A stretch of 36,278 bases of DNA, taken from a virus. Where the stretch lies: IMG/VR virus record IMGVR_UViG_3300006162_000032. One strand, given 5' to 3'. How positions within the stretch are numbered: position 1 is the stretch's first letter; the number at the start of each line of letters is the position of its first letter. Shown one piece after another: positions 1-36,278 of the stretch. The position numbers and the translations under genes were made by a program. Under the pieces are notes generated by a model. It saw nothing but the letters and a program-made list of their open reading frames with translations, had not been told where the DNA came from and did not search any database.

Positions 1-364
1 GCATGAATCAGTATTACTAAGCAATCAGATTCTCAGTGTCAAGGTCAATGGTGAGAAATCTCGCTGAACTTGTCACGAGGGCACTATATCTCGCTGTTCC
101 GGGGTGTTGTCCAGTAAAAAATAACATTTGAAATTGCGGATAAGACTCGGGACCTAGGCTAGACTCGACTCTATATCCCGAATCTCGTAGTCACCTCCCG
201 AATTACGTATCCTACCCAGTAACGCCTGAAATTCGCTGTAAATCTCTCAAAACGCGGGACTTAATCCCCGGGTGCCCGAAAACCTCACTTTCCTAACACT
301 TGACTTCCGGTATATAATACCCACTTTTGGCAGTGACATGTTTGCATAAAGAAAAAAAAGACGA

Positions 365-400
365 TTCACCTATATACTACTGCAAAAAAGTGGTATTATA
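365..400 (+). promoter_or_regulatory. candidate extended -10 promoter (TGgTATTAT at 391-399) for the 438-2720 operon
   Basis: TG-n-TATTAT at 391-399; weak -35; AGGAGG RBS at 421-426 before ATG 438. Confidence 0.3.
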
Positions 401-437
401 GGGCCGGTTTCGGATCGGCTAGGAGGCCGGCCCCAAA

Positions 438-1205
438 ATGTTTCAGACAAACTGGTCGAATTCGTGGGCACACCTCGGACACTCCCCGGACGAGGACCCG
501 ACGAGGCCAATGCGTTACAAACTCAGTGTCACAGGTGCAGAGGGCTATGAAGACAAGGCCCGAGTCCCGAAGCTCGACCCAGATGAGATTATCACCGACC
601 CCCTGGGCAATAAGTTCCGGCGCTCCCAGGTCACTCCCAAACATCTTCTTGCCCTGAATCTCGTGATATGGGTGGTGACCGAAGAAGAAATTAACAACCG
701 GCCCAGGATCATGCGAGGACTGCCGGTGATGGGTCCGTATCTGCCCGGCGAGTTATACGACGCCGACGATCGTCCTCACTACCATGCTTACCTGGACACG
801 TTGCTCTGCGATCGAAAGTCAAACTGGGGCAGTCGATTCCAGTCGATGGGAACGGCCGAATATGAAGATTCTACCTTTGACCCGACGATCTATAAGAAAG
901 GCGACTTTGGTACGTTTGTACCACCCGGTGTGTTATTTCCGTTGCCACCCGGATCGTCGGTACAACGCGCCCAGGTCGGATTCTTCACCATGGCCGGCCG
1001 CCGTAAGTTGTCAGTCCGTTGTGGTCGATGGGACGCGGGTCATTTACTGATCGAACGGAATAAAGAATGGTCCAGCCTGGAAATCGAGACCAAGACCCGA
1101 CGGAAGATCGAGGCTGGGCAACGCGTCAAGGATTACCTGGAACAAATGGCCGAATTACGTGAAATGATCCGGAAAGAAAAGGAGTTGATAAAATCACTAC
1201 GATGA
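438..1205 (+). CDS. hypothetical protein (255 aa)
   Basis: ORF with AGGAGG RBS; first gene of a chain coupled by ATGA/TAATG overlaps. Confidence 0.55.
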   Translation: MFQTNWSNSWAHLGHSPDEDPTRPMRYKLSVTGAEGYEDKARVPKLDPDEIITDPLGNKFRRSQVTPKHLLALNLVIWVVTEEEINNRPRIMRGLPVMGPYLPGELYDADDRPHYHAYLDTLLCDRKSNWGSRFQSMGTAEYEDSTFDPTIYKKGDFGTFVPPGVLFPLPPGSSVQRAQVGFFTMAGRRKLSVRCGRWDAGHLLIERNKEWSSLEIETKTRRKIEAGQRVKDYLEQMAELREMIRKEKELIKSLR

Positions 1206-1402
1206 ACCAGGATATTACTCGACCAATGATCAATGCTTGTATTCGAGAAACTCGCCGTCATATCAAAAGATTGAAGATGAGAAAAAACCGGGGATTGCCA
1301 AATAGGCTGAAAATACTGGAAGAACTGGCCGAGAAAGAAAAGCAATATCTGGAAGAACTGGCCGAGTTTGACAAGTTATTGGCAAAGGGGAAAACTGCAT
1401 GA
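1202..1402 (+). CDS. hypothetical small charged/coiled-coil protein (66 aa)
   Basis: ATGA overlap with upstream stop. Confidence 0.45.
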   Translation: MNQDITRPMINACIRETRRHIKRLKMRKNRGLPNRLKILEELAEKEKQYLEELAEFDKLLAKGKTA

Positions 1403-1626
1403 AAAATTCCGACGTTCCACGCTTTATCCAGAACTTTCGGGTCAAACAGGGTGGCGGGGTGCTCCCCGGCCCCGGTGTCCCGGAGCAAATCGACTTTGCC
1501 CAGTTACAGGGTAAGGCAAAGTTGTCCAGTGGCGCGTATATGAATAATGCCTTTGCCCGTGCCATTCTCAAGGCACTCCATTTCGTCGAGGGTGACGACG
1601 GCGTGTTTCACAAGGCGGTGGAGTAA
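1399..1626 (+). CDS. hypothetical protein (75 aa)
   Basis: ATGA overlap with upstream gene. Confidence 0.45.
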   Translation: MKNSDVPRFIQNFRVKQGGGVLPGPGVPEQIDFAQLQGKAKLSSGAYMNNAFARAILKALHFVEGDDGVFHKAVE

Positions 1627-1739
1627 TGCTTCATAAAGACTGGTTACTTACCGTCGATGGCCAAAGAACGCTTGCCTGGTTATTGATGCTTCAATTCTGG
1701 CAACGAGGTTACCAGAAATATTGGGGGTGGGAACGATGA
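1626..1739 (+). CDS. hypothetical 37-aa protein
   Basis: TAATG overlap upstream and ATGA overlap downstream (translational coupling); below ORF-track length cutoff. Confidence 0.3.
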   Translation: MLHKDWLLTVDGQRTLAWLLMLQFWQRGYQKYWGWER

Positions 1740-2238
1740 GCATCGTGGCATGCCGGAGGGTGGATGGCAGATTTGAAATCGCCGCCGATAGTATATTTGT
1801 ACGGGGATGGACCCAGGGAAAAGACCCATCCGTCAAGTTGTGGTGGATAGGTCAGATGATCGCCGGTTCTTGCGGCGCTATGTCATTAGGTGGTTGTTCC
1901 GCGAGTATATCGAGAATCATCAACCAAAGACTAACAACGAATGGGGTTGGATAAACTTCATGTCGGAGTTCACCAAGTATGTTGTTGGCCTGGATAACCG
2001 GATCAATTACCATGATAACGATTTCATCGTGGTGTGGCAGGGTCGCGCATTTGAAATCGACGGAACACTCACCGTCCACGAGATTACTGATTTCGCGGCC
2101 ATCGGGGCGGGTTCCGACTTCGCACTCGCCGCCCTTCACCTGGGCAAGACGGCCACCGAGGCCTGCGAAGTTGCGTGTAAATTGTCTGTTATGTGCGAGT
2201 TACCGGTGGTCACCATGTTTGATAAGGAAGGCCAATAA
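1736..2238 (+). CDS. HslV/ClpQ-like N-terminal-nucleophile (proteasome-type) peptidase, interrupted by a -1 frameshift near 1885-1905
   Basis: Frame-2 part (MSIVACRRVDGRFEIAAD...VKLWWIGQMIAGSCGAMS) aligns to the HslV N-terminus (TTIVSVRRNGHVVIAGDGQ...[24 protein letters not shown]); frame-1 part (FREYIENHQ...FAAIGAGSDFALAALHL) aligns to HslV FERKLEMHQG...IAIGSGGPYAQAAARAL; ATG 1736 overlaps the upstream stop. Confidence 0.5.
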
Positions 2239-2520
2239 TGGAATATCCCAATAAGATTTATGTTTGGTTTGACCCCGTTTCAAGTCAGTTTGAATTTGCC
2301 GCCCAAGATCAATGGGCGCAATTGGCGAAGGTCGGGCAACCGCGCCGGGGCAACCGCGCCGGGGCAACCGCGCCGGGGCAACCGCGCCGGGGCAACCGCG
2401 CCGGGGCCACGGGAGGTCGACCTCTCGGCCAACGCCACGATGATATTTGGGGAGGATGATTGGGATGATTTGCACCGCGCGGTGGAAGAGGCGCGGATGA
2501 TGTTGGAGAAGAAATCATGA
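2238..2520 (+). CDS. hypothetical protein interrupted by a frame-switching 14-bp tandem repeat (N-terminus in frame 0 from ATG 2238, C-terminus in frame 1 ending 2520)
   Basis: Good RBS (AAGGAAGG) only at ATG 2238; the frame-1 ORF (2260..) has no RBS but ends in an ATGA overlap with the next gene; five 14-bp units (70 bp) separate the two frames. Confidence 0.4.
2337..2406 (+). repeat. perfect tandem repeat (CAACCGCGCCGGGG) x5, unit 14 bp
   Basis: directly visible; unit length not a multiple of 3. Confidence 0.9.
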
Positions 2521-2720
2521 AAGACTTATTCTGGAAATTGCGAAGTTGGTTCCTGGGCCTTTGCGTGATCTGTGGCACGGAACTCGTCTTCGGCGATAAT
2601 ATCTATGAAGACATGGAAGAACATTGGTATTGCCCCAATAAGCAATGTCCAGACTCGGAACTATACGAAGGCCCAGTGGGGTCTAAAGACTCCGGGCCTT
2701 TCGACCCTACCTCAGTGTAG
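2517..2720 (+). CDS. small Zn-ribbon protein (CxxC ... CPNKQC)
   Basis: ATGA overlap with upstream gene; two Cys pairs. Confidence 0.5.
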   Translation: MKDLFWKLRSWFLGLCVICGTELVFGDNIYEDMEEHWYCPNKQCPDSELYEGPVGSKDSGPFDPTSV

Positions 2721-2782
2721 AACCGCCCGATCCGATCCTACCGAAATCCGTAGACTGTCTTCCCATTTTTAGTATCTCAGTG

Positions 2783-2798
2783 TGTCTAAATTTAGACA
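2783..2798. promoter_or_regulatory. 16-bp perfect palindrome TGTCTAAATTTAGACA (operator-like) immediately upstream of promoter
   Basis: perfect inverted repeat, AT-rich surroundings. Confidence 0.45.
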
Positions 2799-2825
2799 GT
2801 TGAAAAATGAGTGAAAAAATATTTT

Positions 2826-2854
2826 TTTTCATCAAGGCATAACTAGGTTATAAT
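2826..2854 (+). promoter_or_regulatory. candidate sigma70-type promoter (-35 TTTTCA, 17-bp spacer, -10 TATAAT at 2849-2854) with A/T-rich upstream tract
   Basis: consensus -10, spacer 17, UP-like A/T run at 2800-2830. Confidence 0.45.
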
Positions 2855-2860
2855 GGATAT

Positions 2861-4080
2861 GTCCAATCTAACGGATTATGGTTAAGGCACCAGGGAAGAC
2901 CAATAGGAGCCCTACCTGGTGACCTTGTGGATCATTGAAATCTAGATTCGGTAGTTCGGAACTGAGTCCGAGTACCCAGCAAAGCGCCTGTCACGGGACG
3001 GTCTGGGAAAAGGGAATAGGGAAAAACTGAGTACCTTCTCAGAATGAACGGCCGATTAAACCTCTACTTGACGGACACCCGTGAGATTCGAGAGAATCTA
3101 AACCCTGGGACCGAGGAAACTCCCGTCATCAGAGATCGTAAGAGAAATCCAGAAGCACGAAGGGCGATTACTGTAATATCTGCCAATCTTCAGAAAAATC
3201 CGAGATTAGAGACACTCGGGCCAACCTCAGACCCTACCGGGGACGGAGAGTCCATTGAAAACTCGTAAGAGTTTGGAACGGTTCCAACGGCGGGCGGGAG
3301 GTAAGAATATGTTGACATCCCAGTTGGCTTTAGAAGATTTAAGGCGTGGGCCAAACCCCACAGTGGAGTTCACAGGTCGTACCTCACGGTCTTCGGGAAG
3401 TCCCGGATGGCGCGATTAGTATTCTGACCGCCGGATAGGACGTACCGATTTTATCTGGTCACGCCGGAATAAGCGAAATGCGATAAAGCCAGGCGTGAAG
3501 TCCACTACGACCGAATCAGGTCCCAAGTCCTGAGCATGTAGGTTATAAAGAGTAGTGGCAAAATCTAGGTTCAAACTCCCGGCAATCGGGAGAATCTATT
3601 GACACAGAGGGCCTTGCGAGTAGGAGTCGCGAGAATCAGGTGTTTCGATAAACCTGGTTCTTAAAGTGGTGATCCCAGTTAGACTGGTTGCTAAACCCCA
3701 CGAAAAGCGAACCGAAAGACGGACGGTTGTCAACGATCTACGACCCAAGTAAGAATGTCAGAGTGCCCATCGCGGACGGTACATTCCCAAACAGTTGAGC
3801 GGCGTTATGCGCCCCGGATCAACTAGAAAGATGAAACCTTTTGGAACAGAATGCCTAAATAACTCCGGTGCACAATTTATATCGGAGTTGGGATGGTTTC
3901 CAAGATTACTGAGACAATTGTATAGTCCATAGATTACCAAGGGACTCTCCTCCCGATGGTAATCGCTGTGTATGACCGTAAGGTCATGCAGAGGGGCGAC
4001 TGTTAGTAGGGACTCTCCTCCTGAATACAGTCGTTAATGCGCCGTGGGGCGGAAAATCCAATCTGAGAATAAAACCTCTC
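2861..4080 (+). ncRNA. candidate large structured non-coding RNA (or very long structured leader); no credible ORF across 1.2 kb
   Basis: no ORF >75 aa and no SD-ATG pairs. Dense local hairpins, many with GNRA loops: AAACTC-GTAA-GAGTTT 3259-3274, ATGACC-GTAA-GGTCAT about 3971-3986, CTCCCG-GCAAT-CGGGAG about 3586-3602, CACCAGG...CCTGGTG 2889-2924. Duplicated GGGACTCTCCTCC (3943, 4009) complementary to GGAGAGTCC at 3247. Confidence 0.3.
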
Positions 4081-4149
4081 AGATTGCCATACCAAGCCAC
4101 GCCAGTCCCAAGCCTGGATAAGAGCACCGGGAACAAGGAGAGGAACACA

Positions 4150-4422
4150 ATGAAAAAACTGGTTAAGGTTAGTCTCGAAGAAATCACGATGAACTTCCTG
4201 AAAGACCCGAACTCCTGGCCACGTTGGCCTTTTCTGCCCCTGGTCCGGCGTAATGGACAGAAGCCTGATTATGCCGTCCTGGCGGAGTCAAAAGAATTTC
4301 CCTTCACTCTTTTCATAGTCAATGTGTTTGACACGGAGGCCCTGAAAAATCTAAGGGACGCGGAACAGTTGGCCTATCGCAGTTTCGAGGACATCGTGAA
4401 AGATGGTTGGGTTGTTGATTAA
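4150..4422 (+). CDS. hypothetical protein (90 aa)
   Basis: AAGGAGAGGAACACA-ATG; stop abuts family-A element. Confidence 0.5.
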   Translation: MKKLVKVSLEEITMNFLKDPNSWPRWPFLPLVRRNGQKPDYAVLAESKEFPFTLFIVNVFDTEALKNLRDAEQLAYRSFEDIVKDGWVVD

Positions 4423-4452
4423 CGAGGGCCACCTCATCTGAGGTGGTAAGTC
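4422..4452 (+). repeat. family-A intergenic stem-loop element (ACGAGGGCC + hairpin + GGTAAGT)
   Basis: conserved flanks; palindromic stem acctcatctgaggtgg; starts at last base of the stop. Confidence 0.8.
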
Positions 4453-4542
4453 CGAGATTACATCGGGCGGGGATGTATGAGTTATCCTGGTCTTTCCCAT
4501 TCGCCGTCAGGGCCAACGTTGCCTAAGTGGGCCGAGATGGTC

Positions 4543-4572
4543 AAAAGGTGAGTACTAGTTAATCACCTTTTC
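4543..4572 (+). terminator. rho-independent terminator-like hairpin (AAAAGGTGA...TCACCTTTT)
   Basis: 9-bp stem with T-run on the 3' arm. Confidence 0.45.
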
Positions 4573-4682
4573 AACCACCCGGTTCGGAACATCAGCCAAC
4601 TAACCGCGCCCAGGCCAACTGGACCCCGGAACTAACCATCCCTCCCCGCGCGGCGTGATTTCGGATTTCAAGGAGAGGAACA

Positions 4683-5090
4683 ATGAAAAAGAATGAGGTA
4701 GAAGTTGGTAAGACGTACGTCGTCAAAGTCAGTAACAAACTGGTTCCCGTCCGATTGGATTCCGTTTCCTCCTACGGAGGTTGGAATGGAACCAATCTTC
4801 GGACCAACCGCGGCGTTCGGATTCGGTCGGCGATGAAGCTGAGGAAAGAGTACGTTCCCAAACCCAAGACACCCCCGGTTGAGGCCACCGTGCCAAGTTA
4901 CGGCGGCTTTAAAGAGGGTGATCGAGTCGAACTGTCCGCGGATGAATATAATCCACGGCAGGTCGGCAAGATCGTCGAGGCGGAACGTGGGGGAATGTTC
5001 ATCGTAGAACTTGATAAAGAGTTCTGGGATGCGGATGACCATGACGGTATCCGTGAGGTTTACTTCACGGATATGAAAAAGATTGCCTGA
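4683..5090 (+). CDS. hypothetical protein (135 aa)
   Basis: AAGGAGAGGAACA-ATG. Confidence 0.6.
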   Translation: MKKNEVEVGKTYVVKVSNKLVPVRLDSVSSYGGWNGTNLRTNRGVRIRSAMKLRKEYVPKPKTPPVEATVPSYGGFKEGDRVELSADEYNPRQVGKIVEAERGGMFIVELDKEFWDADDHDGIREVYFTDMKKIA

Positions 5091-5121
5091 ACGAGGGCCG
5101 CGGATCACTCCGCGGTAAGTA
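5091..5121 (+). repeat. family-A stem-loop element
   Basis: TGA-ACGAGGGCC-gcggatcactccgcgg-TAAGT. Confidence 0.8.
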
Positions 5122-5183
5122 CAGTTAAGGGAGGAAATCCCAACAAGAGATTACATCTCTTGTTGCTGTACCAGGAGAGGAAT
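5118..5183 (+). promoter_or_regulatory. family-B-like structured leader (variant: TACAG/CTGTA P1, GGGAGGAAATCCC, AACAAGAGA...TCTCTTGTT) ending in CCAGGAGAGGAAT-ATG
   Basis: shares the 3' block GCTGTACCAGGAGAGGAA with copy at 15637-15706. Confidence 0.55.
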
Positions 5184-5447
5184 ATGGCAAGAACTTTGCA
5201 AAAAGAACAACGCACCGTCTATGTCACGACCGTACGAGTAGAGGCCCAGACGTTCGAAAAGACCAACAAAGGAACCTGGGAGTACGTCGGGCCGGGCAGT
5301 ACCGATTATGAACGGGAATACACGGCCGTGGCCAGTGAGAGTCATCACGTCGCCGAAAACATCGCCGACAAACTGGTCGACGCATTTCCTGAACTTCACC
5401 AAAAAGACCAGGACACTACTAACTGGTTCAATAACGATATTGGTTGA
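5184..5447 (+). CDS. hypothetical protein (87 aa)
   Basis: start after conserved leader; ORF-track N-terminal extension LLYQERN is the translated leader. Confidence 0.55.
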   Translation: MARTLQKEQRTVYVTTVRVEAQTFEKTNKGTWEYVGPGSTDYEREYTAVASESHHVAENIADKLVDAFPELHQKDQDTTNWFNNDIG

Positions 5448-5475
5448 CGAGGGCCACCCCACGGGGTGGTAAGTA
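5447..5475 (+). repeat. family-A stem-loop element
   Basis: ACGAGGGCC-accccacggggtgg-TAAGT. Confidence 0.8.
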
Positions 5476-5488
5476 TGGAGAGAAAACA

Positions 5489-5779
5489 ATGAAAAAGAAC
5501 CACGAACAAAGCAAAGAATTCACCAAGTTGTTGCTCGATCTGAAAGAACAGGGTTGGTCTATTTATATGAGACCGATTTTGCGAATCGTCGATGATACCT
5601 GGATACTCCGGCGGCGGTCTGATCCGTTGGAATTCCTGTTCGTCGCCGAAGACTTTCAGGTGTGGGAACGGAAGCGGTTCACCCGTGAACCGTTTGGTGA
5701 CTATACCGTGCCCTACCGCGATTTGGGTGGGGGCAAAGACCTGAAATCACTTTACCAGAACCTTACGAGGGCCGCCTGA
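5489..5779 (+). CDS. hypothetical protein (96 aa); last codons (..TRAA-stop) lie inside a family-A element
   Basis: GGAGAGAAAACA-ATG; stop TGA in hairpin loop. Confidence 0.55.
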   Translation: MKKNHEQSKEFTKLLLDLKEQGWSIYMRPILRIVDDTWILRRRSDPLEFLFVAEDFQVWERKRFTREPFGDYTVPYRDLGGGKDLKSLYQNLTRAA

Positions 5780-5793
5780 GAAGGCGGTAAGTA
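5765..5793 (+). repeat. family-A stem-loop element (stop codon of upstream gene in its loop)
   Basis: ACGAGGGCC-gcc-TGA-gaaggc-GGTAAGT. Confidence 0.75.
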
Positions 5794-5886
5794 CCGGGTC
5801 TCACCCAAGACGACAAGATCATGGTTGAGTAGTCCATGACGAGACTCCGAGCGCGTGCGGCCCGGTACTTCAAAAAGAGAGGAACA

Positions 5887-6090
5887 ATGATATATCACAT
5901 AGGACAGGAAAAAGGTGGGCGAATTAAATTCACAACGGATGTTGATTGCCTGTCTCCGCAGATCGTGAAATATACCAAAAAGAACTTCCAAAATCGGGGA
6001 GAGGTTCTATTGTTGGCCGAGGAACTGTGGAAACAGGGTCATGAAACCTGCGTTGATGATGAGGTTGGTTTGGTGGAGTTGGAACACTAA
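5887..6090 (+). CDS. hypothetical protein (67 aa)
   Basis: AAAAGAGAGGAACA-ATG; upstream 90-nt leader forms 10-bp helix AAGTACCGGG/CCCGGTACTT. Confidence 0.45.
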   Translation: MIYHIGQEKGGRIKFTTDVDCLSPQIVKYTKKNFQNRGEVLLLAEELWKQGHETCVDDEVGLVELEH

Positions 6091-6118
6091 CGAGGGCCGC
6101 CCGGTCGGGCGGTAAGTG
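6090..6118 (+). repeat. family-A stem-loop element
   Basis: TAA-CGAGGGCC-gcccggtcgggc-GGTAAGT. Confidence 0.8.
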
Positions 6119-6237
6119 ACGGGTCGGTTCGATTCCACTCGCCCGCGCCTAGTAAGGGTGTGTGTTTGTTGAGTCCCCTTCGAACGGCCAGTTGCAAGGA
6201 TGACGTCGATCCGTCACTTACCAAGGAGAGGAACAAA

Positions 6238-6549
6238 ATGACTTACAAAAGAAAAAAGTTGATTGTACTTCCGGAACGTCTCTTTCGTCAAAAGATCGAG
6301 GCGCAATTGGCAAAGGTTATCAATGCGGTCGAAGTCGCCCATGGTGAGGCGATGAGTCTCAGTATCATTGCCGAGGACCAGACCACGGCCCTGGACAATG
6401 ATCCCGAGGCACTGTCCCCGAAAAACAAACGGGCTTATAACCTGGCCGAGGATGTTTTGGAATGGGCGCAGGCCGTCGAGGAACTGTTGGATGGGGTGGA
6501 TACCGGGGCAATCCGGGCCAAGCTCAAAAAAGCAACGAGGGCCGCCTGA
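6238..6549 (+). CDS. hypothetical protein (103 aa); C-terminus ..ATRAA encoded by a truncated family-A copy
   Basis: AAGGAGAGGAACAAA-ATG; 12-bp helix GGTAAGTGACGG (6111-6122)/CCGTCACTTACC (6213-6224) abuts the SD. Confidence 0.5.
   Translation: MTYKRKKLIVLPERLFRQKIEAQLAKVINAVEVAHGEAMSLSIIAEDQTTALDNDPEALSPKNKRAYNLAEDVLEWAQAVEELLDGVDTGAIRAKLKKATRAA
6535..6549 (+). repeat. truncated family-A element (ACGAGGGCCGCCTGA) inside coding 3' end
   Basis: identical to the 5' half of the copy at 5765. Confidence 0.6.
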
Positions 6550-6557
6550 TGGCCAAA

Positions 6558-6590
6558 ACGAGGGCCGACTCAAAAATGAGTCGGTAAGTA
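6558..6590 (+). repeat. family-A stem-loop element
   Basis: ACGAGGGCC-gactcaaaaatgagtc-GGTAAGT. Confidence 0.8.
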
Positions 6591-6603
6591 CAAGGAGCGT
6601 AAT

Positions 6604-6846
6604 ATGCCAAAACTTTCGAAGGGTCAGATCGCCAACTTCCGAACATTGTCGAACGCCAATCACAACGACCGACTTTGTTTAATCGACTGCCAGGATAAGT
6701 CCACCGGAAAGTCGGTGGCCGTCGTGGCGGCGTTGAACATAGTCGGGAAAGAAATTGAGATTATTCCGTTGGCAAAGTTGTTCGACGGTAATCCCTATGA
6801 TGAGTTACTGCCGCCCAATCCGGACGGTGGTTATCATCAAGATTGA
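6604..6846 (+). CDS. hypothetical protein (80 aa)
   Basis: AAGGAGCGTAAT-ATG. Confidence 0.55.
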   Translation: MPKLSKGQIANFRTLSNANHNDRLCLIDCQDKSTGKSVAVVAALNIVGKEIEIIPLAKLFDGNPYDELLPPNPDGGYHQD

Positions 6847-6876
6847 ACGAGGGCGGTCACCCCGGTGACCGTAAGT
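6847..6876 (+). repeat. family-A stem-loop element
   Basis: ACGAGGGC-ggtcaccccggtgacc-GTAAGT. Confidence 0.8.
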
Positions 6877-6891
6877 ACAAAGGAGAACAAA

Positions 6892-7167
6892 ATGTTTGAA
6901 ACAAATGTCGACGACTTTCACAAAGAACAAGAGGCCGCAAAACGGGCCACCGGGGTCAATTATCGAGATGCTTTGGAATTGGCGATCGCGGCCCTGCAAA
7001 GAGCCGGGGAGGCAAAGTCAGAATCGGCGGTGTTAAATCATATCGACTCGGCCTTACTGGAAGTCGGGGTCGGTGTGCATCTGATGCACACCATACCCCG
7101 GCAGTTGTCTCCGTTTCGGACAAAGTCGGTCATGCAGTTGCTTGGAAGAATGGGAGTTGAAAAATAA
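6892..7167 (+). CDS. hypothetical protein (91 aa)
   Basis: AAAGGAGAACAAA-ATG. Confidence 0.55.
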   Translation: MFETNVDDFHKEQEAAKRATGVNYRDALELAIAALQRAGEAKSESAVLNHIDSALLEVGVGVHLMHTIPRQLSPFRTKSVMQLLGRMGVEK

Positions 7168-7197
7168 ACGAGGGCCGGGTTGAAAACCCGGTAAGTA
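7168..7197 (+). repeat. family-A stem-loop element
   Basis: ACGAGGGCC-gggttgaaaaccc-GGTAAGT. Confidence 0.8.
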
Positions 7198-7209
7198 CAG
7201 GAGAAAAAC

Positions 7210-7446
7210 ATGGAAAATGAATTTTCTGTTTGCCAATTTTTTCCGGATGGCGCCTATGAATATGTGAGACGATTTGTGGGGCCGGAAGAGGCGGTGAAGG
7301 CGTTCCAACACTATACCCATTCGGTGGGCGCCCGCCTGGGCACCACCGTGCGGGTCATTATCACCGACGGCGGCGATATGACAAACATGGAATGGAAGTT
7401 TGGGAAGGGTATCACCTTCCCCGCGGGGCAACACTTTAAACAGTAG
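7210..7446 (+). CDS. hypothetical protein (78 aa)
   Basis: CAGGAGAAAAAC-ATG. Confidence 0.55.
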   Translation: MENEFSVCQFFPDGAYEYVRRFVGPEEAVKAFQHYTHSVGARLGTTVRVIITDGGDMTNMEWKFGKGITFPAGQHFKQ

Positions 7447-7447
7447 T

Positions 7448-7477
7448 ACGAGGGCGGTCACTTCGGTGGCCGTAAGT
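7448..7477 (+). repeat. family-A stem-loop element
   Basis: ACGAGGGC-ggtcacttcggtggcc-GTAAGT. Confidence 0.8.
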
Positions 7478-7492
7478 GCAAAGGAGATAACG

Positions 7493-7774
7493 ATGACTGA
7501 AAAAGATCACCCCGACGATATCTTAAAAGAATTGGGGTTTGTACAAACATATCCCAGAAAATCCGAGGGTGATACCAGATATTTTCGTGGCGAGGCAAGT
7601 GACCGCACCGCGATGATTATATGGTATTCCCAGGACGAGGGCACCGCCGGAATTCGTTACATCGACAACGGTAAAAGGGCAGGTCGACATATTTGGATCG
7701 GGTCATACTCAATTCTGGCCGATATGTTGGTCAAACTTAAAACAAATGGATTTTTTACGAGGGCCATTCCGTGA
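7493..7774 (+). CDS. hypothetical protein (93 aa); C-terminus FTRAIP-stop encoded inside family-A element
   Basis: AAAGGAGATAACG-ATG. Confidence 0.55.
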   Translation: MTEKDHPDDILKELGFVQTYPRKSEGDTRYFRGEASDRTAMIIWYSQDEGTAGIRYIDNGKRAGRHIWIGSYSILADMLVKLKTNGFFTRAIP

Positions 7775-7786
7775 GGAGTGGTAAGT
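7757..7786 (+). repeat. family-A stem-loop element (stop TGA in GNRA-like loop GTGA)
   Basis: ACGAGGGCC-attcc-GTGA-ggagtg-GTAAGT. Confidence 0.75.
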
Positions 7787-7810
7787 CCAAATATGGACTA
7801 AGGAGAACCA

Positions 7811-8020
7811 ATGAAACTTTCACTTCGAGAAGCATTGGCAAAGATGTACACCCCCGAAGTCGCAGAAAATCTCGAGAAAATTGACCTGGAAGAATATCGC
7901 CGGGGTGGCCGAGAAGGTCTCAAGAGTTTTCTTGAAATTAATGACACTTCTCTTTCCACCACAGAAATTGATCTTCTTCTCGATCTAACCGCCGAACAAG
8001 TGGAGAATGCCCATGCGTAA
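7811..8020 (+). CDS. hypothetical acidic protein (69 aa)
   Basis: AAGGAGAACCA-ATG; leader hairpin GTCCAAATATGGAC. Confidence 0.55.
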   Translation: MKLSLREALAKMYTPEVAENLEKIDLEEYRRGGREGLKSFLEINDTSLSTTEIDLLLDLTAEQVENAHA

Positions 8021-8138
8021 ACAAATTTGGCGGACGTTCCGTAAACATATCTGGACGGCGTTGTTTATCGCGGCAATGGCCGGTGTATTCATCATCCTGG
8101 AGGCCGCGTTGACGATTCCGTCGGGGCCGGGGCAGTAA
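8013..8138 (+). CDS. hypothetical 41-aa membrane peptide
   Basis: ATG overlaps upstream stop by 8 nt; hydrophobic core; below ORF-track cutoff. Confidence 0.35.
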   Translation: MRKQIWRTFRKHIWTALFIAAMAGVFIILEAALTIPSGPGQ

Positions 8139-8141
8139 GCA

Positions 8142-8170
8142 ATGAGGGCCGCCCACCTTGGGCGGTAAGT
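8142..8170 (+). repeat. family-A stem-loop element (variant ATGAGGGCC)
   Basis: ATGAGGGCC-gcccaccttgggc-GGTAAGT. Confidence 0.7.
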
Positions 8171-8197
8171 CCAAATATGGACTAAAAGGAGAACAAT

Positions 8198-8530
8198 ATG
8201 TCGGTATTGACTGACGAGACAGTAAACATTTTGGATCAATTAACTGACCGGGATGAGGCCTTCATCGGGGCCATCTCGGCAACGCAGGCCATGTCTGAAA
8301 CTCTCGTTTGGTCACACCGTATGAACTACAACCAGGAAGATATGGAAGGGGTTCTTGACGAGGCGGTCGACAACTGGACTGGGTGGACCGAGGATGAGTA
8401 CCGGGATTTTATCAAGACGTATGATGAGACGCTCAAAAAGGCCGCCTATGATGGTTTGAGACAAACCTTGGAAGATTGCCTTCGGGCTTTTCACCTAAAT
8501 AAAAACTCTTCCGTGGGTTTAACACGGTAG
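8198..8530 (+). CDS. hypothetical protein (110 aa)
   Basis: AAAAGGAGAACAAT-ATG; same leader hairpin GTCCAAATATGGAC as gene 7811. Confidence 0.55.
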   Translation: MSVLTDETVNILDQLTDRDEAFIGAISATQAMSETLVWSHRMNYNQEDMEGVLDEAVDNWTGWTEDEYRDFIKTYDETLKKAAYDGLRQTLEDCLRAFHLNKNSSVGLTR

Positions 8531-8531
8531 C

Positions 8532-8562
8532 ACAGAGGGTCGGACGATAAGTCCGGTAATGG
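8532..8562 (+). repeat. family-A stem-loop element (ACAGAGGG variant, 3' flank GGTAATGG fused to family-B leader)
   Basis: ACAGAGGGT-cggacgataagtccg-GTAATGG. Confidence 0.7.
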
Positions 8563-8626
8563 CAATGAGGGAAAACCTCAGAACTGAACGGTACCCGTTC
8601 AGTTTGCCATACCAGGAGAGGAACAT
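8556..8626 (+). promoter_or_regulatory. family-B structured 5' leader (three-way junction: ATGGCAA/TTGCCAT P1, GAGGG-AAAA-CCTC P2, variable P3) ending in ACCAGGAGAGGAACAT-ATG
   Basis: P1 and P3 complementarity; P3 = GAACTGAACGG/CCGTTCAGTT. Confidence 0.6.
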
Positions 8627-8821
8627 ATGAACATCGTAAGGAATTTGGCGCCACTTTGGCCGCTGCTGTTACTGTTGCTACTTTTTTCGTGGCTTGCGCG
8701 TCCCGCCGAGGCGTCCTCCCGCGGTAGCAGGGGACATCACCGTTCGGCGGTGGCAAGTTGGCCAAAAAGTACTCACGGTCACTCTCACTTCCCGCACAAA
8801 CCGGTAAAAACGAGAGGATAA
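8627..8821 (+). CDS. hypothetical protein with N-terminal signal-peptide-like Leu run (64 aa)
   Basis: start after family-B leader. Confidence 0.45.
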   Translation: MNIVRNLAPLWPLLLLLLLFSWLARPAEASSRGSRGHHRSAVASWPKSTHGHSHFPHKPVKTRG

Positions 8822-8822
8822 C

Positions 8823-9065
8823 ATGTCAATACGATTGATTATCAAAGGCGACAAAGAAACCGCCCTGGTCGAGGCCTCCCTCGCAGATATCCGGCAGTAT
8901 AACTTTGTAAAGGAAAATCTGCAATCGGACGGTGAGACCAAGTATACCGAGGCACTCGCATCAGACGCCGATCTGGAACGGGTTGCCATCTGGTTCACGA
9001 AACAAAAACACGAGGAGGTTCCCTATCCACCGGGGACACTTCTTTGGTACCAGTTTGTTCCTTAG
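8823..9065 (+). CDS. hypothetical protein (80 aa)
   Basis: GAGGATAAC-ATG, 1-nt gap after upstream stop. Confidence 0.5.
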   Translation: MSIRLIIKGDKETALVEASLADIRQYNFVKENLQSDGETKYTEALASDADLERVAIWFTKQKHEEVPYPPGTLLWYQFVP

Positions 9066-9069
9066 TGAT

Positions 9070-9101
9070 ACGAGGGCATCCCCGGAAACGGGGGTGTAAG
9101 T
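9070..9101 (+). repeat. family-A stem-loop element
   Basis: ACGAGGGC-atccccggaaacgggggtg-TAAGT. Confidence 0.75.
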
Positions 9102-9134
9102 CCGATGAATCGGGCTTATACAGGAGAAGAACAA

Positions 9135-10697
9135 ATGAATCACCAAGAAATGTTGAAGTCGTTCTTGGCAGTTGAAGCGATGAAGTCGTACAACGTCGTT
9201 AGTCCAATAATGTTATCCAATCCGATATCCGTGTTAAAACGTATGACGCGCGATAAAGGTTGGAGTAACCAGGCCATTGTTGAAATGGGCCGTCGGAAAA
9301 TGCTGGGAAAGTTTCTGGGAAGTTACGTCTTGCGTAATGTTTCCGGAGATGAAATATACCAAAAATTTCCGGTGTTGGATTATTTGGGTGAAGTTTCGTT
9401 GTTCTCGAAACCCGCCGACTGTGTTACTTACCGGGGAACGCCCGAGCAAAATCAAGTAATTGATCGCGCCTTGGCCGTCTCTCCGGTAAATACTTCCAAT
9501 AATTTTTTTGGGAGTGGTATCGCCGGACGTTTGTCCACGTTTTATAACGTGATCAATTTGGACATTGGGAACACACCCATTGCCATCATCGGTGGTGGGG
9601 CGGCGGGCCAAATTGTACGATATGGCCTGAGTCGCACCGGATTTAAAAATGTAACTCTTTATGAAAAGGGCAAACCATTTGGAATCTGGTCACGGGAAGA
9701 TATCAAAGGCGGGAGTCGAAACAATCCTCGTAGATTGGTCCTGGGCGAGTATGCCCTGGAACCGGCGCCCGGCGAAGGATCGGAGGTACGGGATTTTCTG
9801 CAAAATATCCAGAACGCCAATTCATTAAACGTTATCACCAACGACGTCACCACGGTTACTCCGAACAATCTTGCCCACGGGGTTTATGACCGTGGTCAAA
9901 GTTTTAAGGAGTACCCCATCGTCATCAACTGCCTGGGACTGGGAAAACCGAAAAACCTCTCGGATCGCCACCGTATGGTGACATCTGCGGAGGTCACCCA
10001 CGCCGGTAACCGTTGGCAAAAGCGCCTCACTTACCCGCAAATTAAGGGAAAGAAATTTCTCTTTATTGGCCTGGGAAACTCTACCGCCGAGATGCTCCGG
10101 CAACTTCACGATGCCCAGGATCGAGGAATTGATACCGATTATTCGGTATTGACCCACTATCCCAAGGACTCCGTATTTAATCCGGATGATTACATCATCC
10201 AAAAAAACACGAAGTACCGGGTATTTCGTGATCTTTCTGCCTCGAACCTGGTAGATTACGAGGGCGATCTTCCCCAGAACCGGGCCGATTACTACCGGGC
10301 ACTGCGGACGGGGCGCATCGTGTCAGATGTCACCGGGTGGGACCGGATCATAAAAGACTTTGTGATCCGGCGGGGTCGTTCCCAGACCGAAACCAAAGTG
10401 GATGAGTTTTATAACCTGACCGGTTATGAGAATCGCCCCGACGATCTGGTGAACTTCGGTTGCAGTTTCCGGCACAATGAAATGCAATACGACTACGACG
10501 GAGAAATTCAAAAGTCTCCCGGACTGGCCGACCCGGAACTCCGGTTGCACAAAGGTTACTTTGGGTTTGGCGCCCTTCTGGGAACCTCCCACAACCCCAA
10601 CGCGATCGTGATTCCGGGTATGTTGCACCGCCTGGGCGACCTGTTGTTCGGGGTCATCGTGCGGTCTATGGAGTACAAAGAAAAACAGAACGACTAA
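9135..10697 (+). CDS. FAD/NAD(P)-binding oxidoreductase with two dinucleotide-binding motifs (flavin monooxygenase-like)
   Basis: IAIIGGGAAGQIV (GxGxxG) and FLFIGLGNSTAEML (second Rossmann, PvdA/IucD-like GxGxSxAE); CAGGAGAAGAACAA-ATG. Confidence 0.7.
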   Translation: MNHQEMLKSFLAVEAMKSYNVVSPIMLSNPISVLKRMTRDKGWSNQAIVEMGRRKMLGKFLGSYVLRNVSGDEIYQKFPVLDYLGEVSLFSKPADCVTYRGTPEQNQVIDRALAVSPVNTSNNFFGSGIAGRLSTFYNVINLDIGNTPIAIIGGGAAGQIVRYGLSRTGFKNVTLYEKGKPFGIWSREDIKGGSRNNPRRLVLGEYALEPAPGEGSEVRDFLQNIQNANSLNVITNDVTTVTPNNLAHGVYDRGQSFKEYPIVINCLGLGKPKNLSDRHRMVTSAEVTHAGNRWQKRLTYPQIKGKKFLFIGLGNSTAEMLRQLHDAQDRGIDTDYSVLTHYPKDSVFNPDDYIIQKNTKYRVFRDLSASNLVDYEGDLPQNRADYYRALRTGRIVSDVTGWDRIIKDFVIRRGRSQTETKVDEFYNLTGYENRPDDLVNFGCSFRHNEMQYDYDGEIQKSPGLADPELRLHKGYFGFGALLGTSHNPNAIVIPGMLHRLGDLLFGVIVRSMEYKEKQND

Positions 10698-10727
10698 CGA
10701 GGGTGGGTCACTTCGGTGACCCGTAAG
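10697..10727 (+). repeat. family-A stem-loop element
   Basis: ACGAGGGT-gggtcacttcggtgaccc-GTAAG. Confidence 0.75.
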
Positions 10728-10761
10728 ACCAATCAAATCTTTAAATAGGAGAGGAATTAAC

Positions 10762-11172
10762 ATGAAATGGATTGAATTGCTGCGGGAGATTGCCAAAGAA
10801 ATCAACAAAAATTCGTCACCGACGGATGTACTAGACCGGGGTGGCGACAATCTCTACAAAATATCACAGGGGAAGGCCCTATGGTGGGTTCTTTCGGCGT
10901 TGCGCGGTCCGGATGAACAGAACTCGCAAAATGGCATCAGCGACCATGATGCCAAATGGGCGACGACCGAGGTAATCCGAGGCCGTCTTGGCCTATGGGA
11001 GAACGGTAATCAGGCCAGTTGTTTATCTAGTACCTCCGATACGGCAGATAAGCTGGAACTCCGCAAACGGATAGTCACCACGGGGGATAACCATTTTGGT
11101 TATCACGCCCGGATGGCCTTTCACGTTTTGGGCCTGAAATGGGATGAGGTCAATAAAATCGAACCCATTTAA
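10762..11172 (+). CDS. hypothetical protein (136 aa)
   Basis: ATAGGAGAGGAATTAAC-ATG. Confidence 0.55.
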   Translation: MKWIELLREIAKEINKNSSPTDVLDRGGDNLYKISQGKALWWVLSALRGPDEQNSQNGISDHDAKWATTEVIRGRLGLWENGNQASCLSSTSDTADKLELRKRIVTTGDNHFGYHARMAFHVLGLKWDEVNKIEPI

Positions 11173-11193
11173 CAAGATGTAGTGTCCCTGATA

Positions 11194-11223
11194 ACGAGGG
11201 CCACGGAGAAATCCGTGGTAAGT
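11194..11223 (+). repeat. family-A stem-loop element
   Basis: ACGAGGGCC-acggagaaatccgtgg-TAAGT. Confidence 0.8.
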
Positions 11224-11241
11224 ACAAGGAGAGAATTTCAA

Positions 11242-11478
11242 ATGAACCGACAAAATGTAGAAAAAACCAAGAAAAGATTGGAAGAACTAGGAGTCATCTC
11301 CCTAAATGAACTGCGCACACGCCTGGCTAAAAAGGGTGTGTCGCCGAATATACCGCTCACCACGGCCATGGTGAAACATGTTGAAAGTTACCCCCGGCCG
11401 GAGGAAGTCGTGGCCATGGGACTGGCGATGATTATGTACGGAATGATCAAGATGGAAAGGCGAGGGAACCCCCTCTGA
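11242..11478 (+). CDS. hypothetical protein (78 aa)
   Basis: CAAGGAGAGAATTTCAA-ATG; stop TGA lies in loop of hairpin AACCCCC-TCTGA-GGGGGTT. Confidence 0.5.
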   Translation: MNRQNVEKTKKRLEELGVISLNELRTRLAKKGVSPNIPLTTAMVKHVESYPRPEEVVAMGLAMIMYGMIKMERRGNPL

Positions 11479-11498
11479 GGGGGTTTAAGGAGGGAAAT

Positions 11499-11741
11499 AT
11501 GACAACACAAGTGGGAATGATCGAGGTAGATTCGACCAATATCCAAAGTATCGGATATGACGTGCTGCGGCGGATTCTGTACGTAAGATTCCTGACCGGC
11601 CGCATGTATCGTTACTTTGGCGTAGGTCCCCTGACCTTCGGCCGCTTTCAACGGGCACATTCCAAGGGTCGTTTTTTCTACCAGTTCGTTCGATATCGTT
11701 ACAAGTATGAATTGGTGGAAAACGGCCGGAGGGTGGCATGA
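11499..11741 (+). CDS. hypothetical protein (80 aa)
   Basis: TAAGGAGGGAAAT-ATG. Confidence 0.55.
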   Translation: MTTQVGMIEVDSTNIQSIGYDVLRRILYVRFLTGRMYRYFGVGPLTFGRFQRAHSKGRFFYQFVRYRYKYELVENGRRVA

Positions 11742-11914
11742 GATGGCGGGTCAAGTACGAAACTGTACTGGAGGCAGAAAACCGCACCCAGGCGGTTCTT
11801 TTGGCGGAGTCTTTAATTCCAGAGAAATATTCTAAAGGGATGAAATACACCGTCGAGTTTATTGATCTTGATGAAGAGATGACAGAGGAAGAATATTCAG
11901 AGGGCGCCGGGTGA
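11738..11914 (+). CDS. hypothetical acidic 58-aa protein
   Basis: ATGA overlap with upstream stop; stop TGA in loop of following hairpin; below ORF-track cutoff. Confidence 0.35.
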   Translation: MRWRVKYETVLEAENRTQAVLLAESLIPEKYSKGMKYTVEFIDLDEEMTEEEYSEGAG

Positions 11915-11925
11915 TCCCCGGCGTT
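11898..11925 (+). repeat. family-A-like stem-loop (CAGAGGGCG-ccgggTGAtccccgg-CG)
   Basis: variant lacking GGTAAGT; stop codon in loop. Confidence 0.5.
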
Positions 11926-11947
11926 ACGACCAAATAAAGGAGAAACA

Positions 11948-12214
11948 ATGACAGTAGATAATATTGATGTATACCCGATCGTCGGATGTGAAAAATATCC
12001 GGAGGTTCGGGAAGCAGGTTATTTGGTATGTGAACATGTCGGTAACCCCGGCGACGTGGAGTTTTTTGAGCCGGCCACCGAAACTTCCATGGGCGTAATC
12101 AGTTGCAAGAGTTGTCCTGAAGAAACCGACCCAAAAAGACAAATATATCACTTCTCGGTCAGTTGTGCGTCCTGCCTACGATCGGCGGGGTTTATTCCGA
12201 TTACTGTTCAATAA
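11948..12214 (+). CDS. Cys-rich (Zn-binding-like) hypothetical protein (88 aa)
   Basis: AAAGGAGAAACA-ATG; CxxxxxxxxxC, CKSC, CASC motifs. Confidence 0.5.
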   Translation: MTVDNIDVYPIVGCEKYPEVREAGYLVCEHVGNPGDVEFFEPATETSMGVISCKSCPEETDPKRQIYHFSVSCASCLRSAGFIPITVQ

Positions 12215-12242
12215 CAGAGGGCCACGGGAAACCGTGGTAACG
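12214..12242 (+). repeat. family-A stem-loop element (ACAGAGGG variant)
   Basis: ACAGAGGGCC-acgggaaaccgtgg-TAACG. Confidence 0.75.
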
Positions 12243-12301
12243 CACTCGTCCCTCCAGGCCGTGCGTTGGAAGCAAATTTGTTCGTGATAGGAGAGATTCA
12301 A

Positions 12302-12592
12302 ATGAAAAGTCAAAAGAAGCCCGTGCAGTCTGCAACGGGACGACAGTTTTACGCGCTGGTTGCAAAACCGAAGGTGGATATCACCAAATTAAAACCCCAT
12401 ACCCACGCCGGCGCCACCGTATTGGCCATTAAGAAACTCAAAAAGGCCACGAGTGGCGAGGTCATCGCCGAGGTTAAACGCCAGGGTAAATTGGCGACGA
12501 CGATGCCCGTCGAACAGGCAATTCACTACCAACTGTTCGATCTTGCCAAACGGCGGGGAGTCTTAAAAGTCATGCCAAAGCGGGCGGCATGA
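12302..12592 (+). CDS. small basic protein, paralog of 21962..22372 globular domain (putative nucleic-acid binding)
   Basis: HAGATVLAIKKLKKATSGEVIAEVKRQGKLAT vs HPGAVVHALRKLGEGTRNDVIVEVEKQGKIET. Confidence 0.5.
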   Translation: MKSQKKPVQSATGRQFYALVAKPKVDITKLKPHTHAGATVLAIKKLKKATSGEVIAEVKRQGKLATTMPVEQAIHYQLFDLAKRRGVLKVMPKRAA

Positions 12593-12611
12593 ATAATTCA
12601 TAATGTGGTAA

Positions 12612-12643
12612 ACGAGGGCCGGCCCAGTCATGGGCCGGTAAGT
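12612..12643 (+). repeat. family-A stem-loop element
   Basis: ACGAGGGCC-ggcccagtcatgggcc-GGTAAGT. Confidence 0.8.
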
Positions 12644-12658
12644 ACAAAGGAGAAAACA

Positions 12659-12841
12659 ATGCCAAGAGTAAAACCCGCCAGTCGGGATCGCATTATTTTA
12701 ATCCCCTGCCCTCGTTGCCGGGCCGGGTCTAATGAATTTTGCTTTCGCCAAACAGATTCTAAAAAAGAACCGATGTCAAATTTTGTTCATTCTGTTCGGG
12801 TTCGCGCCTATCATAAGGCGACCAGAGATGAAAAACAATGA
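12659..12841 (+). CDS. small Zn-ribbon-like protein (60 aa; CPRC...C)
   Basis: AAAGGAGAAAACA-ATG. Confidence 0.45.
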   Translation: MPRVKPASRDRIILIPCPRCRAGSNEFCFRQTDSKKEPMSNFVHSVRVRAYHKATRDEKQ

Positions 12842-12953
12842 CGAAGAGGAGCCTCAACATGGTTGGATCGCCACGATGATTGGGGCGGTAATCGTTGGGT
12901 TTTCGATTACCGGGGTCATCTTGATGGTTCAATGGTTTATAACGCGTCACTAA
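12828..12953 (+). CDS. hypothetical 41-aa membrane peptide
   Basis: overlaps 3' end of previous gene; TM segment IGAVIVGFSITGVILMV; stop abuts family-A element. Confidence 0.3.
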   Translation: MKNNDEEEPQHGWIATMIGAVIVGFSITGVILMVQWFITRH

Positions 12954-12983
12954 CGAGGGCCACGGGGGTAACCCGTGGTAAGT
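12953..12983 (+). repeat. family-A stem-loop element
   Basis: ACGAGGGCC-acgggggtaacccgtgg-TAAGT. Confidence 0.8.
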
Positions 12984-13002
12984 ACAAAGGAGAACGACAA
13001 AG

Positions 13003-13230
13003 ATGTGGAACCCATTTCGTAAGAAAAAAGCACCCGTTGTTGATCCAGTTTTTGATGCCATTGCCAACCGTCACGTTTGTCCAGACTGTAATAACGACAC
13101 ATTTTTTCAAGGACGACGGGGTGGGTTAAGTCAAAACATAAAATGTTCTAAGTGTGGTTCTGAATTTAACGTGGCGCCCTTCGAGGATGGCCAGTTTTTG
13201 GGCGAACCTTTTCTGGTAGAACGTATTTGA
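13003..13230 (+). CDS. Zn-ribbon protein (CPDC...CSKC; 75 aa)
   Basis: AAAGGAGAACGACAAAG-ATG. Confidence 0.55.
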   Translation: MWNPFRKKKAPVVDPVFDAIANRHVCPDCNNDTFFQGRRGGLSQNIKCSKCGSEFNVAPFEDGQFLGEPFLVERI

Positions 13231-13262
13231 ACGAGGGCCGTGGGATAACTTCCACGGTAAGT
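13231..13262 (+). repeat. family-A stem-loop element fused to family-B leader
   Basis: ACGAGGGCC-gtgggataacttccacg-GTAAGT. Confidence 0.8.
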
Positions 13263-13328
13263 GTGGCAGAGGGAAACCTCAGAGTGCGACGGCCTCCGCC
13301 GTCGACACTGCCATACCAGGAGAGGAAT
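13262..13328 (+). promoter_or_regulatory. family-B structured 5' leader (P1 TGGCAG/CTGCCA, a covariant of GGCAA/TTGCC)
   Basis: GAGGGAAACCTC P2; P3 GTGCGACGG/CCGTCGACAC; CCATACCAGGAGAGGAAT-ATG. Confidence 0.6.
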
Positions 13329-13547
13329 ATGCAAAACAAAATTATTGATGATTACATTCATCGATTACCTTGTAATCAACGGCGGTATGCGAGGGCATAT
13401 CGTACATGGTTACTGACCGGACAAAAGGGTTCGGCGCCCAATCCATTTGGCTTCCAGTTAAGTGGATTTGAAACTAGTCTGATCAAAAAGGTCATCGAAA
13501 ATGGGACCATTCAGGAGGCCCGGTATGCCAAGACCAAATCAGCCTGA
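13329..13547 (+). CDS. hypothetical protein (72 aa)
   Basis: start after family-B leader. Confidence 0.5.
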   Translation: MQNKIIDDYIHRLPCNQRRYARAYRTWLLTGQKGSAPNPFGFQLSGFETSLIKKVIENGTIQEARYAKTKSA

Positions 13548-13749
13548 GTTCGCCGTCAAAAAGAGCGAATTCGACGAAATACGACGGGTGATTCATCCGA
13601 CGATTACGTACGGTACCACCGAGGCGGGGCCGTTTAAGTACCTCATCTTTCCGGGTGAGACCGCGAGGCGTCGCGCGGTGATCGATGTTCAAACCGCCGG
13701 GTTCCGGGTATTTTATCAACGGTCTTGGGGAGGAATGGTAAAGGTATGA
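13525..13749 (+). CDS. hypothetical protein (74 aa)
   Basis: CAGGAGG at 13511-13517 then ATG 13525; overlaps upstream gene. Confidence 0.45.
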   Translation: MPRPNQPEFAVKKSEFDEIRRVIHPTITYGTTEAGPFKYLIFPGETARRRAVIDVQTAGFRVFYQRSWGGMVKV

Positions 13750-14003
13750 AAAAAGCAAAATCGACACCCAATCCGGAATGGACCGAGGAAAAGGTCAAAA
13801 AAGAATTACCCATGGTCAAACTCCAGGTTGGCCCACGGGTCATTCTTACTGCCGTTACTTCTGGTCGAATGTTAGATTATTGCGTAGTTTCCGTTTACTC
13901 CCATATGAATCTGGACGTGCCCCAGGTACGGGAAATGCGTCTGGAATTTTCCTGGGCGGCGGTTACTCGCAGTCTCAACGAAAATAAACCACTACAAATA
14001 TAA
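13746..14003 (+). CDS. hypothetical protein (85 aa)
   Basis: ATGA overlap. Confidence 0.5.
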   Translation: MKKAKSTPNPEWTEEKVKKELPMVKLQVGPRVILTAVTSGRMLDYCVVSVYSHMNLDVPQVREMRLEFSWAAVTRSLNENKPLQI

Positions 14004-14033
14004 CGAGGGCCGTGGGGAAAACCCACGGTAAGG
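14003..14033 (+). repeat. family-A stem-loop element (GGTAAGG variant)
   Basis: ACGAGGGCC-gtggggaaaacccac-GGTAAGG. Confidence 0.8.
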
Positions 14034-14066
14034 CCACAATAGAGTGAGCCTTGTAAGGAGAGGAAA
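14027..14066 (+). promoter_or_regulatory. family-C leader (GGTAAGGCCAC...GTGAGCCTT helix abutting AAGGAGAGGAAA-ATG)
   Basis: AAGGCCAC/GTGAGCCTT complementarity; related copies at 14318 and 14794. Confidence 0.45.
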
Positions 14067-14282
14067 ATGATCACGGATAGTATCAACAATCGCGATATGC
14101 GTCGTCAAGAAGCAATCAACAAGGCCATCGAGGCCGCCGATCGTATTATTCTGGAACACTCAGACGGATCGGTCGAAGAAACCAACTATCTAACCTCGGC
14201 CGTCGCCGTAAAGTGGGCCGAAAAGGTTCACCATGCAAACCAGCATGATTTGGCCCGGTACGATTTGAACCAGGCCGCCTAA
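14067..14282 (+). CDS. hypothetical protein (71 aa)
   Basis: GTAAGGAGAGGAAA-ATG. Confidence 0.5.
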   Translation: MITDSINNRDMRRQEAINKAIEAADRIILEHSDGSVEETNYLTSAVAVKWAEKVHHANQHDLARYDLNQAA

Positions 14283-14290
14283 GTTGTTTC

Positions 14291-14323
14291 CCCGAAGGCG
14301 GGTCACTCCGGTGACCCGTAAGG
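14291..14323 (+). repeat. family-A-like stem-loop (no ACGAGGG; stem gggtcactccggtgaccc + GTAAGG)
   Basis: same stem as copy at 10697. Confidence 0.55.
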
Positions 14324-14376
14324 CCACCATCCGGGGGCACGAAAACCGGAGTGAGCCTTATTAGGAGAGGAACAAT
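14318..14376 (+). promoter_or_regulatory. family-C leader with inserted hairpin TCCGGGGGCACGAAAACCGGA
   Basis: GTAAGGCCACC...GTGAGCCTT-ATTAGGAGAGGAACAAT-ATG. Confidence 0.45.
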
Positions 14377-14517
14377 ATGTCCCGAGACAAAGTGGTCAAA
14401 CGTCTGCAAGACGCGATCATGTGGTATGTTTCTCATGACGTGTATCGGTTGCTGATTGAACTTGCGTTTCTGGGTGGGGTGGCATCAGTTGCCATCGCCG
14501 GCGGCGCACGAGTATAA
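14377..14517 (+). CDS. hypothetical 46-aa protein with hydrophobic C-terminus
   Basis: TTAGGAGAGGAACAAT-ATG; below ORF-track cutoff. Confidence 0.35.
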   Translation: MSRDKVVKRLQDAIMWYVSHDVYRLLIELAFLGGVASVAIAGGARV

Positions 14518-14521
14518 ATCA

Positions 14522-14734
14522 ATGAACCGAAGACGACAAAGCCGTCTCCGGGCCAAGAATAGATTTTGGCGGGTTTACCACAGTATGTGGTTTAAACTGA
14601 TCGTGTTAGTGATTTTGATCGTGGCCGCTTTTCTTTTGCGACACGAGGCATTAACACTGACCGCGGTCGTCGTCAAGTCGATGGACATCGCCTGCGATTT
14701 ACTCGCCGACGGTGCTTTCAACGGTGGTGAATAG
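14522..14734 (+). CDS. hypothetical membrane protein (70 aa; Arg-rich N-terminus then TM)
   Basis: ATG 4 nt after upstream stop; TM LIVLVILIVAAFLL. Confidence 0.4.
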   Translation: MNRRRQSRLRAKNRFWRVYHSMWFKLIVLVILIVAAFLLRHEALTLTAVVVKSMDIACDLLADGAFNGGE

Positions 14735-14751
14735 AAACTCAAAACATATCT

Positions 14752-14766
14752 CTGCGATTATCGCAG
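14752..14766. promoter_or_regulatory. palindrome CTGCGATTATCGCAG (copy 1 of 2) between stop codon and family-A element
   Basis: second copy CTGCGATTCTCGCAG at 15592-15606 in identical context AAACATATCT-pal-TGATACGAGGGCC. Confidence 0.5.
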
Positions 14767-14770
14767 TGAT

Positions 14771-14800
14771 ACGAGGGCCGTGGGGAAACCCACGGTAAGG
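14771..14800 (+). repeat. family-A stem-loop element (GGTAAGG variant)
   Basis: ACGAGGGCC-gtggggaaacccac-GGTAAGG. Confidence 0.8.
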
Positions 14801-14853
14801 CACAAGCCGGGGGCACGAATCCGGCGGTGACCTTAAAAGTGGAGAGGAAAAAT
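14794..14853 (+). promoter_or_regulatory. family-C leader with hairpin GCCGGGGGCACGAATCCGGC
   Basis: GTAAGGCAC...GTGACCTT-AAAAGTGGAGAGGAAAAAT-ATG. Confidence 0.4.
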
Positions 14854-15069
14854 ATGGCACCCGAAAAACCAAAGGCCAAGACGGTAACCGTAGAGCTGCG
14901 CGTGGTTGATCCCAAGAAGGGAGCAGTCAAATACAGCCTTCCCAAGGATCAGTCCGGCGTACTCACCAACATCTACGTCAACCGTCTGGAGGCGATGAAA
15001 GAACTGGGTATCTCTGAACTCGGGGACCTCAAGGGTTTCAAGGTTACCCTGGAACCTATTACTGCGTGA
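14854..15069 (+). CDS. hypothetical protein (71 aa)
   Basis: GGAGAGGAAAAAT-ATG. Confidence 0.5.
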   Translation: MAPEKPKAKTVTVELRVVDPKKGAVKYSLPKDQSGVLTNIYVNRLEAMKELGISELGDLKGFKVTLEPITA

Positions 15070-15098
15070 CGAGGGCCGGCCCATCTGGGCCGGTAAGT
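15069..15098 (+). repeat. family-A stem-loop element
   Basis: TGA-CGAGGGCC-ggcccatctgggcc-GGTAAGT. Confidence 0.8.
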
Positions 15099-15111
15099 AC
15101 CGGAGGAAACA

Positions 15112-15234
15112 ATGAACAAACTTAAACAACTCGGAGAGTACGTAGTAGTACTGGCGGTCGTCGTAATCATTATCATCGGCAGTCGCCACCTAATCGGCGA
15201 CAATGTTAATCTGGTTTATAGCGTGGTTCGTTAA
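15112..15234 (+). CDS. hypothetical 40-aa membrane peptide
   Basis: CCGGAGGAAACA-ATG; TM VVVLAVVVIIIIG; below ORF-track cutoff. Confidence 0.35.
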   Translation: MNKLKQLGEYVVVLAVVVIIIIGSRHLIGDNVNLVYSVVR

Positions 15235-15261
15235 CGAGGGCCGTGGGAAACCACGGTAAGT
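15234..15261 (+). repeat. family-A stem-loop element
   Basis: TAA-CGAGGGCC-gtgggaaaccac-GGTAAGT. Confidence 0.8.
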
Positions 15262-15297
15262 CAATCTCCCCATTGACTTGAAAGGAGGACGCGCGAT

Positions 15298-15405
15298 ATG
15301 TGGCCATTTAACTTGCACCCCGTCTTCATGGGGTTTACCTGGTTTGATATCTCCGCAACCGCGTGGTTTTTTTTGTTGTGGTTGTTGTATCGGCAAGTTC
15401 ACTAA
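15298..15405 (+). CDS. hypothetical 35-aa hydrophobic peptide
   Basis: GAAAGGAGGACGCGCGAT-ATG; Trp/Phe/Leu-rich. Confidence 0.3.
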   Translation: MWPFNLHPVFMGFTWFDISATAWFFLLWLLYRQVH

Positions 15406-15416
15406 AGGAGAAAACA

Positions 15417-15575
15417 ATGAAAACACTGTGGAAGTCCGAAGAAGGGCAAGATATCGCAGAATACGCCGTGATGCTGGCGGTAATTCTGGTAATCGTCGTC
15501 GGTACGGTTCGCCTGATTGGAAGCAATTCCAATAACGTTTTTTCAAGTGCGGCGAGCGCCGTGGCGGCGCAGTAA
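15417..15575 (+). CDS. flp: Flp/Fap-family type IVb pilin-like protein (52 aa)
   Basis: MKTLWKSEEGQDIAEYAVMLAVILVIVVGTV matches Flp pilin signature (EEG-x-x-x-IEY-[AG]-hydrophobic stretch); CTAAAGGAGAAAACA-ATG. Confidence 0.55.
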   Translation: MKTLWKSEEGQDIAEYAVMLAVILVIVVGTVRLIGSNSNNVFSSAASAVAAQ

Positions 15576-15591
15576 AAATAAAAACATATCT

Positions 15592-15606
15592 CTGCGATTC
15601 TCGCAG
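15592..15606. promoter_or_regulatory. palindrome CTGCGATTCTCGCAG (copy 2 of 2)
   Basis: see 14752-14766. Confidence 0.5.
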
Positions 15607-15610
15607 TGAT

Positions 15611-15640
15611 ACGAGGGCCGCGGGGAAACCCGCGGTAAGT
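15611..15640 (+). repeat. family-A stem-loop element
   Basis: ACGAGGGCC-gcggggaaacccgcg-GTAAGT. Confidence 0.8.
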
Positions 15641-15706
15641 ACAGCCGGGAAAAAATCCCAAACAAGAAACTTAAACCGTCTCTTGTTGCTGTACCAGGAG
15701 AGGAAC
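15637..15706 (+). promoter_or_regulatory. family-B-like structured leader (variant, paralog of 5118-5183)
   Basis: TACAGC/GCTGTA P1, GGGAAAAAATCCC, AACAAGA...TCTCTTGTT, CCAGGAGAGGAAC-ATG. Confidence 0.55.
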
Positions 15707-15946
15707 ATGAAACTAATCTACGTTATCAACCACCATTCCAATGAAGATTACATGAACAATCTGGCAATCGTCGAAGTAGGACCGGACGACGCCTCTGAAA
15801 GTGGAATGACCATCGGAACAAAAATTGAACGGTACAGAAATTTGTTAAAGGTTAAGTACCCGTTTCATCATTCCATCGTGTTCATGGGTCACTTCCAGGG
15901 AGGTATTCATGTAATGCCATTCCAAGATTTAGAGATATTCATGTAA
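15707..15946 (+). CDS. hypothetical protein (79 aa); C-terminus altered by 32-bp tandem duplication
   Basis: start after conserved leader; ORF-track extension LLYQERN is translated leader. Confidence 0.5.
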   Translation: MKLIYVINHHSNEDYMNNLAIVEVGPDDASESGMTIGTKIERYRNLLKVKYPFHHSIVFMGHFQGGIHVMPFQDLEIFM

Positions 15947-15968
15947 TGCCATTCCAAGATTTAGAGAT
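15905..15968 (+). repeat. perfect 32-bp tandem duplication (ATTCATGTAATGCCATTCCAAGATTTAGAGAT x2)
   Basis: directly visible; without second copy the gene would end ...DLEI-TGA-CGAGGGCC as at other family-A junctions. Confidence 0.9.
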
Positions 15969-15971
15969 ATG

Positions 15972-15998
15972 ACGAGGGCCGTGGGAAACCACGGTAAG
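15972..15998 (+). repeat. family-A stem-loop element
   Basis: ACGAGGGCC-gtgggaaaccac-GGTAAGT. Confidence 0.8.
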
Positions 15999-16068
15999 TA
16001 TGGTTAATGAGGGGAAACCTCAGAACCAAGAGACTTCGTCTCTTGGTTTGCCATACCAGGAGAGGAAC
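15999..16068 (+). promoter_or_regulatory. family-B structured 5' leader
   Basis: ATGG..TTAATGAGGGGAAACCTCAG; P3 AACCAAGAGAC/GTCTCTTGGTT; TTGCCATACCAGGAGAGGAAC-ATG. Confidence 0.6.
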
Positions 16069-17172
16069 ATGAGTACAGCAACGTACCAAGTTACATCACC
16101 CGTGGACGATCCCTACTCGTCTTTGATTGATGAGTTTCTGTGGCGGGAGTTTCCCGTCGCCGCGGCTCCTCCAAAACAATCATTGCTCGAGATTATCACC
16201 GGTATTCTCTTGGGAACGAACCAGAATCGTTATGGTCCGATCCCGAAACCCGAGGCACTGGTGACAATTCGGGCGGTCATCCGGCAGAGTCTCGAACTGG
16301 GTAAGGCAATTCCGGTGCTGGTTCCCTGGGGCGGCCGAAAGGCCAAGACGGGGGCCATTCTGGATGTGGCCGAGGTCATGGCACTGAAACAACTCGCCTG
16401 CCTTTACCGGCAGGTTCGGGAAGTCTTCACACCATCTATCCAGTTTAATCTTCGTGTTGAAGATATCAACGCGGAGTATCTCTACCAAGAAGATGGCCCA
16501 GTCGGAGCAGAAATGGTGGAAGAGTACTCACAGGGTTTGTCGGCCTTGGTTCGGATTCTAAATCTTCATTTTGTGAATCCGGTCCGGGAAAAACATCTGA
16601 CTACCTATGAGGCCTACTTTGCCCTGGCCGACCAGATACAAGATGCCATGTACGAGTATCTGGTGGATAGTGACCAACCGGGTTATGACCGGAATAAATC
16701 CAAGTCTTGGGCAAAATTGCAGGACTTGGGTTGGTCTGGGGAAATTCCCACGGAGCAACGGGAGTATTACCGTCGACGGTATCGGGCCTGGGAACCGGGC
16801 ATTACGGAGTTCGCGGCCAATGTCAAGTTGGCGCGGTACTTCGCGGGCGCCCTGGCCCGGTACAAACTGCGGGCCTCGGGCGCAGATAAAAGTTGGACTG
16901 ATTATATTCAGATCAGCTTTACGCCGCCCGTACCCGGTGCCCCGGAGTCCTTTACCAATCGCATGTTGTACTATCGAACCATCGTCGAACGTTTGTCCAG
17001 AAATCACATGCCACCCTGGCGGGGTCGGGGTTACATTGCAATGATCGGACGGACGGCGGTTCCCAAACTTGCAAGTTTTCAAGAAAATCTTTCCTTGATT
17101 TCGCACCAAACTCGGTTGTCGAGAAACGGGGAAGACGTAGATGTTGATACAAGTTATTTGGTCAAACAATAA
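16069..17172 (+). CDS. hypothetical 367-aa protein (likely enzyme; no motif recognised)
   Basis: long ORF after family-B leader; ORF-track N-terminal 23 aa are translated leader. Confidence 0.65.
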   Translation: MSTATYQVTSPVDDPYSSLIDEFLWREFPVAAAPPKQSLLEIITGILLGTNQNRYGPIPKPEALVTIRAVIRQSLELGKAIPVLVPWGGRKAKTGAILDVAEVMALKQLACLYRQVREVFTPSIQFNLRVEDINAEYLYQEDGPVGAEMVEEYSQGLSALVRILNLHFVNPVREKHLTTYEAYFALADQIQDAMYEYLVDSDQPGYDRNKSKSWAKLQDLGWSGEIPTEQREYYRRRYRAWEPGITEFAANVKLARYFAGALARYKLRASGADKSWTDYIQISFTPPVPGAPESFTNRMLYYRTIVERLSRNHMPPWRGRGYIAMIGRTAVPKLASFQENLSLISHQTRLSRNGEDVDVDTSYLVKQ

Positions 17173-17201
17173 CAGAGGGACGCGGCGAACCTGCCGCGTT
17201 A
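17172..17201 (+). repeat. family-A-like stem-loop (ACAGAGGGAC-gcggcgaacctgccgcg-TTAATG)
   Basis: variant flanks. Confidence 0.55.
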
Positions 17202-17219
17202 ATGAACAGGAGGGAAAGC

Positions 17220-17411
17220 ATGCCAGAATTAGATCGGGTTTGGATGTTGGTAGATCGAGAAGGGGTAGTTTTGTATCATCGCCCCGGAACATCTGCCAGC
17301 GAGGCCTGGGAGTATGCCGTAAAGGACGTGAAGGATATCACGGGGTGGGATGCCAGTCTTCTCAAGAAAAAGGGCTTTCGAGCAAAAAAAAGTGATTATC
17401 AGTTTGCCTAA
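17220..17411 (+). CDS. hypothetical protein (63 aa)
   Basis: CAGGAGGGAAAGC-ATG. Confidence 0.5.
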   Translation: MPELDRVWMLVDREGVVLYHRPGTSASEAWEYAVKDVKDITGWDASLLKKKGFRAKKSDYQFA

Positions 17412-17431
17412 TAAGCCCATTCCTAGTAACT

Positions 17432-17460
17432 CAGAGGGCCGTGGGTAAATCCACGGTAAT
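17432..17460 (+). repeat. family-A stem-loop element (CAGAGGGCC ... GGTAATGG) fused to family-B leader
   Basis: CAGAGGGCC-gtgggtaaatccac-GGTAATGG. Confidence 0.75.
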
Positions 17461-17524
17461 GGCAATGAGGGGAAACCTCAAACATGCGGCTTCGCCGCAA
17501 TGTTTGCCATACCAGGAGAGGAAC
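17455..17524 (+). promoter_or_regulatory. family-B structured 5' leader
   Basis: TAATGGCAATGAGGGGAAACCTCA; P3 AACATGCGGC/GCCGCAATGTT; TTGCCATACCAGGAGAGGAAC-ATG. Confidence 0.6.
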
Positions 17525-17695
17525 ATGAAAGAGCCAATTAAAGTAGAACTCGGAGAAAAAGAATTGCGAGAATTATTAAATGGCCGCACAATCACCGTGC
17601 GGGATCGGCACCGCGAGATAGAAATCACCGCCACCGCGGCGGGGTTTCTGGCCGAGCGTGCGGTGATGGACGAAAATCCCGTTTTGAAAGTGTAA
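17525..17695 (+). CDS. hypothetical protein (56 aa)
   Basis: start after family-B leader. Confidence 0.5.
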   Translation: MKEPIKVELGEKELRELLNGRTITVRDRHREIEITATAAGFLAERAVMDENPVLKV

Positions 17696-17709
17696 AAGTA
17701 GTGGTAAAA

Positions 17710-17742
17710 ACGAGGGCCGGGGGATATATTTCCCCGGTAAGT
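17710..17742 (+). repeat. family-A stem-loop element
   Basis: ACGAGGGCC-gggggatatatttcccc-GGTAAGT. Confidence 0.8.
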
Positions 17743-17763
17743 AAATATCAAAGGAGAACGTAA

Positions 17764-19113
17764 GTGGAAGAAAAAGAATTATTAGATCGTGCAAAATCCG
17801 GCGATCAAGACGCGTTCTCCCAAATATATCGTGACCAGTTATCGCGGGTAAAAAAAACTTTGCGCAAATATTGGCAACTGAATGAAGACGCCGTGGAAGA
17901 ACTGGCCCAGGTGACCTTTACGAAGGCCTTTCTGGCCATCGGCGATTTTCGAGGTGAGGCCAAATTAAGTTCCTGGTTGCATCAAATTGCGCACCGGGAA
18001 TTTTTGATGTACCTACGAAGAAAGAACAATCTTTCAGAAGTATCCTTGGATAATCCCATCAATGAAGATGGAAACACCCTGGATTTGCCGGATACTCCGG
18101 ATAAAACCATAGATTCCTGGATCACACGTGAGCATTTTTTGCGCTTGTTACCGTATTTGAATAGGAGCCGGCGCCGCGTGTTGTTTCTTAGATTTCTGGA
18201 AGAAAAAACTTTGGAAGAAACCGCCGGAATTTTAAATTTGTCCGTCGGGGCCGTAAAGGCCTATCAATCACACGGTTTGAGTGATCTTCGAGTGTTGTGG
18301 GAGAGCAAATCAATGAGCAAATCAATGAGCAAGAAAAAACGAAGGTTGCGGCGCGAAAAACTGGTCGCCGCGGCCGCCCGGGAACACATCGGGAGTCCAC
18401 CACCGACGCAAATACGAAGTTCACGGAATGCGGGGGCGTCCAGATTCAATGAAACGGAACTGGGTAGTTATTACCATCTGAGCGGACGCGACCCTCGTGC
18501 CCCGAATCAAATATTTACGTCGCACGGACTTCTGGCAAAAACCCCCGTGAATCTCCGTCCCCCCCGGACGGTCACAGCACCGGGGCCGGTTCGGCAGTAT
18601 ACCCAGGAAGAGATTGTTCATCAAAACTATCTCTTTCAACTAAAACAACAAGGAGAGAAAACAATGGAACAAATACCAAGTGGATCACCACCGACCATCG
18701 AGTCTTTGATATCTGATGCCCATCGCAAGGTACAGTTTTATACCCGGCAGGCCGCGGAATCCGAGGCCGAGGCCCGTAAGTGGACCGCGGTGATTGAACA
18801 ACTGACAAGTGCCCACGATATTATCACGGGAAAGAAGTCGATTAATGCGACGGCCCATGATGAGGTCAATGGAAATGCCCCGCAGACTCGTTCACCACGA
18901 GGATATTGGGAACCGGTCTTAAAACAGATACTCGCCGATGGGCCTCTTCCTAAGAACGAATTAGTTCAGAAGATGATGACCGCGGGTACCACAAATGGTC
19001 AGGCCTATTCGATCATCCGTCGATGCCAAGATAAAGAATTAATCCTGGAATCGGATGGAAAACTGCACTGGATGGCGCCGGTCACCGAAGAACAACCGAG
19101 GGCCGCGGGGTAA
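17764..19113 (+). CDS. ECF-type sigma-70 family factor (regions 2 and 4) with about 260-aa C-terminal extension
   Basis: region 2: AVEELAQVTFTKAFLAIGDF...SSWLHQIAHREFLMYLRRK; region 4: RRVLFLRFLEEKTLEETAGILNLSVGAVKAYQSHGLSDLR; AAAGGAGAACGTAA-GTG start; in-frame internal AAGGAGAGAAAACA-ATG at 18664. Confidence 0.75.
   Translation: MEEKELLDRAKSGDQDAFSQIYRDQLSRVKKTLRKYWQLNEDAVEELAQVTFTKAFLAIGDFRGEAKLSSWLHQIAHREFLMYLRRKNNLSEVSLDNPINEDGNTLDLPDTPDKTIDSWITREHFLRLLPYLNRSRRRVLFLRFLEEKTLEETAGILNLSVGAVKAYQSHGLSDLRVLWESKSMSKSMSKKKRRLRREKLVAAAAREHIGSPPPTQIRSSRNAGASRFNETELGSYYHLSGRDPRAPNQIFTSHGLLAKTPVNLRPPRTVTAPGPVRQYTQEEIVHQNYLFQLKQQGEKTMEQIPSGSPPTIESLISDAHRKVQFYTRQAAESEAEARKWTAVIEQLTSAHDIITGKKSINATAHDEVNGNAPQTRSPRGYWEPVLKQILADGPLPKNELVQKMMTAGTTNGQAYSIIRRCQDKELILESDGKLHWMAPVTEEQPRAAG
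18303..18326 (+). repeat. 12-bp tandem repeat (GAGCAAATCAAT x2) inside sigma-factor extension (SKSMSKSM)
   Basis: directly visible. Confidence 0.8.
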
Positions 19114-19127
19114 TACCCGTGGTAAGG
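19097..19127 (+). repeat. family-A stem-loop element (stop TAA of sigma gene in loop)
   Basis: CGAGGGCC-gcggggTAAtacccgtg-GTAAGG. Confidence 0.7.
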
Positions 19128-19138
19128 AGGGAACAACA

Positions 19139-19357
19139 ATGAATGAAGGTTTGGCAAGTTTGGCGTTAATTTTACTGGGAGTATTGTACCTATGGTATGT
19201 ATTCTCTTTGGCCCGGCGACAGGAAAAGGCCTGGGAGATTATGCAACAGGCGCTTCTATCTCAGAACCGATGTGCGCCGCCGCCCGATATGGAAGTTCCG
19301 CCGGGGGTATTGCGTCCGGACGCACACCACGTACCACCGGCGCGGGGTATTCAGTAA
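19139..19357 (+). CDS. hypothetical membrane protein (72 aa)
   Basis: GGAGGGAACAACA-ATG; TM LASLALILLGVLYLWYVF. Confidence 0.45.
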   Translation: MNEGLASLALILLGVLYLWYVFSLARRQEKAWEIMQQALLSQNRCAPPPDMEVPPGVLRPDAHHVPPARGIQ

Positions 19358-19385
19358 CAGAGGGCCGGCCCACGGGCCGGTAATG
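19357..19385 (+). repeat. family-A stem-loop element (ACAGAGGG variant)
   Basis: ACAGAGGGCC-ggcccacgggcc-GGTAATGG. Confidence 0.75.
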
Positions 19386-19449
19386 GCAATGAGGGGAAAC
19401 CTCAACAAATAAGCCAACGGCTTATTTGTTGCCATATCAGGAGAGGAAA
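19379..19449 (+). promoter_or_regulatory. family-B structured 5' leader
   Basis: TAATGGCAATGAGGGGAAACCTCA; P3 AACAAATAAGCC/GGCTTATTTGTT; TTGCCATATCAGGAGAGGAAA-ATG. Confidence 0.6.
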
Positions 19450-19857
19450 ATGCGTTGTCCAAGTTGCAATAAGTTTGTTCCCTATGAAGACCCCCATGAA
19501 GTTGAGTTAGAAGGTGATTTGGAAGTGGACCTCATCGCGGCCGAGGTCCGGGCCGATGTTCGAGTAATATTGAAATGCGGCGAATGCGGCGAAGAATTGA
19601 AAGATGCAAATATCAGCGCAACTCAGGATATTCCTGGGTATGTACCCGAAGACCACGAGGGCGATGAACACGACCTCTCCGTCAATGGTAATGGTTCAGA
19701 TTTAGAACCGGCCACAAAAAGCGAGGGCAAGGGAAGAGGAACGAAAATGTTCTATGGTTTTTCTCTAGACTACAAAGTTTCGTGCAGTTGCGGAGCAACA
19801 TTCGAGGGAACGTTGTCGGATTTTGAACAAGCTAGTGCAATGAATGAACTCGCGTAA
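19450..19857 (+). CDS. Zn-ribbon-containing hypothetical protein (135 aa)
   Basis: MRCPSCNKF ... CGECGEE ... CSCG; start after family-B leader. Confidence 0.55.
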   Translation: MRCPSCNKFVPYEDPHEVELEGDLEVDLIAAEVRADVRVILKCGECGEELKDANISATQDIPGYVPEDHEGDEHDLSVNGNGSDLEPATKSEGKGRGTKMFYGFSLDYKVSCSCGATFEGTLSDFEQASAMNELA

Positions 19858-19885
19858 CAGAGGGCCGTGGGGTAAACCCACGGTA
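19857..19885 (+). repeat. family-A stem-loop element (ACAGAGGG variant)
   Basis: ACAGAGGGCC-gtggggtaaacccac-GGTAACGG followed by hairpin AACGGAC-TACT-GTCCGTT. Confidence 0.75.
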
Positions 19886-19916
19886 ACGGACTACTGTCCG
19901 TTATGAGGATAAAAAC

Positions 19917-20429
19917 ATGAAACCAAGGAGAGGAAAACAGTATGGGAGCACTAAGGAAAGTCATTCCATTTTCCAAACTGCGGCATTCCGGCTCGGTTAC
20001 CTTTACCGGGATATCAAAGCGCAGCTTAACGCCCTCGGAGCAGAGACAGGCGGAGCGATCACTCCGCCCGACGCTGCCCATTGGGTGGGAACGCTTCTTC
20101 TCGCCGAGACGCGCGGGGAGTTATTGGACGGTACCCAACATTTGCCCCAGATGCGGGGAGCAACCGACCAAGGGAATGAAATCGCCCCTGGCACGACGAC
20201 GATTCATGTTCGTTCACATGATGACAAACCATTGAAACGTCGTCTGTCCAAGTCGGCACGGAACCGGATTGCCCAGGCCCAGCGATTGCGATGGGCGAAA
20301 ACCAAAAGAAAATCAAAAGTTGCCATCGGGGCGAAAAGTTACTGGGACAAAATGTCTCCGGAAGAACGTTCGGCCGAGATGCAACGTCGCGTCAAAGTCC
20401 GGAATGCCAACAAAAAGAAGGCGGCATAA
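19917..20429 (+). CDS. hypothetical basic protein (170 aa; Lys/Arg-rich C-terminus)
   Basis: GAGGAT + 7 nt + ATG; stop abuts next family-A element (TAA-ACCAGAGGGC). Confidence 0.45.
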   Translation: MKPRRGKQYGSTKESHSIFQTAAFRLGYLYRDIKAQLNALGAETGGAITPPDAAHWVGTLLLAETRGELLDGTQHLPQMRGATDQGNEIAPGTTTIHVRSHDDKPLKRRLSKSARNRIAQAQRLRWAKTKRKSKVAIGAKSYWDKMSPEERSAEMQRRVKVRNANKKKAA

Positions 20430-20431
20430 AC

Positions 20432-20460
20432 CAGAGGGCACCGGGGAAACCCGGTGTAAC
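20432..20460 (+). repeat. family-A stem-loop element (CAGAGGGCA variant)
   Basis: CAGAGGGCA-ccggggaaacccggtg-TAACGG followed by hairpin AACGGA-TATCTT-CCGTT. Confidence 0.7.
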
Positions 20461-20489
20461 GGATATCTTCCGTTATCAAGGAGAGGAAT

Positions 20490-20999
20490 TTGGAAAACCA
20501 ACAATACGAAAAGCCATCCCCGGAAACCGTGGCGAAACTCGAGCAGTTAATTGAGTACATCGAGAAAGAACCACTTCGGTTCAACATGGGTTTGTGGGGA
20601 GTAACGGCCAAAGAAGGCGATGTTTTGAAAAAAAGAGTGTCTCAAATATTATCAGAATTTTCGCCGACGGCCGATGATGTTCCCCCCTGTAATACGGTGG
20701 GATGCCTGGCGGGAAATATTCTGGTAATGACGGGACAGGTTAAACCGATTAAAGATGAAGAAACAGACGTATCTTATTTTATCTTTCACACGGATACCCC
20801 CGACCGCGCCGCGGAATGGCTTGGCATAGATAAGAGTGCCGCGGCACGCTTGTTTCTTTTAAGGGGTTATCGCAACTACGGCCGAGGTCACTGGCCAGAA
20901 ACTTTTGAAAGAAGACTTCGGGATGCCACCCCGGGGACTACCGAGTATGTCAATATTACCAAAGAACGTATCCGGCACTTTGAACAAACCGGAGAATAA
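20490..20999 (+). CDS. hypothetical protein (169 aa)
   Basis: AAGGAGAGGAAT-TTG start per ORF track; internal ATG alternatives exist. Confidence 0.5.
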   Translation: MENQQYEKPSPETVAKLEQLIEYIEKEPLRFNMGLWGVTAKEGDVLKKRVSQILSEFSPTADDVPPCNTVGCLAGNILVMTGQVKPIKDEETDVSYFIFHTDTPDRAAEWLGIDKSAAARLFLLRGYRNYGRGHWPETFERRLRDATPGTTEYVNITKERIRHFEQTGE

Positions 21000-21027
21000 C
21001 AGAGGGCCACGGGTAAACCCGTGGTAA
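20999..21027 (+). repeat. family-A stem-loop element (last copy; ACAGAGGG variant)
   Basis: ACAGAGGGCC-acgggtaaacccgtgg-TAATG. Confidence 0.75.
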
Positions 21028-21116
21028 TGTACACCAGACCGTAATCGGTGTACTATGATTTTGCTGTTGTTCCTCTCCGAACAGACACGGGGTTGTTCCC
21101 GTGTCATACAGCAAAC

Positions 21117-21149
21117 CCCGGCCCAGGAAACTGGGCCGGGCATATTTTT
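21117..21149 (+). terminator. rho-independent terminator (CCCGGCCCAG-GAAA-CTGGGCCGGG + CATATTTTT)
   Basis: 10-bp GC stem, GNRA loop, U-tract; ends the small-gene array. Confidence 0.8.
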
Positions 21150-21272
21150 CAAAAACAGTAGGTTGCGGTGGGTGCTCTTTAAGGCTTGTCCGCCTGGCAG
21201 CCGGCGCAGGCAAAGAGGATACAAGACCCGGCATGTTCAGCGGTGAGGACTTCCTCATGGACTCTGAGAGCA

Positions 21273-21302
21273 CCCTCCGGAACCTAAATGTTCCAGGAGG
21301 GG
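21273..21302 (+). promoter_or_regulatory. hairpin sequestering the RBS (CCCTCCGGAAC...GTTCCAGGAGGG) of gene 21307
   Basis: 3' arm contains the SD CCAGGAGGGG 5 nt before ATG. Confidence 0.35.
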
Positions 21303-21306
21303 AACC

Positions 21307-21930
21307 ATGGAGATGAGGTCAGTAAATACTGACCACCCCAAGGCTCCGGTTTCAGGATCGGCCGTGTACGTGGTAGTGGAGGAGGGTGATCATAAGGTCA
21401 CCCTGTTCCACCCCTGGACACTCACCGAACTCACCATCCCGAGGGAAGAGTATACCAAGGGCATGGGGTCGATGATGTGGCCGGAAAATGAAACCGGGGC
21501 CGTATTTTCTGTAAAAAAAGTTGTACAAACGATCGACGACAAAGTAAAATTCTTTACCGTATCGAAGCGTGGGTTTCCGGTGAGAACCGTGATCCGGGTA
21601 CTCGCGGCTTTGAAGGGTGAGACGGTGGCAAATGTTGAGAAAAGTATCTCGATTCAGGAGGCCACCGCGAAGGCCAGTTCTTCAAGCAAGACGGTCCGGC
21701 AATATGAACTTGCAAAAAAGGTCAAACTTGCCGATTACAAGGGCCGGCAGCATGAAATACTGGGTGTGTTAAGCCGGGGGCCGGCGACGGTCACGGCGAT
21801 CGCGGATGCGATCAAGTACGTTCCAAAGATGAAGGTGGACCAGGACCCCATCAAGCAAAAGGAACGGGAAATACTCTGGGTCTTGAAGCAAGTCTTCATG
21901 AAACAGGGTCTGGTACGTATCAAAGAATAA
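21307..21930 (+). CDS. hypothetical protein (207 aa)
   Basis: CCAGGAGGGGAACC-ATG. Confidence 0.6.
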   Translation: MEMRSVNTDHPKAPVSGSAVYVVVEEGDHKVTLFHPWTLTELTIPREEYTKGMGSMMWPENETGAVFSVKKVVQTIDDKVKFFTVSKRGFPVRTVIRVLAALKGETVANVEKSISIQEATAKASSSSKTVRQYELAKKVKLADYKGRQHEILGVLSRGPATVTAIADAIKYVPKMKVDQDPIKQKEREILWVLKQVFMKQGLVRIKE

Positions 21931-21961
21931 CATTGGGTAACCCCCAAAGGAGAGAACAACA

Positions 21962-22372
21962 ATGGTCGAAGCAACTGAAGAAGTAGTCAATACCGAGCCG
22001 GCCCCCAAGAAAGCCAAGAAAAAGTCGGCCGCCAAGAAGGGCAAGGCAAAGACCGCCAAGAAGGCAAAGGGCAAGGGCGGGTCATCTGCGCCTCGTGGCC
22101 GTAAACTGTACAGCCTCGTGGCCGGCGTGAAGCTGGACGACTATGATCCTAAGACGCACCCCGGCGCCGTGGTCCACGCCCTGCGAAAGTTGGGCGAGGG
22201 TACTCGGAACGATGTGATTGTCGAGGTTGAGAAACAGGGAAAGATCGAAACCGGCATGGAACTGGCGGACGCAGTGGGTTTTGTCCTCTGGGACCTTTCG
22301 ATCGGGAAACACGCCGGTGTTATCAAGACCAAGGCGGCACCCAAGAAGTCAGACAGTAAGAAGGCCGCCTAA
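21962..22372 (+). CDS. histone-H1/Hc1-like basic protein: Lys/Ala-rich N- and C-terminal tails around a globular domain
   Basis: PAPKKAKKKSAAKKGKAKTAKKAKGKGG ... KTKAAPKKSDSKKAA; globular domain paralogous to 12302..12592; AAAGGAGAGAACAACA-ATG. Confidence 0.6.
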   Translation: MVEATEEVVNTEPAPKKAKKKSAAKKGKAKTAKKAKGKGGSSAPRGRKLYSLVAGVKLDDYDPKTHPGAVVHALRKLGEGTRNDVIVEVEKQGKIETGMELADAVGFVLWDLSIGKHAGVIKTKAAPKKSDSKKAA

Positions 22373-22398
22373 GTCGCCCCTCAGAAGTCAGGAGAATA

Positions 22399-22437
22399 AA
22401 TACCCAGGTCCATTTTTTAGACCTGGGTATTTTTTTG
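22399..22437 (+). terminator. rho-independent terminator (ATACCCAGGT ... ACCTGGGTAT + TTTTTTT)
   Basis: 10-bp stem followed by T7 run. Confidence 0.75.
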
Positions 22438-22446
22438 CCCAAAATA

Positions 22447-22488
22447 TCAGTGTCAATGTCAGTATCAGTATCAGTATCAGTAGCAGTT
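22447..22488. repeat. imperfect hexanucleotide microsatellite (TCAGTA)x7
   Basis: tcagtg tcaatg tcagta x4 gcagtt. Confidence 0.8.
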
Positions 22489-22637
22489 TAGCAACATCTG
22501 ATACTCATAAATAACCACCCCCTCCCCGATTTTTACGTTTGAAAAAAATTTATTTTCTCAGTTGCTTACTTTTTTTCGTTTCCGGAGTATTATATCCCGA
22601 CCTAAGAAGTTCGCTAAAATAGAGGTGAAAAACACAA

Positions 22638-22829
22638 ATGAAAACAACTCCGCCGAAATTCGCTTGGAATCGGGGAAAGACGGACAAGAGCAAAGGTTTT
22701 GTTCGGGTCAGTCCGTTTTACGAAGATGACGTGGCGGACTATTTCTGGTTCGCCGGTTGGGACGGACGTACGTTTGAAGAAGCACAACAAACTCTGGTTG
22801 ACAAGGAGCACGCGAGTGAAAAAATCTAG
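22638..22829 (+). CDS. hypothetical protein (63 aa)
   Basis: AGAGGTGAAAAACACAA-ATG. Confidence 0.45.
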   Translation: MKTTPPKFAWNRGKTDKSKGFVRVSPFYEDDVADYFWFAGWDGRTFEEAQQTLVDKEHASEKI

Positions 22830-23142
22830 ACAACAAAAAATTGAAGAGTACGGTATTGCGATGCACGCCCTGCAAAGTGGCATCGCATTTTCTCTGGCTA
22901 AAAAAAATCCCACGGTTCCGGATATAAATCAAAATCCTTATCTCCGGGAACTAAAGCATCAACGGGTGGGGATCGACGGGACAAAATCTGATCATAGCGC
23001 CCTGGTAAAATTACTGATCGAAAGGGGAATCATCACCGACGAAGAGTACATTGATGCCATGTTAGAAGGTGTGATCGCCGAGGTTCATCGGTATGAAAAG
23101 GCGCTCAGCCAAGAGTATGGCGTGAAGGTAACCCTCCTATGA
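22816..23142 (+). CDS. hypothetical protein (108 aa), GTG start
   Basis: AAGGAG + 7 nt + GTG; ORF-track longer version overlaps previous gene without RBS. Confidence 0.45.
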   Translation: MKKSRQQKIEEYGIAMHALQSGIAFSLAKKNPTVPDINQNPYLRELKHQRVGIDGTKSDHSALVKLLIERGIITDEEYIDAMLEGVIAEVHRYEKALSQEYGVKVTLL

Positions 23143-24311
23143 ATACAAATCTCGACGCTCTCATTATCAATTCATACGCCGGCAGCCTGGTGCTCGGAGC
23201 GCAATCTACCGGACTAGAAATTCGTGGGTCTTATGAAGACTGCGGGTTTGGTCTTCCGATCCAGAAATTGAACTTTCCGAAGTTGAAATTTGTGGAAAGA
23301 ACCCCCTGGCCAAAAGACAATTTGTCTTCTACCATTGTTATTGCCCACCCTCCCTGCGCGGCCTTTTCCAATCAAAACAATTCAGTCTCCCGCAAGGGTA
23401 TTAATACGGACGCCTTTAAGTGTCATCGGGAGGTGATGGACTATTCGATGAGCAACCGGTGTGCGGCCCTGGCCATCGAGTCGGTCCCCGGTGCGTTAAA
23501 GGCCCAGGCGGAGTATGCCAAGTATGCCCGGAAGTACAACTACACCCACTACTTCATACATTTAAATTCGGCCAGTTTCGGGGTCTCGCAATGGCGTCCC
23601 AGAGTTTGGATGATATTCCTGCGCGACCTACCACGGTTGGTGGTAAATCCTCCGTGGGAGTGGAAGACCGTGGGAGATATTCTACAAACCCCCGAAGAAT
23701 ATGAGGCCGCCGTCGGGGCCGGGATCGAACCAAATGTCATGATGAAGAAGTTACTGGATTATTTCGGCAAGAAATTCAAGACCGCCGAGTTTAACTTCGA
23801 AGAGTTTTTGAAATTTGAAAATATCGGATCGTTCGTACCGGCCGTGGCGGAGTTCCTGAATATTGAAAAGACCCGCGAGGCCGTTAACAAGGCCTGCGGT
23901 ACCTCGGGATTGTTCGGGGTTCGGTTGCCGCGGAAGATGGACCTACGGTGGTTTTCTCCGGTGATCCTGGACGATAGTTTTTTCTTTGCCAATGGTCGCC
24001 CCCTGACGATGATCGAGTACCAAAGAATCATGGGATTCCCCGATGATTTTAAATGGCCAGAAAATCTCAAACGAAAATTCACCATGTATCTTTCCAAGGG
24101 CGTGGCACCGCCGGTCGCGGCCTGGATCGCAAAGACTTTGGTCATGAATTGTGAGAAGACCATCTCGTTATCTCCCGCCCGTACCCAGGTCGGTGCGCCC
24201 GGTGAAATTCTGGATATCCGGCCGAATACCGATCAGGCCAAGGAGGCCGTCAACCGGAGTCGCAACAAGACATTACCATTCGTCGGAAAGTTTAAGAGGG
24301 CCGCGGTATGA
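23139..24311 (+). CDS. DNA (cytosine-5)-methyltransferase-like protein
   Basis: motif IV HPPCAAFS (PC), motif VI IESVPG (ENV-like), motif VIII QWRPRVW (QxRxR), N-terminal SYAGSLVLG (motif I-like); correct order. Confidence 0.6.
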   Translation: MNTNLDALIINSYAGSLVLGAQSTGLEIRGSYEDCGFGLPIQKLNFPKLKFVERTPWPKDNLSSTIVIAHPPCAAFSNQNNSVSRKGINTDAFKCHREVMDYSMSNRCAALAIESVPGALKAQAEYAKYARKYNYTHYFIHLNSASFGVSQWRPRVWMIFLRDLPRLVVNPPWEWKTVGDILQTPEEYEAAVGAGIEPNVMMKKLLDYFGKKFKTAEFNFEEFLKFENIGSFVPAVAEFLNIEKTREAVNKACGTSGLFGVRLPRKMDLRWFSPVILDDSFFFANGRPLTMIEYQRIMGFPDDFKWPENLKRKFTMYLSKGVAPPVAAWIAKTLVMNCEKTISLSPARTQVGAPGEILDIRPNTDQAKEAVNRSRNKTLPFVGKFKRAAV

Positions 24312-25456
24312 AGTTTCGAGATTATGTCGACCAGGATACATTAAGAAAGTACCTGGATGAAAAAATTGTGACGGTTCGTTTTCATCCCCGTGCGCCCCTG
24401 GCAATATACAATTATGGCCGACGTGCACAGTTCGAAAACATCTGGGACAATGTCACTGTCCGATGCCGTGGGTTGATCGTGGATCAAAAAATGGGCGACG
24501 TGATCGCCCGCCCATTTGAGAAATTTTTCAATTTAGGTCATCAAGGAAGACCAGAGACGAATTTTGAAAACTTGCCGTCGGAGGAACCAGAGGTTACTGA
24601 AAAAATGGATGGTAGCCTGGGAATTTACTATCGGTACGGTGATCTGTCGGGAATTGCCTCACGGGGTTCTTTTGACTCTGAACAGGCCCTGTGGGCAACT
24701 CAATGGTATAAAATTCATTTGATAGATTCTCAATGGCCGGAAACTTTTACACCTCTATTTAAAATTGTCTACCCCGGCAATCGCATCGTTGTTAAATACG
24801 ACTGGGAAGGACTCATATTACTTGGCATGGTTGAAAAAGAATCGGGTCGGGAATTATACCACCGGCATCTGGTTGGTTACGGCCAGAAAAATAACTGTCG
24901 AGTGGTTCCATTGTTCAATAAGTCTATTGCCGACTGCCGGACTGAGGAACAAAATAACGCCGAGGGTTACGTCGCAACTTGGAACCATGGACTGCCCCGA
25001 CCTCCCCTAAAAATAAAAATCAAATTTATTGAGTACCGTCGTCTTCATCGGTTAATGACCGGCAGATCTCCCAAGGAAATATGGAGGATGCTGAAAGACG
25101 GGGAAGTCTTCGATGCCGATGTACCGGAGCACTATGCCGAGTGGTTACGGGGCTGGAGAGAATTACTTTTGGGTGAGTATTACCGACTGGAGACAAAAGC
25201 AAAAAATATCTACGACACTTGCGACTTGGAAAAAGATGGTCAGAACAAAGATTCCCGTCGAAAACTGGCGGAATACTTTAACCGGGTTGAGCATCGTGAG
25301 GTCAACGGAGTTCTTTTCAAAATGTTGGACGGCGAATCCTACCAGGAAATTATCTGGAAACTTATCAAACCTCTCACAAAGAGTTATGATCCTTTTCGAG
25401 TCGCCGGCTTGATTTTCTTCGGGTCGACTTTTTTCGCCTCGGCGGTTAGCGAATAG
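24308..25456 (+). CDS. ATP-dependent polynucleotide (RNA) ligase-like nucleotidyltransferase
   Basis: motif I KMDGSLG (KxDG), motif IV-like AEGYVATW, motif V LKIKIKF (KxK); no DNA-ligase OB/extended domains; ATGA overlap. Confidence 0.55.
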   Translation: MKFRDYVDQDTLRKYLDEKIVTVRFHPRAPLAIYNYGRRAQFENIWDNVTVRCRGLIVDQKMGDVIARPFEKFFNLGHQGRPETNFENLPSEEPEVTEKMDGSLGIYYRYGDLSGIASRGSFDSEQALWATQWYKIHLIDSQWPETFTPLFKIVYPGNRIVVKYDWEGLILLGMVEKESGRELYHRHLVGYGQKNNCRVVPLFNKSIADCRTEEQNNAEGYVATWNHGLPRPPLKIKIKFIEYRRLHRLMTGRSPKEIWRMLKDGEVFDADVPEHYAEWLRGWRELLLGEYYRLETKAKNIYDTCDLEKDGQNKDSRRKLAEYFNRVEHREVNGVLFKMLDGESYQEIIWKLIKPLTKSYDPFRVAGLIFFGSTFFASAVSE

Positions 25457-25843
25457 ATGTTGAGGTTTTCGGCGGCAAAATGCAGCGGCGGGGCAAGCAT
25501 TAAATTTGGGAATTATATAGTTAACTCCCTTGCGGGAGAGAAAGTAGGTCACGTGAAAGAAAATAAATTCATCGCAGAATCGGGATGGCCGCAAGTGCAT
25601 GGTCAGATTTCAACCGTCAGTTTTCAAATCCAATCTGGGCCGATCAAGGAGTTTGGCGAGAACGGATGCCAGATCGACGATGTGATCGAGTGGGCGAAAG
25701 AGAAGATCGAAGGTTTCAACAAGGCTTTCCCCTGCCGAGAGAACTCTGTAATCATCACCAAACTCGACGAGGCGCTTCTGTGGTCGCTGAAACGCAAGAT
25801 GGATCGAGAGAAACGCAGCGTCGAGGGAACCAATAAGGCATGA
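25457..25843 (+). CDS. hypothetical protein (128 aa)
   Basis: ATG immediately after ligase stop (TAGATG). Confidence 0.4.
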   Translation: MLRFSAAKCSGGASIKFGNYIVNSLAGEKVGHVKENKFIAESGWPQVHGQISTVSFQIQSGPIKEFGENGCQIDDVIEWAKEKIEGFNKAFPCRENSVIITKLDEALLWSLKRKMDREKRSVEGTNKA

Positions 25844-26079
25844 ATCACAAAGACCTAGCTGAGCGTGCTTCCCGGATGGCTATGCCGTCATCCGGGGATG
25901 ACGCCGCTGACCAGAAGGCGCTTTTGGATGCCGCATTGCATCAGGCACGGATGGAAGAGAACATCTGCCCAAACGGTTGCGGCCCGATGATTTGGGACGA
26001 TCCAAACAATCGGCATTGTCCCGCGTGCAACTTTCACGGCTGGTGCAATGTGCCCTATTCCGGTGCAAAGCAAGCCTGA
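25840..26079 (+). CDS. Zn-finger-like hypothetical protein (CPNGC ... CPACNFHGWC)
   Basis: ATGA overlap. Confidence 0.45.
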   Translation: MNHKDLAERASRMAMPSSGDDAADQKALLDAALHQARMEENICPNGCGPMIWDDPNNRHCPACNFHGWCNVPYSGAKQA

Positions 26080-26156
26080 GAAACGACTTAGGGAGTTATG
26101 TATATAGTTCCCTTAAATTTACCGACGAGATGTTCGAGGCCCACGTAAATACCCTG

Positions 26157-26245
26157 GCACCGGAGAAGAGAAACGGGCACCCCGGTCCCATAAGGATATT
26201 CCGGGGGATACCGGGTGCCGAAAAATTATGAAAAAATTTTTATTT
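26157..26245 (+). terminator. complex GC-rich inverted repeat (GGCACCGG/GGGCACCCCGG ... CCGGGTGCC) followed by A/T-rich tract; possible terminator
   Basis: 9-bp+ inverted repeats, then AAAAATTATGAAAAAATTTTTATTT. Confidence 0.3.
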
Positions 26246-26368
26246 ACATCAAGGTGATTTTTAGGATAGGATTCTCGCCGCGCGGTAGAAAACGCGAAGC
26301 GTACGATAATCAATATTTGGGTTCTGGCGAGTGGTTCTGCTCGCGAAGAGCCAAGAAGGAGAAAAACG

Positions 26369-26578
26369 ATGCTAGTTGAATTCACCGATGGGGACGGGAT
26401 TAGCGTATTGATCAATTCGGAGCATATTAGTGCGGTGCGCGAGGGTCGAGCAGGACAAAACGTGTCTATCTGGATAGGTACCGACATTAGAATCAACGTG
26501 AGGCAATCGTTTGAAGAAACGAAGAAGCGTCTGGGCCTTGCGATCACGCCGCGAGCAGAAACGTTGGCGATTCGGTGA
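26369..26578 (+). CDS. hypothetical protein (69 aa)
   Basis: AAGGAGAAAAACG-ATG. Confidence 0.45.
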   Translation: MLVEFTDGDGISVLINSEHISAVREGRAGQNVSIWIGTDIRINVRQSFEETKKRLGLAITPRAETLAIR

Positions 26579-26606
26579 TTGAGCGAGACATCCACCAGGA
26601 GAATGA

Positions 26607-27212
26607 ATGCAATTCATCGGAGATGTTCATGCGACGACAAAAGGCAACATGGAGAAGTACCTCGCTCTACTCGGTGAAGAACCGAGCATACAAGTCGGCG
26701 ACCTCAACATCGGTTTTGCCGGCGTTCATCTCCCTAATTTGCCCCGGCGGCATCGATTCATTCACGGGAACCATGACAATCCGGAAAAATGCCGGGGGCA
26801 TAAAAATTACCTGGGAAGTTATGGATACTTTCCAGATCTTGCTTTATTCTACGCCGGGGGCGCCTTCTCGATTGACTATATGTCGAGGGTACCGGGGCGT
26901 AGTTGGTGGCCGGACGAGCAACTGAGCATGCAACAGTGGGAAGATGCCGCGGCTCTGTACGTACGGTCGAAACCGAAGCAGGTGGTGACGCATGATTGCC
27001 CTCTCCCCGTTGCGCACCTCCTGCTTCGAGAGATGTCAAACTTTTACGACCCGGACCGGACACCGGATGCCACCAAAGAGGCATTGGAGGCCTTGTTCAA
27101 TTTTCATCGTCCCGAAATCTGGGTATTTGGTCACTATCATGTTTCACGAGACTTTGAATACGAGGGCACCCGCTTTATTTGTCTCGCGGAACTAGAATCA
27201 AAGATTTTGTAG
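26607..27212 (+). CDS. calcineurin-like metallophosphoesterase
   Basis: GDVH, GDLNIG, GNHD, THD, GHYH motifs in canonical order; CAGGAGAATGA-ATG. Confidence 0.75.
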   Translation: MQFIGDVHATTKGNMEKYLALLGEEPSIQVGDLNIGFAGVHLPNLPRRHRFIHGNHDNPEKCRGHKNYLGSYGYFPDLALFYAGGAFSIDYMSRVPGRSWWPDEQLSMQQWEDAAALYVRSKPKQVVTHDCPLPVAHLLLREMSNFYDPDRTPDATKEALEALFNFHRPEIWVFGHYHVSRDFEYEGTRFICLAELESKIL

Positions 27213-27234
27213 GAGGTGAGAAAAAGGAAAATAG

Positions 27235-27441
27235 ATGGATCAACTCAACTCCCGGGGTCATACTCGGGCCTGTACATGTTGCTTCGAGTGTCGTAGTGAA
27301 AACCGCCGGTGGGCGTTAAGCCTTCCGGCGGCCTTGATGTTAAATCCGGCGCTCAAAACCAATCGCTCTATTTTAATCAAGCGAAATCGTCTAATATATG
27401 ACGGTTTGAGAGGAAAAGAAAATGGCAGACGCAAAAAATGA
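27235..27441 (+). CDS. doubtful small ORF (68 aa)
   Basis: weak RBS; overlaps probable promoter/leader of MVP gene. Confidence 0.15.
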   Translation: MDQLNSRGHTRACTCCFECRSENRRWALSLPAALMLNPALKTNRSILIKRNRLIYDGLRGKENGRRKK

Positions 27442-29976
27442 ATTGATTCTGGCGCAGAATCAATATGCGTTCATTCAGGACGAGACCAAGGGAAGTGTGA
27501 AGGTCCACGTGGGGCCGCTTACCGTCACTCCGTCTGGCAATGACCGCCCGGTAGTCTATGATAACGAGACCCGTCGTTTTATTCAGGCAACTTCTTTGAA
27601 AGAGGCCGTACAACAGAACACCACCGTCGATGAGGGTTCTTATGTAATTTTGGAGAACCCCGCCGACAAGGGCAACAATCCGCCGGCCGGCGCCTCTTCA
27701 CTGCCGACTGATTTACAGATTGGCCGTAAGATCAATATTCCTGGTCCGGCGACCTTCGCCCTTTGGCCGGGGCAAAGTGCCCAGGTCCTAGAGGGACATC
27801 AGCTTCGTTCCAATGAATACCTGGTGGCCCGCGTCTACGGCGTCGAAGAGGCCAAGAAAAATTGGCCGACGGTCGGTACTCGCCTTCCCGAGTTGCCAGA
27901 TAATTTGGCCACCGGACAATTGCTTGTGATTCAGGGAACAGACGTCAACTTTTTCATTCCTCCCACGGGAGTAGAGGTACTCCCCGATCCGGTGACCAAG
28001 ACACAGTACATTCGTTCTGCGGTGACCCTGGAACGATTGGAATACGTGATTCTTCTTTCAGAAGATGGCAACAAGCGTTATGAAATCGGACCCAAGGTGG
28101 TCTTCCCACTGGCCACGGAAAAATTTGTTACCAAGTCTGACGACGGACGGGCCGGTATCAAACAGAAGGCCATCGAGTTGACTGACCAGATGGGTATTTA
28201 TGTTAAGGTTATTGCCGACTATGAGGATACCACCAACTTCCTTGGTCCCAATAACACTCCGTTGGGCCGGCGGGAATCAAGTGCCGAGGCGGCACCCGTC
28301 GAGGGTCGGCGACCTCCAAAATCAGAGAACAAGTATTCTTACAAAGTTGGTGATGAATTGTTCATCACCGGCAAGCAACAACGCATCTATTACCCTCGGT
28401 CGGAACACGCCCTGATTGAGTATGATGGCGAAGATGCCCAGGGAAATAAGTTCAAACGGCAGCGGTATTATGCCGTGGCCATTCCCGAGGGTGAGGCCCG
28501 TTATGTTCTGGACAAGATCACGGGTAAGATTGACAAGGTATCGGGACCGCAGGTGTTCCTTCCCGATCCTCGTTATCAGACCATTGTGCGTCGTATTCTG
28601 AGTGACAAGGAAGTTTCTTTATGGTATCCGGGCAACTCTACCGCCGTGGCCTTCAACCAGGCCCTACGGGCAACTTCCCAGGACGCCACGATGGACTTTG
28701 TCCAGGATATGACTCATAATACAATGGACCTGGAACGATCGATGAACCGTATGACCAAAGGTTCTCCGATCATGGCCAGTAACAGTTATTCCGGGGGTAC
28801 CGGAGTGTGTTGGCCGGGGCCGCGGGGGAGACTCTGCGGCGATCCGGAAAATACACCCCGCCTCCGTCGTTGACCCTGAACACGAAATACGACGGGGTAC
28901 CCGTCGTTGAACCCTGGACGGGTTATGCCGTCCAGGTGGTACGCCGCAATGGAAGTCGGCAGGTTATCAAGGGGCCGGCCTCGATTCTTCTGGGATATGA
29001 CGAGACTCTGGAACGGGTGACGTTGTCCACCGGAAAACCCAAGACCACGGACAAGCCGATGGAAACGGTTTATCTGCGGGTAGACCATAACAAGGTTTCC
29101 GATTTTGTTACAGTCGAGACTCGGGATATGGTCAACGTAGAAATCTATGTTTCCTACCGGGTCAATTTTGAGGGCGACGCCAACAAGTGGTTCTCTGTTG
29201 AAAACTACGTGAAGTTCCTGTGTGACCATCTTCGTAGCCTTTTGCGGGCGAAGGTAAAGCACCTGACAATCAAGCAGTTCATTGATTCCTCGTCGGCCAT
29301 CATCCGGGACACAGTGCTGGGCGAGCCGAAGGACGGCAAGCGGGCGGGAAAGGTATTTGACGAGAACGGGATGCGCATCTATGACGTCGAAGTCCTTCGG
29401 GTAATGATCAAAGATGATACCATCTCCGGCCTCATGGTCAAGACCCAACGCGACACCGTACAACAAACTTTGAATCTTTCCGCCAAGGAAAGTGAAAAGT
29501 TGTTGACGGAGAAACTCACCGAACTGGAGATGGCCCTGGCAGATTTGAATAAAGCCTCAAGTCTGCATACGATTGAAGTGGAGAAGACCATCGCCCAGGC
29601 CAACGCCGACTTGTCCATGCAAAAAGAGGAGTCGGTACGCGAACGAAGTATCAGGGCCAAGAAACATGATGTGACGATCGCCGAGATTTCTCATCAGGTG
29701 GCCTCGGAGAATCTGGCCGTCGACGAGGCCCGGGCGGAGCACGAACAAAAGGTACTGGAGGGAGAAACGGCCGAGTATGTAAAACGACTGGCCGCGATTT
29801 CTCCGGAACTGGCAAAGGCCATTGTTCTCATTGGAAACAATGACCTTGCCGAAAAACTGGCCGAGGCGGTCGCGCCCCTGGCCGTGGTGGAACAACAGGG
29901 GATCGGTCCGATTTTGGGCCGTATCTTTCATGGAACACCGGTAGAAAAGATTCTCAACCAGATCGAAGACAAATAA
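27422..29976 (+). CDS. major vault protein (MVP) homolog: MVP repeat domains + SPFH-like shoulder + cap-helix coiled coil; reading frame broken near 28790-28830
   Basis: Part 1 27422..28873: GEARYVLDKITGKIDKVSG vs human MVP NEGIYVQDVKTGKVRAVIG; YKVGDELFITGKQQRIYYP vs VVAGDEWLFEGPGTYIP. Part 2 28807..29976: GVPVVEPWTGYAVQVVRRNGSRQVIKGPASILLGYDETLERVTLS vs [45 protein letters not shown], followed by a coiled coil. G-runs (ccggggg, cgcggggg) at the junction. Confidence 0.65.
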
Positions 29977-30030
29977 CCCAAACAAGGGACCGGAGAAATC
30001 CGGTCCCCATCTTAATTCAAGGAGAGACAC

Positions 30031-30288
30031 ATGCAAGATGTCATGGAAGTACCGGCGGGAAAACATATTATCCATACTTTGGATAATACCGGAGATACCC
30101 GGTCGATATGGGACTCTGGAAGTGCAGATGAAACGGCCGCGGCCCGGAGGATGTTTGAAGACCTCAAGGGAAAACGGTACATTGGTTATAAGGCCGAGGG
30201 AAAAGACGGCCGCAAGGGAGAAGTATTGCAGAAATTTGATCCCGAGGCCGAACGCATTATCATGGTGCCACCCCAGGTGGGAGGTTAG
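30031..30288 (+). CDS. hypothetical protein (85 aa), downstream of MVP homolog
   Basis: CAAGGAGAGACAC-ATG. Confidence 0.5.
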   Translation: MQDVMEVPAGKHIIHTLDNTGDTRSIWDSGSADETAAARRMFEDLKGKRYIGYKAEGKDGRKGEVLQKFDPEAERIIMVPPQVGG

Positions 30289-30289
30289 C

Positions 30290-30859
30290 ATGGCGATGAC
30301 CTATGCGGTTTGTTATCCGGACCCATTTTGGGTACAGTGCAACTATGCAACCGGTGCCACTGGAAACTCGGTAACTTGGGATGCCTGGAATTATTTTTAT
30401 TCCGGAGCAAGTACGGTCGCAACCGGCGCAACCGGGAACGTTATTTATCAGTGGCAAGTATGGAATAACGCCTACCAAGAAACAACCAAACAACAACGGG
30501 CGCGAATTACGGCAGAACGAGAGGCCGAACGAGTTCGACTGGCCGAGGCCGCGGAACATGACAAGAAGGCCCAGGCCCGAGCGGAAGAACTTTTGTTTTT
30601 GTTCCTGACCCCGGAACAACAGAAGATGTACAAAGAAAAGGGTTACTTTGACACGGAGGTGAACGATAAACAATACCGTCTGTACAAGGGTCGGGCCGGT
30701 AACGTACGGAAGATCGAGAACGGCAAAGAGGTAGACAAACTTTGCGCCCATCCCGTGCCGTCTCTTCCCGATGCCGACAATGTCCTTGCCCAGTTTCTGG
30801 CGCTTCATACCGACGAGGCGGCCTTTAATCAACTGGCCAACCACACCAGATTAAACTAA
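30290..30859 (+). CDS. hypothetical protein (190 aa) with internal ATGATGN-W-rich duplication and charged helical segment
   Basis: GGGAGGTTAGC-ATG 2 nt after upstream stop; ORF-track longer N-terminus overlaps previous gene. Confidence 0.5.
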   Translation: MAMTYAVCYPDPFWVQCNYATGATGNSVTWDAWNYFYSGASTVATGATGNVIYQWQVWNNAYQETTKQQRARITAEREAERVRLAEAAEHDKKAQARAEELLFLFLTPEQQKMYKEKGYFDTEVNDKQYRLYKGRAGNVRKIENGKEVDKLCAHPVPSLPDADNVLAQFLALHTDEAAFNQLANHTRLN

Positions 30860-30866
30860 CAAAGGC

Positions 30867-30896
30867 CCCGGCGGAGCAATCCGCCGGGCTATTTTA
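30867..30896 (+). terminator. rho-independent terminator (CCCGGCGGA-GCAA-TCCGCCGGG + CTATTTTA)
   Basis: 9-bp GC stem, GNRA loop, U-rich tail. Confidence 0.7.
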
Positions 30897-30937
30897 GGGC
30901 CAAATAAAAATCAATATTAAATCAAGGAGAAACAACA

Positions 30938-31204
30938 TTGAGTCAAGCTCTGGCAATGAAGCGTATTAAAGAAACCCGCGGGGCCGAGTGGCCTCCGCGT
31001 CTTTTTGAAACAAAGGTCGAGGCGATGTTGCGTAAGAAACTCGGCGTCGATTATTCCGTCAACAATATATCGCACTACCTTGACGTGACTCCGGTCACGA
31101 TGCGAAAGATTCTAAAAGGTTGTACCATCTCCCTGGAAAATGCAATGAAACTGGCCGAGTTGTTGGGTAAGGATATTAAGGAAATATGGAAACTAAAAAA
31201 ATAG
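30938..31204 (+). CDS. XRE/Cro-type helix-turn-helix regulator-like protein
   Basis: ISHYLDVTPVTMRKILKGCTISLENAMKLAELLG HTH-like; AAGGAGAAACAACA-TTG (or ATG at 30956). Confidence 0.5.
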   Translation: MSQALAMKRIKETRGAEWPPRLFETKVEAMLRKKLGVDYSVNNISHYLDVTPVTMRKILKGCTISLENAMKLAELLGKDIKEIWKLKK

Positions 31205-31380
31205 TCTGGACTCACTCGATTTGTCGGAAATGTTATTTTGATTTGTACCCCGGTAAAGTTCCGGTTCTGACAAATGCCGAACCCGAGGTATGTTGTTTTT
31301 GCGCCGACCGGCATCAAAGTGGTATCTATACTCGGATGAATCCGGAAGACTCACGCCTTGTTTGCCGGGGGTTGCATTAA
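31186..31380 (+). CDS. Cys-rich small protein (CRKC ... CCFCADRH)
   Basis: overlaps upstream gene end. Confidence 0.4.
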   Translation: METKKIVWTHSICRKCYFDLYPGKVPVLTNAEPEVCCFCADRHQSGIYTRMNPEDSRLVCRGLH

Positions 31381-31383
31381 ATA

Positions 31384-32907
31384 ATGATCACAATTGACCC
31401 ATCTCGTTTTAACTTGAAACCGTTTAAGCACCAGTTGGTTGGAACCTCGGCCCTGGTGCGACACCCCTATTTTGCCTTATTCGACGAGATGGGCGTTGGT
31501 AAAACGAAACAGACCATCGACGCCGCCTGCGTACTTTTTGATAACTCTGAGATTGACACCGTGGTCATCGCCTGTCCTGCCCAGGTGAAAACCGTGTGGC
31601 TTGATCCCGATCTGGGAGAAATCCAGAAACATGCCTGGGTAGAGTCGGTTGTTCATCACTTTCACGGAAAGACTCGGGACCTGAGATTCGGCCGGGGACT
31701 CATTTGGATTGTGGTCTCTTACGAATTGATTCGACAGGACCCGCCCCTGAACATACTTGTCAAATTATTGCGTGGACGGGAAACGATGTTGGTCATGGAC
31801 GAATCTATTTTTTTGAAGAGTCCCAAGGCCAGTCAGACTAAACAAACATATGAATTGTCTCTTCATTGCAAGCGGCGTTATCTTTTGAATGGCACCCCCA
31901 TCGGAAATAACCTTCTCGATTTGTACTGCCAGTTTAAGATGTTGAGTCCCGAGATTCTGCAATGTAAGTCCTACTTTCATTTTCGGGCACGATATGCCAT
32001 CATGGGAGGGTTCAAGAACAAGCAGATCGTGGGATTCAAAAACGCGGAGGAGGTCAATCGGCTCACGGCGCCCTATGTTCTACGGCGGCTTAAAGAAGAC
32101 TGTTTGGACCTTCCGCCCAAGACTTATTCCCACATGACCGTTGCCCTGACGCCGGAGAACTGGAAAAAGTACAAATCCATGCGGGATGACATGGTGGTGT
32201 GGCTCGGGTCGGATGCGTGTATGGTCCGGCACGCCCCGGTGAAGGCCCTACGCCTTGGGCAGATTACCTCCGGGTTCCTCGGAGGCATCACCGAAATGTC
32301 GCAGGAGGAATGGGCACTCTATGGCATTATGGACGGCGACCCCATCATGCAAGAGACGGGCGAAACCAGAACGGAGGAAATCGGACGTGAAAAGTTGGAT
32401 GGAACTATGGATTGGCTCGAAAGACGATTCGACGAAAACGGTGCTTTCCGCACAATTATCTGGTGCCGATTTAGACCGGAACTTGATCGAATATATGACG
32501 AAATACGCGGGTGCAAAAATATCATGCGAACTGGTGTACACCTTCACAGCATCCGAGGACAACAATCAAAGAGAGAAAGAACTGACGCAGTTCGCGAGGG
32601 TATGGCAGGAACTGGACCCGCGATTATTCTCGGACAGCCACACGCGGGTGGTCTGGGACTCAATCTCACCACCCTTCCAAATGTCATGTATATTTCGAGT
32701 GACTATTCACTCCTCGCTCGCCTCCAGTCCGAAGATCGCGTCCATCGTCCGGGACAAACTCAAAATGTTGGGTACACTGACGTAATTGCCACCGGGCCAG
32801 ATGGACAGAAGACCATCGACCACGCCGTGATTAAGGCCCTTCGCAACAAAGAAAATCTTGCCGACTGGACCACGGATCGTTGGCGGTCGGCCCTATTGGA
32901 GGAATAA
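31384..32907 (+). CDS. SNF2-family DNA-dependent ATPase/helicase
   Basis: motif I DEMGVGKT, II LVMDESIF, III GTPIGNNLLDLY, V GGLGLNL, VI QSEDRVHRPGQTQNV. Confidence 0.85.
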   Translation: MITIDPSRFNLKPFKHQLVGTSALVRHPYFALFDEMGVGKTKQTIDAACVLFDNSEIDTVVIACPAQVKTVWLDPDLGEIQKHAWVESVVHHFHGKTRDLRFGRGLIWIVVSYELIRQDPPLNILVKLLRGRETMLVMDESIFLKSPKASQTKQTYELSLHCKRRYLLNGTPIGNNLLDLYCQFKMLSPEILQCKSYFHFRARYAIMGGFKNKQIVGFKNAEEVNRLTAPYVLRRLKEDCLDLPPKTYSHMTVALTPENWKKYKSMRDDMVVWLGSDACMVRHAPVKALRLGQITSGFLGGITEMSQEEWALYGIMDGDPIMQETGETRTEEIGREKLDGTMDWLERRFDENGAFRTIIWCRFRPELDRIYDEIRGCKNIMRTGVHLHSIRGQQSKRERTDAVREGMAGTGPAIILGQPHAGGLGLNLTTLPNVMYISSDYSLLARLQSEDRVHRPGQTQNVGYTDVIATGPDGQKTIDHAVIKALRNKENLADWTTDRWRSALLEE

Positions 32908-33608
32908 TGAAAATTGGAACCAAAAGCATTCTCTATGGTGCCCACTGTTTTTTCATTCACCCCTGGTTTGTGGCCCGGGCCTGGTATAAACTCTATGGGT
33001 TTCCGTGGGACCCACGGTTATGGGCCTGTTTCTTTTTTCATGATCTTGGTTACATTGGAAAACCTAATATGGACGGGCCGGAGGGCGAGCAACACCCCTA
33101 CCTCGGTGCCCAGATCGTGAGCGCGTTATTCGATGGGTGGGACCCGGAAAAACCCCCGCACTATAAACCATGGTATAATTTCTGTCTCTATCACTCTCGA
33201 TTCCTGGCCAAACAACATTTACAAAATACCTCGACACTCTGTGTCGCCGACAAATATTCGTTTTGTATCACGCCTCGTTGGCTTTATCTTTTTCTGGTAA
33301 ACTTGACCGGCGAGATACACGAATATATGAAATTGGCCAGGGCCTCATTTGAACTGAACTGTTACAGTGACGACGTTAAAGAATGGCATCACAATGTTTG
33401 TATTTATCTTGAGGCCTGGGTCCGGGAACACAAAGACGGCCGGCCGGATACCTGGACCCAAACCGAGGGAAATCACACCGAAGGTTGTACCTGTTCCCGT
33501 TGTGGTCGTTCCCCGGCCGAGGCGGCCGTAAATTTTGCAGCAAAATCCATGGAGGAAAGCAATGCAATCAGAGAAAAAAGTGTTCATAGTGACGAACGAG
33601 TTCATTGA
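32907..33608 (+). CDS. HD-domain-like phosphohydrolase (putative)
   Basis: H (AHCFFIH), HD (FFFHDLGY), H (GEQHPYLG), H (CLYHSRF), D (CVADKYS) spacing; TAATG overlap. Confidence 0.45.
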   Translation: MKIGTKSILYGAHCFFIHPWFVARAWYKLYGFPWDPRLWACFFFHDLGYIGKPNMDGPEGEQHPYLGAQIVSALFDGWDPEKPPHYKPWYNFCLYHSRFLAKQHLQNTSTLCVADKYSFCITPRWLYLFLVNLTGEIHEYMKLARASFELNCYSDDVKEWHHNVCIYLEAWVREHKDGRPDTWTQTEGNHTEGCTCSRCGRSPAEAAVNFAAKSMEESNAIREKSVHSDERVH

Positions 33609-33762
33609 TCCTAAGATCAATTTCAAGTTCGCCGTTCGCGCCCACATCATGGCAGAAAATGAAACCTTGGCCAAAACTATACTTCAAGAGTGGGGATTGG
33701 ACCAAAAGTGGAAAATTGGAACGGGATCAATACAAATTCTTAGTGACCGGGTGATGTCATGA
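33562..33762 (+). CDS. hypothetical protein (66 aa)
   Basis: GGAGGAAAGCA-ATG. Confidence 0.4.
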   Translation: MQSEKKVFIVTNEFIDPKINFKFAVRAHIMAENETLAKTILQEWGLDQKWKIGTGSIQILSDRVMS

Positions 33763-34043
33763 AACAAAAAGAGGCGGTAAATCATCCGGCCCATTATGGT
33801 GGAGATACCACCTACGAAGTCATCAAAGTACTTGATGCCTGGGACTTGGGATTTTGCCTGGGTAACACCGTTAAGTATATTGCCCGGGCCGGCAAAAAAG
33901 GAAGTAGGTTGGAAGACCTTAAAAAGGCCGCCTGGTATCTTGGTCATGAAATCGAGAAGGAGGAACGACATGTTCGATTGGGAAATACTGACCGACAAAA
34001 TGCGGGACGTGTGGTTCGCCTGGCGCGATCGAAAACTGAGTGA
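33759..34043 (+). CDS. DUF3310-family phage protein
   Basis: VNHPAHYGG...E.IKVLDAW...GF.LGNTVKYIARAGKK...DLKKAAWYL motif pattern; ATGA overlap. Confidence 0.55.
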   Translation: MKQKEAVNHPAHYGGDTTYEVIKVLDAWDLGFCLGNTVKYIARAGKKGSRLEDLKKAAWYLGHEIEKEERHVRLGNTDRQNAGRVVRLARSKTE

Positions 34044-34230
34044 TCTTGAAAAAGTGAGACGGGCGCGGACGGCCGTACGACAAGTGGTAGAAGACATGCA
34101 GGACGAACCGGCCGATGCCTTTGTTCATGCGGCCCTGTCGGCTTGTGAGGCCCTGGACCCGATCCTTGGCGAACTAGAAGCAAAAGAGGCAGAAAAGGAG
34201 AGGAATGAAAATAATTCAACCCTACGCTAA
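33970..34230 (+). CDS. hypothetical protein (86 aa)
   Basis: GAGAAGGAGGAACGAC-ATG; overlaps 3' end of DUF3310 gene. Confidence 0.4.
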   Translation: MFDWEILTDKMRDVWFAWRDRKLSDLEKVRRARTAVRQVVEDMQDEPADAFVHAALSACEALDPILGELEAKEAEKERNENNSTLR

Positions 34231-34912
34231 AATCATGGTACTGACCCCGGAGCCACTCCGGCACATCGAGTGGTGTGCCCGGATCAGTCATCGATCGGAG
34301 GATGCTTCGCCTAACACCGAACGGTTTATTAAAACGGTGGTCATGGACCATGGCGATTGGTCAGTGGTAGAACACGTCACCGCCTCGGTGGATGCCGTGA
34401 TGGACCGGGGTATAACCCACGAATGGGTACGGCATCGACTCGCCTCCTATACCCAGGAGAGTACCAGGTTTGTCAATTATGAGAAGAAGATGCCGCCGGC
34501 CTTTATCTACCCCATACCGGGAGTTGATTGCGAATATTGCCGGACGGGAGATGAACCCACCGTATCCGGAATACACCATCGTCCGGGTTTTCCTCTCTGT
34601 CAATACAATCGGGACTGGTTATGGATAATTCAAAACTGTGAAAATATGTATTGCGCGTTACTCAAAAAAGGTTGGCGTCCGCAGGAGGCCCGGAGCGTGT
34701 TTCCCAATGCCCTGGCCTCGCGTATCGTGACCACGGCAAATTTGCGCAGTTGGCGGCATTTCTTTTTGATGCGTACTTCCAAAGAGGCCCATCCGCAAAT
34801 GCGGCAGATCACGATTCCGTTATTGAAAGAATTTCAACAAAGGATTCCACTCTTGTATGACGATATCGTACCCGAGTCCCGGCAGATCGACAATTTGAAG
34901 TTGGGGAGGTGA
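34205..34912 (+). CDS. thyX: flavin-dependent thymidylate synthase
   Basis: ThyX signature RHR-x7-S (RHRLASYTQES); GAAAAGGAGAGGA-ATG. Confidence 0.8.
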   Translation: MKIIQPYAKIMVLTPEPLRHIEWCARISHRSEDASPNTERFIKTVVMDHGDWSVVEHVTASVDAVMDRGITHEWVRHRLASYTQESTRFVNYEKKMPPAFIYPIPGVDCEYCRTGDEPTVSGIHHRPGFPLCQYNRDWLWIIQNCENMYCALLKKGWRPQEARSVFPNALASRIVTTANLRSWRHFFLMRTSKEAHPQMRQITIPLLKEFQQRIPLLYDDIVPESRQIDNLKLGR

Positions 34913-34915
34913 CCA

Positions 34916-35164
34916 GTGATAATTGCCAGAAACGCCACGAAAGGATCGGGCGATCTTCGTACCTATATTTTTCACGTTAATTTTCAATGCTTGGCAGATG
35001 ATGTCGATCAGGCCCTCGACTGTTTCCAAGAAAATTCACATTTGTTTTATAAGCCAAATGAAAAGAAGGACGCAAAACCGGCCGCCCGTACTTGTCCATT
35101 ATTGTCGGTAGAGATTATTACATCCCCAAATGAAAGGGTGGCACCGTGGCAAAATCAAAAATAG
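34916..35164 (+). CDS. hypothetical protein (82 aa), GTG start
   Basis: GGGGAGG + 6 nt + GTG. Confidence 0.4.
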   Translation: MIIARNATKGSGDLRTYIFHVNFQCLADDVDQALDCFQENSHLFYKPNEKKDAKPAARTCPLLSVEIITSPNERVAPWQNQK

Positions 35165-35649
35165 ACAAGAAAAACATGGTACGGTACAGCAACGAACCTA
35201 CCTATCAGGAAAAGGTAGATCGGGCGAAATCAGACCTGCGGGACGAGGGCCTGGCCGACAAGGTAAAGTTGGCCCTGCGCTTTGACGAACTCAGAAAAGA
35301 GGAGGATAAACTCAACGATGATCTGGCGGTAAATGCGGTTATGCAAGAGGCCATTACCCAGATGGTAGTGGACATTCTCGATGATGAGGGTATCACTAAG
35401 TTTACCCTGCCGGACGGCCGGACCTTTTACCAGGAACAGGCCGTATATGTATCGGTACAAGACCGAGAAAGTTTCTATAACTGGCTGAAAACAAATGGAC
35501 TTAACGACGTTTTTACCGTAAATTACCAGACCGCGGCCTCGATCGTTAAAGAACGACTCGAAACCGGTCAGGAAGTTCCGCCGGGCGCCGCGGCCTTCCT
35601 GAAAACAAAGTTGAAGCGCAGAAAAGCAAAAGAGAGTCAAGGAGAGTAA
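35146..35649 (+). CDS. hypothetical protein (167 aa)
   Basis: ORF-track start GTG 35146 with AAAGGGTGG upstream. Confidence 0.45.
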   Translation: MAKSKIDKKNMVRYSNEPTYQEKVDRAKSDLRDEGLADKVKLALRFDELRKEEDKLNDDLAVNAVMQEAITQMVVDILDDEGITKFTLPDGRTFYQEQAVYVSVQDRESFYNWLKTNGLNDVFTVNYQTAASIVKERLETGQEVPPGAAAFLKTKLKRRKAKESQGE

Positions 35650-35652
35650 ACA

Positions 35653-36278
35653 ATGGCGAAAGCAACACAAGAAGATAAGGCCCTGGAACAGGTAACCGGA
35701 AAATTGGCCGTTCCAGATTACATCACGGGTCGTGAGGGGACCGAGCAAATTGAGCGCCAGGATGTTACCTATCCGCGGCTTGGTTTGTGCCAGTCTCTTA
35801 CCCCACAAAAGAAGAAATCGGATGCCAACCACATCCCCAACCTCACCGATGGGCAGTTCTTTAACACGATCACCGGAGAAATCTACGGAGAGTCTGTCTT
35901 GGTGGTTCCTATTCTTTTTTCCAAGCAGCGCATCAAGTTTCATCCCATGAGCGAGGGGGGTGGGATCGAGTGCCAATCATTCAATGGAAAAGATGGGGGG
36001 TTCCTTTCTCCCAAATGCGAAGAGTTGGACGGAACGACGGTCTGTGAACATGCCAAATTCTCGGATAACCACCGGCCCACCTGTGACAAATTGCACAATC
36101 GGCCCGCGGCGATCGTAAAACCAATTGACCGTCCGGCCTCCGGGGGTATCTTCTTTTGCGAGGTGGCCGATATTCCGATCATCATCTCGCTCAAATCTAC
36201 CGGTCTGAAAGTGTCGAAACAATGGAATTCCCTGGTAAAGTTAAACCCGAATACCCCCATGTTTGCCCGGGTTTATGA
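35653..36278 (+). CDS. hypothetical Cys-cluster protein, 3'-truncated by window edge
   Basis: AAGGAGAGTAAACA-ATG; open to end of window (208+ aa); C..C...C..C cluster. Confidence 0.5.
   Translation, partial: MAKATQEDKALEQVTGKLAVPDYITGREGTEQIERQDVTYPRLGLCQSLTPQKKKSDANHIPNLTDGQFFNTITGEIYGESVLVVPILFSKQRIKFHPMSEGGGIECQSFNGKDGGFLSPKCEELDGTTVCEHAKFSDNHRPTCDKLHNRPAAIVKPIDRPASGGIFFCEVADIPIIISLKSTGLKVSKQWNSLVKLNPNTPMFARVY

Follow-up and report, generated by a model that had tools for sequence, protein, structure and literature searches.

A probable frameshift pseudogene of the HslV/BPH peptidase group in a phage-like IMG/VR sequence

We consider it probable that positions 1736-2238 of the DNA analysed here hold a single-gene, AAA+-independent proteasome-like peptidase of the HslV/BPH "group I" branch, a mobile accessory gene of many phages, in a copy that was inactivated recently. 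The window, by which we mean the whole stretch of DNA analysed, comprises 36,278 nucleotides of IMG/VR virus record IMGVR_UViG_3300006162_000032. The gene lies on the + strand and encodes 167 residues once a missing base is restored; as it stands, it is most likely a non-functional pseudogene in a clonal phage population. The kind is a known one, phage-borne proteasome homologues having already been described (Fuchs et al. 2021, PMC8665760), and this gene adds a new, though damaged, member to it. By itself the gene is of little importance. Public contigs call it just as fragments of 92 or 143 residues, and the main value of the present analysis is a correction of annotation, in which these fragments become one frameshifted gene that is closer to BPH, the Betaproteobacteria proteasome homologue, than to HslV.

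The surroundings are phage-like: the credible genes (long ORFs and those with family matches) lie on the + strand, and the cumulative GC skew climbs steadily. Encoded functions include a sigma factor, a DNA methyltransferase, an Rnl1-type RNA ligase, an SNF2 helicase and ThyX. A megablast search with 8 kb of the window found no nucleotide match among cultured phages.

Gene layout and position of the lesion

The features of the locus are as follows.

1626-1739, + strand: 37-codon ORF from the program-made ORF list, its TGA overlapping the peptidase ATG (ATGA)
1723-1732, + strand: G-rich, Shine-Dalgarno-like stretch GGGGGTGGGA, 3 nt 5' of the start codon, read off the sequence; putative function
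1736-1894, + strand: N-terminal peptidase segment M1-G53, frame 2, by translation and alignment to intact homologues
1889-1900, + strand: frameshift site ggtggttgttcc, by comparison with P0003/L003
1895-1954, + strand: out-of-frame tail CSASISRIINQRLTTNGVG of the upstream ORF, ending in TAA at 1952-1954, with no counterpart in homologues
1897-2238, + strand: C-terminal peptidase segment F55-Q167 with TAA at 2236-2238, frame 1, by translation, homologue alignment and AF2 model
1960-2238, + strand: gene-finder fragment P0004, 92 residues, MSEFTKYV...
2238-2520, + strand: small downstream gene, its start overlapping the peptidase stop (TAATG), out of frame through the 14-nt tandem repeat at 2334-2403

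The upstream ORF runs in frame 2 from ATG 1736 to TAA 1954 and reads MSIVACRR...AMSLGG plus 19 out-of-frame residues; in full, its translation is MSIVACRRVDGRFEIAADSIFVRGWTQGKDPSVKLWWIGQMIAGSCGAMSLGG, then CSASISRIINQRLTTNGVG. Frame 1 stays open from 1792 as far as TAA 2236-2238, with the translation ...LFREYIENH...DKEGQ (from 1894, LFREYIENHQPKTNNEWGW...AIGAGSDFALAALHLG...DKEGQ). The change of frame, from 2 to 1, amounts to a -1 shift, and the repaired protein maps as M1-G53 on 1736-1894, a restored Leu54, and F55-Q167 on 1897-2235. The N-terminal segment (1736..1894) bears the nucleophile position Ser2 (Ser1 without Met), Asp18, Lys34 and Gly44/Gly47, and the C-terminal segment (1897..2238) holds helices H1-H4, the AIGAG motif and the conserved C154 and P157.

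The original prediction had extended the gene over 1626-2238. Its start is at 1736 instead, and 1626-1739 is a separate 37-codon ORF without support, having no gene call in source contigs L001, L002 and L106 and no PHROG or family match. The strings cited for translational coupling to the neighbours on both sides, ATGA at 1736-1739 and TAATG at 2236-2240, are both present.

The tandem repeat in the downstream gene 2238-2520 has a unit of 14 nt, GGGCAACCGCGCCG, and spans 2334-2403. Among otherwise identical assemblies it occurs in 5, 5, 4, 2 and at least 3 copies, the last at a contig end. The N- and C-terminal parts of that gene are in frame only with 0, 3 or 6 copies, and no complete allele fits.

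A -1 frameshift had been suspected near 1885-1905, and alignment to intact homologues puts the lesion exactly at 1889-1900. The Leu54 codon, at 1894-1896, is short by one base: GGT GGT [T]TG TTC (1889-1899). At the DNA level P0003 reads GGT GGT CTA TTT CGT GAA TAT where the window reads GGT GGT TG TTC CGC GAG TAT. Intact relatives at 60-64% identity read ...SLGGLFREYIENH... across the junction, and the three closest (60-64% identity) run ...A(S/A/V)(L/V)(G/S/A)GLFREYIENH(K/R)PK... unbroken over it. Past the lesion about 113-115 codons are still open in the -1 frame, with all conserved motifs and residues in place, and such an open, unblemished downstream reading points to a young lesion.

How the broken frame may be read

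The junction allows two alleles to be told apart, the shifted one reading GGTGGTTGTTCC, with a two-base TG, and an intact one that would read GGTGGTTTGTTCC (or CTG). The two-base TG is found in all seven stretches that cover it, namely the window and six contigs from at least five datasets (ENA ERZ28007521, 71.7 kb, megahit k141; JGI 3300006052, 3300021861 and 3300027911; Logan SRR5581440). A pattern scan of JGI metagenomes that permitted 1-4 bases at the junction returned the shifted allele only and no intact allele; the same junction pattern (1-4 bases) gave no match of either allele in IMG/VR. The flanks of the six contigs are 100% identical to the window, so the contigs represent one clonal population. 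Their agreement shows, at the level of the assembly consensus, beneath which a minority intact allele might persist, that the lesion is real and fixed in that one population, and it is not evidence of selection; the contigs perhaps derive in part from the same read sets, and their agreement carries less weight than independent evolutionary conservation would.

It is unlikely that the missing T is an error of consensus or assembly, a systematic artefact or a product of shared reads, and that the true genome reads GGT GGT TTG TTC in an intact 167-codon gene. Such an error would suit a lesion that shortens a small run of Ts by one base (TTT to TT), a downstream frame that is wholly intact, and contigs whose flanks are all 100% identical and which may not be independent. 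Against it, the same allele stands in all six contigs, which come from different pipelines (ENA megahit k141, JGI, Logan) and sample accessions. The assemblies also differ in copy number (2, 4 or 5) at the 14-nt repeat 440 bases downstream of the lesion, and so are not copies of one another. A run of two to three bases, moreover, is not an error-prone homopolymer in short-read data. The outcome that the original prediction had set against its own reading of the gene, a real frameshift in a decayed pseudogene, is thus the one favoured, the identical lesion being present in every assembly found.

With one base lost from the Leu54 codon, translation from ATG 1736 would give 53 native residues and a 19-residue nonsense tail. 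The truncated product would be without all four helices and half of the beta-sandwich.

A downstream frame so perfectly kept would equally be expected of a recoding mechanism or of an enzyme made in two pieces. In the first of these, ribosomes would shift by -1 (or +2) at GGU GGU UGU with some efficiency and so produce the whole peptidase, perhaps with the help of a Shine-Dalgarno-like AGGUGG at that point. The -1 frame is indeed open and conserved for 115 codons, an AGGTGG string stands at 1887-1892, and the allele is stable across samples. However, there is no X XXY YYZ heptamer at 1885-1900, a Gly tRNA on GGU would be unable to re-pair on UGG as judged from the sequence, and shuffled sequences fold as well as the 80 nt downstream (z = 0.28). 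The junction is read in a single frame in the intact relatives, and about 90 related loci have single ORFs. Only one other close relative, P0005 on L102, is broken, and there the break falls at a different place, within the AIGAG motif. We therefore reject a programmed -1 frameshift site, for which slippery heptamer, downstream structure and a two-frame layout in relatives are all absent, and regard recoding of any kind as very improbable.

Slightly less probable still is a split enzyme. Here an N-fragment of 72 residues would pair with a C-fragment of 92 residues, made by re-initiation at ATG 1960, and their complex would be either functional or regulatory. That ATG sits 5 nt beyond the stop of the upstream ORF (1952-1954), with GGGGTTGGA before it; re-initiation there is possible, and gene finders do call the 92-residue fragment (P0004). 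But residues 54-75, which in the structural model described below form the whole of helix H1 and the beginning of H2, are missing from both fragments, the N-fragment has the 19-residue nonsense tail added, and no relative is organised in this way. An inactivated gene remains our preferred reading, and it would make the peptidase dispensable in at least one phage lineage.

Fold, family and active site

By sequence comparison and structural modelling the gene is that of an Ntn (N-terminal-nucleophile) peptidase of the proteasome/HslV superfamily, and BPH is a closer relation of it than HslV. Searched against proteins, the joined sequence returned 43 relatives, nearly all of them intact single ORFs of 162-176 residues at 95-99% query coverage; against intact proteins of 162-166 residues the repaired protein scores E 1e-58 to 3e-60 over 95-96% of its length, which greatly exceeds chance. 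Profile searches, which had been suggested as a check with Pfam's Proteasome/HslV models, gave divided answers. Neither half nor the fused protein matched any Pfam family, PF00227 (Proteasome) included, and PF00227 is matched by just 5 of 41 relatives, with a best E of 1.3e-5. Of the HslV equivalog models, TIGR03692 gave 12.2 bits (cut-off 157.75) and NF003964 11.6 bits (cut-off 137). A positive result came from phrog_1040, "peptidase HslV family", at E 3.6e-19 over residues 14-160. The assertion that the halves match HslV well accordingly does not hold (12 bits vs 137-158, with BPH as the nearest solved relative), and its placement in the proteasome/HslV superfamily does. HslV (ClpQ) proper is ruled out by scores below both equivalog cut-offs and by the lack of an HslU neighbour.

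An AF2 model of the repaired protein, built on 41 relatives, has pLDDT 93.7 and pTM 0.89. It shows the alpha-beta-beta-alpha sandwich fold of proteasome beta subunits, with their order of strands and helices (H1 at 49-61, H2 at 69-86, H3 at 127-135 and H4 at 140-150, with no H5). In a Foldseek search of the PDB, Thiobacillus BPH (5ovs) came first (TM 0.85, E 3e-12), followed by HslV at a TM of about 0.7 and then by 20S beta subunits; there were more than 1000 matches at E<=0.001, and the 50 listed among them consist entirely of BPH, HslV and 20S beta subunits. Searched with a profile, PDB sequences gave BPH at 8e-6 and 2e-5 and Thermotoga HslV at 4e-3, in a register that places Ser2, Asp18 and Lys34 on Thr1, Asp17 and Lys37(33). 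The two PDB sequences that scored above these are designed toroidal repeat proteins in which one helix was matched repeatedly, and they were set aside as low-complexity artefacts. The residues of the triad that had been proposed as a check are in place by alignment, with Ser2, Asp18, Lys34 and Gly47 all present in the window gene, in agreement with the superfamily assignment.

Conservation at the putative active site was counted over 181 full-length family members.

Position 2: Ser in 163 of 181, Thr in 17 of 181 (a Met-Ser start in ~90%)
Position 18: Asp in 181 of 181
Position 34: Lys in 180 of 181
Position 47: Gly in 181 of 181
Position 125, centre of a G-x-G motif: Ala in 134 of 181 (74%), Ser in 28 of 181

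The window protein does begin Met-Ser, with Ser in place of the usual Thr after the initiator Met, as had been remarked. The suggestion that this might mean inactivity is not borne out: Ser stands at position 2 in 163/181 members and so is the family norm and no sign of inactivity, and it is accompanied by an invariant Asp18 and Gly47 and by Lys34 in 180/181. An N-terminal Ser1 also occurs in BPH outside the Betaproteobacteria and in B. subtilis CodW (PMC5777263). One residue does count against a peptidase. The window gene has Ala125 where BPH and the proteasome have a Gly-Ser-Gly serine bonding nucleophile residue 1, and this hydrogen-bonding Ser is absent.

By analogy, intact members of the family would be active as peptidases. 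Conservation and the chemistry of BPH, HslV and the proteasome suggest that the initiator Met would be removed to expose Ser1 as the nucleophile, helped by Lys33 and Asp17, and that Gly47 would form the oxyanion hole; the probable assembly would be a double ring of subunits that has no unfoldase partner. The conserved active site further suggests that the family may act as specific proteases, and our guess is that they might degrade or process particular host or phage proteins early in infection.

BPH (PDB 5ovs, 5ovt, 5ovu) is both the best structural match (TM 0.85) and the best natural profile match (E 8e-6). The family resembles it in the lack of a propeptide, with a nucleophile bared by Met removal, in having no partner unfoldase, and in a compact subunit without the C-terminal H5. 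Identity, however, is just 15-19%, and the proteins here have about 166 residues vs 185-201 in BPH. After H2, BPH has a long acidic pore loop (PMC5777263), visible as extra residues in the alignment, whereas the loop here is short (residues 87-94 in the model), and the Gly-Ser-Gly serine of BPH, Ser-139 (PMC5777263), is replaced by Ala. The hosts are likewise unlike those of BPH, the family here being found in phages, Chloroflexota and CPR (candidate-phyla-radiation) bacteria. No activity on standard substrates was seen with BPH itself (Fuchs et al. 2017, PMC5777263).

HslV/ClpQ agrees in fold (TM about 0.7) and in the Thr/Ser1-Asp17-Lys33-Gly47 arrangement, and its name is used for family members in JGI and PHROG annotations. 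It differs in that its equivalog models fail here and in that no hslU adjoins the gene in the window or in about 100 related loci. CodW, the B. subtilis HslV with an N-terminal Ser, is active only with its ATPase (PMC5777263).

In the published survey, "group I" proteasome homologues radiate from BPH and take in HslV, AAH, CPH and PPH (Fuchs, Alva & Lupas 2021, PMC8665760). Compact proteins that have neither propeptide nor H5, they occur in phages and spread via them; PPH (proteasome homologue of phages and their hosts) and AAH are common there, and PPH has been called "the first true viral member" (PMC8665760). The gene described here fits this published description of group I (PMC8665760). 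PPH has about 140 residues and is without helix H2 (PMC8665760). By that description the present protein is not a PPH, with 167 residues and H2 at 69-86, and PPH-like proteins of 144 residues (MTVIAWDGK...) appeared in pattern scans as weak C-terminal partial matches only. The family may equal AAH or CPH or be an unnamed one; the taxa found here (Chloroflexota, CPR, Rhodothermales) are unlike those to which the names AAH and CPH refer.

Perhaps the family is a distinct, unnamed group I branch (Ser1, Gly-Ala-Gly, about 166 residues, no unfoldase), which would serve phages, CPR and Chloroflexota as a stand-alone specific protease, for example by removing a host protein early in infection, with the present phage as a natural knock-out. 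We advance this tentatively and think it rather doubtful as a whole. If it were true, the peptidase gene and the neighbouring gene put out of frame by its 14-nt repeat could be a small block that is being switched off or lost.

Genomic context and distribution

The description of the gene as an orphan without HslU was correct. No AAA+ or Walker A protein is encoded among the ORFs of the window, and none recurs as a neighbour in about 100 related loci, for which the 1491 ORFs within +/-5 kb were clustered all-against-all. A Walker A motif is present in just 11 of these neighbour proteins, none of them recurrent and none HslU-like. Recurrent neighbours are limited to one phage lineage, at 21-30 loci each, and to our own reading of their sequences they look like dUTPase, a DnaQ-like exonuclease and glycosyltransferases.

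There is likewise no sign of a conserved partner gene, the small proteins encoded upstream in the window, in L003 and in L006 being mutually unrelated. PADLOC defence models matched neither the peptidase nor its neighbours, and searches of PHROGs with the small neighbours gave nothing meaningful. Besides the peptidase, three window proteins match proteins of the related loci (the sigma factor, the RNA ligase and the 273-residue ORF 30038-30859); these do not adjoin the peptidase, so the window shares no synteny with those loci. The gene's behaviour is that of an accessory gene standing on its own amid early, host-takeover or nucleotide-metabolism genes.

The family is large. In an exhaustive profile search, clusters at 50% identity numbered 217 for E<=1e-30 and 624 for E<=1e-10; nearly all have 160-175 residues and start at profile position 1, from which it follows that there is no propeptide. 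Narrow peptide patterns found 72 viral loci in IMG/VR and 20 loci in species-representative genomes, the latter mostly MAGs of Anaerolineae/Chloroflexota, CPR (Minisyncoccia, Saccharibacteria), Rhodothermales and Syntrophorhabdaceae; some of the MAG loci sit among ordinary bacterial genes. In cultured phages, tblastn detected relatives at 21-41% identity, all of them below 60% and most at 21-28%. Distant relatives in cultured Vibrio, Escherichia, Aeromonas, Klebsiella and Microbacterium phages are annotated as "peptidase HslV family", "proteasome subunit" or "protease", examples being Vibrio phage henriette 12B8, Escherichia phages nieznany and tuntematon, and the "protease" of a Microbacterium phage. 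BFVD holds 41 viral structures with a proteasome-like fold. With the 72 IMG/VR loci, these 41 structures, one PHROG family and a published survey (PMC8665760), phage-borne peptidases of the HslV type are not rare, as they had been thought to be. The abundance of the family in uncultured phages and the strict conservation of its catalytic residues make it a reasonable target for studies of unfoldase-independent relatives of the proteasome.

Two other parts of the window also deserve mention. Downstream of the repeat-bearing gene, a stretch of 1.36 kb (2720-4084) has no credible ORF, and across its downstream edge, at 3987-4117, lies a probable twister ribozyme. Searched over 0.8 kb, the Twister-P5 model matches here below threshold (30 bits, E 3e-4; gathering score 37.6). 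None of the conserved cores, GCAGAGGG, UAAUGC and CCAGUCCCAAGCCUGG, is missing, a well-paired hairpin of 60 nt is inserted, and the candidate's helices are reproduced by an independent MFE fold (z = -2.5); a second, weaker Twister match falls at 3494-3532. Far from the peptidase, ORF 28807-29976 matches the Major Vault Protein shoulder domain at E 5e-27.

A frameshifted relative and a lone gene in cells

The frameshift of the window gene (the proteasome/HslV-type peptidase, 1736-2238, +) is probably not the only one in its subclade. In one Logan contig, its relative P0005 (L102 2740-2780; 56% identity) likewise appears frameshifted, at another place. At the junction, GCG ATC GGC GCG CC GGC ATG GAC, the AIGAG motif is broken, and the remainder (MDFALAALHLGHSAK...) runs on in a different frame. 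This second lesion hints that the gene is easily lost in the subclade that holds both.

Beyond phages, a lone gene of this family is carried by metagenome-assembled genomes (MAGs) of Chloroflexota, CPR (Minisyncoccia, Saccharibacteria), Rhodothermales and Syntrophorhabdaceae (loci L008-L028), and the family's P0021 cluster is found on 70 contigs. One such locus, L008, places the gene among ordinary cell-envelope and sugar-metabolism genes, not phage genes. Proteins of about 144 residues form a separate family, one copy of which lies in a Polynucleobacter genome; this family matches no more of the query than its C-terminal third, and in size and Thr1 start it fits PPH, the proteasome homologue of phages and their hosts (Fuchs et al. 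2021; PMC8665760).

Loci of the peptidase family and of the separate family
L008/L009 6001-6501: peptidase-family gene, Anaerolineae MAGs
L029 4707-5138; L098 4737-5171; L100 4704-5138: the separate 144-residue family (approximate length), MT(T/V)I(V/A)WDGK.LAADKQ...

Genes flanking the peptidase

Features on either side of the peptidase
1626-1739, +: 37-codon Trp-rich ORF, ending in an ATGA overlap with the peptidase start
2238-2520: small gene directly 3' of the peptidase, with a 14-nt tandem repeat, GGGCAACCGCGCCG, at 2334-2403

The upstream ORF spans the 110-nt gap between a 75-residue gene and the peptidase start; it has neither a gene call nor a homologue, and may be a mere spacer with a ribosome-binding site.

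The small downstream gene differs among contigs of the same phage, with five copies of the repeat in the window and L106, four in L104 and L108, two in L001 and at least three in L002, which ends there; assemblies that differ in copy number are otherwise 100% identical. Joining the N-terminal part (MEYPNK...) in a single frame to the C-terminal part (...MMLEKKS*), which is ATGA-coupled with the following gene, needs zero, three or six copies; no complete allele in the window or the recovered contigs has such a number. The variation could represent a phase-variable-like switch, ongoing decay or trouble in assembling the repeat.

Twister-type candidates and other features of the phage genome

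Twister-P5 ribozyme matches
3987-4117, +: stronger match, 30 bits, below the gathering score of 37.6; E 3e-4 (0.8-kb search)
3494-3532, +: weaker match, 22.9 bits, sub-threshold

The two matches lie within, and at the downstream edge of, an ORF-free stretch (2720-4084), 1.36 kb in which no gene is called. The stronger retains all the conserved cores (GCAGAGGG, UAAUGC and CCAGUCCCAAGCCUGG) and carries an inserted, well-paired segment of about 60 nt, and its helices are reproduced by the MFE fold (z = -2.5). Both window sites of the motif GTCCCAAGYC fall at these matches (0.16 expected). The predicted element at 3987-4117 is probably a real twister-type ribozyme.

Features elsewhere in the phage genome
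28807-29976, +: 389-residue ORF, Major Vault Protein shoulder domain (PF11978, E 4.8e-27)
25391-25476 and L001 5641-5725: 86-nt sequence in two copies, inverted relative to each other, 95% identity

The ORF also has a weak vault repeat match, and no PHROG match. In the source contig, the L001 copy of the 86-nt sequence precedes the window start by about 2.4 kb. The two copies are about 28 kb apart in the phage genome.

Follow-up and report, generated by a model that had tools for sequence, protein, structure and literature searches.

A perfect 14-bp tandem repeat of variable assembled length separates the two coding halves of a small gene in an uncultured phage, with only out-of-frame states observed

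The DNA stretch analysed in this work, hereafter called the window, is a viral sequence of 36,278 nucleotides (IMG/VR record IMGVR_UViG_3300006162_000032). It derives from a phage which is represented by public contigs of up to 71.7 and 99.5 kb, and whose genes lie nearly all on the plus strand. A sigma-70-like factor, a DNA methylase, a T4 Rnl1-like RNA ligase, an SNF2 helicase and ThyX are encoded in the window, together with a protein of the Acb2/Tad1-hairpin family. Specifically, the gene that follows the RNA ligase (25457-25843) carries a precomputed PF24729 (Acb2/Tad1 hairpin) match on the identical ENA contig; the members of this family are sponges for anti-phage-defence signalling molecules. 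A DNA similarity search against deposited phages returned no match. The phage is large (at least 99 kb), uncultured and of freshwater type, and the repeat-containing gene described below belongs to its early or accessory region. In addition, an 86-bp element occurs twice in the phage genome, in inverted orientation and with 95% identity between the copies (window positions 25391-25476 and L001 positions 5363-5447), the second copy lying outside the window, about 2.4 kb upstream of its first nucleotide. Window position 25476 is the exact endpoint of several short public contigs, while others end at 3171.

The repeat-containing gene is preceded on the plus strand by an HslV-family peptidase-like gene (1736..2238), recognised through phrog_1040 and intact homologs, some of which are labelled as Chloroflexi or Anaerolineae MAGs. 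As encoded, this gene is split by a 1-nt deletion near 1884-1890 (GGTGGTTGTTCC), where a single T is missing (GGTGGT-TGTTCC), and the deletion is common to all public contigs. Following a conceptual -1 join of the two ORFs between GGTGGT and TGTTCC, the phrog_1040 score reached 69.6 bits, compared to 55.3 bits for the longer (C-terminal) ORF alone. The joined product gave a full-length HslV-family match, aligning over 95-99% with intact homologs of 162-176 aa, which read ...SLGG-LFREYIENH... across the junction. Programmed frameshifting was considered for this gene and rejected, since no slippery site is present. On these grounds, the HslV-like gene is probably a pseudogene.

On the other side of the locus, a plus-strand gene of 67 aa (2517..2720), identified as an ORF with a zinc-ribbon-like CxxC...CxxxxC motif, is endowed with its own GGAG, 9 nt upstream of ATG 2517. 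Beyond it, the region from 2720 to 4080 (about 1.3 kb) is devoid of any convincing ORF, and no tRNA or Rfam family was detected therein; a strong sigma-70-like promoter match (TTTTCA-17-TATAAT, 10/12) maps at 2826-2854. This stretch may be an uncharacterised non-coding region.

Between these two genes lies a perfect plus-strand tandem array (2334..2407), defined through Tandem Repeats Finder, base composition and a six-frame scan, and consisting of five units of GGGCAACCGCGCCG followed by GGGC. Tandem Repeats Finder reported a period of 14, 5.3 copies, 100% matches, no indels and a score of 148, with GGGCAACCGCGCCG as the consensus and all five units identical. The self-match of the array at lag 14 extends over 60 positions in a row, far above chance. 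The initial annotation, which had described a perfect fivefold 14-bp repeat at 2337-2406, was therefore correct, its register being a rotation of the array given here. The G+C content of the array is 86%, compared to 50% for the window, and none of the six frames contains a stop codon within it. Neither the unit nor any of its rotations occurs outside the array on either strand of the window, and by allowing up to three mismatches only chance-level matches were found in the window, with no dispersed motif. No gain in folding was observed with respect to shuffled sequence, either as DNA (z = -0.07) or as RNA (z = +0.54); Rfam and tRNA scans of the window gave no matches, and a promoter and terminator scan showed nothing at the repeat locus. 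A 6-bp direct repeat, AGGTCG, flanks the array (2329-2334 and 2414-2419), and a deletion between its two copies would be in frame; given their short length, these copies are likely due to chance. A second tandem repeat of the window, 32 bp x2.2 with 97% matches, maps at 15900-15970, between a minus-strand ORF ending at 15708 and a plus-strand ORF starting from 16000, and shows the same copy number in all assemblies compared.

The array interrupts a small gene without homologs. Its N-terminal coding half (2238..2333, plus strand, MEYPNKIYVWFDPVSSQFEFAAQDQWAQLAKV) starts at ATG 2238, which is preceded at a distance of 6 nt by the Shine-Dalgarno sequence AAGGAAGG (2225-2231) and shares bases with the upstream gene's stop codon TAA (TAATG). 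The C-terminal coding half (2407..2520, plus strand, PREVDLSANATMIFGEDDWDDLHRAVEEARMMLEKKS) lies in the +1 frame with respect to ATG 2238, and its TGA (2518-2520) overlaps ATG 2517 of the zinc-ribbon-like gene (ATGA, 2517-2520). With the five units present in the window, the ORF read from ATG 2238 spans 2238..2459 on the plus strand and gives a 73-aa OFF product (protein P0004), the tail of which is out of frame (...GGRPLGQRHDDIWGG) and ends at a stop codon 57 nt ahead of the next gene.

Since the protein has no homologs, the codon usage of the phage itself was chosen as a test of the coding frames. The model was trained on 14 long plus-strand genes of the phage and, in control trials on small genes excluded from training and cut into 35-codon pieces, it pointed to the right frame in 98% of cases. 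For the N-terminal segment (2238-2333), the log-odds was +8.06 in the ATG 2238 frame, and for the C-terminal segment (2407-2519) it was +9.54 in the +1 frame, both segments being negative in their other five frames. By contrast with the two halves, the array scored between -2 and 0 in all six frames, that is, it is without coding signal. The codon-usage signal in both halves, along with the overlaps at both ends, supports the existence of a single ancestral gene, about 70 aa long, which a non-coding-looking stretch interrupts. AlphaFold2 single-sequence models of the fusions with 0 and 3 units were of low confidence (pLDDT about 57), and the repeat-encoded stretch was predicted to be disordered.

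As the unit is 14 bp long, each unit shifts the downstream frame by 2 nt, and hence only counts divisible by 3 fuse the two halves. By rebuilding the locus in silico with 0 to 9 units, we found that the frames fuse at 0, 3, 6 and 9 units only. The reading of the locus proposed in the initial annotation thus holds for the good ribosome-binding site at ATG 2238, for a C-terminus placed in the +1 frame and ending in an ATGA coupling with the next gene, and for the fusion of the frames by 3 or 6 copies, 5 copies being OFF; the fusion with zero units had not been pointed out there. The description of the C-terminus as conserved-looking has to be abandoned, because a protein without homologs cannot be called conserved. 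An in-frame allele would couple the zinc-ribbon-like gene translationally to the upstream gene.

The initial annotation had suggested counting the repeat units in related isolates. In public contigs of the same phage, the assembled array was found with 2, 4 or 5 units, all counts referring to assemblies. Specifically, 5 units are present in the window (36.3 kb) and in a contig of JGI 3300027911 (14.4 kb), 4 units in contigs of JGI 3300021861 and JGI 3300006086 (1.0 kb each), and 2 units in ENA ERZ28007521 (71.7 kb), in ENA ERZ27247826 (1.0 kb) and in a second ENA contig of 99.5 kb, for which the count was deduced from an identical encoded 2-unit product. Two further contigs break at the locus: JGI Ga0075029_100000545 (21.7 kb) ends inside the array after 3 units plus GGGC, and Logan SRR5581441 (7.4 kb) starts with exactly 30 nt of the array. 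The array flanks showed no mismatches in all contigs compared. By aligning window positions 1-12459 and 14308-35455 (about 33.6 kb) to the 71.7-kb ENA contig, no substitution was found, and the two sequences differ at two sites only, the array and one A missing from the window at 28806/28807. The missing A (GGAGTAGTGTTGG in the window, GGAGTGTGTTGG in the ENA contig) is located outside any homopolymer. Through its loss, an 851-aa gene carrying an MVP-shoulder domain (PF11978) is divided into ORFs 27422..28873 and 28807..29976; the difference is either genuine or due to an error in the consensus. The array is by far the most changeable site of the compared phage genome. Because 2, 4 and 5 units occur in contigs with no other substitutions, it is a hot spot of length mutation or, at least, a site unstable in assembly.

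Probably, these counts reflect a real length polymorphism, between or within samples. The initial annotation had itself raised a repeat collapse in assembly; in the form considered here, a single fixed count of at least 5 units would exist, the shorter arrays arising from de Bruijn collapse of the 14-bp cycle. In line with this idea, the count follows the pipeline, being 2, 2 and 2 in the ENA contigs (MEGAHIT, k141) and 4, 4, 5 and 5 in the JGI ones. As calculated from the array length, the shortest valid de Bruijn path contains 2 units when k is 20-33, rising to 4 at k = 48-61 and to 5 at k = 62-75, which coincides with common k values (21/29 and 55/59). The 4-unit alleles, corresponding to the shortest path at k = 48-61, come from contigs of about 1 kb, probably of low coverage, and the Logan contig (k = 31) begins with k-1 = 30 nt of the array, indicating that the tract breaks assembly graphs. 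In addition, the absence of substitutions between ENA and JGI sequences suggests the same or nearly the same read sets, so that the samples are perhaps not independent.

However, the 74-nt array is much shorter than both the final k (141) and the 150-nt reads, and should therefore be resolved at good coverage. The 2-unit allele is found on the 72-kb and 99-kb contigs, which are long and evidently well covered. A comparable cycle arises at the 32-bp x2.2 array (15900-15970), whose repeats are exact up to k = 35, but there the two pipelines give identical results. Moreover, Ga0075029_100000545 ends at 46 nt of the array, a length that equals k-1 for none of the k values usually employed by JGI, although k = 47 would give it. 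For these reasons we consider an assembly artefact an unlikely source of the variation. Even if it were correct, the 5-unit tract and the frame split would stay real. De Bruijn graph assembly is unable to extend a tract past the length present in the reads, and 5 units must accordingly exist in the reads. Of the collapse suspected in the initial annotation, what stands is that the count tracks the pipeline, which leaves it some probability, above all for the 4-unit alleles on contigs of about 1 kb; the 2-unit arrays on long contigs and the identical control array speak against it.

Sequence searches for relatives of the split gene, and for an allele in which its halves are fused, led back to this locus. 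The repeat-free fusion protein could be assigned to no family in PHROGs or Pfam. In the protein collection searched, comprising 15 billion proteins reached via representatives, the repeat-free fusion returned four proteins only, all from the same locus in different frames, and their lengths imply differing unit counts. These four 'proteins' (P0001-P0004; 59, 64, 72 and 73 aa, in three frames) are the output of public gene callers and are set by the unit count at one locus. No homolog beyond this locus emerged from the word-indexed and the exhaustive HMMER searches, and a further candidate, P0005, was rejected as a spurious repetitive match. An in-frame product, most of whose sequence would also be present in the query used in both searches, was found neither among the 5.8 billion cluster representatives of the word-indexed search nor among the 1.84 billion representatives of the HMMER search. 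In the same way, no in-frame allele (0, 3 or 6 units) is present among the seven complete alleles. In six related loci, neither a homolog of the repeat gene nor synteny was seen in the slot that follows the HslV-like gene. In IMG/VR, neither the left flank nor a pair of repeat units gave a match, and scans for relatives of both neighbouring genes found none. As homologs are lacking, no function can be proposed for the split gene.

As regards the origin of the array, a search with two exact units gave one match in 185,579 species-representative genomes, namely the uncultured Dehalococcoidia chromosome OY282565.1. This chromosome carries tandem arrays with the identical consensus unit GGGCAACCGCGCCG, x7.6 (89% matches) and x3.6 (88% matches). 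The OY282565.1 arrays are degenerate (88-89%), intergenic and mixed with GGGGCAACCacaaGGGTTGCCCC hairpins, whereas the phage array is perfect and devoid of hairpins; elements of the GGGGCAACCacaaGGGTTGCCCC type are absent from the phage. The cluster (L021, 5870-6337) is organised in higher-order repeats of 78-90 bp with GGGGCAACC...GGTTGCCCC hairpins, and it is bordered by a xanthine/uracil-type permease gene on one side and a metallo-beta-lactamase-fold gene on the other. It may represent a REP-like repeat family, which would possibly be a clue to the host. Along with the Chloroflexi or Anaerolineae labels of some HslV-like homologs, these similarities are compatible with the capture of host-type (Chloroflexota) repeat DNA by the phage, but they may be a coincidence, any link of OY282565.1 to the phage or to its host being putative.

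The structure of the locus itself hints at a foreign origin of the array. The repeat-free sequence is in frame and the composition of the array looks foreign, which may lend indirect support to a putative disruption of the gene by insertion, no intact homologs having been found. The array looks inserted: without any unit the two halves are joined, whereas a single unit keeps them apart. An origin in place, by duplication of one unit already there, would therefore need an ancestor that was itself out of frame.

All together, the reading that accounts best for these data, and to which we would give about an even chance, is that a slippage-prone 14-bp minisatellite, probably of foreign origin, has frameshifted a dispensable phage gene and that its length is now drifting, only OFF states being seen. 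According to this model, units would be gained or lost via slipped-strand mispairing or unequal recombination between perfect units, so that the array would behave as a mechanical on/off toggle of the reading frame. With 5, 2 or 4 units, translation would stop early, at 2459 or 2443. At such out-of-frame counts, ribosomes initiating at the strong start would not produce the C-terminal half, and coupling to the next gene through ATGA would be lost. The unstable repeat would have arrived recently, knocking out an accessory gene beside another broken gene; the adjacent pseudogene speaks for gene decay in this region rather than for a switch that is maintained.

A true contingency (phase-variable) locus, acting as a bet-hedging switch that is ON at 3 or 6 units and also tunes the zinc-ribbon coupling, appears improbable to us. 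The structural needs of such a switch are all present, that is, a perfect tract, with a unit that is not a multiple of 3, inside an ORF preceded by a strong ribosome-binding site; the genome, otherwise invariant, varies mainly in the length of this tract, and coding signal and coupling overlaps are preserved in both halves. Furthermore, the break of Ga0075029_100000545 falls at the very position at which the longer alleles would part from an in-frame one of 3 units. On the other hand, the ON allele is absent from the seven complete alleles and from both protein-representative searches, a protein without homologs offers no function or selective rationale, the neighbouring HslV-like gene is a probable pseudogene, and the composition of the array resembles a foreign insertion rather than an evolved coding linker. 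The missing ON allele is not statistically decisive, because few independent alleles (three distinct lengths) are available. Likewise, the clean coding signal and the intact overlaps fit a gene used in ON phases as well as a very recent knock-out. Weighing a maintained contingency switch against a recent knock-out with drift, we regard the switch as less likely. The slipped-strand phase variation put forward in the initial annotation is thus upheld as far as the coding halves, the 14-bp unit and the 2/4/5 counts are concerned, but it lacks the in-frame (ON) allele.

Very unlikely is the view that the locus is not one gene, but two small genes, a gene with an untranslated leader, a DNA- or RNA-level repeat or a case of programmed frameshifting: the array lacks coding signal and is open in three forward frames, each with an upstream ATG (2238, 2260 and 2312), but the C-terminal half has no start and ribosome-binding site of its own (ATG 2440 is 24 nt from the nearest GGAGG), ATG 2260 and ATG 2312 have no Shine-Dalgarno sequence, the array folds like its shuffles without Rfam matches, its motif is absent elsewhere in the window, and a variable unit count speaks against a precisely spaced binding array. 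Programmed frameshifting at the repeat gene was rejected, in that no slippery site for a +1 shift is found and the fold equals that of the shuffles.

Frameshift switching driven by repeats is well known in bacterial pathogens, and contingency loci with repeats inside ORFs include the tetranucleotide tracts of Haemophilus, the CTCTT repeats of Neisseria opa and the polyG tracts of Campylobacter. The phage locus resembles them in having a perfect tract, with a unit length not divisible by 3, within an ORF and downstream of a good start, and in that a polymorphism of tract length moves the frame between identical flanks. It differs from them in its 14-bp unit, its occurrence in a phage gene instead of a bacterial surface or restriction-modification gene, the presence of OFF lengths only and the insertion-like, foreign appearance of the tract. 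Classical contingency-locus units measure 1-8 bp, and a 14-bp unit, if the switch were true, would be far longer. Three structural features of contingency loci are found here (the tract in an ORF, the unit length and, at the assembly level, the length variation), while the joint presence of ON and OFF lengths is not, the sole hint of it being the contig break at 3.3 units.

In phages, to our knowledge, switching by repeats has been documented mainly for the polyG tracts of Campylobacter phages. The hypermutable nature of these tracts was described by Sorensen et al. (2021, Cell Rep 35:109214), as cited in PMC10877375, and such known switching of phage genes lends some plausibility to a phase-variable locus in the present phage. 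The two cases are alike in that a phage-borne hypermutable repeat shifts the frame of a gene and creates sub-populations. In the Campylobacter phages, the tracts are homopolymeric, they affect receptor-binding or structural genes, and ON/OFF phenotypes have been demonstrated, whereas here a 14-bp minisatellite lies in an early- or accessory-region gene without homologs and no ON state is seen; no homopolymeric G tract in a receptor-binding or structural gene is involved.

A further comparison is offered by variable-number tandem repeats, in which, as at the present locus, units longer than 9 bp change in count faster than point mutations arise and short-read assemblies hide the change. In M. 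tuberculosis, the number of tandem-repeat copies undergoes phase variation, and longer tandem repeats phase-vary at 1e-2 to 1e-3 per chromosome (PMC12817950), a behaviour that would also favour a contingency locus. Those repeats are located in promoters and tune transcription (PMC12817950), while the phage tract lies in an ORF and would act by frameshift.

The most far-reaching version of the switch, which we hold to be quite improbable, would be that of an environmental lytic phage maintaining a minisatellite-driven phase-variable gene, so that sub-populations with a small accessory protein, possibly directed against host defence, switched ON (3 or 6 units) or OFF would coexist. The repeat would perhaps have been captured from host-type (Chloroflexota) repeat DNA, and coupling to the downstream gene would be modulated.

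In conclusion, our data depict a locus which is a clean, checkable case of a short repeat dominating the polymorphism of an otherwise invariant phage genome. They also carry a warning, as short-read assemblies of one phage disagree at such tracts, leading to four 'proteins' for one gene, and such tracts inflate the counts of proteins without homologs. If ON and OFF lengths did coexist, the locus would provide a rare example, in an uncultured phage, of a switch of the minisatellite type, and it would mean that phage accessory genes can be bet-hedged by minisatellite switching.

Follow-up and report, generated by a model that had tools for sequence, protein, structure and literature searches.

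The window, that is, the whole 36,278-nt stretch of phage DNA analysed here (IMG/VR record IMGVR_UViG_3300006162_000032), raises the question of what a tract of some 1.2 kb without a recognisable gene does at the head of a series of genes. The initial annotation had proposed that it encodes a new large structured RNA, or else a very long regulatory leader for the gene at 4150. Its observations are partly confirmed and its interpretation is partly supported: the region does not code for protein, a good promoter precedes it, and it seems to act at the RNA level on the plus strand. In the account that is probably correct, positions 2783–4149 comprise the control sequences of a phage early operon together with its long untranslated leader, and a twister ribozyme at the end of this leader cuts it off.

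Coding Potential and Promoter

Region 2861–4149 is non-coding as judged by open reading frames (ORFs), Shine–Dalgarno (SD) sequences, and codon statistics. Gene callers run on four independent contigs called no gene within 2721–4149, the codon log-odds of all ORFs of the region lie between −0.25 and +0.05, which is background (minus-strand null mean −0.09, SD 0.11), and the sliding three-frame coding score stays at or below 0.05 across approximately 2700–4050, the longest such run in positions 1–9000. Within this region, an SD precedes one start codon only, at 3309, and the 36-aa ORF that follows (3309–3419) has a poor codon score (−0.11); the 74-aa ORF 3044–3268, correctly described at first as lacking a ribosome-binding site, has no SD and a borderline score (+0.05). 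Thus, the earlier statement that 2861–4080 contains no credible ORF is borne out by gene calling, codon log-odds, three-frame score, and SD search alike, and none of the ORFs there joins a ribosome-binding site to phage-like codon usage and the backing of gene callers or homologues. Micro-ORFs inside this interval may be translated. A minus-strand gene starting from 3940 behind GGAGGAGAG was rejected, given a codon score of −0.13 and the location of every gene on the plus strand. The locus had also been portrayed as gene-dense with otherwise small gaps; 2861–4080 indeed has no credible ORF, but further non-coding gaps exist, including one downstream at 4423–4682. The first gene of the block, gene 4150 (4150–4422, plus strand), was identified by gene calling, encodes 90 aa, yielded no homologues in the homologue search, and is preceded by the SD AAGGAGAGG at 4135–4143.

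A sigma70-type promoter, TTTTCA-17 nt-TATAAT, is located at 2826–2854 of the plus strand behind an A/T-rich tract, with its TATAAT at 2849–2854 and the 17-bp spacer initially annotated, and matches 10 of 12 positions. The plus strand of the window holds only three matches of at least 10/12, and this is the sole one upstream of the ribozyme-punctuated gene block; the transcription start is predicted near 2861. The predicted untranslated leader RNA, in which no coding signal was found, would span about 1175 nt of the plus strand (2861–4035), beginning at the promoter and ending where the ribozyme is predicted to cleave. Moreover, the perfect 16-bp palindrome TGTCTAAATTTAGACA reported upstream of the promoter is present at 2783–2798 and is unique within the window (chance expectation 0.08), and no related site with up to three mismatches was found in L111, L114, or the window. 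A dimeric DNA-binding protein, either activator or repressor, may bind this palindrome. However, an operator-guarded promoter does not follow from the layout, since the palindrome lies about 28 bp upstream of the −35 element, with its centre approximately 70 bp 5' of the predicted start, and leaves the core promoter free.

A Predicted Twister Ribozyme at the End of the Leader

Comparison with Rfam, which had been suggested as a means of identifying the RNA, turned up a known class below the gathering score, namely the twister ribozyme. A complete type-P5 twister can be recognised at 3987–4125 of the plus strand, where the Rfam model RF02684 aligns end to end (model positions 1–58; 30.0 bits, E 7e-4 in a local scan) with all core features (P1–P4, L1, L4, T1, and T2). 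This score falls short of the gathering score of 37.6 bits because of two insertions, which give P1 a loop of 23 nt and P3 a length of 59 nt and which each form a closed hairpin in the predicted fold, and the conserved bases of the Twister-P5 alignment, GCAGAGGG, UAAUGC-GC, and GUCCCAAGCC, are all matched. The element begins with P2b (GCA, 3988–3990) and L1 (GAGGG, 3991–3995), the latter opposite UAA (U4035, A4036, and A4037), followed by an 8-bp P1 (3996–4003 with 4027–4034), P2a (UGC, 4038–4040), the T2 partner GC (4041–4042), the 59-nt P3 hairpin (4043–4101), P4 (CCAG-UCCCAAGC-CUGG, 4102–4117), whose L4 loop is UCCCAAGC, and the linker AUAAGAG (4118–4124). Hence, the L1 GAGGG/UAA is flanked by P1 and P2, the P4 hairpin carries the expected L4 loop, and both predicted tertiary contacts have complementary partners, L4 CCC with L1 GGG in T1 and GC 4041–4042 with G4112 and C4113 in T2. 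The T2 positions covary among 140 phage twisters (AC-U 82, GC-C 35, A-C 0; as pairs, A-U 82, G-C 42, and G-U 11), and the GC-to-C pairing found here obeys that rule, which supports twister identity. A P3 hairpin occurs at the equivalent position in 78% of twisters (PMC5408937), and likewise in IMG/VR phage twisters, such as that of L222 at 9157. Against the twister reading, P2 is limited to 3 bp and a P5 helix is not apparent.

Self-cleavage of 3987–4125 is predicted between U4035 and A4036, 114 nt before gene 4150. As read from the sequence, a second GCA (4123–4125) could close P2 of the cis ribozyme after cleavage. All contigs carrying the ribozyme locus are 100% identical, and no orthologue was found.

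Half-Twister Elements between the Downstream Genes

Downstream of the complete copy, 34 half-twister elements of the form (A)AC-GAGGG-(6–9 bp hairpin)-UAA-GU(AC) were detected on the plus strand between 4424 and 21027 by Rfam and two custom models. Each intergenic gap among the next 34 genes contains one such element, 2–5 nt after the stop codon and 10–40 nt before the next SD, and two degenerate copies were also found on the same strand (11894–11933 and 14288–14328). With the complete copy included, 35 GAGGG-hairpin-UAA elements lie between 3991 and 21027, all on the plus strand, and none in the 9.5 kb upstream or the 25 kb downstream. P1 is 95.9% paired across the 35 copies, with compensatory changes in all seven pairs, and in the 2-bp P2 of the half-elements AC/GU covaries with CA/UG. 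GAGGG and UAA are invariant in 35/35, and this invariance amid diverged P1 sequences indicates that the bases forming the active site of a twister, together with those of T1, are the very ones under selection.

Rfam and model R2 align the half-elements at L1, P1, and UAA only (model positions 5–32). The P4/L4 hairpin, and with it the T1/T2 partners, is absent in cis from all 34; thus, these elements are better considered twister-derived halves than members of the class. No UCCCAAG hairpin was found outside the leader in the approximately 55 kb of phage searched, in which 35 top halves stand against two P4/L4 hairpins, both in the leader, and the T2-competent AC/GC dinucleotide is kept in only 15 of the 34 half-elements. 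The presence of an upper half in each of the next 34 gaps suggests that the leader heads a ribozyme-derived operon-punctuation system. The block includes a sigma factor gene (17764–19113), and a terminator-like hairpin at 4543–4571 means that the whole 17-kb block may or may not be one transcript.

Structure within the Leader

The second P4/L4 hairpin belongs to domain 1 (3438–3572, plus strand), a three-way junction with a twister-like P2–P4 arm recognised by Rfam, minimum free energy (MFE) folding, and model R2. The MFE fold (z −2.65) yields the closing helix P6 (3438–3452 with 3560–3572), the hairpin P1' (3460–3465 with 3492–3497), P2 (CCACUAC/GUAGUGG, 3502–3508 with 3552–3558), and P4 (CAGG-UCCCAAGU-CCUG, 3517–3532), with the L4 loop UCCCAAGU at 3521–3528 and the linkers GACC-GAAU and ...AUAAAGA. 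Twister-P5 matches only the P2/P4 part of the domain (22.9 bits), and model R2 matches 3516–3533 (17.1 bits, model positions 41–58). Domain 1 is devoid of the catalytic L1 GAGGG/UAA, its P2b-to-P1 strand is split by P6 and reads C...AUCUGGU, and its cleavage-side strand is AAGU; self-cleavage of this domain is unlikely. Farther downstream on the plus strand, 3604–3640 (ACA-GAGGG-CCUUGCGA..UCGCGAG-AAU) is possibly a degenerate top-half copy, a weak call made by eye that model R1 does not return at E < 10. The combination of domain 1 and 3604–3640 as a type-P1, type-P3, or non-circularly permuted twister was discarded, as the required helices do not pair.

The region had been called hairpin-dense. 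This is true locally, at 3436–3605 (z −2.65, and −3.3 in a 150-nt window) and 3930–4150 (z −5.19), to which the excess structure is confined, but not over 2861–3437 (z −0.94, with 23 of 100 shuffles folding equally well) or 3573–3930 (z −1.03). The shuffle test, with z around −1, detects no structure in the 5' 577 nt of the leader or in 3573–3930, so that the fold energy of 935 of about 1290 nt (approximately 75% of the region) is indistinguishable from that of shuffled sequence. The individual hairpins listed at the outset were found, namely AAACUC-GUAA-GAGUUU (3259–3274), CUCCCG-GCAAU-CGGGAG (3576–3592), and AUGACC-GUAA-GGUCAU (3972–3987, plus strand), the last of which, hairpin B, has a GNRA loop and directly adjoins ribozyme P2. 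Folding and the repeat search also revealed hairpin A (3932–3964, plus strand), with an 8-bp stem and a 17-nt loop displaying AGGGACUCUCCUCC, a pyrimidine-rich, anti-SD-like sequence. This 14-nt sequence is exactly duplicated (3940–3953 and 4008–4021), with both copies in hairpin loops, the second being that of ribozyme P1. The duplication is statistically significant, as 0.5% of shuffles give a direct repeat of 17 nt with no more than one mismatch, whereas its proposed pairing with GGAGAGUCC (3245–3253), some 700 nt upstream, is at chance level, since such a 13-nt complementarity appears in 61% of shuffles. Iterons or an origin were also considered and dismissed, as, loop duplication aside, the repeats are short and two-copy only.

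Twister Arrays in Other Phages

Complete twister arrays exist in other phages, with 43 Twister-P5 matches above the gathering score across five such IMG/VR loci. The array of IMGVR_UViG_3300027896_000024 contains 15 complete twisters, one per intergenic gap and each followed by AAAGGAGAGAACAACAUG, and is preceded by a sigma70 promoter and an ORF-free leader of about 650 nt. Some of the array phages share an SNF2-helicase and other replication proteins with the present phage, at 25–45% identity. The locus studied here resembles these type-P5 arrays (RF02684) in the order P2b-GAGGG-P1-UAA-P2a-T2 dinucleotide-(P3)-P4, with the loop UCCCAAGY, in the placement of the elements after the previous stop and just before the SD and start codon, and in the strand of the genes and the SD style AAGGAGAG; it shares with IMGVR_UViG_3300027896_000024 the sigma70 promoter and long ORF-free leader in front. 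However, here only the first element is complete, with its 23-nt P1 loop, its 59-nt P3, and a score below the gathering threshold, while the 34 others are without P4/L4 and the leader carries an extra P2–P4 module without L1. Among the other phage arrays sampled, every true top half is accompanied in cis by a P4 of its own, and none of these arrays separates top halves from P4.

No sequence similarity was found between this leader and that of IMGVR_UViG_3300027896_000024, and a long leader is missing from several further twister arrays; thus, the 5' 1.1 kb may have no conserved role. The data searched contained no leader homologue except identical contigs, and the contigs encoding the flanking proteins are all clonal. 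Near and distant DNA searches of GenBank phages gave no match, and three proteins (the two flanking the leader and the sigma factor of the block) returned only self matches among 5.8 billion clusters. IMG/VR searches with three proteins likewise gave no relatives. The pattern of this ribozyme including P3 was not found in IMG/VR, and that of the half-element gave single chance matches and no multi-copy locus in IMG/VR, JGI metagenomes, and GTDB genomes. Half-twisters, natural trans-acting twisters, and phage twister arrays are unreported in the accessible literature, an earlier description of the arrays being possible.

Function of the Leader

In the proposed account, host RNA polymerase would start near 2861 and transcribe about 1.17 kb of non-coding RNA followed by the type-P5 twister. 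The twister would then fold through P1–P4, with L4 UCCCAAGC pairing with L1 GGG (T1) and with GC 4041–4042 (T2), and cleave itself between U4035 and A4036. The freed leader would end in a 2',3'-cyclic phosphate behind the P1 hairpin, and the mRNA of gene 4150 would keep a 5'-OH end and a 114-nt UTR, which comes close to the long regulatory leader that had been offered as a fallback. Any role of the 5' 1.1 kb would most likely include supplying the P4/L4 module missing from the half-elements.

As an extension of this account more than a rival to it, the P4 modules of the leader may complete the 34 half-elements in trans, with multiple turnover, as a split twister; this can be put forward only tentatively. 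The cis ribozyme would cut free a leader that serves as a common catalytic cofactor, and domain 1, the 5' UTR fragment with the cis-ribozyme P4, or both would dock via T1 kissing pairs (CCC/GGG), so that the polycistronic early RNA would be divided into monocistronic mRNAs, each beginning with a 5'-OH and closing with a 3' hairpin/cyclic-phosphate end. Such a function would fit the excess of top halves over P4/L4 hairpins, the GAGGG/UAA kept invariant while P1 diverged with compensation, the retention of P4 in cis in the other sampled arrays, and the organisation of domain 1 as a self-closed P2-L2-P4 module without its own catalytic loop; the second GCA at 4123–4125 could likewise close P2 post-cleavage. 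The VS ribozyme uses a kissing loop of 3 bp to bind a hairpin substrate in trans. Twisters function as bimolecular constructs (PMC5408937). However, the pairing found between the leader and the conserved parts of the half-elements is limited to three (T1) to five (T1 and T2) pairs, less than half of the half-elements have a T2-competent dinucleotide, and their P2 is just 2 bp. To our knowledge, there is no natural trans-acting twister, and none was found in accessible papers, nor was a second genome with such an arrangement found in IMG/VR, JGI metagenomes, or GTDB. Searches for non-standard twister permutations gave no candidates (PMC10085705). Guide-like pairing of the leader with the conserved half-element tails was rejected, the best duplexes (−11 to −13 kcal/mol) being those expected by chance for 1.3 kb.

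Three other explanations have to be weighed. It is rather unlikely that the 5' 1.1 kb is functionless, made up of decayed early genes or ribozymes or of spacer, with domain 1 and 3604–3640 as relics. The stretches without excess structure, the remnant-like ORFs (36 aa with an SD at 3309 and 74 aa at 3044), the degenerate element at 3604–3640, and the lack of conservation with the leader of the other phage are all consistent with decay. Nevertheless, in genomes as compact as those of phages, 1.1 kb of functionless sequence heading the earliest transcript would be unusual, a distantly related phage also keeps an ORF-free leader of about 650 nt, and the 14-nt sequence is exactly duplicated in two hairpin loops; moreover, domain 1 retains a perfect 7-bp P2, a consensus L4, canonical linkers, and a 12-bp closing helix, and so looks maintained rather than decayed. 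Less probable still is the proposal that GAGGG-hairpin-UAA marks protein sites, whether promoters read by a phage sigma factor or targets of a phage endoribonuclease or RNA-binding protein, and that the leader element is merely twister-like. This would account for the spacing of CGAGGG-17 nt-GTAAGT, as in sigma70-type promoters, for the sigma factor encoded by the block, and for half-elements without the parts needed for self-cleavage. However, the hairpin sequence varies freely with its pairing kept, which indicates a single-stranded RNA structure rather than a promoter in double-stranded DNA, the bases conserved without pairing correspond exactly to twister L1, and the Rfam twister model detects the half-elements by itself. 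In addition, a consensus P4/L4 with the correct T1/T2 partners is attached to the first copy; as estimated from sequence lengths, GUCCCAAGCC would fall by chance within 150 nt of any copy with a probability of about 0.004. Complete twisters also occupy the equivalent position in related phages. Least credible is a single large, globally folded ornate RNA of the GOLLD, ROOL, or HEARO kind spanning approximately 2861–4080, as first proposed. The phage setting, the long ORF-free transcript, several GNRA-capped hairpins, and strong local structure at the 3' end recall such RNAs, but three quarters of the region fold like shuffles, the long-range pairing is at chance level, homologues are lacking, and the structured parts are explained by twister modules. 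No Rfam family reaches its gathering score over the window, a permissive scan of 2600–4300 gave only the twister matches plus one noise match, with no large-RNA family matched even at E up to 10, and covariance models and ARAGORN gave no match to GOLLD, ROOL, HEARO, OLE, group I/II introns, RNase P, tmRNA, or tRNA.

Comparison with Known Systems and Significance

Split hammerheads occur in mammalian Clec2 3' UTRs, and the VS ribozyme docks a hairpin substrate. By analogy, the core parts of the twister would here lie far apart or on separate domains and be joined by few tertiary or kissing pairs; however, Clec2 uses a single cis transcript and VS a single substrate helix, whereas one or two modules would serve 34 sites in this phage. 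The early genes of phage T7 are separated by RNase III sites, long irregular duplexes cut by a host protein. The half-elements are comparable in that they are hairpins between consecutive early genes and cleavage would leave a protective 3' hairpin on each upstream message, but they are only 6–9 bp long, and the unpaired positions conserved in them belong to a ribozyme active site.

What twisters do in bacteria and phages has been described as unknown or speculative (PMC6765202, PMC5408937). The processing of polycistronic transcripts by twisters has so far been only a suggestion. In this locus and in the IMG/VR arrays, a single strong promoter is followed by early genes with one twister placed exactly in each gap, which makes an operon-punctuation role directly testable. 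Moreover, the present phage offers a natural dissection of a ribozyme: the active-site bases are invariant in 34 substrate-like halves, and the two scaffold halves occur nowhere but in a 1.2-kb leader. Should the halves not work together, the invariant half-elements would need another explanation, such as a new RNA–protein recognition system. If they do, this would be the first natural trans-acting twister and a compact model of RNA-only operon processing, with an obvious use in synthetic biology.

The non-coding leader

The window comes from the genome of an uncultured phage. All genes of this phage lie on the + strand, their products including a sigma factor, an SNF2 helicase, DNA polymerase A, thymidylate synthases and a T4 Rnl1-like RNA ligase. 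ENA, JGI and Logan assemblies supply contigs of 71.7 and 99.5 kb that match the window almost throughout, with 100% identity over 2783-4149 and, elsewhere, one indel of 1 nt and one of roughly 10 nt; the latter falls in a short tandem duplication at 2334-2407 (gene 2260-2520), where contigs L001, L111 and L113 (ENA and one JGI contig) differ. GenBank phages gave no DNA match, three of the phage proteins had no homologue besides themselves among 5.8 billion protein clusters, and no homologue of the locus was found beyond the near-identical contigs. One 851-aa ORF on the 99.5-kb contig (L114, 2276-4831) encodes a protein that has a major-vault-protein shoulder domain; in the window, a 1-nt indel splits this ORF into 27422-28873 and 28807-29976. 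An 86-nt segment recurs, inverted and 95% identical, about 28 kb apart (window 25391-25476 and L111 7163-7247).

Region 2783-4149 is a real non-coding, RNA-level element, as the initial annotation had proposed. No gene was called in 2721-4149 on the independent contigs, and codon, three-frame and SD checks agree: in a codon log-odds test with 31 long genes of the window as training set, no ORF in the region stands apart from the minus-strand null, and a sliding three-frame score gives a single unbroken non-coding stretch of about 2700-4050. Strong SDs of the AAGGAGAG type precede most genes of the downstream block; in the region, only ATG 3309 has one (GGGAGG, 7 nt before the ATG). The 36-codon ORF that it opens (3309-3419) scores poorly on codon usage and is annotated by no caller; it is a possible leader micro-ORF. 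The palindrome (2783-2798) and the promoter-like TTTTCA-17-TATAAT (2826-2854) are present as annotated, and both are rare in the window, but to call the promoter operator-guarded goes beyond the data, the palindrome sitting upstream of the -35 hexamer and centred near -70.

The description of the region as hairpin-dense holds for two of its parts, most of all 3930-4150 (z = -5.19) but also 3436-3605 (z = -2.65), which fold better than shuffles, and not for 2861-3437 (z = -0.94) and 3573-3930 (z = -1.03), neither of which folds better than dinucleotide shuffles. The duplication of AGGGACUCUCCUCC is significant, both copies (3940-3953 and 4008-4021) lying in hairpin loops, but its supposed pairing with GGAGAGUCC at 3245 is at chance level.

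A candidate complete twister ahead of gene 4150

Assignment to the giant ornate RNAs was mistaken, since Rfam matches in 2600-4300 comprise only twister and noise; the identifiable core of the region appears to be a new member of the twister class. At gathering scores, Rfam returned no family in the whole window, and a permissive scan of 2600-4300 gave two matches, both to the type-P5 twister ribozyme (RF02684), and one noise hit. The first match, 3987-4117 (30.0 bits, E 7e-4, gathering score 37.6), covers the model end to end, and all conserved bases agree. Read against the sequence, P2b (GCA, 3988-3990) and L1 (GAGGG, 3991-3995) are followed by an 8-bp P1 with a 23-nt closing loop (3996-4003 with 4027-4034), the predicted cleavage site (between U4035 and A4036 A4037), P2a (UGC, 4038-4040), the T2 partner (GC, 4041-4042), P3 as a self-contained hairpin of 59 nt (4043-4101), P4 (CCAG-UCCCAAGC-CUGG, 4102-4117) and the linker AUAAGAG (4118-4124). 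The complementarity of the L4 loop is such that T1 (CCC with GGG of L1) and T2 (GC with GC) can form. Two insertions account for the score below the gathering threshold, and P3 occurs in 78% of twisters (PMC5408937), as well as at the equivalent position in the phage twisters retrieved here. On these grounds, 3987-4125 is interpreted as a complete twister that adds a new, somewhat ornate member to a known class; its predicted cleavage site lies 114 nt upstream of the gene 4150 start codon.

The second RF02684 match (3494-3532, 22.9 bits) is limited to P4 with its flanks. It belongs to domain 1 (3438-3572), which in the MFE fold is a three-way junction closed by a 12-bp helix and holding a hairpin besides. 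In this context, the module comprises P2 (CCACUAC/GUAGUGG), GACC-GAAU and P4 with loop UCCCAAGU, then ...AUAAAGA ahead of P2b; it is a canonical twister lower half and resembles the rice type-P1 twister. As a twister ribozyme in its own right, domain 1 was rejected on the defining catalytic loop: GAGGG is absent, and the cleavage-side strand is AAGU.

Half-twisters between the downstream genes

The motif GGTAAGT stands upstream of many genes (22 occurrences vs 2.9 expected), and alignment of these sites yielded a conserved element, (A)AC-GAGGG-[hairpin]-UAA-GU(AC), that matches P2b-L1-P1-L1-P2a of a twister exactly. In a structural search, the + strand gave 35 copies, spread over 3991-21027, and the - strand gave none; the first copy belongs to the complete twister, as its upper half, and the other 34 (half-elements, 4424-21027) each lie in an intergenic gap, with a stop codon 2-5 nt before and the next SD 10-40 nt after. 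GAGGG and UAA are invariant (35/35). Pairing in the hairpin reaches 95.9%, with 7/7 positions showing compensatory changes, and the two base pairs on its flanks covary (AC/GU with CA/UG), exceeding all shuffle and slide controls. The Rfam twister model detects several copies unaided (18-30 bits), and a model made from 50 phage twisters matches the half-elements over positions 5-32 only. None of the 34 has a P4/L4 hairpin, and UCCCAAG hairpins are confined, within about 55 kb of this phage, to 3517-3532 and 4102-4117. Searching with a half-element model added two degenerate copies and none outside 3985-21034; no multi-copy half-element was found in other sequences of IMG/VR, JGI metagenomes or GTDB genomes.

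Four or five half-twisters are followed by a conserved mini-hairpin, GC-AAUG-AGGGGAAACCUCA (8565-8580, 16007-16022, 17465-17480 and 19389-19404, with a variant near 13264; 4 vs 0.45 expected), made up of the twister linker and a P4-like stem with a GAAA-like loop in place of UCCCAAGY. A second non-coding gap of 260 nt (4423-4682), after the first block gene, is strongly structured (z -4.15) and holds a terminator-like hairpin, AAAAGGUGA...UCACCUUUU (4543-4571), that could end or attenuate the first transcription unit. Very low folding z (-4.1 to -5.4) also marks 4801-5175, which spans the 3' part of ORF 4683-5090 and the next gap.

Proposed working

Host polymerase would start transcription near 2861, and self-cleavage of the 3987-4125 ribozyme between U4035 and A4036 would set free a leader of roughly 1175 nt with a terminal hairpin and cyclic phosphate, leaving a 5'-OH end on the first mRNA. 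Processing of polycistronic transcripts by self-cleaving ribozymes near phage genes has only been suggested, in a review (PMC6765202). Downstream, the phage encodes a T4 Rnl1-type RNA ligase (24308-25456, 47 bits), a calcineurin-like phosphoesterase (26607-27212), a C5 DNA methylase (23139-24311) and an Acb2/Tad1-like protein (25457-25843); RNA end-healing and sealing enzymes are notable given the many 5'-OH and cyclic-phosphate RNA ends predicted in this phage.

That precisely the active-site and T1 bases are invariant argues that the 34 half-elements are still in use as twister parts. That invariance, the drift of the P1 sequences and the confinement of P4 modules to the leader point to completion in trans, for which domain 1 could serve, and/or the self-closed P4 module that stays on the 5' UTR once it is cleaved; this nevertheless seems rather improbable, since only 3-5 intermolecular pairs are on offer, leader/half-element complementarity beyond these is not above chance, the half-element P2 is just 2 bp and no natural precedent is known. 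Alternatively, the half-element sites could be read by a protein, or the 5' part of the leader could be decayed sequence. Translational control by anti-SD-like loops is a further alternative: 7 nt of AGGGACUCUCCUCC (CUCUCCU) are complementary to AGGAGAG, which forms the core of the extended SD of gene 4150 and of several further genes in the block, and the loops that carry AGGGACUCUCCUCC could serve as anti-SD, or as a ribosome or protein decoy.

Complete twister arrays in other phages

In IMG/VR, a search with a generic twister core picked out many phage contigs in which 5-15 complete type-P5 twisters form an array, one ahead of each early gene (L222, L258, L245, L281, L299, L285, L301, L242), and in five array loci 43 twisters exceed the Rfam gathering score. 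The array best studied here, in IMGVR_UViG_3300027896_000024 (L222, 8904-18290), packs 15 twisters into 9.4 kb, with a single one in each intergenic gap and AAAGGAGAGAACAACAUG after every one, and upstream of it lie a terminator, a promoter (TTGACA-17-TAATAT) and a stretch of about 650 nt that has no ORF on the + strand. Each true upper half in the sampled arrays has its own P4, and T2 covaries among 140 phage twisters (AC-U 82, GC-C 35, GC-U 10, A-C 0). Replication proteins of some array phages are 25-45% identical to their counterparts in the window.

Since such arrays occur in many phage contigs, a promoter, a leader and a twister before every early gene seem to be a recurring phage design. 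The window would show a derived version of this design, with the first twister alone being whole. As judged from sequence, the entire system, in which 34 halves accompany one whole ribozyme and a 1.2-kb leader carries two scaffold modules, appears to be a new variant, of which no description was found in the accessible literature.

Follow-up and report, generated by a model that had tools for sequence, protein, structure and literature searches.

Organization of the operon and its intercistronic elements

The 36,278-nt stretch of phage DNA analyzed here (IMG/VR record IMGVR_UViG_3300006162_000032, referred to here as the window) carries an array of small genes with a sigma-factor gene located inside it, a non-coding operon leader of 730 nt (3420-4149, + strand) and an intrinsic terminator that closes the operon (21117-21149, + strand; 10-bp stem with nine G-C pairs, then a T-run). 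The leader contains no SD-bearing ORF and is strongly structured (MFE -246.8 kcal/mol, z = -4.8 versus shuffles). No convincing internal promoter or terminator was found on the + strand between 4.1 and 21.1 kb. The original prediction described an oriented repeat in this array, and this holds: 36 same-strand copies of AC-GAGGG-hairpin-UAA-GU lie between 4.4 and 21.0 kb, with none on the opposite strand. Where 4.9 copies of GAGGGCC would be expected, 31 are present (29 of 31 on the + strand, 3.6-24.3 kb), and for GGTAAGT the count is 22 with 2.9 expected. A strict pattern scan of the window, requiring GA[AG]GG and TAA in that order with a stem-loop of 5 bp or more between them, gave 35 copies on the + strand and 0 on the - strand, which is not the dispersal in both orientations of a REP/MITE-like repeat. 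A covariance model of the window's element (R1) returned 36 matches of 24-45 bits, all on the + strand, while the next-best match falls to 12.6 bits. Scanning 704 kb of control loci, chosen because the flanks are present in them, returned 16 matches on both strands; the flanks of the same phage, searched 10 kb upstream and 21 kb downstream of the array, contain no elements.

We found that GAGGG and UAA are each kept in 35 of 36 copies, with a spacing between them that ranges from 16 to 21 nt. The hairpin between them, P1, has six aligned pairs that are 100% paired and all covary; given that a stem of 5 bp or more was a condition for including a copy, the evidence for P1 is the covariation and not the pairing. 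The 20 distinct stem sequences reflect in part a few sub-families (CCGUGGG, CCACGG, CCGGCCC, CGGUCAC and others) and not 35 independent events. P2 is a 2-bp helix (AC/GU, CA/UG or CC/GG) that was no selection criterion and is 90% paired. Our alignment thus supports an oriented, selected RNA structure with compensatory changes in P1, and the two sub-variants and their rough spatial segregation had been described correctly. Spacers and SD-proximal bases vary from copy to copy and there has therefore been time enough for change.

The elements had been placed at or just after the upstream stop codon; the stop starts 4-5 nt before GAGGG in 18 copies and lies 6-14 nt before it in 7 others, within the P1 loop in approximately 6 and farther off in approximately 5. 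An SD 5-15 nt after the element applies to only about 15 copies, while in the other 21 the gap between UAA and SD holds a hairpin, a three-way junction or a structured insert of 100-230 nt. In these 21 copies folding places a second helix that begins 0-2 nt past the first base of UAA and extends almost to the SD. In about 12 copies AA(G) of UAAG is predicted by folding to pair with a downstream CUU, a pairing that competes with an open L1 loop. The elements have no U-tract and are not intrinsic terminators, as had been noted; the real terminators lie at 21117-21149 and 22403-22436 (the latter seen in the sequence).

Relationship to the Type-P5 twister ribozyme

The conserved flanks correspond to parts of the Type-P5 twister ribozyme (Rfam RF02684), namely its catalytic internal loop L1, in which GAGGG faces U^AA, and a short P2; this identity was initially overlooked along with the absence of the L4 pseudoknot loop from every array copy. 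By this homology, each element corresponds to the 5' two-thirds of a Type-P5 twister (2-bp P2, L1 and P1 hairpin), and the elements are very probably twister-derived RNA. P2 is 2 bp long in the window's elements, compared to 3-4 bp in working twisters. The Rfam Twister-P5 model gives sub-threshold matches over GCAGAGGG-P1-UAAUG at 20998, 17173, 14770 and 17430, and at E <= 1 the other Rfam ribozyme families give no match. A second covariance model (R2), built from 60 twisters of other phages only, found 37 elements in the window, all on the + strand (the 36 array copies and one complete twister); its matches either cover positions 5-32 of the model or span it in full with the L4 loop missing or substituted. 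On 454 kb of unrelated viral loci R2 gave 2 matches.

The sole complete twister lies in the leader (3987-4117, + strand; Rfam Twister-P5, 30 bits, model positions 1-58) and comprises P2 GCA/UGC, GAGGG, a long P1, U^AA (4035-4037), L2 GC, a three-way-junction P3 insert and P4/L4 CCAG-UCCCAAGC-CUGG (4102-4117). It scores under the gathering score of 37.6 because insertions lower the score, and R2 matches it at 3987-4061 and 4102-4117. The leader also contains an orphan P4/L4 hairpin without an L1/P1 partner (3517-3532, + strand; CAGG-UCCCAAGU-CCUG, GU-type L4), supported by a partial Rfam Twister-P5 match (3494-3532, 22.9 bits), a regex scan and an R2 match confined to model positions 39-58 (3514-3533). 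R2 finds both leader L4 hairpins separately, and they are the only two in the phage sequence read (approximately 53 kb of the 99.5-kb genome, comprising the window and its flanks in loci L010 and L016). The complete twister and the orphan hairpin lie just upstream of the region covered by the original prediction, which left them out. A degenerate L1/P1 copy without a proper UAA or P2 was seen in the sequence at 3602-3636 (+ strand; ACACAGAGGGCC...GAGAAU) and is missed by both R1 and R2.

In twisters, L4 has to form two pairings: pseudoknot T1 with GAGGG, and T2 with the dinucleotide that follows P2. Complete twisters are found at the same position in related phages. A syntenic phage (locus L159), which shares a 520-aa homologue, the small-gene array, a 507-aa SNF2 helicase, DUF7307 and Pam3_Gp34, carries Twister-P5 matches that exceed the gathering score in each of the 6 intergenic gaps available. 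Furthermore, 13 IMG/VR loci (125 kb) contain 88 gathering-level Twister-P5 matches, and twister arrays on IMG/VR phage contigs reach 12 per 12 kb. Across 136 distinct full twisters from 62 loci, all twisters of a locus share one strand, the upstream ORF stops 5-15 nt before GAGGG in 119, and an SD and start codon lie within 80 nt in 132. Both contacts covary in these relatives, T1 as GAGGG:CCCA (126 times) and GAAGG:CCUA (8 of 8), T2 as AC:GU (114) and GC:GC (8). Thus, the niche between stop codon and SD holds a complete twister in relatives, whereas in this phage it holds L4-less copies. All retrieved strain copies of this phage are identical, with no orthologous variation among them.

Loss of L4 from the array copies

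We found L4 in 133 modules of the relatives, with no convincing L4-less one, while in the window L4 is present in 1 module and absent from 35. Within 100 nt of the elements, upstream or downstream, no motif containing CCC is enriched. Since L4 is needed for both T1 and T2, the array copies are very unlikely to be autonomous ribozymes.

All array elements lie on the + strand (R1 scores in brackets). L4-less copies of the S-type are at 5447-5474 (34.7 bits; SD directly after), 6558-6589 (41.2), 6847-6876 (38.9), 7168-7196 (41.5), 7448-7477 (35.4; L2 GC), 10697-10728 (28.9; UAAGA), 11194-11223 (45.0), 11460-11490 (26.1; stop codon in P1 loop), 12612-12643 (42.6), 12953-12983 (44.1), 15069-15098 (38.5), 17173-17204 (37.8; CA variant, UAAUGAACA then SD), 17710-17742 (41.1) and 19096-19127 (36.9; stop codon of the sigma-factor gene in P1 loop). 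L4-less H-type copies are at 7757-7786 (38.7; small hairpin after), 8142-8170 (35.2), 9070-9101 (35.3), 12215-12242 (36.8; CA variant, UAACGCAC), 14003-14033 (40.6), 15234-15261 (39.4), 19858-19888 (37.5; CA variant) and 20432-20461 (33.5; CA variant). B-type copies, also L4-less, are each given with their junction: 5091-5120 (41.4; three-way junction 5119-5171), 8533-8561 (35.3; CA/UG variant, 8560-8612), 13231-13262 (38.6; 13261-13316), 15611-15640 (45.2; 15639-15694), 15972-15999 (37.8; 15998-16056), 17432-17461 (41.9; CA variant, 17460-17512) and 19358-19385 (38.3; CA variant, 19384-19437). The L4-less L-type copies are at 4422-4451 (41.3; followed in the fold by a 233-nt structured insert), 5765-5792 (37.2; upstream stop codon in P1 loop) and 6090-6117 (39.8; insert of approximately 120 nt). 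A diverged copy, CAGAGGG-hairpin-UUAC, at 11898-11929 (24.3) was outside the training set, and a truncated duplicate (AACGAGGGCCGCC...) was seen in the sequence at 6534-6554, 23 nt ahead of the next element.

Some copies have lost L4 altogether, while in others a 4-5-nt loop or an unrelated 10-nt loop stands in its place. The element at 17173-17204 is the ancestral form minus the P4/L4 hairpin (R2 25.3 bits with 18 P4/L4 model positions deleted), and at 17432-17461 R2 aligns a hairpin GAGG-GGAAA-CCUC to P4. P4 CCGG is kept in two L4-less copies with unrelated loops, at 14292-14323 (25.8; GAAGG, loop GGGCACGAAAA) and at 14771-14800 (40.4, and R2 alignment; UAAGGCACAAG then P4, 10-nt loop GGGCACGAAU). 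The last element (21000-21050; Rfam Twister-P5 29.7 bits, R2 30.2 bits) is nearest the ancestral form, with ACA/UGU P2, L2 AC and the P4 stem kept and L4 swapped for a UAAU tetraloop. Decay is confined to the L4 side, with GAGGG and UAA invariant. L2 AC, the partner of a GU-type L4 as in the orphan hairpin, is kept in about 15-17 copies, and L2 GC, the partner of a GC-type L4 as in the complete twister, in 4; a T2-competent dinucleotide is absent from about 15 of 36. For the lone GAAGG copy (14294), the approximately 53 kb read contain no matching CCUA loop.

Possible roles of the L4-less elements

Because decay is restricted to the L4 side and leaves GAGGG and UAA invariant, we hypothesize that the copies may still be intercistronic cleavage sites of twister origin that are completed in trans, an overall explanation to which we give a probability of about 0.5. 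That they are still processing sites at all, completed by either RNA or protein, has roughly even odds. The leader L4 RNA is our favored source, and only tentatively so. The contact would comprise just 3+2 Watson-Crick pairs (T1+T2); in the orphan hairpin, an AC in cis could occupy T2; and the copies without a T2 dinucleotide, the AA(G)-CUU pairing, the 2-bp P2 and the unmatched GAAGG copy also speak against it. A phage or host protein that recognizes L1 and P1 and cuts, or stabilizes the active fold, in place of L4 would sidestep this weak 5-bp contact and accounts for the same asymmetric conservation. We consider it unlikely, as no RNase-like or RNA-binding family was found among the 42 small proteins of the array or its neighbors, and it gives no reason for retaining exactly T1 and the catalytic bases and leaves unexplained the two leader L4 hairpins of both matching types.

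The main rival, which we regard as possible and somewhat less probable than completion in trans, is that the ribozymes are retired and persist as plain RNA hairpins with the twister chemistry gone. The GC-rich P1, often with the flush second hairpin, would act as a 3'- or 5'-end stabilizer or translational insulator, and any cutting would fall to ordinary host RNases acting in the AU-rich UAAGUACAAA stretch. All array copies are without L4, and P1 is intact in 36 of 36 although it is dispensable for twister catalysis (PMC11662667), which suggests selection on the hairpin itself; the second helix of 21 copies, which takes in the AA of UAA in about 12, is also consistent with this. Yet plain hairpins leave unexplained why 35 of 36 copies keep GAGGG, UAA and the 2-bp P2 (catalytic and T1-forming positions) unchanged or covarying, and why every lesion is on the L4 side. 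Recently inactivated, neutral relics, in which the L1 side has not yet decayed and concerted evolution or recombination keeps the flanks alike, would fit the P1 sub-families, which indicate duplication or recombination, and the degenerate copies at 3602-3636 and 6534-6554. We find this improbable given 20 distinct stems with pairing fully maintained, diverged spacers, and L4 lost in at least four different ways versus zero L1 lesions in 35 canonical copies; the leader copy at 3602 indicates that L1 can decay when unneeded. Self-cleavage of the short element without L4 is more doubtful still: the element retains the catalytic A and G as well as the L1 loop, but the twister active site is defined by T1 and T2 (PMC5408937), which covary perfectly in the 136 twisters of relatives, and neither a cis partner nor another Rfam ribozyme family (E <= 1) was found. 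Least probable are DNA-level elements, whether hairpin promoters for a phage RNA polymerase or sigma factor, integron-attC-like or PeSL-like recombination sites, or REP/MITE repeats. The single orientation, gene-boundary location, conserved flanks around a variable palindrome and sigma-factor gene in the array would suit them, but the flank spacing varies, homologous elements of relatives exceed the curated twister threshold, no integrase is nearby, the elements are far shorter than attC, and all of them are confined to one strand and to the operon. Among the three roles first proposed, the evidence favors RNA processing or stability; a hairpin promoter is not supported, given the 16-21-nt GAGGG-UAA spacing and the bona fide ribozymes that are the homologues in relatives, and a recombination module is not supported, a DNA-level explanation being unnecessary.

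In the relatives, cleavage of a long transcript would be expected at the U^A step immediately 3' of P1. The resulting single-gene mRNAs would carry a 2',3'-cyclic phosphate on a GC-rich hairpin at the 3' end, and the downstream mRNA would begin with a 5'-OH a few nt ahead of the next ribosome-binding site. In this phage, the L4-less copies may remain intercistronic cleavage sites whose missing half would come in trans, most likely from the two leader L4 hairpins (one in the complete twister, one orphan) or, alternatively, from a protein.

An oriented, covarying repeat confined to one operon

We found that the conserved flanks of the array element occur in the window far more often than expected by chance, with 31 occurrences of GAGGGCC against 4.9 expected and 22 of GGTAAGT against 2.9 expected. 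Under a strict pattern (GA[AG]GG, then a hairpin with a stem of 5 bp or more, then TAA), all 35 matches in the window lie on the + strand, compared to 16 matches on both strands in 704 kb of control loci that were chosen because they carry the flanks. A covariance model built from the window's copies gave 36 matches (24-45 bits), all on the + strand, and the next score was 12.6 bits. The copies are confined to one operon at 4.4-21.0 kb; in the same phage, no copy lies in the 10 kb that precede the array or the 21 kb that follow it. The repeated, oriented stem-loop of the original prediction is therefore real and far above chance, and the two-orientation dispersal typical of a REP or MITE repeat is absent, with 36 copies on one strand of one operon and 0 on the other. 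A 28-nt repeat, CTCTGCGATT[AC]TCGCAGTGATACGAGGG, lies ahead of two elements, at 14750-14777 and 15590-15617, and points to recombination or a segmental duplication inside the array.

Our data also bear out the proposal that the element is a covarying RNA structure. All six aligned pairs of the P1 hairpin are paired in every copy and all six covary, with 20 distinct stem sequences; since the copies were pre-selected for a stem of at least 5 bp, the covariation alone is evidence and the pairing itself is not. P1 is 6-9 bp long and was recovered independently by a second covariance model, built from 60 twisters of other phages only. P2, a 2-bp helix beside the internal loop L1, was not selected for and is 90% paired, with AC/GU, CA/UG and CC/GG covariation; it reaches three bp, within the 3-4 bp of Type-P5 twisters, only in copy 21002. 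GAGGG is present in 35 of the 36 copies (GAAGG in one) and UAA likewise in 35 (UUAC in one), while 16-21 nt separate the two motifs and the P1 loops vary in sequence and in length (2-6 nt).

The window is part of an approximately 99.5-kb phage contig that is present in several samples. A structured, non-coding leader of 730 nt (3420-4149; z = -4.8) precedes approximately 40 small + strand genes, which have very strong Shine-Dalgarno (SD) sequences (AGGAGAGGAAC). No convincing internal promoter or terminator was found within the operon, and a strong terminator lies at 21117. Nearly every junction longer than 20 nt holds one element. In 18 copies, the stop codon of the upstream gene begins 4-5 nt 5' of GAGGG, in 7 it begins 6-14 nt 5' of it, and in about 6 it lies within the P1 loop. 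Behind UAA, 15 S-type copies run directly into the SD (UAAGUACAAAGGAG), 11 H-type copies have a small hairpin, 7 B-type copies form a three-way junction with the 3' end GCCAUACCAGGAGAGG, and 3 L-type copies carry a structured insert of 100-230 nt.

The structured inserts behind 5767 and 6092 had no Rfam match even at E <= 10. The insert after element 6092 (6118-6215, approximately 120 nt) holds a tRNA T-arm-like GGTTCGATTCC at 6126-6136, and neither a tRNA (ARAGORN) nor an Rfam family was found in it. Behind the first element is a 233-nt non-coding insert (4452-4682) with a 14-bp closing helix from UAA to just before the SD and no Rfam match. In the leader, the 13-nt direct repeat GGGACTCTCCTCC occurs at 3941-3953 and 4009-4021, and the complete twister described below has the second copy in its P1 loop. 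The repeat complements the conserved Shine-Dalgarno sequence of the operon (GGAGAGG) and so may take part in anti-SD or regulatory pairing. Tandem repeats lie at 2334-2407 (perfect, 14 nt x5.3, GGGCAACCGCGCCG), at 15900-15970 (32 nt x2.2) and at 22445-22487 (TATCAG x7), the last directly behind the terminator at 22403-22436.

The element is a truncated twister

Below the Rfam threshold, several copies align with the first 34 positions of the Type-P5 twister (cGCAGAGgG-P1-UAAUGC), and 3987-4117 in the leader aligns with the entire model, including the P4/L4 hairpin CCAG-UCCCAAGC-CUGG. Because of these alignments, we identify the conserved flanks as the twister internal loop L1 (GAGGG opposite U^AA), which contains the catalytic G and A, together with P2; L1, L4 and the pseudoknots T1 and T2 are used here as defined in PMC5408937. 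The relatives-only covariance model recovered the complete twister and all 36 array copies of the window, 37 elements in total and each on the + strand; in unrelated viral loci it gave 2 matches in 454 kb. Both twister and its Type-P5 permutation (RF02684, clan CL00120) are curated families, and the element shares with Type-P5 the order and sequence of P2, GAGGG, P1 hairpin, U^AA, P2' and L2 dinucleotide, the same strand logic, the same genomic niche in related phages, and one full copy in the leader. It differs in that all 36 array copies lack L4, hence also T1 and T2, in its 2-bp P2, and in its scores, the best being 30.0 and 29.7 bits against the Twister-P5 gathering score of 37.6 bits; relatives score 40-66 bits. 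No hammerhead, twister-sister, pistol, hatchet, HDV or glmS match overlapped the elements at E <= 1, and the sole other Rfam match in the window is a chance-level glmS at 33401, within coding sequence. The element is a truncated twister, and its array copies are homologous fragments rather than members of the family as autonomous ribozymes. Once twister homology was established, K-turn and UAA/GAN loop readings were discarded.

Related phages carry complete twisters at the same position

Most array proteins have no relatives. The exception that led outward is the 520-aa protein, with a 44% homologue in a syntenic phage that shares the small-gene array, a 507-aa SNF2 helicase, DUF7307 and Pam3_Gp34; no close relatives of the 367-aa and 520-aa proteins were found in IMG/VR. 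In 4.9 kb of this phage (L159), a complete twister above the Rfam gathering score occupies each of the 6 intergenic gaps, with the layout UAG-CA-GAGGG-P1-UAA-UGC-AC-A..-P4(G-UCCCAAGU-C)-AAAGGAG-AUG. A pattern taken from it (TAATGCAC..GTCCCAAGTC) matches 77 stretches of IMG/VR contigs, up to 12 per 12 kb, and 13 such loci (125 kb) contain 88 gathering-level Twister-P5 matches and no other Rfam family.

A census of IMG/VR and JGI phage contigs (L159-L236) gave 136 distinct twisters in 62 loci, on a single strand per locus. The stop codon of the upstream ORF lies 5-15 nt 5' of GAGGG in 119 of the 136, and in 132 an SD with a start codon follows at a distance of up to 80 nt; the median distance past P4 is 24 nt. 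T1 covaries perfectly (GAGGG:CCCA in 126, GAAGG:CCUA in 8 of 8), and T2 pairs AC with GU in 114 and GC with GC in 8, in a set that the search pattern biases to the AC/GU type. Across 60 aligned twisters, P2, T1, P1, T2 and P4 are 99-100% paired, the pairing of P1 and P4 being imposed by the regular expression. The complete-twister arrays (e.g., IMGVR_UViG_3300014204_000010 and JGI 3300050170 Ga0526303_000320) share with the window's array the order of stop codon, ribozyme, SD and start codon, the single strand per locus, and up to one ribozyme per gene in small-gene operons.

Exact-pattern scans of viral, metagenome and genome collections with the window consensus (ACGAGGGCC..GGTAAGTAC) gave only single chance matches lacking hairpins, a scan with GCCATACCAGGAGAGGAA gave zero matches, and the pattern TGCCATACC..GTCCCAAG, meant to detect relatives in which L4 accompanies a B-type P3, matched by chance only. 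Megablast against cultured phages returned no match for the window's array, a relatives' array or the twister consensus, and the sigma factor had no homologue except itself. P0122/L157 looked like a 95% variant, but its DNA is identical apart from a chimeric end. All other contigs of the window's phage are identical, so there is no orthologous variation to use.

The nearest homologues (approximately 44%) of the 520-aa NAD/FAD-binding-like protein (9135-10697) are mostly from Patescibacteria (CPR) genomes, along with two phages, which may hint at the host or at the gene's origin. An 851-aa phage protein with a major-vault-protein (MVP) shoulder domain (27422-29976) has homologues of 41-56% identity in 20 large phage contigs of IMG/VR that differ widely in GC content and show no synteny. 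Neither the loci of these MVP-like homologues (L027-L046) nor those of the RNA-ligase homologues (L023-L026) showed synteny or elements. An unrelated phage found via the RNA ligase (L024; ENA ERZ25039496 contig_20476) has its own motif, GTACGGAAAACGGA, approximately 10 times in 21 kb.

Array copies have lost L4 and kept L1

We found L4 within 130 nt of 133/133 modules in relatives, where seven apparently L4-less cases are variant L4s or false positives, but of only 1 of the 36-37 modules in the window. The P4 hairpin with L4 (G-U-CCCA-A-G(C/U)-C) is missing from all 36 array copies; no cis partner for T1 (L1 GGG with L4 CCC) or T2 (L2 with L4) lies within 130 nt, and a cis-partner search for motifs enriched within 100 nt of the elements recovered only the SD and no C-rich motif. 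The relatives-only model aligns the copies either to positions 5-32 or to its full length, in which case the 10-nt L4 loop is missing or exchanged for another. The lesions differ: copy 17175 has UAAUGAACA and then the SD directly, copy 21002 retains P4 with the loop UAAU, the B-type copies have a P4 of GAGG/CCUC with the loop GGAAA, and copies 14294 and 14773 have a P4 of CCGG with an unrelated loop (GGGCACGAA..). L4 has been lost through no fewer than four kinds of lesion and the spacers have diverged, yet GAGGG, UAA and the covarying P2 were retained. GAGGG and UAA are the bases that form T1 and carry out the twister chemistry.

L1 is able to decay, as a degenerate leader copy at 3602-3636 shows. 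Approximately 53 kb of the phage (the window plus its flanks, L010 and L016) contains two L4 hairpins, both in the leader: a GC-type hairpin at 4102-4117, inside the complete twister, and a GU-type orphan at 3517-3532, whose own L1/P1 is replaced by a 10-nt loop. Each L4 type is present exactly once in the leader, and both types have matching element families; L2 is AC, the partner of GU, in about 15-17 copies and GC in four.

DISCUSSION

In the relatives, we infer straightforwardly from sequence that twister self-cleavage at U^A, just 3' of P1, would cut the operon transcript between each pair of cistrons, leaving the upstream mRNA with a GC-rich hairpin at its 3' end and the downstream mRNA with a 5'-OH shortly before the SD. 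In the window's phage, random inactivation or neutral decay should have damaged L1 as well as L4, and it is unlikely that the copies are neutral relics. The most economical reading of the uneven decay is that L1 would still be in use, with the function of L4 supplied from elsewhere. Given this decay and the match between leader L4 types and element families, we tentatively favour cleavage sites that would be completed in trans, either by leader L4 RNA (at a probability of roughly 0.3) or, less probably, by a protein that has taken over the role of L4. With leader RNA this would be a naturally split twister, in which the approximately 36 L4-less modules would be substrates whose active sites are completed by L4 "enzyme" hairpins of the leader. 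These could come from the orphan at 3517-3532 and from the L4 set free by self-cleavage of the complete twister (3987-4117). Such a trans contact would comprise only five Watson-Crick pairs, the orphan hairpin carries its own AC in cis, about 15 copies have no T2-competent dinucleotide, and in about 12 a downstream CUU is predicted to base-pair with the AA of UAA; each is a weakness of the reading. An Rnl1-like RNA ligase (24308-25456), an Acb2/Tad1-like anti-CBASS protein (25457-25843) and a metallophosphoesterase (26607-27212) are encoded just downstream of the array; ligase and phosphoesterase could heal the 5'-OH and cyclic-phosphate ends of twister cleavage or be merely anti-defence genes.

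The main rival, which we regard as rather doubtful, is that the copies are retired ribozymes retained as hairpins that stabilise or insulate mRNAs. P1 is strictly maintained although it is dispensable for twister catalysis (PMC11662667), and second hairpins lie flush with the element, both as a stabilising role would predict, but the invariant L1 is left unexplained. Autonomous mini-ribozymes are unlikely, as the array copies fail on P4/L4, on T1/T2 and on the Rfam threshold. RNA processing and stability, which the original prediction had listed among its roles, are within the readings kept here; its promoter and recombination roles are unlikely, as are DNA-level roles generally (promoter, attC/PeSL-like, REP). 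The geometry is not fixed as in an N4 vRNAP-type hairpin or a two-box sigma promoter, given the variable inner length and loops, and elements of approximately 30 nt with perfect stems differ from the 57-141-nt imperfect attC palindrome with R''/R' boxes; no IntI integrase was found among the window's proteins. Intrinsic terminators were rejected because UAAGUAC rather than a U-tract follows the stem and a terminator scan flags no element on the + strand, and tRNA-like punctuation was ruled out since ARAGORN finds no tRNA.

Conserved hairpins between the cistrons of phage early transcripts are known from T7 (intercistronic) and Bacillus phage SP82 (5' stabiliser), where RNase III cutting yields stable monocistronic mRNAs. 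Those sites require a protein enzyme acting on approximately 20 bp of double-stranded RNA, whereas here P1 and P2 offer 6-9 and 2 bp and the loop is a ribozyme core, and a T7-like RNase III site was rejected. Engineered ribozyme or Csy4 insulators (RiboJ-type parts) are placed between cistrons, and a cut just upstream of an RBS or ORF uncouples expression from the upstream context. The same likeness extends to ribozyme-dependent translation in RNA viruses (bioRxiv 10.1101/2024.05.16.594327). The insulators are synthetic, the RNA-virus ribozymes eukaryotic, and truncated motifs occur in neither. Minimal hammerheads of newt and Penelope-like elements, cited in PMC6765202, are active only as dimers or in trans. 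They set a precedent for a repeated ribozyme motif that is incomplete by itself and reaches the active fold only with another RNA copy, but they belong to another class, and the partner is a copy of the same motif rather than a separate L4 hairpin.

Twisters are associated with phage genes and other ribozymes (PMC4604425; PMC6765202), but their role in bacteria and phages has been called largely elusive, and processing of polycistronic transcripts is no more than a suggestion (PMC6765202). Our literature search, with Roth 2014 and Weinberg 2015 outside its scope, found neither stop-to-SD twister arrays in phages nor L4-less modules. Uncultivated phages with twisters at nearly every small-gene junction make the idea of mRNA punctuation directly testable at dozens of natural sites. 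Whichever reading applies, the result also helps annotation; elements of this kind do not reach the Rfam threshold and would otherwise pass for novel repeats. The window's phage is a natural experiment in which the same essential loop was lost from all copies but one and the catalytic loop left intact. Uncut copies would reveal which of the element's parts is important beyond catalysis, and copies that are still cut would be the first natural trans-completed twister, one enzyme with many substrates. Were the split-twister reading true, the punctuation of a 17-kb early operon into mRNAs of one gene each would vary with how much leader RNA is present.

Follow-up and report, generated by a model that had tools for sequence, protein, structure and literature searches.

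Twister ribozymes in phage transcripts

The self-cleaving twister ribozymes depend for activity on pseudoknots and on an L4-P4/L1-T1 architecture (PMC5408937, PMC11662667). Bacterial twisters and hammerheads cluster near phage genes and have been proposed to process polycistronic transcripts (PMC6765202, PMC10085705). Other phage contigs contain complete twisters arrayed in the layout stop codon-CA-GAGGG-P1-UAA-UGC-AC-P4/L4-AAGGAGA-ATG, 14 of them in contig L152 and 4-7 in each of L138, L141, L142 and L143. The window analysed here, a stretch of 36,278 nucleotides of viral DNA (IMG/VR record IMGVR_UViG_3300006162_000032), has the same stop codon-twister-RBS layout; however, the twisters are complete in those contigs, and nearly all copies lack L4 here. 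We put the probability at about 0.5 that the hairpins of this locus, termed family A, are intercistronic modules derived from type-P5 twisters and mark RNA cut sites in an early transcript. As the copies keep the catalytic half without the loop needed to fold, they offer a natural test case for twister function.

Organization of the early operon

The block harbouring these elements is a single early operon, and transcript, of an uncultured phage, in which almost every small gene is followed by a copy. The proposed unit spans roughly 18 kb and consists of a promoter, a leader of ~1.3 kb, a complete twister, ~40 small genes and a terminator. Ahead of the block lies the best sigma-70-like promoter, TTTTCA-17-TATAAT (2826-2854, + strand), identified by its match to consensus only; a scan of the block interior for + strand promoters returned none comparable above chance. 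The non-coding leader (2855-4149, +) contains twister-related modules without a credible ORF and, directly 3' of the last copy, an intrinsic-terminator-like hairpin is followed by a T run (21117-21150, +). Almost all of the block genes are without any family match, one exception being a sigma-70 family gene (ORF 17764-19113), and no RNA-binding protein candidate was identified among them. The contigs carrying this phage are all ~100% identical to one another, and a search for a relative with shared genes found none.

An RNA-level structure between genes

The family-A element has the form [2 nt]-GAGGG-[GC-rich hairpin]-UAA-[2 nt] and is repeated in ~36 copies along the + strand from 4422 to 21031. 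With 1.04 occurrences expected, the string ACGAGGGC is found 30 times (29 on the + strand). At E<1e-3 a covariance model recovers 31 copies, which are confined to this strand and to 4422-21031; 10 kb upstream and ~24 kb downstream contain none. Once the copies are aligned to the covariance model, paired cells amount to 97.7% and both sides have changed in 69 cells; slid control alignments give 27-42% paired. The covariation score is 0.73 versus 0.17 in shuffles, none of 500 of which reaches 0.73. Four-nucleotide loops are GNRA in 10 of 25 cases (P ~2e-9) and UUCG in two. GAGGG and UAA are near-invariant across copies, the P1 stems have diverged with compensatory changes, and a 2-bp P2 covaries between AC/GU, CA/UG and CC/GG. 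These compensatory changes, the GNRA/UUCG loops and the strict strandedness within one transcription unit establish the element as an RNA-level structure.

The presence of two conserved boxes per element and of a sigma-70 family gene inside the block could also be read as transcription signals, either promoters for the phage sigma factor (17764-19113) or terminators/attenuators. This is the least probable of the explanations considered, as the boxes lie at variable distances (16 to 21 nt) with the covarying hairpin between them, and no T run follows the element hairpins. In minimal copies the Shine-Dalgarno begins 5-7 nt past the 3' box, too close to accommodate a start site.

Homology to type-P5 twisters and the missing L4

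An Rfam scan of the whole window (4227 families) returned eight matches at E<=5, of which six are Twister-P5, all on the + strand and at the modules, with alignments showing cGCA-GA-GGG-P1-UAA-UGC. In order, the half-site has P2b, the catalytic GA, GGG as a T1 strand, P1, U^AA with the scissile bond, and P2a, equivalent to the 5' half of type-P5 twisters; its P2 has 2 bp as opposed to 4 in twisters. The elements are homologues of these ribozymes in their L1/P1/P2 region. No match in the window reaches the gathering score (37.6) and only ~8 conserved letters are in common, so that the motif might be an unrelated hairpin family with a coincidental likeness. We regard this as very unlikely, given six independent sub-threshold matches to one of 4227 families on one strand, the complete twister heading the same operon, the twister-like covariation of P2 and a gene-boundary layout identical to that of the complete twister arrays of other phages.

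What distinguishes the locus is the absence of the P4/L4 loop from ~35 of the 36 copies; a descriptor scan found an L4-type hairpin only at the 3987 copy. Within the window, 23 of 25 L1/P1 sites have no L4 within 110 nt, in contrast to 56 comparison loci, where essentially all of ~75 L1/P1 sites counted have one and a single site lacks it only when the strict motif is applied. The essential pseudoknots thus cannot form in cis in ~35 of the 36 copies.

Leader modules and the complete twister

The complete type-P5 twister stands before the first gene (3987-4117, +; Rfam Twister-P5 30 bits, whole-window E 0.015) and has a fold z-score of -5.0 with all conserved parts present: P2 (GCA 3988-90/UGC 4038-40), GA (3991-92), T1 GGG (3993-95), P1 (3996-4003/4027-4034), the scissile U4035^A4036 A4037, T2a GC (4041-42), a P3 insert closed by CGUGG 4043-47/CCACG 4097-4101, and P4 (CCAG 4102-05/CUGG 4114-17) bearing the L4 UCCCAAGC at 4106-13. 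Further upstream, at 3494-3532 (+; Rfam Twister-P5 22.9 bits), is an orphan module of the twister 'enzyme side', consisting of a P2-like CGU/ACG, AC and a P4/L4 hairpin, CAGG-UCCCAAGU-CCUG at 3517-3532, without GGG-P1-UAA; in its MFE fold, a 5-bp stem carries the L4 loop. UCCCAAG is found within a hairpin loop only in this module and at 4106. Between the two lies a degenerate, gene-less copy read from the sequence (3605-3656, +), in which CA-GAGGG-C-[CUUGCGA..UCGCGAG]-AAUC precedes a CAGG..CCUG hairpin with a non-L4 loop.

Copies along the operon

The remaining copies, all on the + strand, were located by covariance model (CM, to which CM bit scores refer) unless stated otherwise; Rfam scores are given separately. 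The first, of AC type (4422-4453; CM R1 32.2 bits), is abutted by the stop TAA at 4420-22. Half-sites follow at 6090-6119, 6558-6591, 6847-6878, 9070-9103, 11194-11225, 12612-12645, 12953-12985, 14003-14035, 15069-15100, 15234-15263 and, ahead of the sigma-factor gene, 17710-17744. Minimal forms occur at 5447-5476 (CM 41.6 bits) and 7168-7198, where the intergenic region is 42 nt; the copy at 7448-7479 has a UUCG loop and that at 8142-8172 an AU/GU P2. Half-sites of CA type are found at 12215-12244, 17173-17204 (an Rfam Twister-P5 match of 24.7 bits in place of a CM hit), 19858-19890 and 20432-20463. A long-form 3' domain extends the copies at 5091-5183 (half-site 5091-5122), 8533-8626 (CA type, 8533-8563), 13231-13328 (13231-13264), 15611-15706 (15611-15642), 15972-16068 (15972-16001), 17432-17524 (CA type; also Rfam Twister-P5 23 bits, with alignment) and 19358-19449 (CA type). 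In the first of these the domain is a helix GUACAG/CUGUAC around two hairpins, with the RBS as its end, and in the 17432-17524 copy the P4 position is taken by the hairpin GAGG-GGAAA-CCUC. P4-position hairpins also follow the half-site within 14771-14824 (CM 26.8 bits; Rfam Twister-P5 23.6 bits), with the non-L4 loop GGGCACGAAU, and that of the last copy, of CA type, within 20998-21048 (CCG-UAAU-CGG, without L4; Rfam Twister-P5 29.7 bits, whole-window E 0.018). Two variants are ACGAGGG-U..G-UAAGA with a UUCG loop (10697-10728), missed by the CM, and CC-GAAGG-P1-UAA-GG (14292-14323), read from the sequence.

Stop codons and gene ends

The sequence-only reading had placed stop codons in hairpin loops, and its coordinates all hold against the independent gene calls of the public-assembly pipeline: TGA at 5777-5779, 7772-7774, 11476-11478 and 11912-11914 and TAA at 19111-19113 lie in a loop or on its closing base. 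The hairpins at 11467-11485, which it had called similar, and at 11905-11923 prove to be family members, with CGAGGG/AGAGGG, a hairpin and UAA/UUA. The half-sites thus read into are 5765-5794 (CM; ORF 5489-5779, ..TRAA-stop, whose UGA is the closing U plus the GA of a GAGA loop), 7757-7788 (CM; ORF 7493-7774, ..TRAIP-stop, in a GUGA loop), the variants 11460-11490 (ORF 11242-11478, ..RGNPL-stop, loop UGA) and 11898-11928 (UUA for UAA; ORF 11738-11914, loop UGA), and 19096-19129 (CM; CC/GG P2; sigma-factor ORF 17764-19113, ..PRAAG-stop, loop UAA), all on the + strand. As had been noted, the common ..TRAA-stop ends of ORFs 5489-5779 and 6238-6549 are encoded by ACGAGGGCCGCCTGA, and the ..TRAIP tail by its element; the same applies to ..PRAAG. 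At 6535-6549 (+), ORF 6238-6549 receives its tail from a truncated copy, the 15-nt 5' fragment ACGAGGGCCGCCUGA, identical in sequence to the start of the 5765 copy and followed by the full copy at 6558-6591.

Read-in by ORFs is nevertheless a minority pattern. Of the genes, 33 are followed by an element within ~40 nt. Their stop codon is in the loop for 5 and 1-3 nt short of GAGGG for 19, and for the others it is 4-37 nt short; all 33 end before P1 or in its loop, none crosses U^AA, and none of the 30 available UAA-after-P1 frames is used as a stop. Of the 34 x 3 combinations of element and frame, an ORF reading in would first encounter a stop within the loop for 12, at the post-hairpin UAA for 30, within the stem for 3 and beyond these for 57. 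The loop is where all five actual read-ins end (9e-4 relative to the UAA class, ~1e-5 relative to all classes), a test that is partly circular because they belong to the 12 loop cases. These cases need no special mechanism: GC-only stems hold no stop codon, whereas GUGA, (U)GAGA and GUAAUA loops can. Genes are packed directly against the module, usually with a stop 1-3 nt before GAGGG, and an ORF without one enters P1 and can end only in the loop since the stem is all G/C, which accounts for both the stop-in-loop cases and the common ..TRAA/..TRAIP tails. The GAGG beside the stop codon reads as Shine-Dalgarno-core-like.

Given the known footprint of the ribosome, one that terminates inside the loop, or at a stop 1-3 nt ahead of GAGGG, must cover or melt the hairpin, and the predicted link between termination and hairpin unfolding is physically unavoidable.

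DNA repeats or RNA modules

The same earlier reading took the hairpins for a generic intergenic element that inserts or recombines. Its observation that elements supply the last codons of several genes stands, as do recombination or duplication footprints, namely the truncated 6535-6549 copy and identical stretches of 22-59 nt common to distant, otherwise diverged copies (for example 14741-14799 with 15581-15639; 15234-15261 with 15972-15999). Such DNA-level repeats, overprinting gene ends and shuffling small-ORF cassettes in the manner of T4 PeSL cassettes, MITEs or integron attC sites, would also fit the same-strand array in which an imperfect palindrome with conserved ends comes after every ORFan cassette, the gene-less degenerate copies in the leader and the clustering by position of two sequence subtypes. 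Even so, this origin is improbable and the generic repeat is not borne out, in view of the compensatory changes, the GNRA and UUCG enrichment, the confinement of every copy to the transcribed strand of a single transcription unit and the homology to an RNA enzyme. The stems differ between copies, which are therefore not recent transposition products, and neither the window nor the examined flanks contain an integrase or recombinase. Cassette exchange is not seen, all genomes carrying this phage being identical.

Proposed function

The most likely role of the elements, judged from what they conserve, is that of intercistronic RNA processing sites. Each module retains the substrate/catalytic side of the ribozyme, namely the 2-bp P2, the GA including the general-base G, the T1 GGG strand, P1, and the U^AA with the scissile bond and general-acid A, whilst ~35 of 36 lack the P4/L4 hairpin, on which the remaining strands of T1 and T2 lie. 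The cut would fall between U and AA, immediately 3' of P1; each upstream cistron would then end in the P1 hairpin and a 2',3'-cyclic phosphate, and each downstream cistron would start with a 5'-OH, its Shine-Dalgarno lying a few nucleotides further on. Continued cleavage at the half-sites, and its manner, we infer; with L4 missing in cis, cutting would need the leader L4 in trans or another helper, or would be slow.

A substantial, if lesser, possibility is that the copies keep their twister ancestry but are catalytically dead, P1 and its flanks serving as plain intercistronic hairpins: 3' stabilisers that resist exonucleases, insulators of translation units, blocks to Rho, or sites bound by a phage or host protein or RNase that does any cutting. 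The loss of L4/P4 and both pseudoknots, essential in tested twisters (PMC5408937, PMC11662667), favours this, as do the stability of the P1 hairpins (-9 to -17 kcal/mol) and the GAGG next to the stop codon. It leaves unexplained, however, why GA, GGG, U-AA and the 2-bp P2 remain invariant or covary while stems drift, and why no ORF ends at or beyond UAA; nor do the block genes, almost all without family matches, supply a candidate RNA-binding protein. For the processing sites preferred here, the near-invariance of GAGGG and UAA despite the drift of P1 reflects selection on the catalytic side. L152, the contig with 14 complete twisters, comes from JGI sample 3300027896, whose number adjoins those of the two samples holding this phage.

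An RNA motif at the cistron boundaries of the early transcript

The family-A elements of the early transcription unit conform to the motif (A/C)(C/A)-GAGGG-hairpin-UAA-(GU/UG), and ACGAGGGC occurs 30 times in the window against an expectation of 1.04, with 29 of these occurrences on the + strand. A covariance model built from seven copies recovers 31 copies at E<1e-3, all on the + strand and all within 4422-21031. In the corresponding alignment, which is fitted to the model but whose hairpins were located by their conserved flanks and not by pairing, 97.7% of cells are paired and both-side changes occur in 69 cells. The covariation score is 0.73 versus 0.17 in shuffles, none of 500 shuffles reaching 0.73, and pairing falls to 27-42% in a slid-partner control. 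The hairpins are GC-rich and often carry a GAAA loop; by tallies made partly by eye, GNRA accounts for 10 of the 25 four-base loops and UUCG for two. The stems have drifted with compensation, whilst the GA, GGG and U-AA nucleotides that flank them are almost invariant.

The copies are bounded by the best promoter-like site (2826-2854) and the sole good + strand terminator-like site (21117-21150), both being consensus matches only. No copy is present in the fetched flanks, 10 kb upstream and ~24 kb downstream. Because of this confinement, the element is treated here as a feature of one long early transcript. In the minimal intergenic regions, of 36-46 nt, UAAGUAC leads straight into the Shine-Dalgarno sequence. 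The family-A element is an RNA motif under selection, placed at nearly every cistron boundary of one operon and lacking the L4 loop of the ribozyme that it otherwise resembles.

Homology to type-P5 twister ribozymes

In the order and identity of its parts, the element matches the type-P5 twister (Rfam RF02684), as defined in the literature (PMC5408937): P2b, GA, GGG, the P1 hairpin, the cleavage site U^AA and P2a. The family-A core, composed of two P2b bases, GA, GGG, P1, UAA and two P2a bases, corresponds to the 5' half of the arrangement in a complete twister located at 3987-4117, and its copies are accordingly called half-sites. A whole-window Rfam scan (4227 families, E<=5) returned eight matches, six of which are to Twister-P5 (at 3987, 20998, 17173, 14770, 17430 and 3494), all on the + strand and all scoring below the curated gathering threshold; at gathering thresholds, Rfam gives no match. 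The Rfam alignments place GAGGG and UAA on the GAGgG and UAA of the model.

The individual parts of the ribozyme are unevenly retained. Across ~35 family-A copies, a 6-8-bp P1 hairpin is present in every one, with 99.5% of cells paired and both-side changes in five of the six modelled pairs. The L1 nucleotides (GA and GGG facing N^AA, in type-P5 order) are similarly preserved, GAGGG in ~34 of 36 copies and UAA in 35 of 36. The P2 pairs covary (AC/GU, CA/UG, CC/GG, AU/GU); however, where the type-P5 twister has four P2 pairs, only the inner two form in the half-sites (92% paired; AU:22/CG:9 and CG:24/AU:4), positions 3 and 4 being unpaired. The P4 stem and its L4 loop (U-CCC-AA-GC), and with them the T1 and T2 pseudoknots, are absent from ~35 of the 36 copies, whereas the complete copy at 3987-4117 has a T2a GC, an optional P3, P4 and L4. 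When the 90 nt before and the 200 nt after each copy were scanned by descriptor for a hairpin with a CCC..AA loop, only the copy at 3987 had a proper one, and three other L4 descriptor matches are close to the number expected by chance. The minimal intergenic regions leave no room for L4, and neither the coding sequence upstream nor the 3' domains of the long forms were found to contain one in cis. In some copies a hairpin does occupy the P4 position, but its loop (GGAAA, UAAU, GGGCACGAAU) is unrelated, and it is on such non-L4 loops (GGAAA, UAAU) that the Rfam alignments place the P4 of the model.

Since P4/L4 is absent, formation of T1 and T2 in cis is impossible for ~35 of the 36, and family-A copies fail to qualify as self-contained twisters. 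The pseudoknots are the parts of twisters least tolerant of damage, P1 being dispensable (PMC5408937, PMC11662667). The family-A motif is nevertheless homologous to the catalytic/substrate side of type-P5 twisters, and this retained half is under purifying selection. No description was found of another genome whose junctions hold only the substrate-side catalytic half.

Stop codons and element-encoded C-termini

A sequence-only reading of this DNA had noted that several stop codons lie inside hairpin loops, and gene calls made independently by a public-assembly pipeline bear this out for all five (5777-5779, 7772-7774, 11476-11478, 11912-11914 and 19111-19113). The hairpin at 11467-11485, which that reading regarded as merely similar, does hold a stop codon in its loop but has no separate status, as it is a family-A member like that at 11905-11923. 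Three further details of that reading also hold: ..TRAA is common to the genes that end at 5779 and 6549, another gene ends in ..TRAIP, and 6535-6549 is a truncated copy.

Such reading of an ORF into the element is nonetheless the minority arrangement: among 33 genes with an element downstream, the stop codon precedes GAGGG by 1-3 nt in 19 and lies in the loop in five. Stops fall in loops because the P1 stems, consisting of G and C only, cannot hold one, a restriction that does not apply to loops such as GUGA, (U)GAGA and GUAAUA. A gene without a stop before GAGGG therefore reads ACG-AGG-GCC... (T-R-A...) and terminates in the loop, which for annotation explains the odd common C-terminal tails (..TRAA) of several phage proteins. 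When 34 elements are read in three frames, 12 readings meet their first stop in the loop, 30 at the UAA after P1, three in the stem and 57 beyond the element, whilst all five real read-ins belong to the loop class. None of the 33 genes has an ORF that ends at or beyond the UAA. This would be expected if the RNA were cut there, as a cut between U and A would break up that stop codon, and it fits an RNA end or cut at this position; it is supporting evidence only, because any boundary model predicts the same and the five read-ins are part of the twelve.

The same reading took the elements to be DNA units that insert or recombine. As a description of their primary nature this does not stand, but cassette shuffling at the DNA level is a possible side effect, pointed to by the truncated copy, by identical stretches between distant copies and by gene-less copies in the leader. 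JGI, ENA and Logan assemblies carry the same sequence at ~100% identity, in contigs of 71.7 kb and 99.6 kb and in several that are shorter, and this identity leaves microevolution at the elements unreadable.

The leader and its complete twister

The 1.4-kb stretch 2721-4149, behind the best promoter-like site, contains no credible ORF. A permissive Rfam scan of this leader placed a type-P5 twister at 3987-4117 on the + strand, at 30 bits against a gathering threshold of 37.6, a shortfall attributable to its 23-nt P1 loop and 59-nt P3 insert. Read by hand, it has every part expected, with P1, P2, P4, L1, L4 and T1/T2 complementarity: a 3-bp P2 (GCA/UGC), GA, GGG:CCC, an 8-bp P1, U4035^A4036 A4037, T2a GC (GC:GC), a P3 insert closed by CGUGG/CCACG, P4 CCAG/CUGG and L4 UCCCAAGC. 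If this twister cuts, a non-coding RNA of ~1.2 kb would be released.

Outside this twister, a single hairpin loop presents the sequence UCCCAAG, that of an orphan L4 hairpin (CAGG-UCCCAAGU-CCUG, 3517-3532, + strand) within a module that Rfam aligns as a twister but that lacks GGG-P1-UAA. The half-sites thus have one complete ribozyme and one orphan L4 hairpin upstream of them. The leader also contains a degenerate copy at 3605-3656 on the + strand, several hairpin plus GAGAAUC motifs (at ~3080-3100, 3573-3598, 3627-3637 and 4060-4070) and a direct repeat, AGGGACUCUCCUCC, at 3940 and 4008.

Seven long-form domains occupy 5' UTRs in the block, at 5116-5183, 8557-8626, 13258-13328, 15636-15706, 15995-16068, 17457-17524 and 19381-19449. 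Each has an outer helix, GUAUGGCAA/UUGCCAUAC or GUACAG/CUGUAC with compensatory changes, around a small hairpin (GAGG-GGAAA-CCUC or GGGA-..-UCCC) and a second, variable one, and stops one base short of AGGAGAGGAAC-AUG. The domains resemble the P3 insert of the complete twister (UUGCCAUACCA at 4085-4095).

Complete twister arrays in other phages

An exact-pattern scan of IMG/VR for canonical type-P5 twisters gave 56 loci, several of them with arrays. One contig, L152 (IMGVR_UViG_3300027896_000024; 82.9 kb, G+C 0.497), comes from a JGI sample whose number adjoins those of two samples that hold the present phage, and has 14 complete twisters within 8.3 kb (8904-17223). A promoter-like TTGACA/CATAAT site, recognised by eye, and a non-coding leader of ~650 nt precede the first. 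Its repeating unit is UAG-CA-GAGGG-P1-UAA-UGC-AC-P4/L4(UCCCAAGU)-AAAAAGGAGAGAACAAC-ATG, and at most of its twisters the stop codon lies 2 nt before GAGGG. The same layout is found on contigs L138, L141, L142 and L143, in genomes of 52-72% G+C; L111, L110 and L132 also have complete type-P5 twister arrays in which stop codon, twister and the next ribosome-binding site succeed one another.

These arrays (L152/L113, L138, L141, L142, L143 and L111) share with the window a stop codon that abuts or overlaps P2b, often as an overlapping UAG, followed by P1, UAA, a strong AAGGAGA ribosome-binding site and ATG, with all copies on one strand; L152 further shares the promoter and long non-coding leader, a similar G+C content and the sample series. 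They differ in that every copy has L4 in cis, one of ~75 appearing to lack it by the strict motif only, and in that no ORF read-in was seen in L152. Essentially all of the ~75 sites with an L1/P1 signature in the 56 loci have L4 within 110 nt, whereas 23 of the 25 strict sites in the window do not; the layout of stop codon, twister and ribosome-binding site is therefore general, and it is this phage that is peculiar in having lost L4. Between the window and these loci no similar proteins were detected, nor was any leader similarity to L152 beyond the twister parts.

For bacterial and phage twisters and hammerheads, reviews only suggest a possible role in polycistronic mRNA processing and note proximity to phage genes (PMC6765202, PMC10085705). 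A twister after nearly every small-gene stop codon and before the next ribosome-binding site makes the idea of mRNA punctuation directly testable, and no description of this array layout was found in the literature accessible here.

Possible cleavage in trans, or a possibly retired ribozyme

The active-site and T1 nucleotides of the half-sites are near-invariant while the stems drift, which suggests that the transcript may still be cut at U^AA, as a mere hairpin would not need them. The main rival holds that the copies have lost catalysis and now serve as hairpins that stabilise or insulate, or as a site for a protein. That near-invariance of GA, GGG and U-AA speaks against it, and we consider it a possible but doubtful explanation; re-use of a ribozyme core for a non-catalytic job would also be an informative outcome.

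A more novel reading is a split twister, in which cleavage of the ~35 half-sites without L4 would depend on the docking of a leader-encoded L4 hairpin on their GGG, and its probability is put at roughly 0.2. The 'substrate' half-sites carry both catalytic nucleotides, whilst the 'enzyme' hairpin would be encoded once or twice in the leader; complementation in trans is conceivable because both of these nucleotides lie in the retained half and only the scaffold is missing. Two candidates could supply L4, namely the orphan hairpin at 3517-3532 and the 3' product of the 3987-4117 twister, which after self-cleavage would keep P2a, T2, P3 and P4/L4. The predicted contact in trans amounts to 3-5 base pairs only, with a shortened P2. 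The leader L4 loops end in GU and GC, and AC or GC stands at T2a in ~17 of 36 half-sites (a tally partly by eye); in the L152 phage group, T2 is AC:GU. This agreement is suggestive only. Were the split twister real, one small RNA domain would process the whole early operon and could time that processing, and if the chemistry works with a scaffold in trans, it would constitute a natural multiple-turnover small ribozyme, compactly serving ~35 junctions.

Partial precedents exist in other ribozyme classes. The VS ribozyme cleaves a hairpin in trans through a 3-bp kissing contact. Minimal twister-sister-like ribozymes are a reduced form (PMC11620745), and in both systems a catalytic internal loop works without its peripheral domain or with a partner of a few base pairs; the pseudoknots of twisters, in contrast, are reported to be essential.

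Comparison with other intergenic systems

The promoter-early stem-loops (PeSLs) of T4-type phages combine a terminator-like stem-loop with an early promoter. Like the family-A elements, they are repeated intergenic modules that flank small early ORFans in a plastic region and show signs of recombination between copies, but the elements of the window lack a promoter and their conserved flanks are ribozyme core nucleotides. No sigma-70-like sites accompany the elements, + strand matches in the block being at chance level, although the host may use another promoter type.

Integron cassette arrays similarly have promoterless same-strand cassettes, each closed by an imperfect inverted repeat whose ends are conserved and whose stem varies, behind one upstream promoter. 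Their attC core sites R''/R' read RYYYAAC..GTTRRRY, with an integron integrase nearby. The window has no integrase, no recombinase domain being present among the Pfam-matched products of the window or its flanks; its elements are much shorter, are flanked by GAGGG and UAA, and have loop types and a twister homology that are RNA-specific. In T7, RNase III hairpins between early genes cut the long early transcript and leave a protective 3' hairpin. The family-A hairpins are likewise intercistronic along a long early transcript, but their 6-8-bp stems are too short for RNase III and their flanks match the ribozyme core.

Several other identities were rejected. The hairpins are followed by UAAGUAC or UAAUGG with no U run, and none is among the scanned + strand intrinsic terminators. 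The flanks fit neither kink-turns, sarcin-ricin motifs, RNase P or RNase III substrates, nor nut-like sites or T4 gene-60-type bypassing, and hammerhead, pistol and hatchet cores are absent. The published twister-sister L1, GCAAG / GCUC^AU (PMC5660989), is unlike GAGGG / UAA, and Rfam reported no twister-sister match, overlapping same-clan matches being suppressed.

The phage and its genome

All credible genes of the window are on the + strand, G+C is ~0.50, and the products that can be identified are of kinds usual in a virulent phage: a sigma-70 family protein (17764-19113), a C5 DNA methylase, a T4 Rnl1-type RNA ligase, an Acb2/Tad1-like protein, an MVP-shoulder protein, a SNF2 helicase and ThyX. 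Megablast against GenBank phages gave no match to the window and no near relative; the tblastn matches of the helicase and sigma factor all fell below 40% identity, and IMG/VR peptide scans with the sigma factor and RNA ligase returned nothing. The MVP-like protein led to jumbo-phage contigs that have only two genes in common with the window, and homologues of the flavoprotein and RNA ligase lie in unrelated gene contexts. Searches of IMG/VR, JGI metagenomes and GTDB genomes for exact element patterns yielded nothing beyond isolated matches, due to chance or within coding sequence. Pfam and PHROGs recognised almost nothing among ten block proteins, and ARAGORN found no tRNA-like structures.

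The sigma factor has regions 2 and 4 within its first 180 residues, followed by a C-terminal extension of ~270 residues without a family match; a homologue search, whose query was wrong in the C-terminal third and which is therefore little guide to distant relatives, gave a single match, the identical phage protein. The best homologues (~43-44% identity) of a 520-residue NAD(P)/FAD-binding protein of the early block (9135-10697) are in Patescibacteria/Paceibacterota genomes, a possible clue to the host or to horizontal acquisition. Gene duplication in the block is limited to the paralogues at 12302-12592 and 21962-22372 (~44% identity over ~80 residues) and the weakly similar ORFs at 15112-15234 and 15417-15575.

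The RNA ligase lies near a weak Metallophos-family protein (26607-27212) in the region 24308-27212. Ribozyme cleavage generates 2',3'-cyclic-phosphate and 5'-OH ends, the substrates of enzymes of these types, which are usually read as tRNA repair against anticodon nucleases; a link between this pair and the twister sites is speculation. A sub-threshold glmS ribozyme match at 33401-33579, within a coding region (24.6 bits versus 37, E 0.06), is probably due to chance. At 22373-22637, a GTATCA microsatellite and a promoter-like region come after a strong terminator (CCCAGGUCCAUUUUUUAGACCUGGG and a U run); from here on, genes overlap or abut without twister-like modules.

Some differences and duplications emerge from comparison with other assemblies of the phage. 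The copy number of a 14-nt tandem repeat, GGGCAACCGCGCCG, within a coding region at ~2335-2400 differs between the window and L087, another contig of the same phage. An 86-nt stretch at the RNA ligase/Acb2-like junction (25391-25476) has an inverted copy, 95% identical, at 7163-7247 of L087, some 28 kb away in the same genome and upstream of the window. Finally, one A at 28807 is missing relative to two other assemblies, splitting the 851-residue MVP-shoulder gene into ORFs at 27422-28873 and 28807-29976, either through a sequencing or assembly error or as a real frameshift variant.

Follow-up and report, generated by a model that had tools for sequence, protein, structure and literature searches.

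In phage T7, RNase III sites are hairpin signals between the cistrons of the early transcript, and cleavage leaves the upstream mRNA with a protective 3′ hairpin. RNase III sites are irregular duplexes of ~20 bp or more, about two helical turns. Twister ribozymes are abundant, yet to our knowledge almost without an established biological role. The P2 helix of twister consists of four Watson-Crick pairs, and P1 is dispensable for catalysis, the L4-P4/L1-T1 part being key (PMC5408937); P4/L4 and both pseudoknots are essential for catalysis (PMC5408937; PMC11662667). In RiboJ, a ribozyme and a 23-nt hairpin precede the RBS, and the roles suggested for the hairpin are terminal stabiliser and RBS exposure (PMC6206723). 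In B. subtilis cggR-gapA and glnRA, a stabilising hairpin at the RNase Y-cleaved 5′ end sets product abundance, not cleavage (PMC11780869). In the PeSL elements of T4-type phages, a sigma70 early promoter is joined to a terminator-like stem-loop (PMC2839356, PMC4122927).

The locus described here lies in a DNA stretch of 36,278 nt, analysed whole and called the window below, from an uncultivated phage (IMG/VR record IMGVR_UViG_3300006162_000032). The samples ERZ28007521, ERZ27247953 and SRR5581440 contain the contig. A near-complete twister heads its early operon and is followed by 35 copies of the cleavage-site half of that ribozyme. The leaders of about twenty early genes are tied by stems, from the counterpart of the twister cut site to just before an open RBS.

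The twister copy and its half-sites

Positions 3987-4117 of the + strand, preceding the gene at 4150-4422, are a near-complete twister ribozyme of type P5 order, new here and predicted to cleave itself. Its 5′ parts are P2b UGCA (3987-3990), L1 GAGGG (3991-3995) and P1 (3996-4003/4027-4034), followed by the predicted scissile step U4035-A4036. Beyond the step lie P2a UGC (4038-4040), T2 GC (4041-4042, with G4112 and C4113), P3 (4043-4047/4097-4101, CGUGG/CCACG, present in the nested fold and holding a large insert), and P4 (4102-4105/4114-4117) with its L4 loop UCCCAAGC (4106-4113). P1, L1, P2, T2 GC, P3, P4 and L4 stand in the consensus arrangement (UGCA-GAGGG...UAAUGC-GC...CCAG-UCCCAAGC-CUGG), L4 is identical to the consensus, and the alignment covers the full length of the model (1-58). 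The score is 30.0 bits against a gathering threshold of 37.6 (E 1.7e-4 for 401 nt, 0.017 for 41 kb), a deficit due to the 23-nt P1 loop and the 57-nt P3 insert.

Further upstream, a partial twister-like module lacking L1 and P1 occupies 3494-3532 of the + strand, with P2 CGU/ACG, a compensatory T2 of AC with GU, and P4/L4 CAGG-UCCCAAGU-CCUG. A second full twister around 3494-3660 was rejected, the partial module alone being found. L4-like hairpins occur in none of the leaders; two lie on the + strand upstream of the array, at 3521 and 4106. The 1.1-kb untranslated region was also considered as a strongly structured RNA and dismissed, its z being only -1.45.

The 35 elements are intercistronic and share one strand (4422-21026, +), with none on the - strand in the window scan. 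Their pattern is xx-GAGGG-P1-UAA-yy, where P1 is a covarying hairpin of 6-8 bp. GAGGG is present in 34 of the 35, the other having GAAGG (e14294), and UAA in all. Every one of the 246 P1 pairs is canonical, across 28 distinct stems; ten are G.U, no A.C occurs in the sense strand, and 13 of the 35 loops are GNRA or UNCG. These features indicate a sense-strand RNA. P1 covariation scores 0.90 against 0.20 in shuffles, a value reached by none of 500 shuffles. Pair counts were taken from trimmed, equal-length alignments; MAFFT on whole leaders misaligned P1.

All 35 elements match the P2-L1-P1 half of the twister at 3987-4117, and their UAA therefore aligns with the scissile U-A. The preliminary description had treated this flank as part of a 'family A' repeat doubling as the 5′ strand of leader structures. 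The strand role stands, whereas the match to the P2-L1-P1 half, which changes the nature of the flank, had been missed. Each element has a P1 adjoining a scissile-type U-A step together with the conserved L1 nucleotides, as in twister, but its P2 is reduced to two complementary nucleotides (xx/yy) where twister requires four Watson-Crick pairs. These dinucleotides are complementary in 28 of 35 elements and covary like the first two P2 pairs of twister, without extension. Six of the seven exceptions are long-leader forms (CA/CG three times, AC/GG twice, AC/GA), and the short forms are complementary in 12 of 13, with three dinucleotide combinations. None of the elements has an Rfam match at gathering, which set aside the known RNA families; four reach 23-24.7 bits against 37.6. 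Without P4/L4, the pseudoknots T1 and T2 cannot form, and the complete catalytic core is present in one of the 36 sites. Judged by these sequences, the 35 half-sites cannot be canonical self-cleaving twisters.

The whole array lies between the best + strand sigma70-like promoter match upstream of it (TTTTCA-17-TATAAT, 2826-2854) and the sole strong + strand intrinsic-terminator-like site beyond it (21117-21140; 10 bp, 9 GC, T-run), and has the look of a single transcription unit of ~18 kb. Its last gene is followed by e21002 (CA/UG, 21000-21053, +), with a hairpin at 21029-21035/21047-21053 and neither SD nor gene between it and the terminator. Having no downstream gene, the element therefore goes with the upstream cistron, as part of its 3′ end.

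Relatives of the array were sought widely. A scan of 4.6 Mb of other DNA gave zero unselected matches to the pattern, the matches from three scans of viral contigs were all single chance ones without a hairpin, a metagenome scan gave single matches among the matches listed, and a genome scan gave eight single matches, about chance level by our own estimate. Megablast, and blastn of the upstream region, found no phage matches, and a search for homologues of the sigma factor found none besides itself. The nearest relatives of a 367-aa protein are about 52% identical, and their five loci hold neither the element nor an analogous hairpin family; no orthologous locus carrying elements was found in the collections searched. 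Trans pairing of the flanks within the window was rejected, UCCCAAGC-like motifs not being enriched (35 against 31 expected), and no complement to the conserved flanks was seen in the window beyond a 3-bp T1 potential. By inspection, the kink-turn, UAA/GAN motif, tetraloop receptor, integron attC, CsrA site and lambda nut misfit in strand order or conserved positions.

The architecture is cassette-like, small same-strand ORFs each being followed by a hairpin with conserved flanks, and there are signs of recombination within elements (duplicated or hybrid elements at 6535/6558, identical 28-mers at 15234 and 15972). Both would suit elements acting at the DNA level, as N4-type hairpin promoters or attC/PeSL-type recombination sites, with the leader helices incidental. 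We regard this as extremely improbable given the RNA-type tetraloops, the ten G.U pairs without A.C in the sense strand and the homology to a ribozyme. In the short forms, moreover, the SD begins 7-10 nt 3′ of the flank, too close for a promoter-to-start distance to fit; ACGAGG and TAAGT stand at variable spacings of 17 to 22 nt; and the elements have neither sigma70 hexamers nor U-tracts, the window promoter scan giving no sigma70 promoter-like match at any of them. The spacing, the closeness of the SD, the loops and the G.U pairs likewise rule out a promoter of the form ACGAGG-N17-TAAGTA. An intrinsic terminator was discarded, P1 being followed by UAAGUAC with no U-tract and the terminator scan listing no + strand element.

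Leader helices and the ribosome-binding site

According to the preliminary description, the conserved 3′ flank, (GG)UAAGU, supplies the 5′ strand of leader helices that are specific to each gene and have their 3′ strand next to the SD; this holds in nearly all long leaders. In the leader of gene 5887, the half-twister element e5767 (5765-5788, +) consists of AC-GAGGG, P1 (5772-5787, CCGCCU/AGGCGG, loop GAGA) and U5788, and the TGA stop (5777-5779) of the upstream ORF lies in and beside the P1 loop. Contiguous with P1, the closing helix begins with the A that follows U5788; its arms are AAGUACCGGGUC (5789-5800) and GGCCCGGUACUU (5859-5870). Within it, a perfect 10 bp can be read from the sequence, AAGTACCGGG (5789-5798) with CCCGGTACTT (5861-5870), then CAAAAA-GAGAGG, so the pairing reported for this gene, just before the SD, is borne out. 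The SD (GAGAGG, 5877-5882) and the ATG (5887-5889) are both unpaired in the MFE. Folding of 5765-5889 (dG -44.3, z -2.86) gives the closing helix in both MFE and centroid.

The leader of gene 6238 has the same plan. Element e6092 (6090-6113, +) consists of AC-GAGGG, P1 (6097-6112, CCGCCC/GGGCGG, loop GGUC) and U6113, and its closing helix spans 17 bp in the MFE (6111-6127 with 6206-6222). The perfect 12 bp of the 5′ arm, GGUAAGUGACGG at 6111-6122, overlap the last two P1 nucleotides and U6113; their partner is CCGUCACUUACC at 6211-6222. The reported perfect complementarity of GGTAAGTGACGG at 6111-6122 is correct, but its partner CCGTCACTTACC had been placed 2 nt off, at 6213-6224 instead of 6211-6222. 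As reported, it lies directly 5′ of the SD, followed by AA-GGAGAGG (SD GGAGAGG 6225-6231) and the ATG at 6238-6240. In the fold of 6090-6240 (dG -61.5, z -2.49) the closing helix again appears in MFE and centroid, and in the MFE it displaces two P1 pairs. Neither focal leader has a twister or other relevant Rfam match at E<=10. A tRNA or tRNA-like origin of the 6092 leader, which contains GGUUCGAUUCC, was rejected, ARAGORN giving no match.

Across the array, a leader was counted as closed when the MFE held a helix whose first paired base lies +1 to +3 after the U-A step and whose partner lies within 10 nt (<=10) 5′ of the SD. Of the 21 leaders that are 27 nt or longer, 19 are closed in this sense, against 7.3% of dinucleotide shuffles, and the 19 represent nine independent leader classes. 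The closing helices start -3 to +4 nt from the U-A step and end 2-6 nt before GGAG; they are 6-17 bp long, mostly 6-8, unconserved in sequence, and close leaders of 28 to 235 nt. Own-partner scoring was applied to the 13 leaders above 50 nt; in 8 of them, including 4424, 5767 and 6092, the best partner of the non-conserved 5′ strand (+5 to +14) is the 3′ strand of the same leader. Mean P(unpaired) at +1 to +4 is 0.24 in long leaders against 0.80 in short ones.

All leaders listed here lie on the + strand. Element e4424 (AC/GU, 4422-4682; P1 4429-4446, U4447-A4448) opens a 235-nt leader with a 14-bp closing helix (4448-4461/4655-4668), SD 4672 and ATG 4683. Simple hairpins close several other leaders. 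In e7759 (7757-7810) the hairpin is AGUCCA/UGGACU (7784-7789/7794-7799, start +2; SD 7802), and e8144 (AU/GU, 8142-8197) has the same one at 8168-8173/8178-8183. That of e9072 (9070-9134) is at 9098-9105/9110-9117, start +1, extendable to -3. A start at +1 is also seen in e15236 (15234-15297; AAGUCAAU/AUUGACUU, 15258-15265/15272-15279; loop CUCCCC), e19860 (CA/CG, 19858-19916; AACGGAC/GUCCGUU, 19885-19891/19896-19902) and e20434 (CA/CG, 20432-20489; AACGGA/UCCGUU, 20458-20463/20469-20474). Two leaders are exceptions. The hairpin of e12217 (CA/CG, 12215-12301; AACGCAC/GUGCGUU, 12239-12245/12261-12267, start +1) has CCCUCC in its loop and stands 22 nt from the SD, departing from the 3′ rule, and the 37-nt leader of e10699 (AC/GA, 10697-10761) has no convincing closing helix.

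Seven leaders form family B, a three-way-junction type: e5093 (AC/GU, 5091-5183; closing helix 5119-5125/5165-5171; SD 5174, ATG 5184), e8535 (CA/UG, 8533-8626; 8559-8564/8605-8610), e13233 (13231-13328; 13261-13267/13310-13316), e15613 (15611-15706; 15639-15645/15688-15694), e15974 (15972-16068; 15998-16004/16050-16056; ATG 16069), e17434 (CA/UG, 17432-17524; 17459-17464/17505-17510) and e19360 (CA/UG, 19358-19449; 19383-19388/19430-19435). Covariation extends to all three helices, that is, the closing helix and hairpins 1 and 2, with compensatory changes in 10 of 19 pairs and a score of 0.65 against 0.26; the comparison is among paralogous leaders inside the window, not orthologues, and these are not fully independent. 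Family C comprises e14005 (AC/GG, 14003-14066; helix 14030-14037/14044-14052), e14294 (CC-GAAGG, the sole core variant, 14292-14376; 14318-14324/14355-14361) and e14773 (AC/GG, 14771-14853; 14797-14803/14827-14834). The pairing described earlier for this family is present, as AAGGCCAC/GUGAGCCUU at 14030 and 14320 and as AAGGCAC/GUGACCUU at 14797. All structures are predicted folds; on the strength of these models and comparisons, the leader helices are real RNA stems.

The short-form elements run straight into the SD: e5449 (5447-5488, an 18-nt leader without helix), e6560 (6558-6603, a complete element directly 3′ of a degenerate 5′ half-element, ACGAGGGCCGCCTGA..., at 6535-6557), e6849 (6847-6891), e7170 (7168-7209), e7450 (7448-7492, UUCG loop), e11196 (11194-11241), e11462 (GC/GG, 11460-11498), e12614 (12612-12658), e12955 (12953-13002), e15071 (15069-15111), e17175 (CA/UG, 17173-17219), e17712 (17710-17763, preceding the sigma-factor gene) and e19098 (CC/GG, 19096-19138). 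In e11462 the flank merges into the SD as UAAGGAGGG, which e19098 shares; the P1 loop encloses the stop codon of the upstream ORF in the former and of the sigma gene in the latter.

The leader structures had been suggested to position or occlude the RBS. Positioning by the helix is possible, but occlusion is contradicted by most leaders, and we consider it very unlikely that translation is regulated by leader structures covering the SD or switching to another fold that covers it. In 18 of 21 long leaders the MFE leaves the SD free, compared with 23% of shuffles; its mean P(unpaired), for folds that take in P1 and 30 nt of the coding sequence, is equal in long and short leaders (0.66 and 0.62); and the closing helices stop 2-6 nt before the SD, not over it. 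Nor are SD and start paired in the default fold, as in an RBS-sequestering riboswitch or thermometer platform. What speaks for occlusion is confined to particular leaders: low predicted SD accessibility in 15613 (0.02), 12217 (0.30) and 15236 (0.33), the anti-SD-like C-runs in the hairpin loops of the latter two, and hairpin 1 of family B, which pairs CCUC with an SD-like GAGG.

The helices cross the putative cut site by 1-3 nt in 6092, 9072, 19860 and 20434, and optionally, through GGUA/UACC, in the B leaders. Such crossing would be needless for a purely post-cleavage cap, which runs counter to an insulating or stabilising role. Helices that pair +1 to +4, and sometimes GGU, might instead compete with the 2-bp P2 and outer P1 and switch the site off at particular genes. 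The concentration of xx/yy exceptions in long-leader forms and the two P1 pairs taken over at 6092 fit such antagonism, which we nevertheless hold to be quite unlikely: in most leaders there is no overlap, P1 and helix being contiguous, and it leaves the position of the helix 3′ end at the SD unexplained.

Origin and possible role of the helices

In alignment, the family B leaders correspond to the twister at 3987-4117 minus a clean 42-nt gap over P3b/P4/L4. This, the duplicated and hybrid elements described above, and the palindromic GUAC of the flank, which favours fold-back duplication, are what one would expect if the helices were functionless remnants of ribozyme domains, or inverted duplications of the flank, carried along with duplicated cassettes. 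We judge such a functionless origin unlikely, since nine unrelated leader classes follow one rule and the closing helices and hairpins 1 and 2 show compensatory changes. The B closing helix, moreover, is new sequence and not inherited from twister, AUGGCAA replacing AUGCGCC, and therefore arose, or was kept, in leaders without the catalytic domain.

We tentatively favour, at somewhat under even odds, insulating or 5′-stabilising stems, structural counterparts of RiboJ-type insulators and of the hairpins at RNase Y sites. Each helix closes a gene-specific leader between the twister-derived element and the RBS of the next gene, tying it off as a domain that is flush with P1. In leaders of 28 nt and of 235 nt alike, SD and start codon would therefore be single-stranded beside the end of a helix. 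If the transcript were cut at or near the U-A step, P1 would protect the 3′ end of the upstream cistron as a hairpin, and the new 5′ end would be protected by the closing stem or, in short leaders, by the RBS at a distance of 7-10 nt. If it were not cut, the stem would still keep the leader from pairing with the RBS and leave little naked RNA. The pairing with its statistics, the covariation, the predicted RBS accessibility and the homology of the element to a twister half are observed, whereas half-site cleavage, stabilisation and an influence on expression are inferred. Counter to an insulating or stabilising role, the MFE of the 3′ product of the full twister begins with 7 unpaired nt, 5′-OH ends may need no cap, and the half-sites are without P4/L4 and both pseudoknots.

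Two further readings concern what would act on the half-sites. The elements might be sites for a trans-acting RNA-binding regulator, with the helix looping the leader out and setting the SD beside the bound factor. An invariant single-stranded GAGGG and UAA beside a 6-8 bp hairpin of free sequence would suit such a site, and the helix is constrained at both ends, starting at P1 and ending at the SD. We think such an operator improbable: element 21002 has no downstream RBS, and no RNA-binding candidate emerged, ten proteins (eight of them early) having no PHROGs match and ten more (19.9-35.6 kb) yielding only ThyX, a metallophosphoesterase and a Pam3 gp33-like protein. It would also leave as coincidence that the conserved residues are exactly those of the ribozyme core. 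The other reading, to which we give very little weight, takes the half-sites for true cleavage sites of a twister that is split in nature, P4/L4 being supplied by the 3494-3532 module or by a replacing protein. The substrate hairpin would then carry the scissile U-A, the general acid and the general base (GAGGG/UAA), and the module sits in the untranslated RNA of ~1.1 kb that cleavage by the full twister would set free. A small ribozyme core would in that case punctuate a phage operon into monocistronic mRNAs, with the leader helices as product caps.

An invariant GAGGG/UAA core beside stems that have diverged, fully compensated, indicates that purifying selection acts on something beyond the known ribozyme mechanism. 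To this the leader helices add an independent positional clue, since nine unrelated classes start at the counterpart of the ribozyme 5′ product end and leave the RBS open. Insulating or stabilising stems at processed sites would make the operon a natural, genome-scale instance of the insulation by 'ribozyme plus hairpin' known from synthetic biology designs, and a possible source of compact, sequence-diverse parts; if the sites are not processed, a ribozyme core would have been co-opted for another RNA function. The arrangement suggests how genes that share a long transcript may be insulated from one another in nature.

Comparison with described systems

Measured against twister (Rfam RF02684, type P5), the copy at 3987-4117 has each conserved part in the right order. 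The 35 elements share xx-GAGGG-P1-UAA-yy with it, including the U-A step, but differ in having a 2-bp P2 and no P4/L4; they keep P1, the part dispensable for catalysis, without the key L4-P4/L1-T1 part.

PeSL elements are likewise repeated intergenic stem-loop motifs among small early ORFs without assigned function, and are linked to gene shuffling. They have sigma70 hexamers, whereas such hexamers and U-tracts are absent from the elements here. The RNase III sites of T7 are also conserved intercistronic hairpins; here, P1 is 6-8 bp with conserved single-stranded flanks, and neither P1 nor the closing helices (6-17 bp) attain the duplex length of RNase III sites.

RNase Y operon sites similarly have a stem-loop between two genes of a transcript, where the downstream cistron acquires its new 5′ end. 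Their consensus is weak (GA / AU-rich) and comes without a conserved upstream hairpin, whereas the present locus repeats a conserved twister-like motif 35 times and any nuclease is hypothetical. RiboJ is engineered and built on an active, hammerhead-type sTRSV ribozyme, while one of the 36 sites here has a complete catalytic core; its order is nevertheless the same as that of the phage leaders, a ribozyme-type site, a hairpin flush with the cut, and then the RBS.

Closing helices of the long leaders

The preliminary description held that helices derived from a conserved flank position or occlude the RBS of downstream genes. At gene 6238, the perfect complementarity of GGTAAGTGACGG (6111-6122) with CCGTCACTTACC can be read directly in the sequence; the second arm exists as proposed, but its real site is 6211-6222, two bases further left, followed by AA-GGAGAGG and the ATG at 6238. 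In the leader of gene 5887, AAGTACCGGG (5789-5798) pairs with CCCGGTACTT (5861-5870), 5' of GAGAGG and ATG 5887. All RNA structures in this analysis are predictions; folding places both helices in the MFE and centroid structures (z -2.86 for 5887 and -2.49 for 6238), and within 5765-5889 the leader helix is contiguous with P1, the hairpin of the upstream repeated element, which is closed by G.U. The helices described for the family C leaders also proved real.

These helices follow a wider rule. Thirteen elements lead straight to the RBS (UAAGUAC-AAAGGAGA-N-AUG; short forms), and 21 precede long leaders of 27-235 nt. The MFE structures of 19 of these 21 contain a closing helix, a stem whose first paired base lies at +1 to +3 after the U|A step, the element position that matches the twister scissile bond, and whose partner lies no more than 10 nt, usually 2-6 nt, from the SD; dinucleotide shuffles gave such a start and end in 7.3% of trials. 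The 19 leaders represent nine unrelated classes, and the 235-nt leader of element e4424 also obeys the rule, pairing AAGUCCGAGAUUAC with GUGAUUUCGGAUUU. Several helices reach -1 to -3 once the three bases before the U|A step are included. The exceptions are e10699, which lacks the helix, and e12217, whose hairpin starts at +1 yet ends 22 nt from the SD. Of the 13 leaders exceeding 50 nt, 8 have a 5' strand whose non-conserved portion pairs best with the 3' strand of the same leader, so conservation of the flank does not by itself produce the helices.

Occlusion of the RBS is not borne out: in 18 of the 21 long leaders the MFE leaves the SD unpaired, versus 23% of shuffles. When P1 and 30 nt of coding sequence are added to the fold, the mean probability of being unpaired is 0.66 for the SD of long leaders and 0.62 for that of short ones, whereas at +1 to +4 it is 0.24 versus 0.80. 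Leaders 15613, 12217 and 15236 may be exceptions to the open RBS; predicted SD accessibility is low for e12217 (0.30) and e15236 (0.33). The +1 hairpin loops of these last two carry anti-SD-like C-runs, UCGUCCCUCCAGGCC (12246-12260) and CUCCCC (15266-15271), complementary to GGAG-type SDs and partly to GAGGG. At 2884-2926, about 25 nt 3' of a predicted transcription start and with no half-twister ahead of it, lies a family-C-like helix, AAGGCACCAGG / CCUGGUGACCUU.

A repeated half-twister element

The conserved flank is part of an element, xx-GAGGG-[hairpin P1]-UAA-yy, present in 35 copies, all of them on the + strand (4422-21026); the - strand has none. A scan of 4.6 Mb of other DNA for this structural pattern returned zero unselected matches, and about 18 kb of flanking phage sequence outside the window held no additional copy. 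The P1 stems (6-8 bp, 28 distinct) have canonical pairs at all 246 positions, 236 Watson-Crick and 10 G.U, with compensatory changes at all six outer pairs of the trimmed alignment; such alignments were constructed with structure in mind and use paralogues in place of orthologues. GNRA or UNCG tetraloops cap 13 of the 35. The flanking dinucleotides covary as well (AC/GU 20, CA/UG 5, CC/GG 2, AU/GU 1; 7 partial mismatches); the alignment scores 0.90 for covariation, against 0.20 when shuffled (0 of 500 reach 0.90) and at most 0.16 with slid partners, and the core is near-invariant (GAGGG 34/35, UAA 35/35). Pairing, tetraloops, covariation and core together indicate that the structure forms in the sense-strand RNA rather than in the DNA.

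A permissive Rfam scan returned sub-threshold Twister-P5 matches at four elements (23-24.7 bits; gathering score 37.6), and searching for the missing L4 motif located a near-complete twister of type P5 order at 3987-4117 (+), intergenic and 5' of gene 4150-4422. Its order is UGCA-GAGGG-P1-U4035|A4036A-UGC-GC-P3 (with insert)-CCAG-UCCCAAGC-CUGG; every conserved part is present, with the predicted cut at U4035|A4036. It scores 30.0 bits against the full model (E 1.7e-4 locally, 0.017 in 41 kb), under the gathering score and hence absent from the gathering scan, because of two insertions, a 23-nt P1 loop and a 57-nt P3 insert. As judged from sequence, 3987-4117 has all twister sequence and structure features and is a predicted ribozyme below the Rfam threshold. 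The match identifies the 35 elements as the P2-L1-P1 half of the phage's own twister, with UAA aligned to the scissile step. GGGACUCUCCUCC occurs both in a hairpin loop before the twister (3941-3953) and in its P1 loop (4010-4022), and contains CUCUCCU, the exact complement of the gene 4150 SD AGGAGAG (4138-4144); cleavage, if any, would separate this anti-SD from the gene 4150 mRNA.

Could the half-sites themselves be canonical twisters? Twisters require a four-pair P2 and an L4-P4/L1-T1 architecture that is key for activity, with P1 dispensable (PMC5408937), and they tolerate pseudoknot imperfections least (PMC11662667). The half-sites have a 2-bp P2 and lack L4, T1 and T2; we therefore rejected this assignment, and the known self-cleavage mechanism is not expected of them. 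No twister-like remainder was found in the two focal leaders, of genes 5887 and 6238.

The seven family B leaders (5091, 8533, 13231, 15611, 15972, 17432 and 19358; 67-73 nt) fold as a three-way junction of closing helix, conserved hairpin (GAGG-GGAAA-CCUC or GGGA-..-UCCC) and hypervariable long hairpin, with a near-identical ACCAGGAGAGGAAnAUG on the 3' side. All three helices covary (10 of 19 pairs compensatory; score 0.65 versus 0.26). They align with the full twister end to end, with one clean 42-nt gap where P3b, P4 and L4 are missing, and are homologous to it minus that block. Where the twister reads AUGCGCC, the closing helix of these leaders, AUGGCAA/UUGCCAU, consists of new sequence. 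Its evolution without the catalytic domain suggests a role not dependent on self-cleavage.

A puzzle remains: although all 35 copies lack L4 and their stems have diverged freely, GAGGG and UAA, on which twister catalysis and T1 depend, are invariant. A reciprocal twister-like module lies at 3494-3532 (+), between the promoter match and the full twister, with P2, T2 and P4/L4 and without L1 or P1 (CGU..ACG-AC..CAGG-UCCCAAGU-CCUG; 22.9 bits, E 0.01); its T2 is kept through a compensatory AC/GU change. Module and invariant residues make a split or assisted ribozyme conceivable, but no pairing to hold the halves together was found beyond the 3-bp T1, and we consider it very improbable. An independent annotation of this contig calls no gene in the surrounding 2721-4149 (about 1.4 kb), which shows no similarity within the phage collection and folds with a z of only -1.45. 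This stretch starts with the best sigma70-like promoter match (2826-2854), runs up to the twister, and may represent either a long leader or a non-coding RNA that twister cleavage would release.

Genome setting

The window looks like a section of a roughly 100-kb phage genome. Every gene lies on the + strand, and 0.4-21 kb is rich in small ORFs of unknown function. The same contig turns up in several public assemblies, and one protein has closest relatives only about 52% identical. By consensus matching only, all 35 elements are bracketed by the best + strand promoter match and the sole strong + strand terminator (21117-21140). Upstream stop codons end 1-6 nt 5' of GAGGG in 21 of 35 cases, lie inside the P1 loop in 4 and otherwise fall up to 38 nt upstream.

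A truncated copy (6535-6557) sits directly 5' of complete e6560, and two upstream genes terminate within the element in the same frame (ACG AGG GCC GCC TGA; 6535-6557 and 5765-5779), which suggests recombination or duplication within elements. The 28-mers at 15234-15261 and 15972-15999 are identical. At 14735-14770 and 15576-15610, stop codon and element are separated by homologous spacers of 37-38 nt that contain the hairpin CUGCGAUU(A/C)UCGCAG, making these 3' UTRs paralogous.

The window encodes a sigma-70-family protein, RNA ligase, cytosine methylase, SNF2 helicase and ThyX, with Pam3-like replication genes further along. The sigma-70-family gene (17764-19113, +), whose stop codon falls inside the e19098 P1 loop, has regions 2 and 4 within the first 180 aa and an extension of about 270 aa; its sole match at E<=1e-10 among 5.8 billion clusters was itself. 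Twister cleavage leaves 2',3'-cyclic phosphate and 5'-OH ends, which the T4 Rnl1-type RNA ligase and calcineurin-like phosphoesterase (24308-25456 and 26607-27212) could together heal and seal; a tie to the elements is speculation. A precomputed annotation gives the gene identical to 25457-25843 an Acb2/Tad1-like hairpin domain (anti-CBASS/Thoeris sponge), which a Pfam scan at E<=0.01 did not recover.

Within an ORF, 2334-2407 is a perfect tandem repeat of the 14-nt unit GGGCAACCGCGCCG (x5.3), with three copies fewer, 42 nt shorter, in another assembly of the same phage. A single-base difference at 28807 (GGAGTAGTG vs GGAGTGTG), either an assembly error or a genuine frameshift, splits the 851-aa MVP-shoulder ORF of the other assembly into 27422-28873 and 28807-29976. 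A weak glmS ribozyme match inside a coding region (about 33401-33579; 24.6 bits vs 37, E 0.069) is probably chance.

Possible function of the closing stems

The element might be an operator acting on the next RBS; e21002, however, has no gene downstream, which speaks for a function in the upstream cistron instead. We favour, tentatively, closing helices as insulating or 5'-stabilising stems. Each stem would tie off all RNA between the intercistronic element and the RBS, leaving the RBS open beside the helix end and little naked RNA. Were the RNA cut at or near U|A, a putative event at the half-sites, P1 would guard the 3' end of the upstream cistron, and the closing stem, or in short forms the nearby RBS, the new 5' end. 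Against an insulating or stabilising role, several helices cross the putative cut and the 3' product of the full twister leaves a 7-nt free 5' end in its MFE. Close analogues of such stems are the stabilising hairpins 3' of RNase Y sites in B. subtilis operons (PMC11780869) and the engineered insulator RiboJ (PMC6206723).
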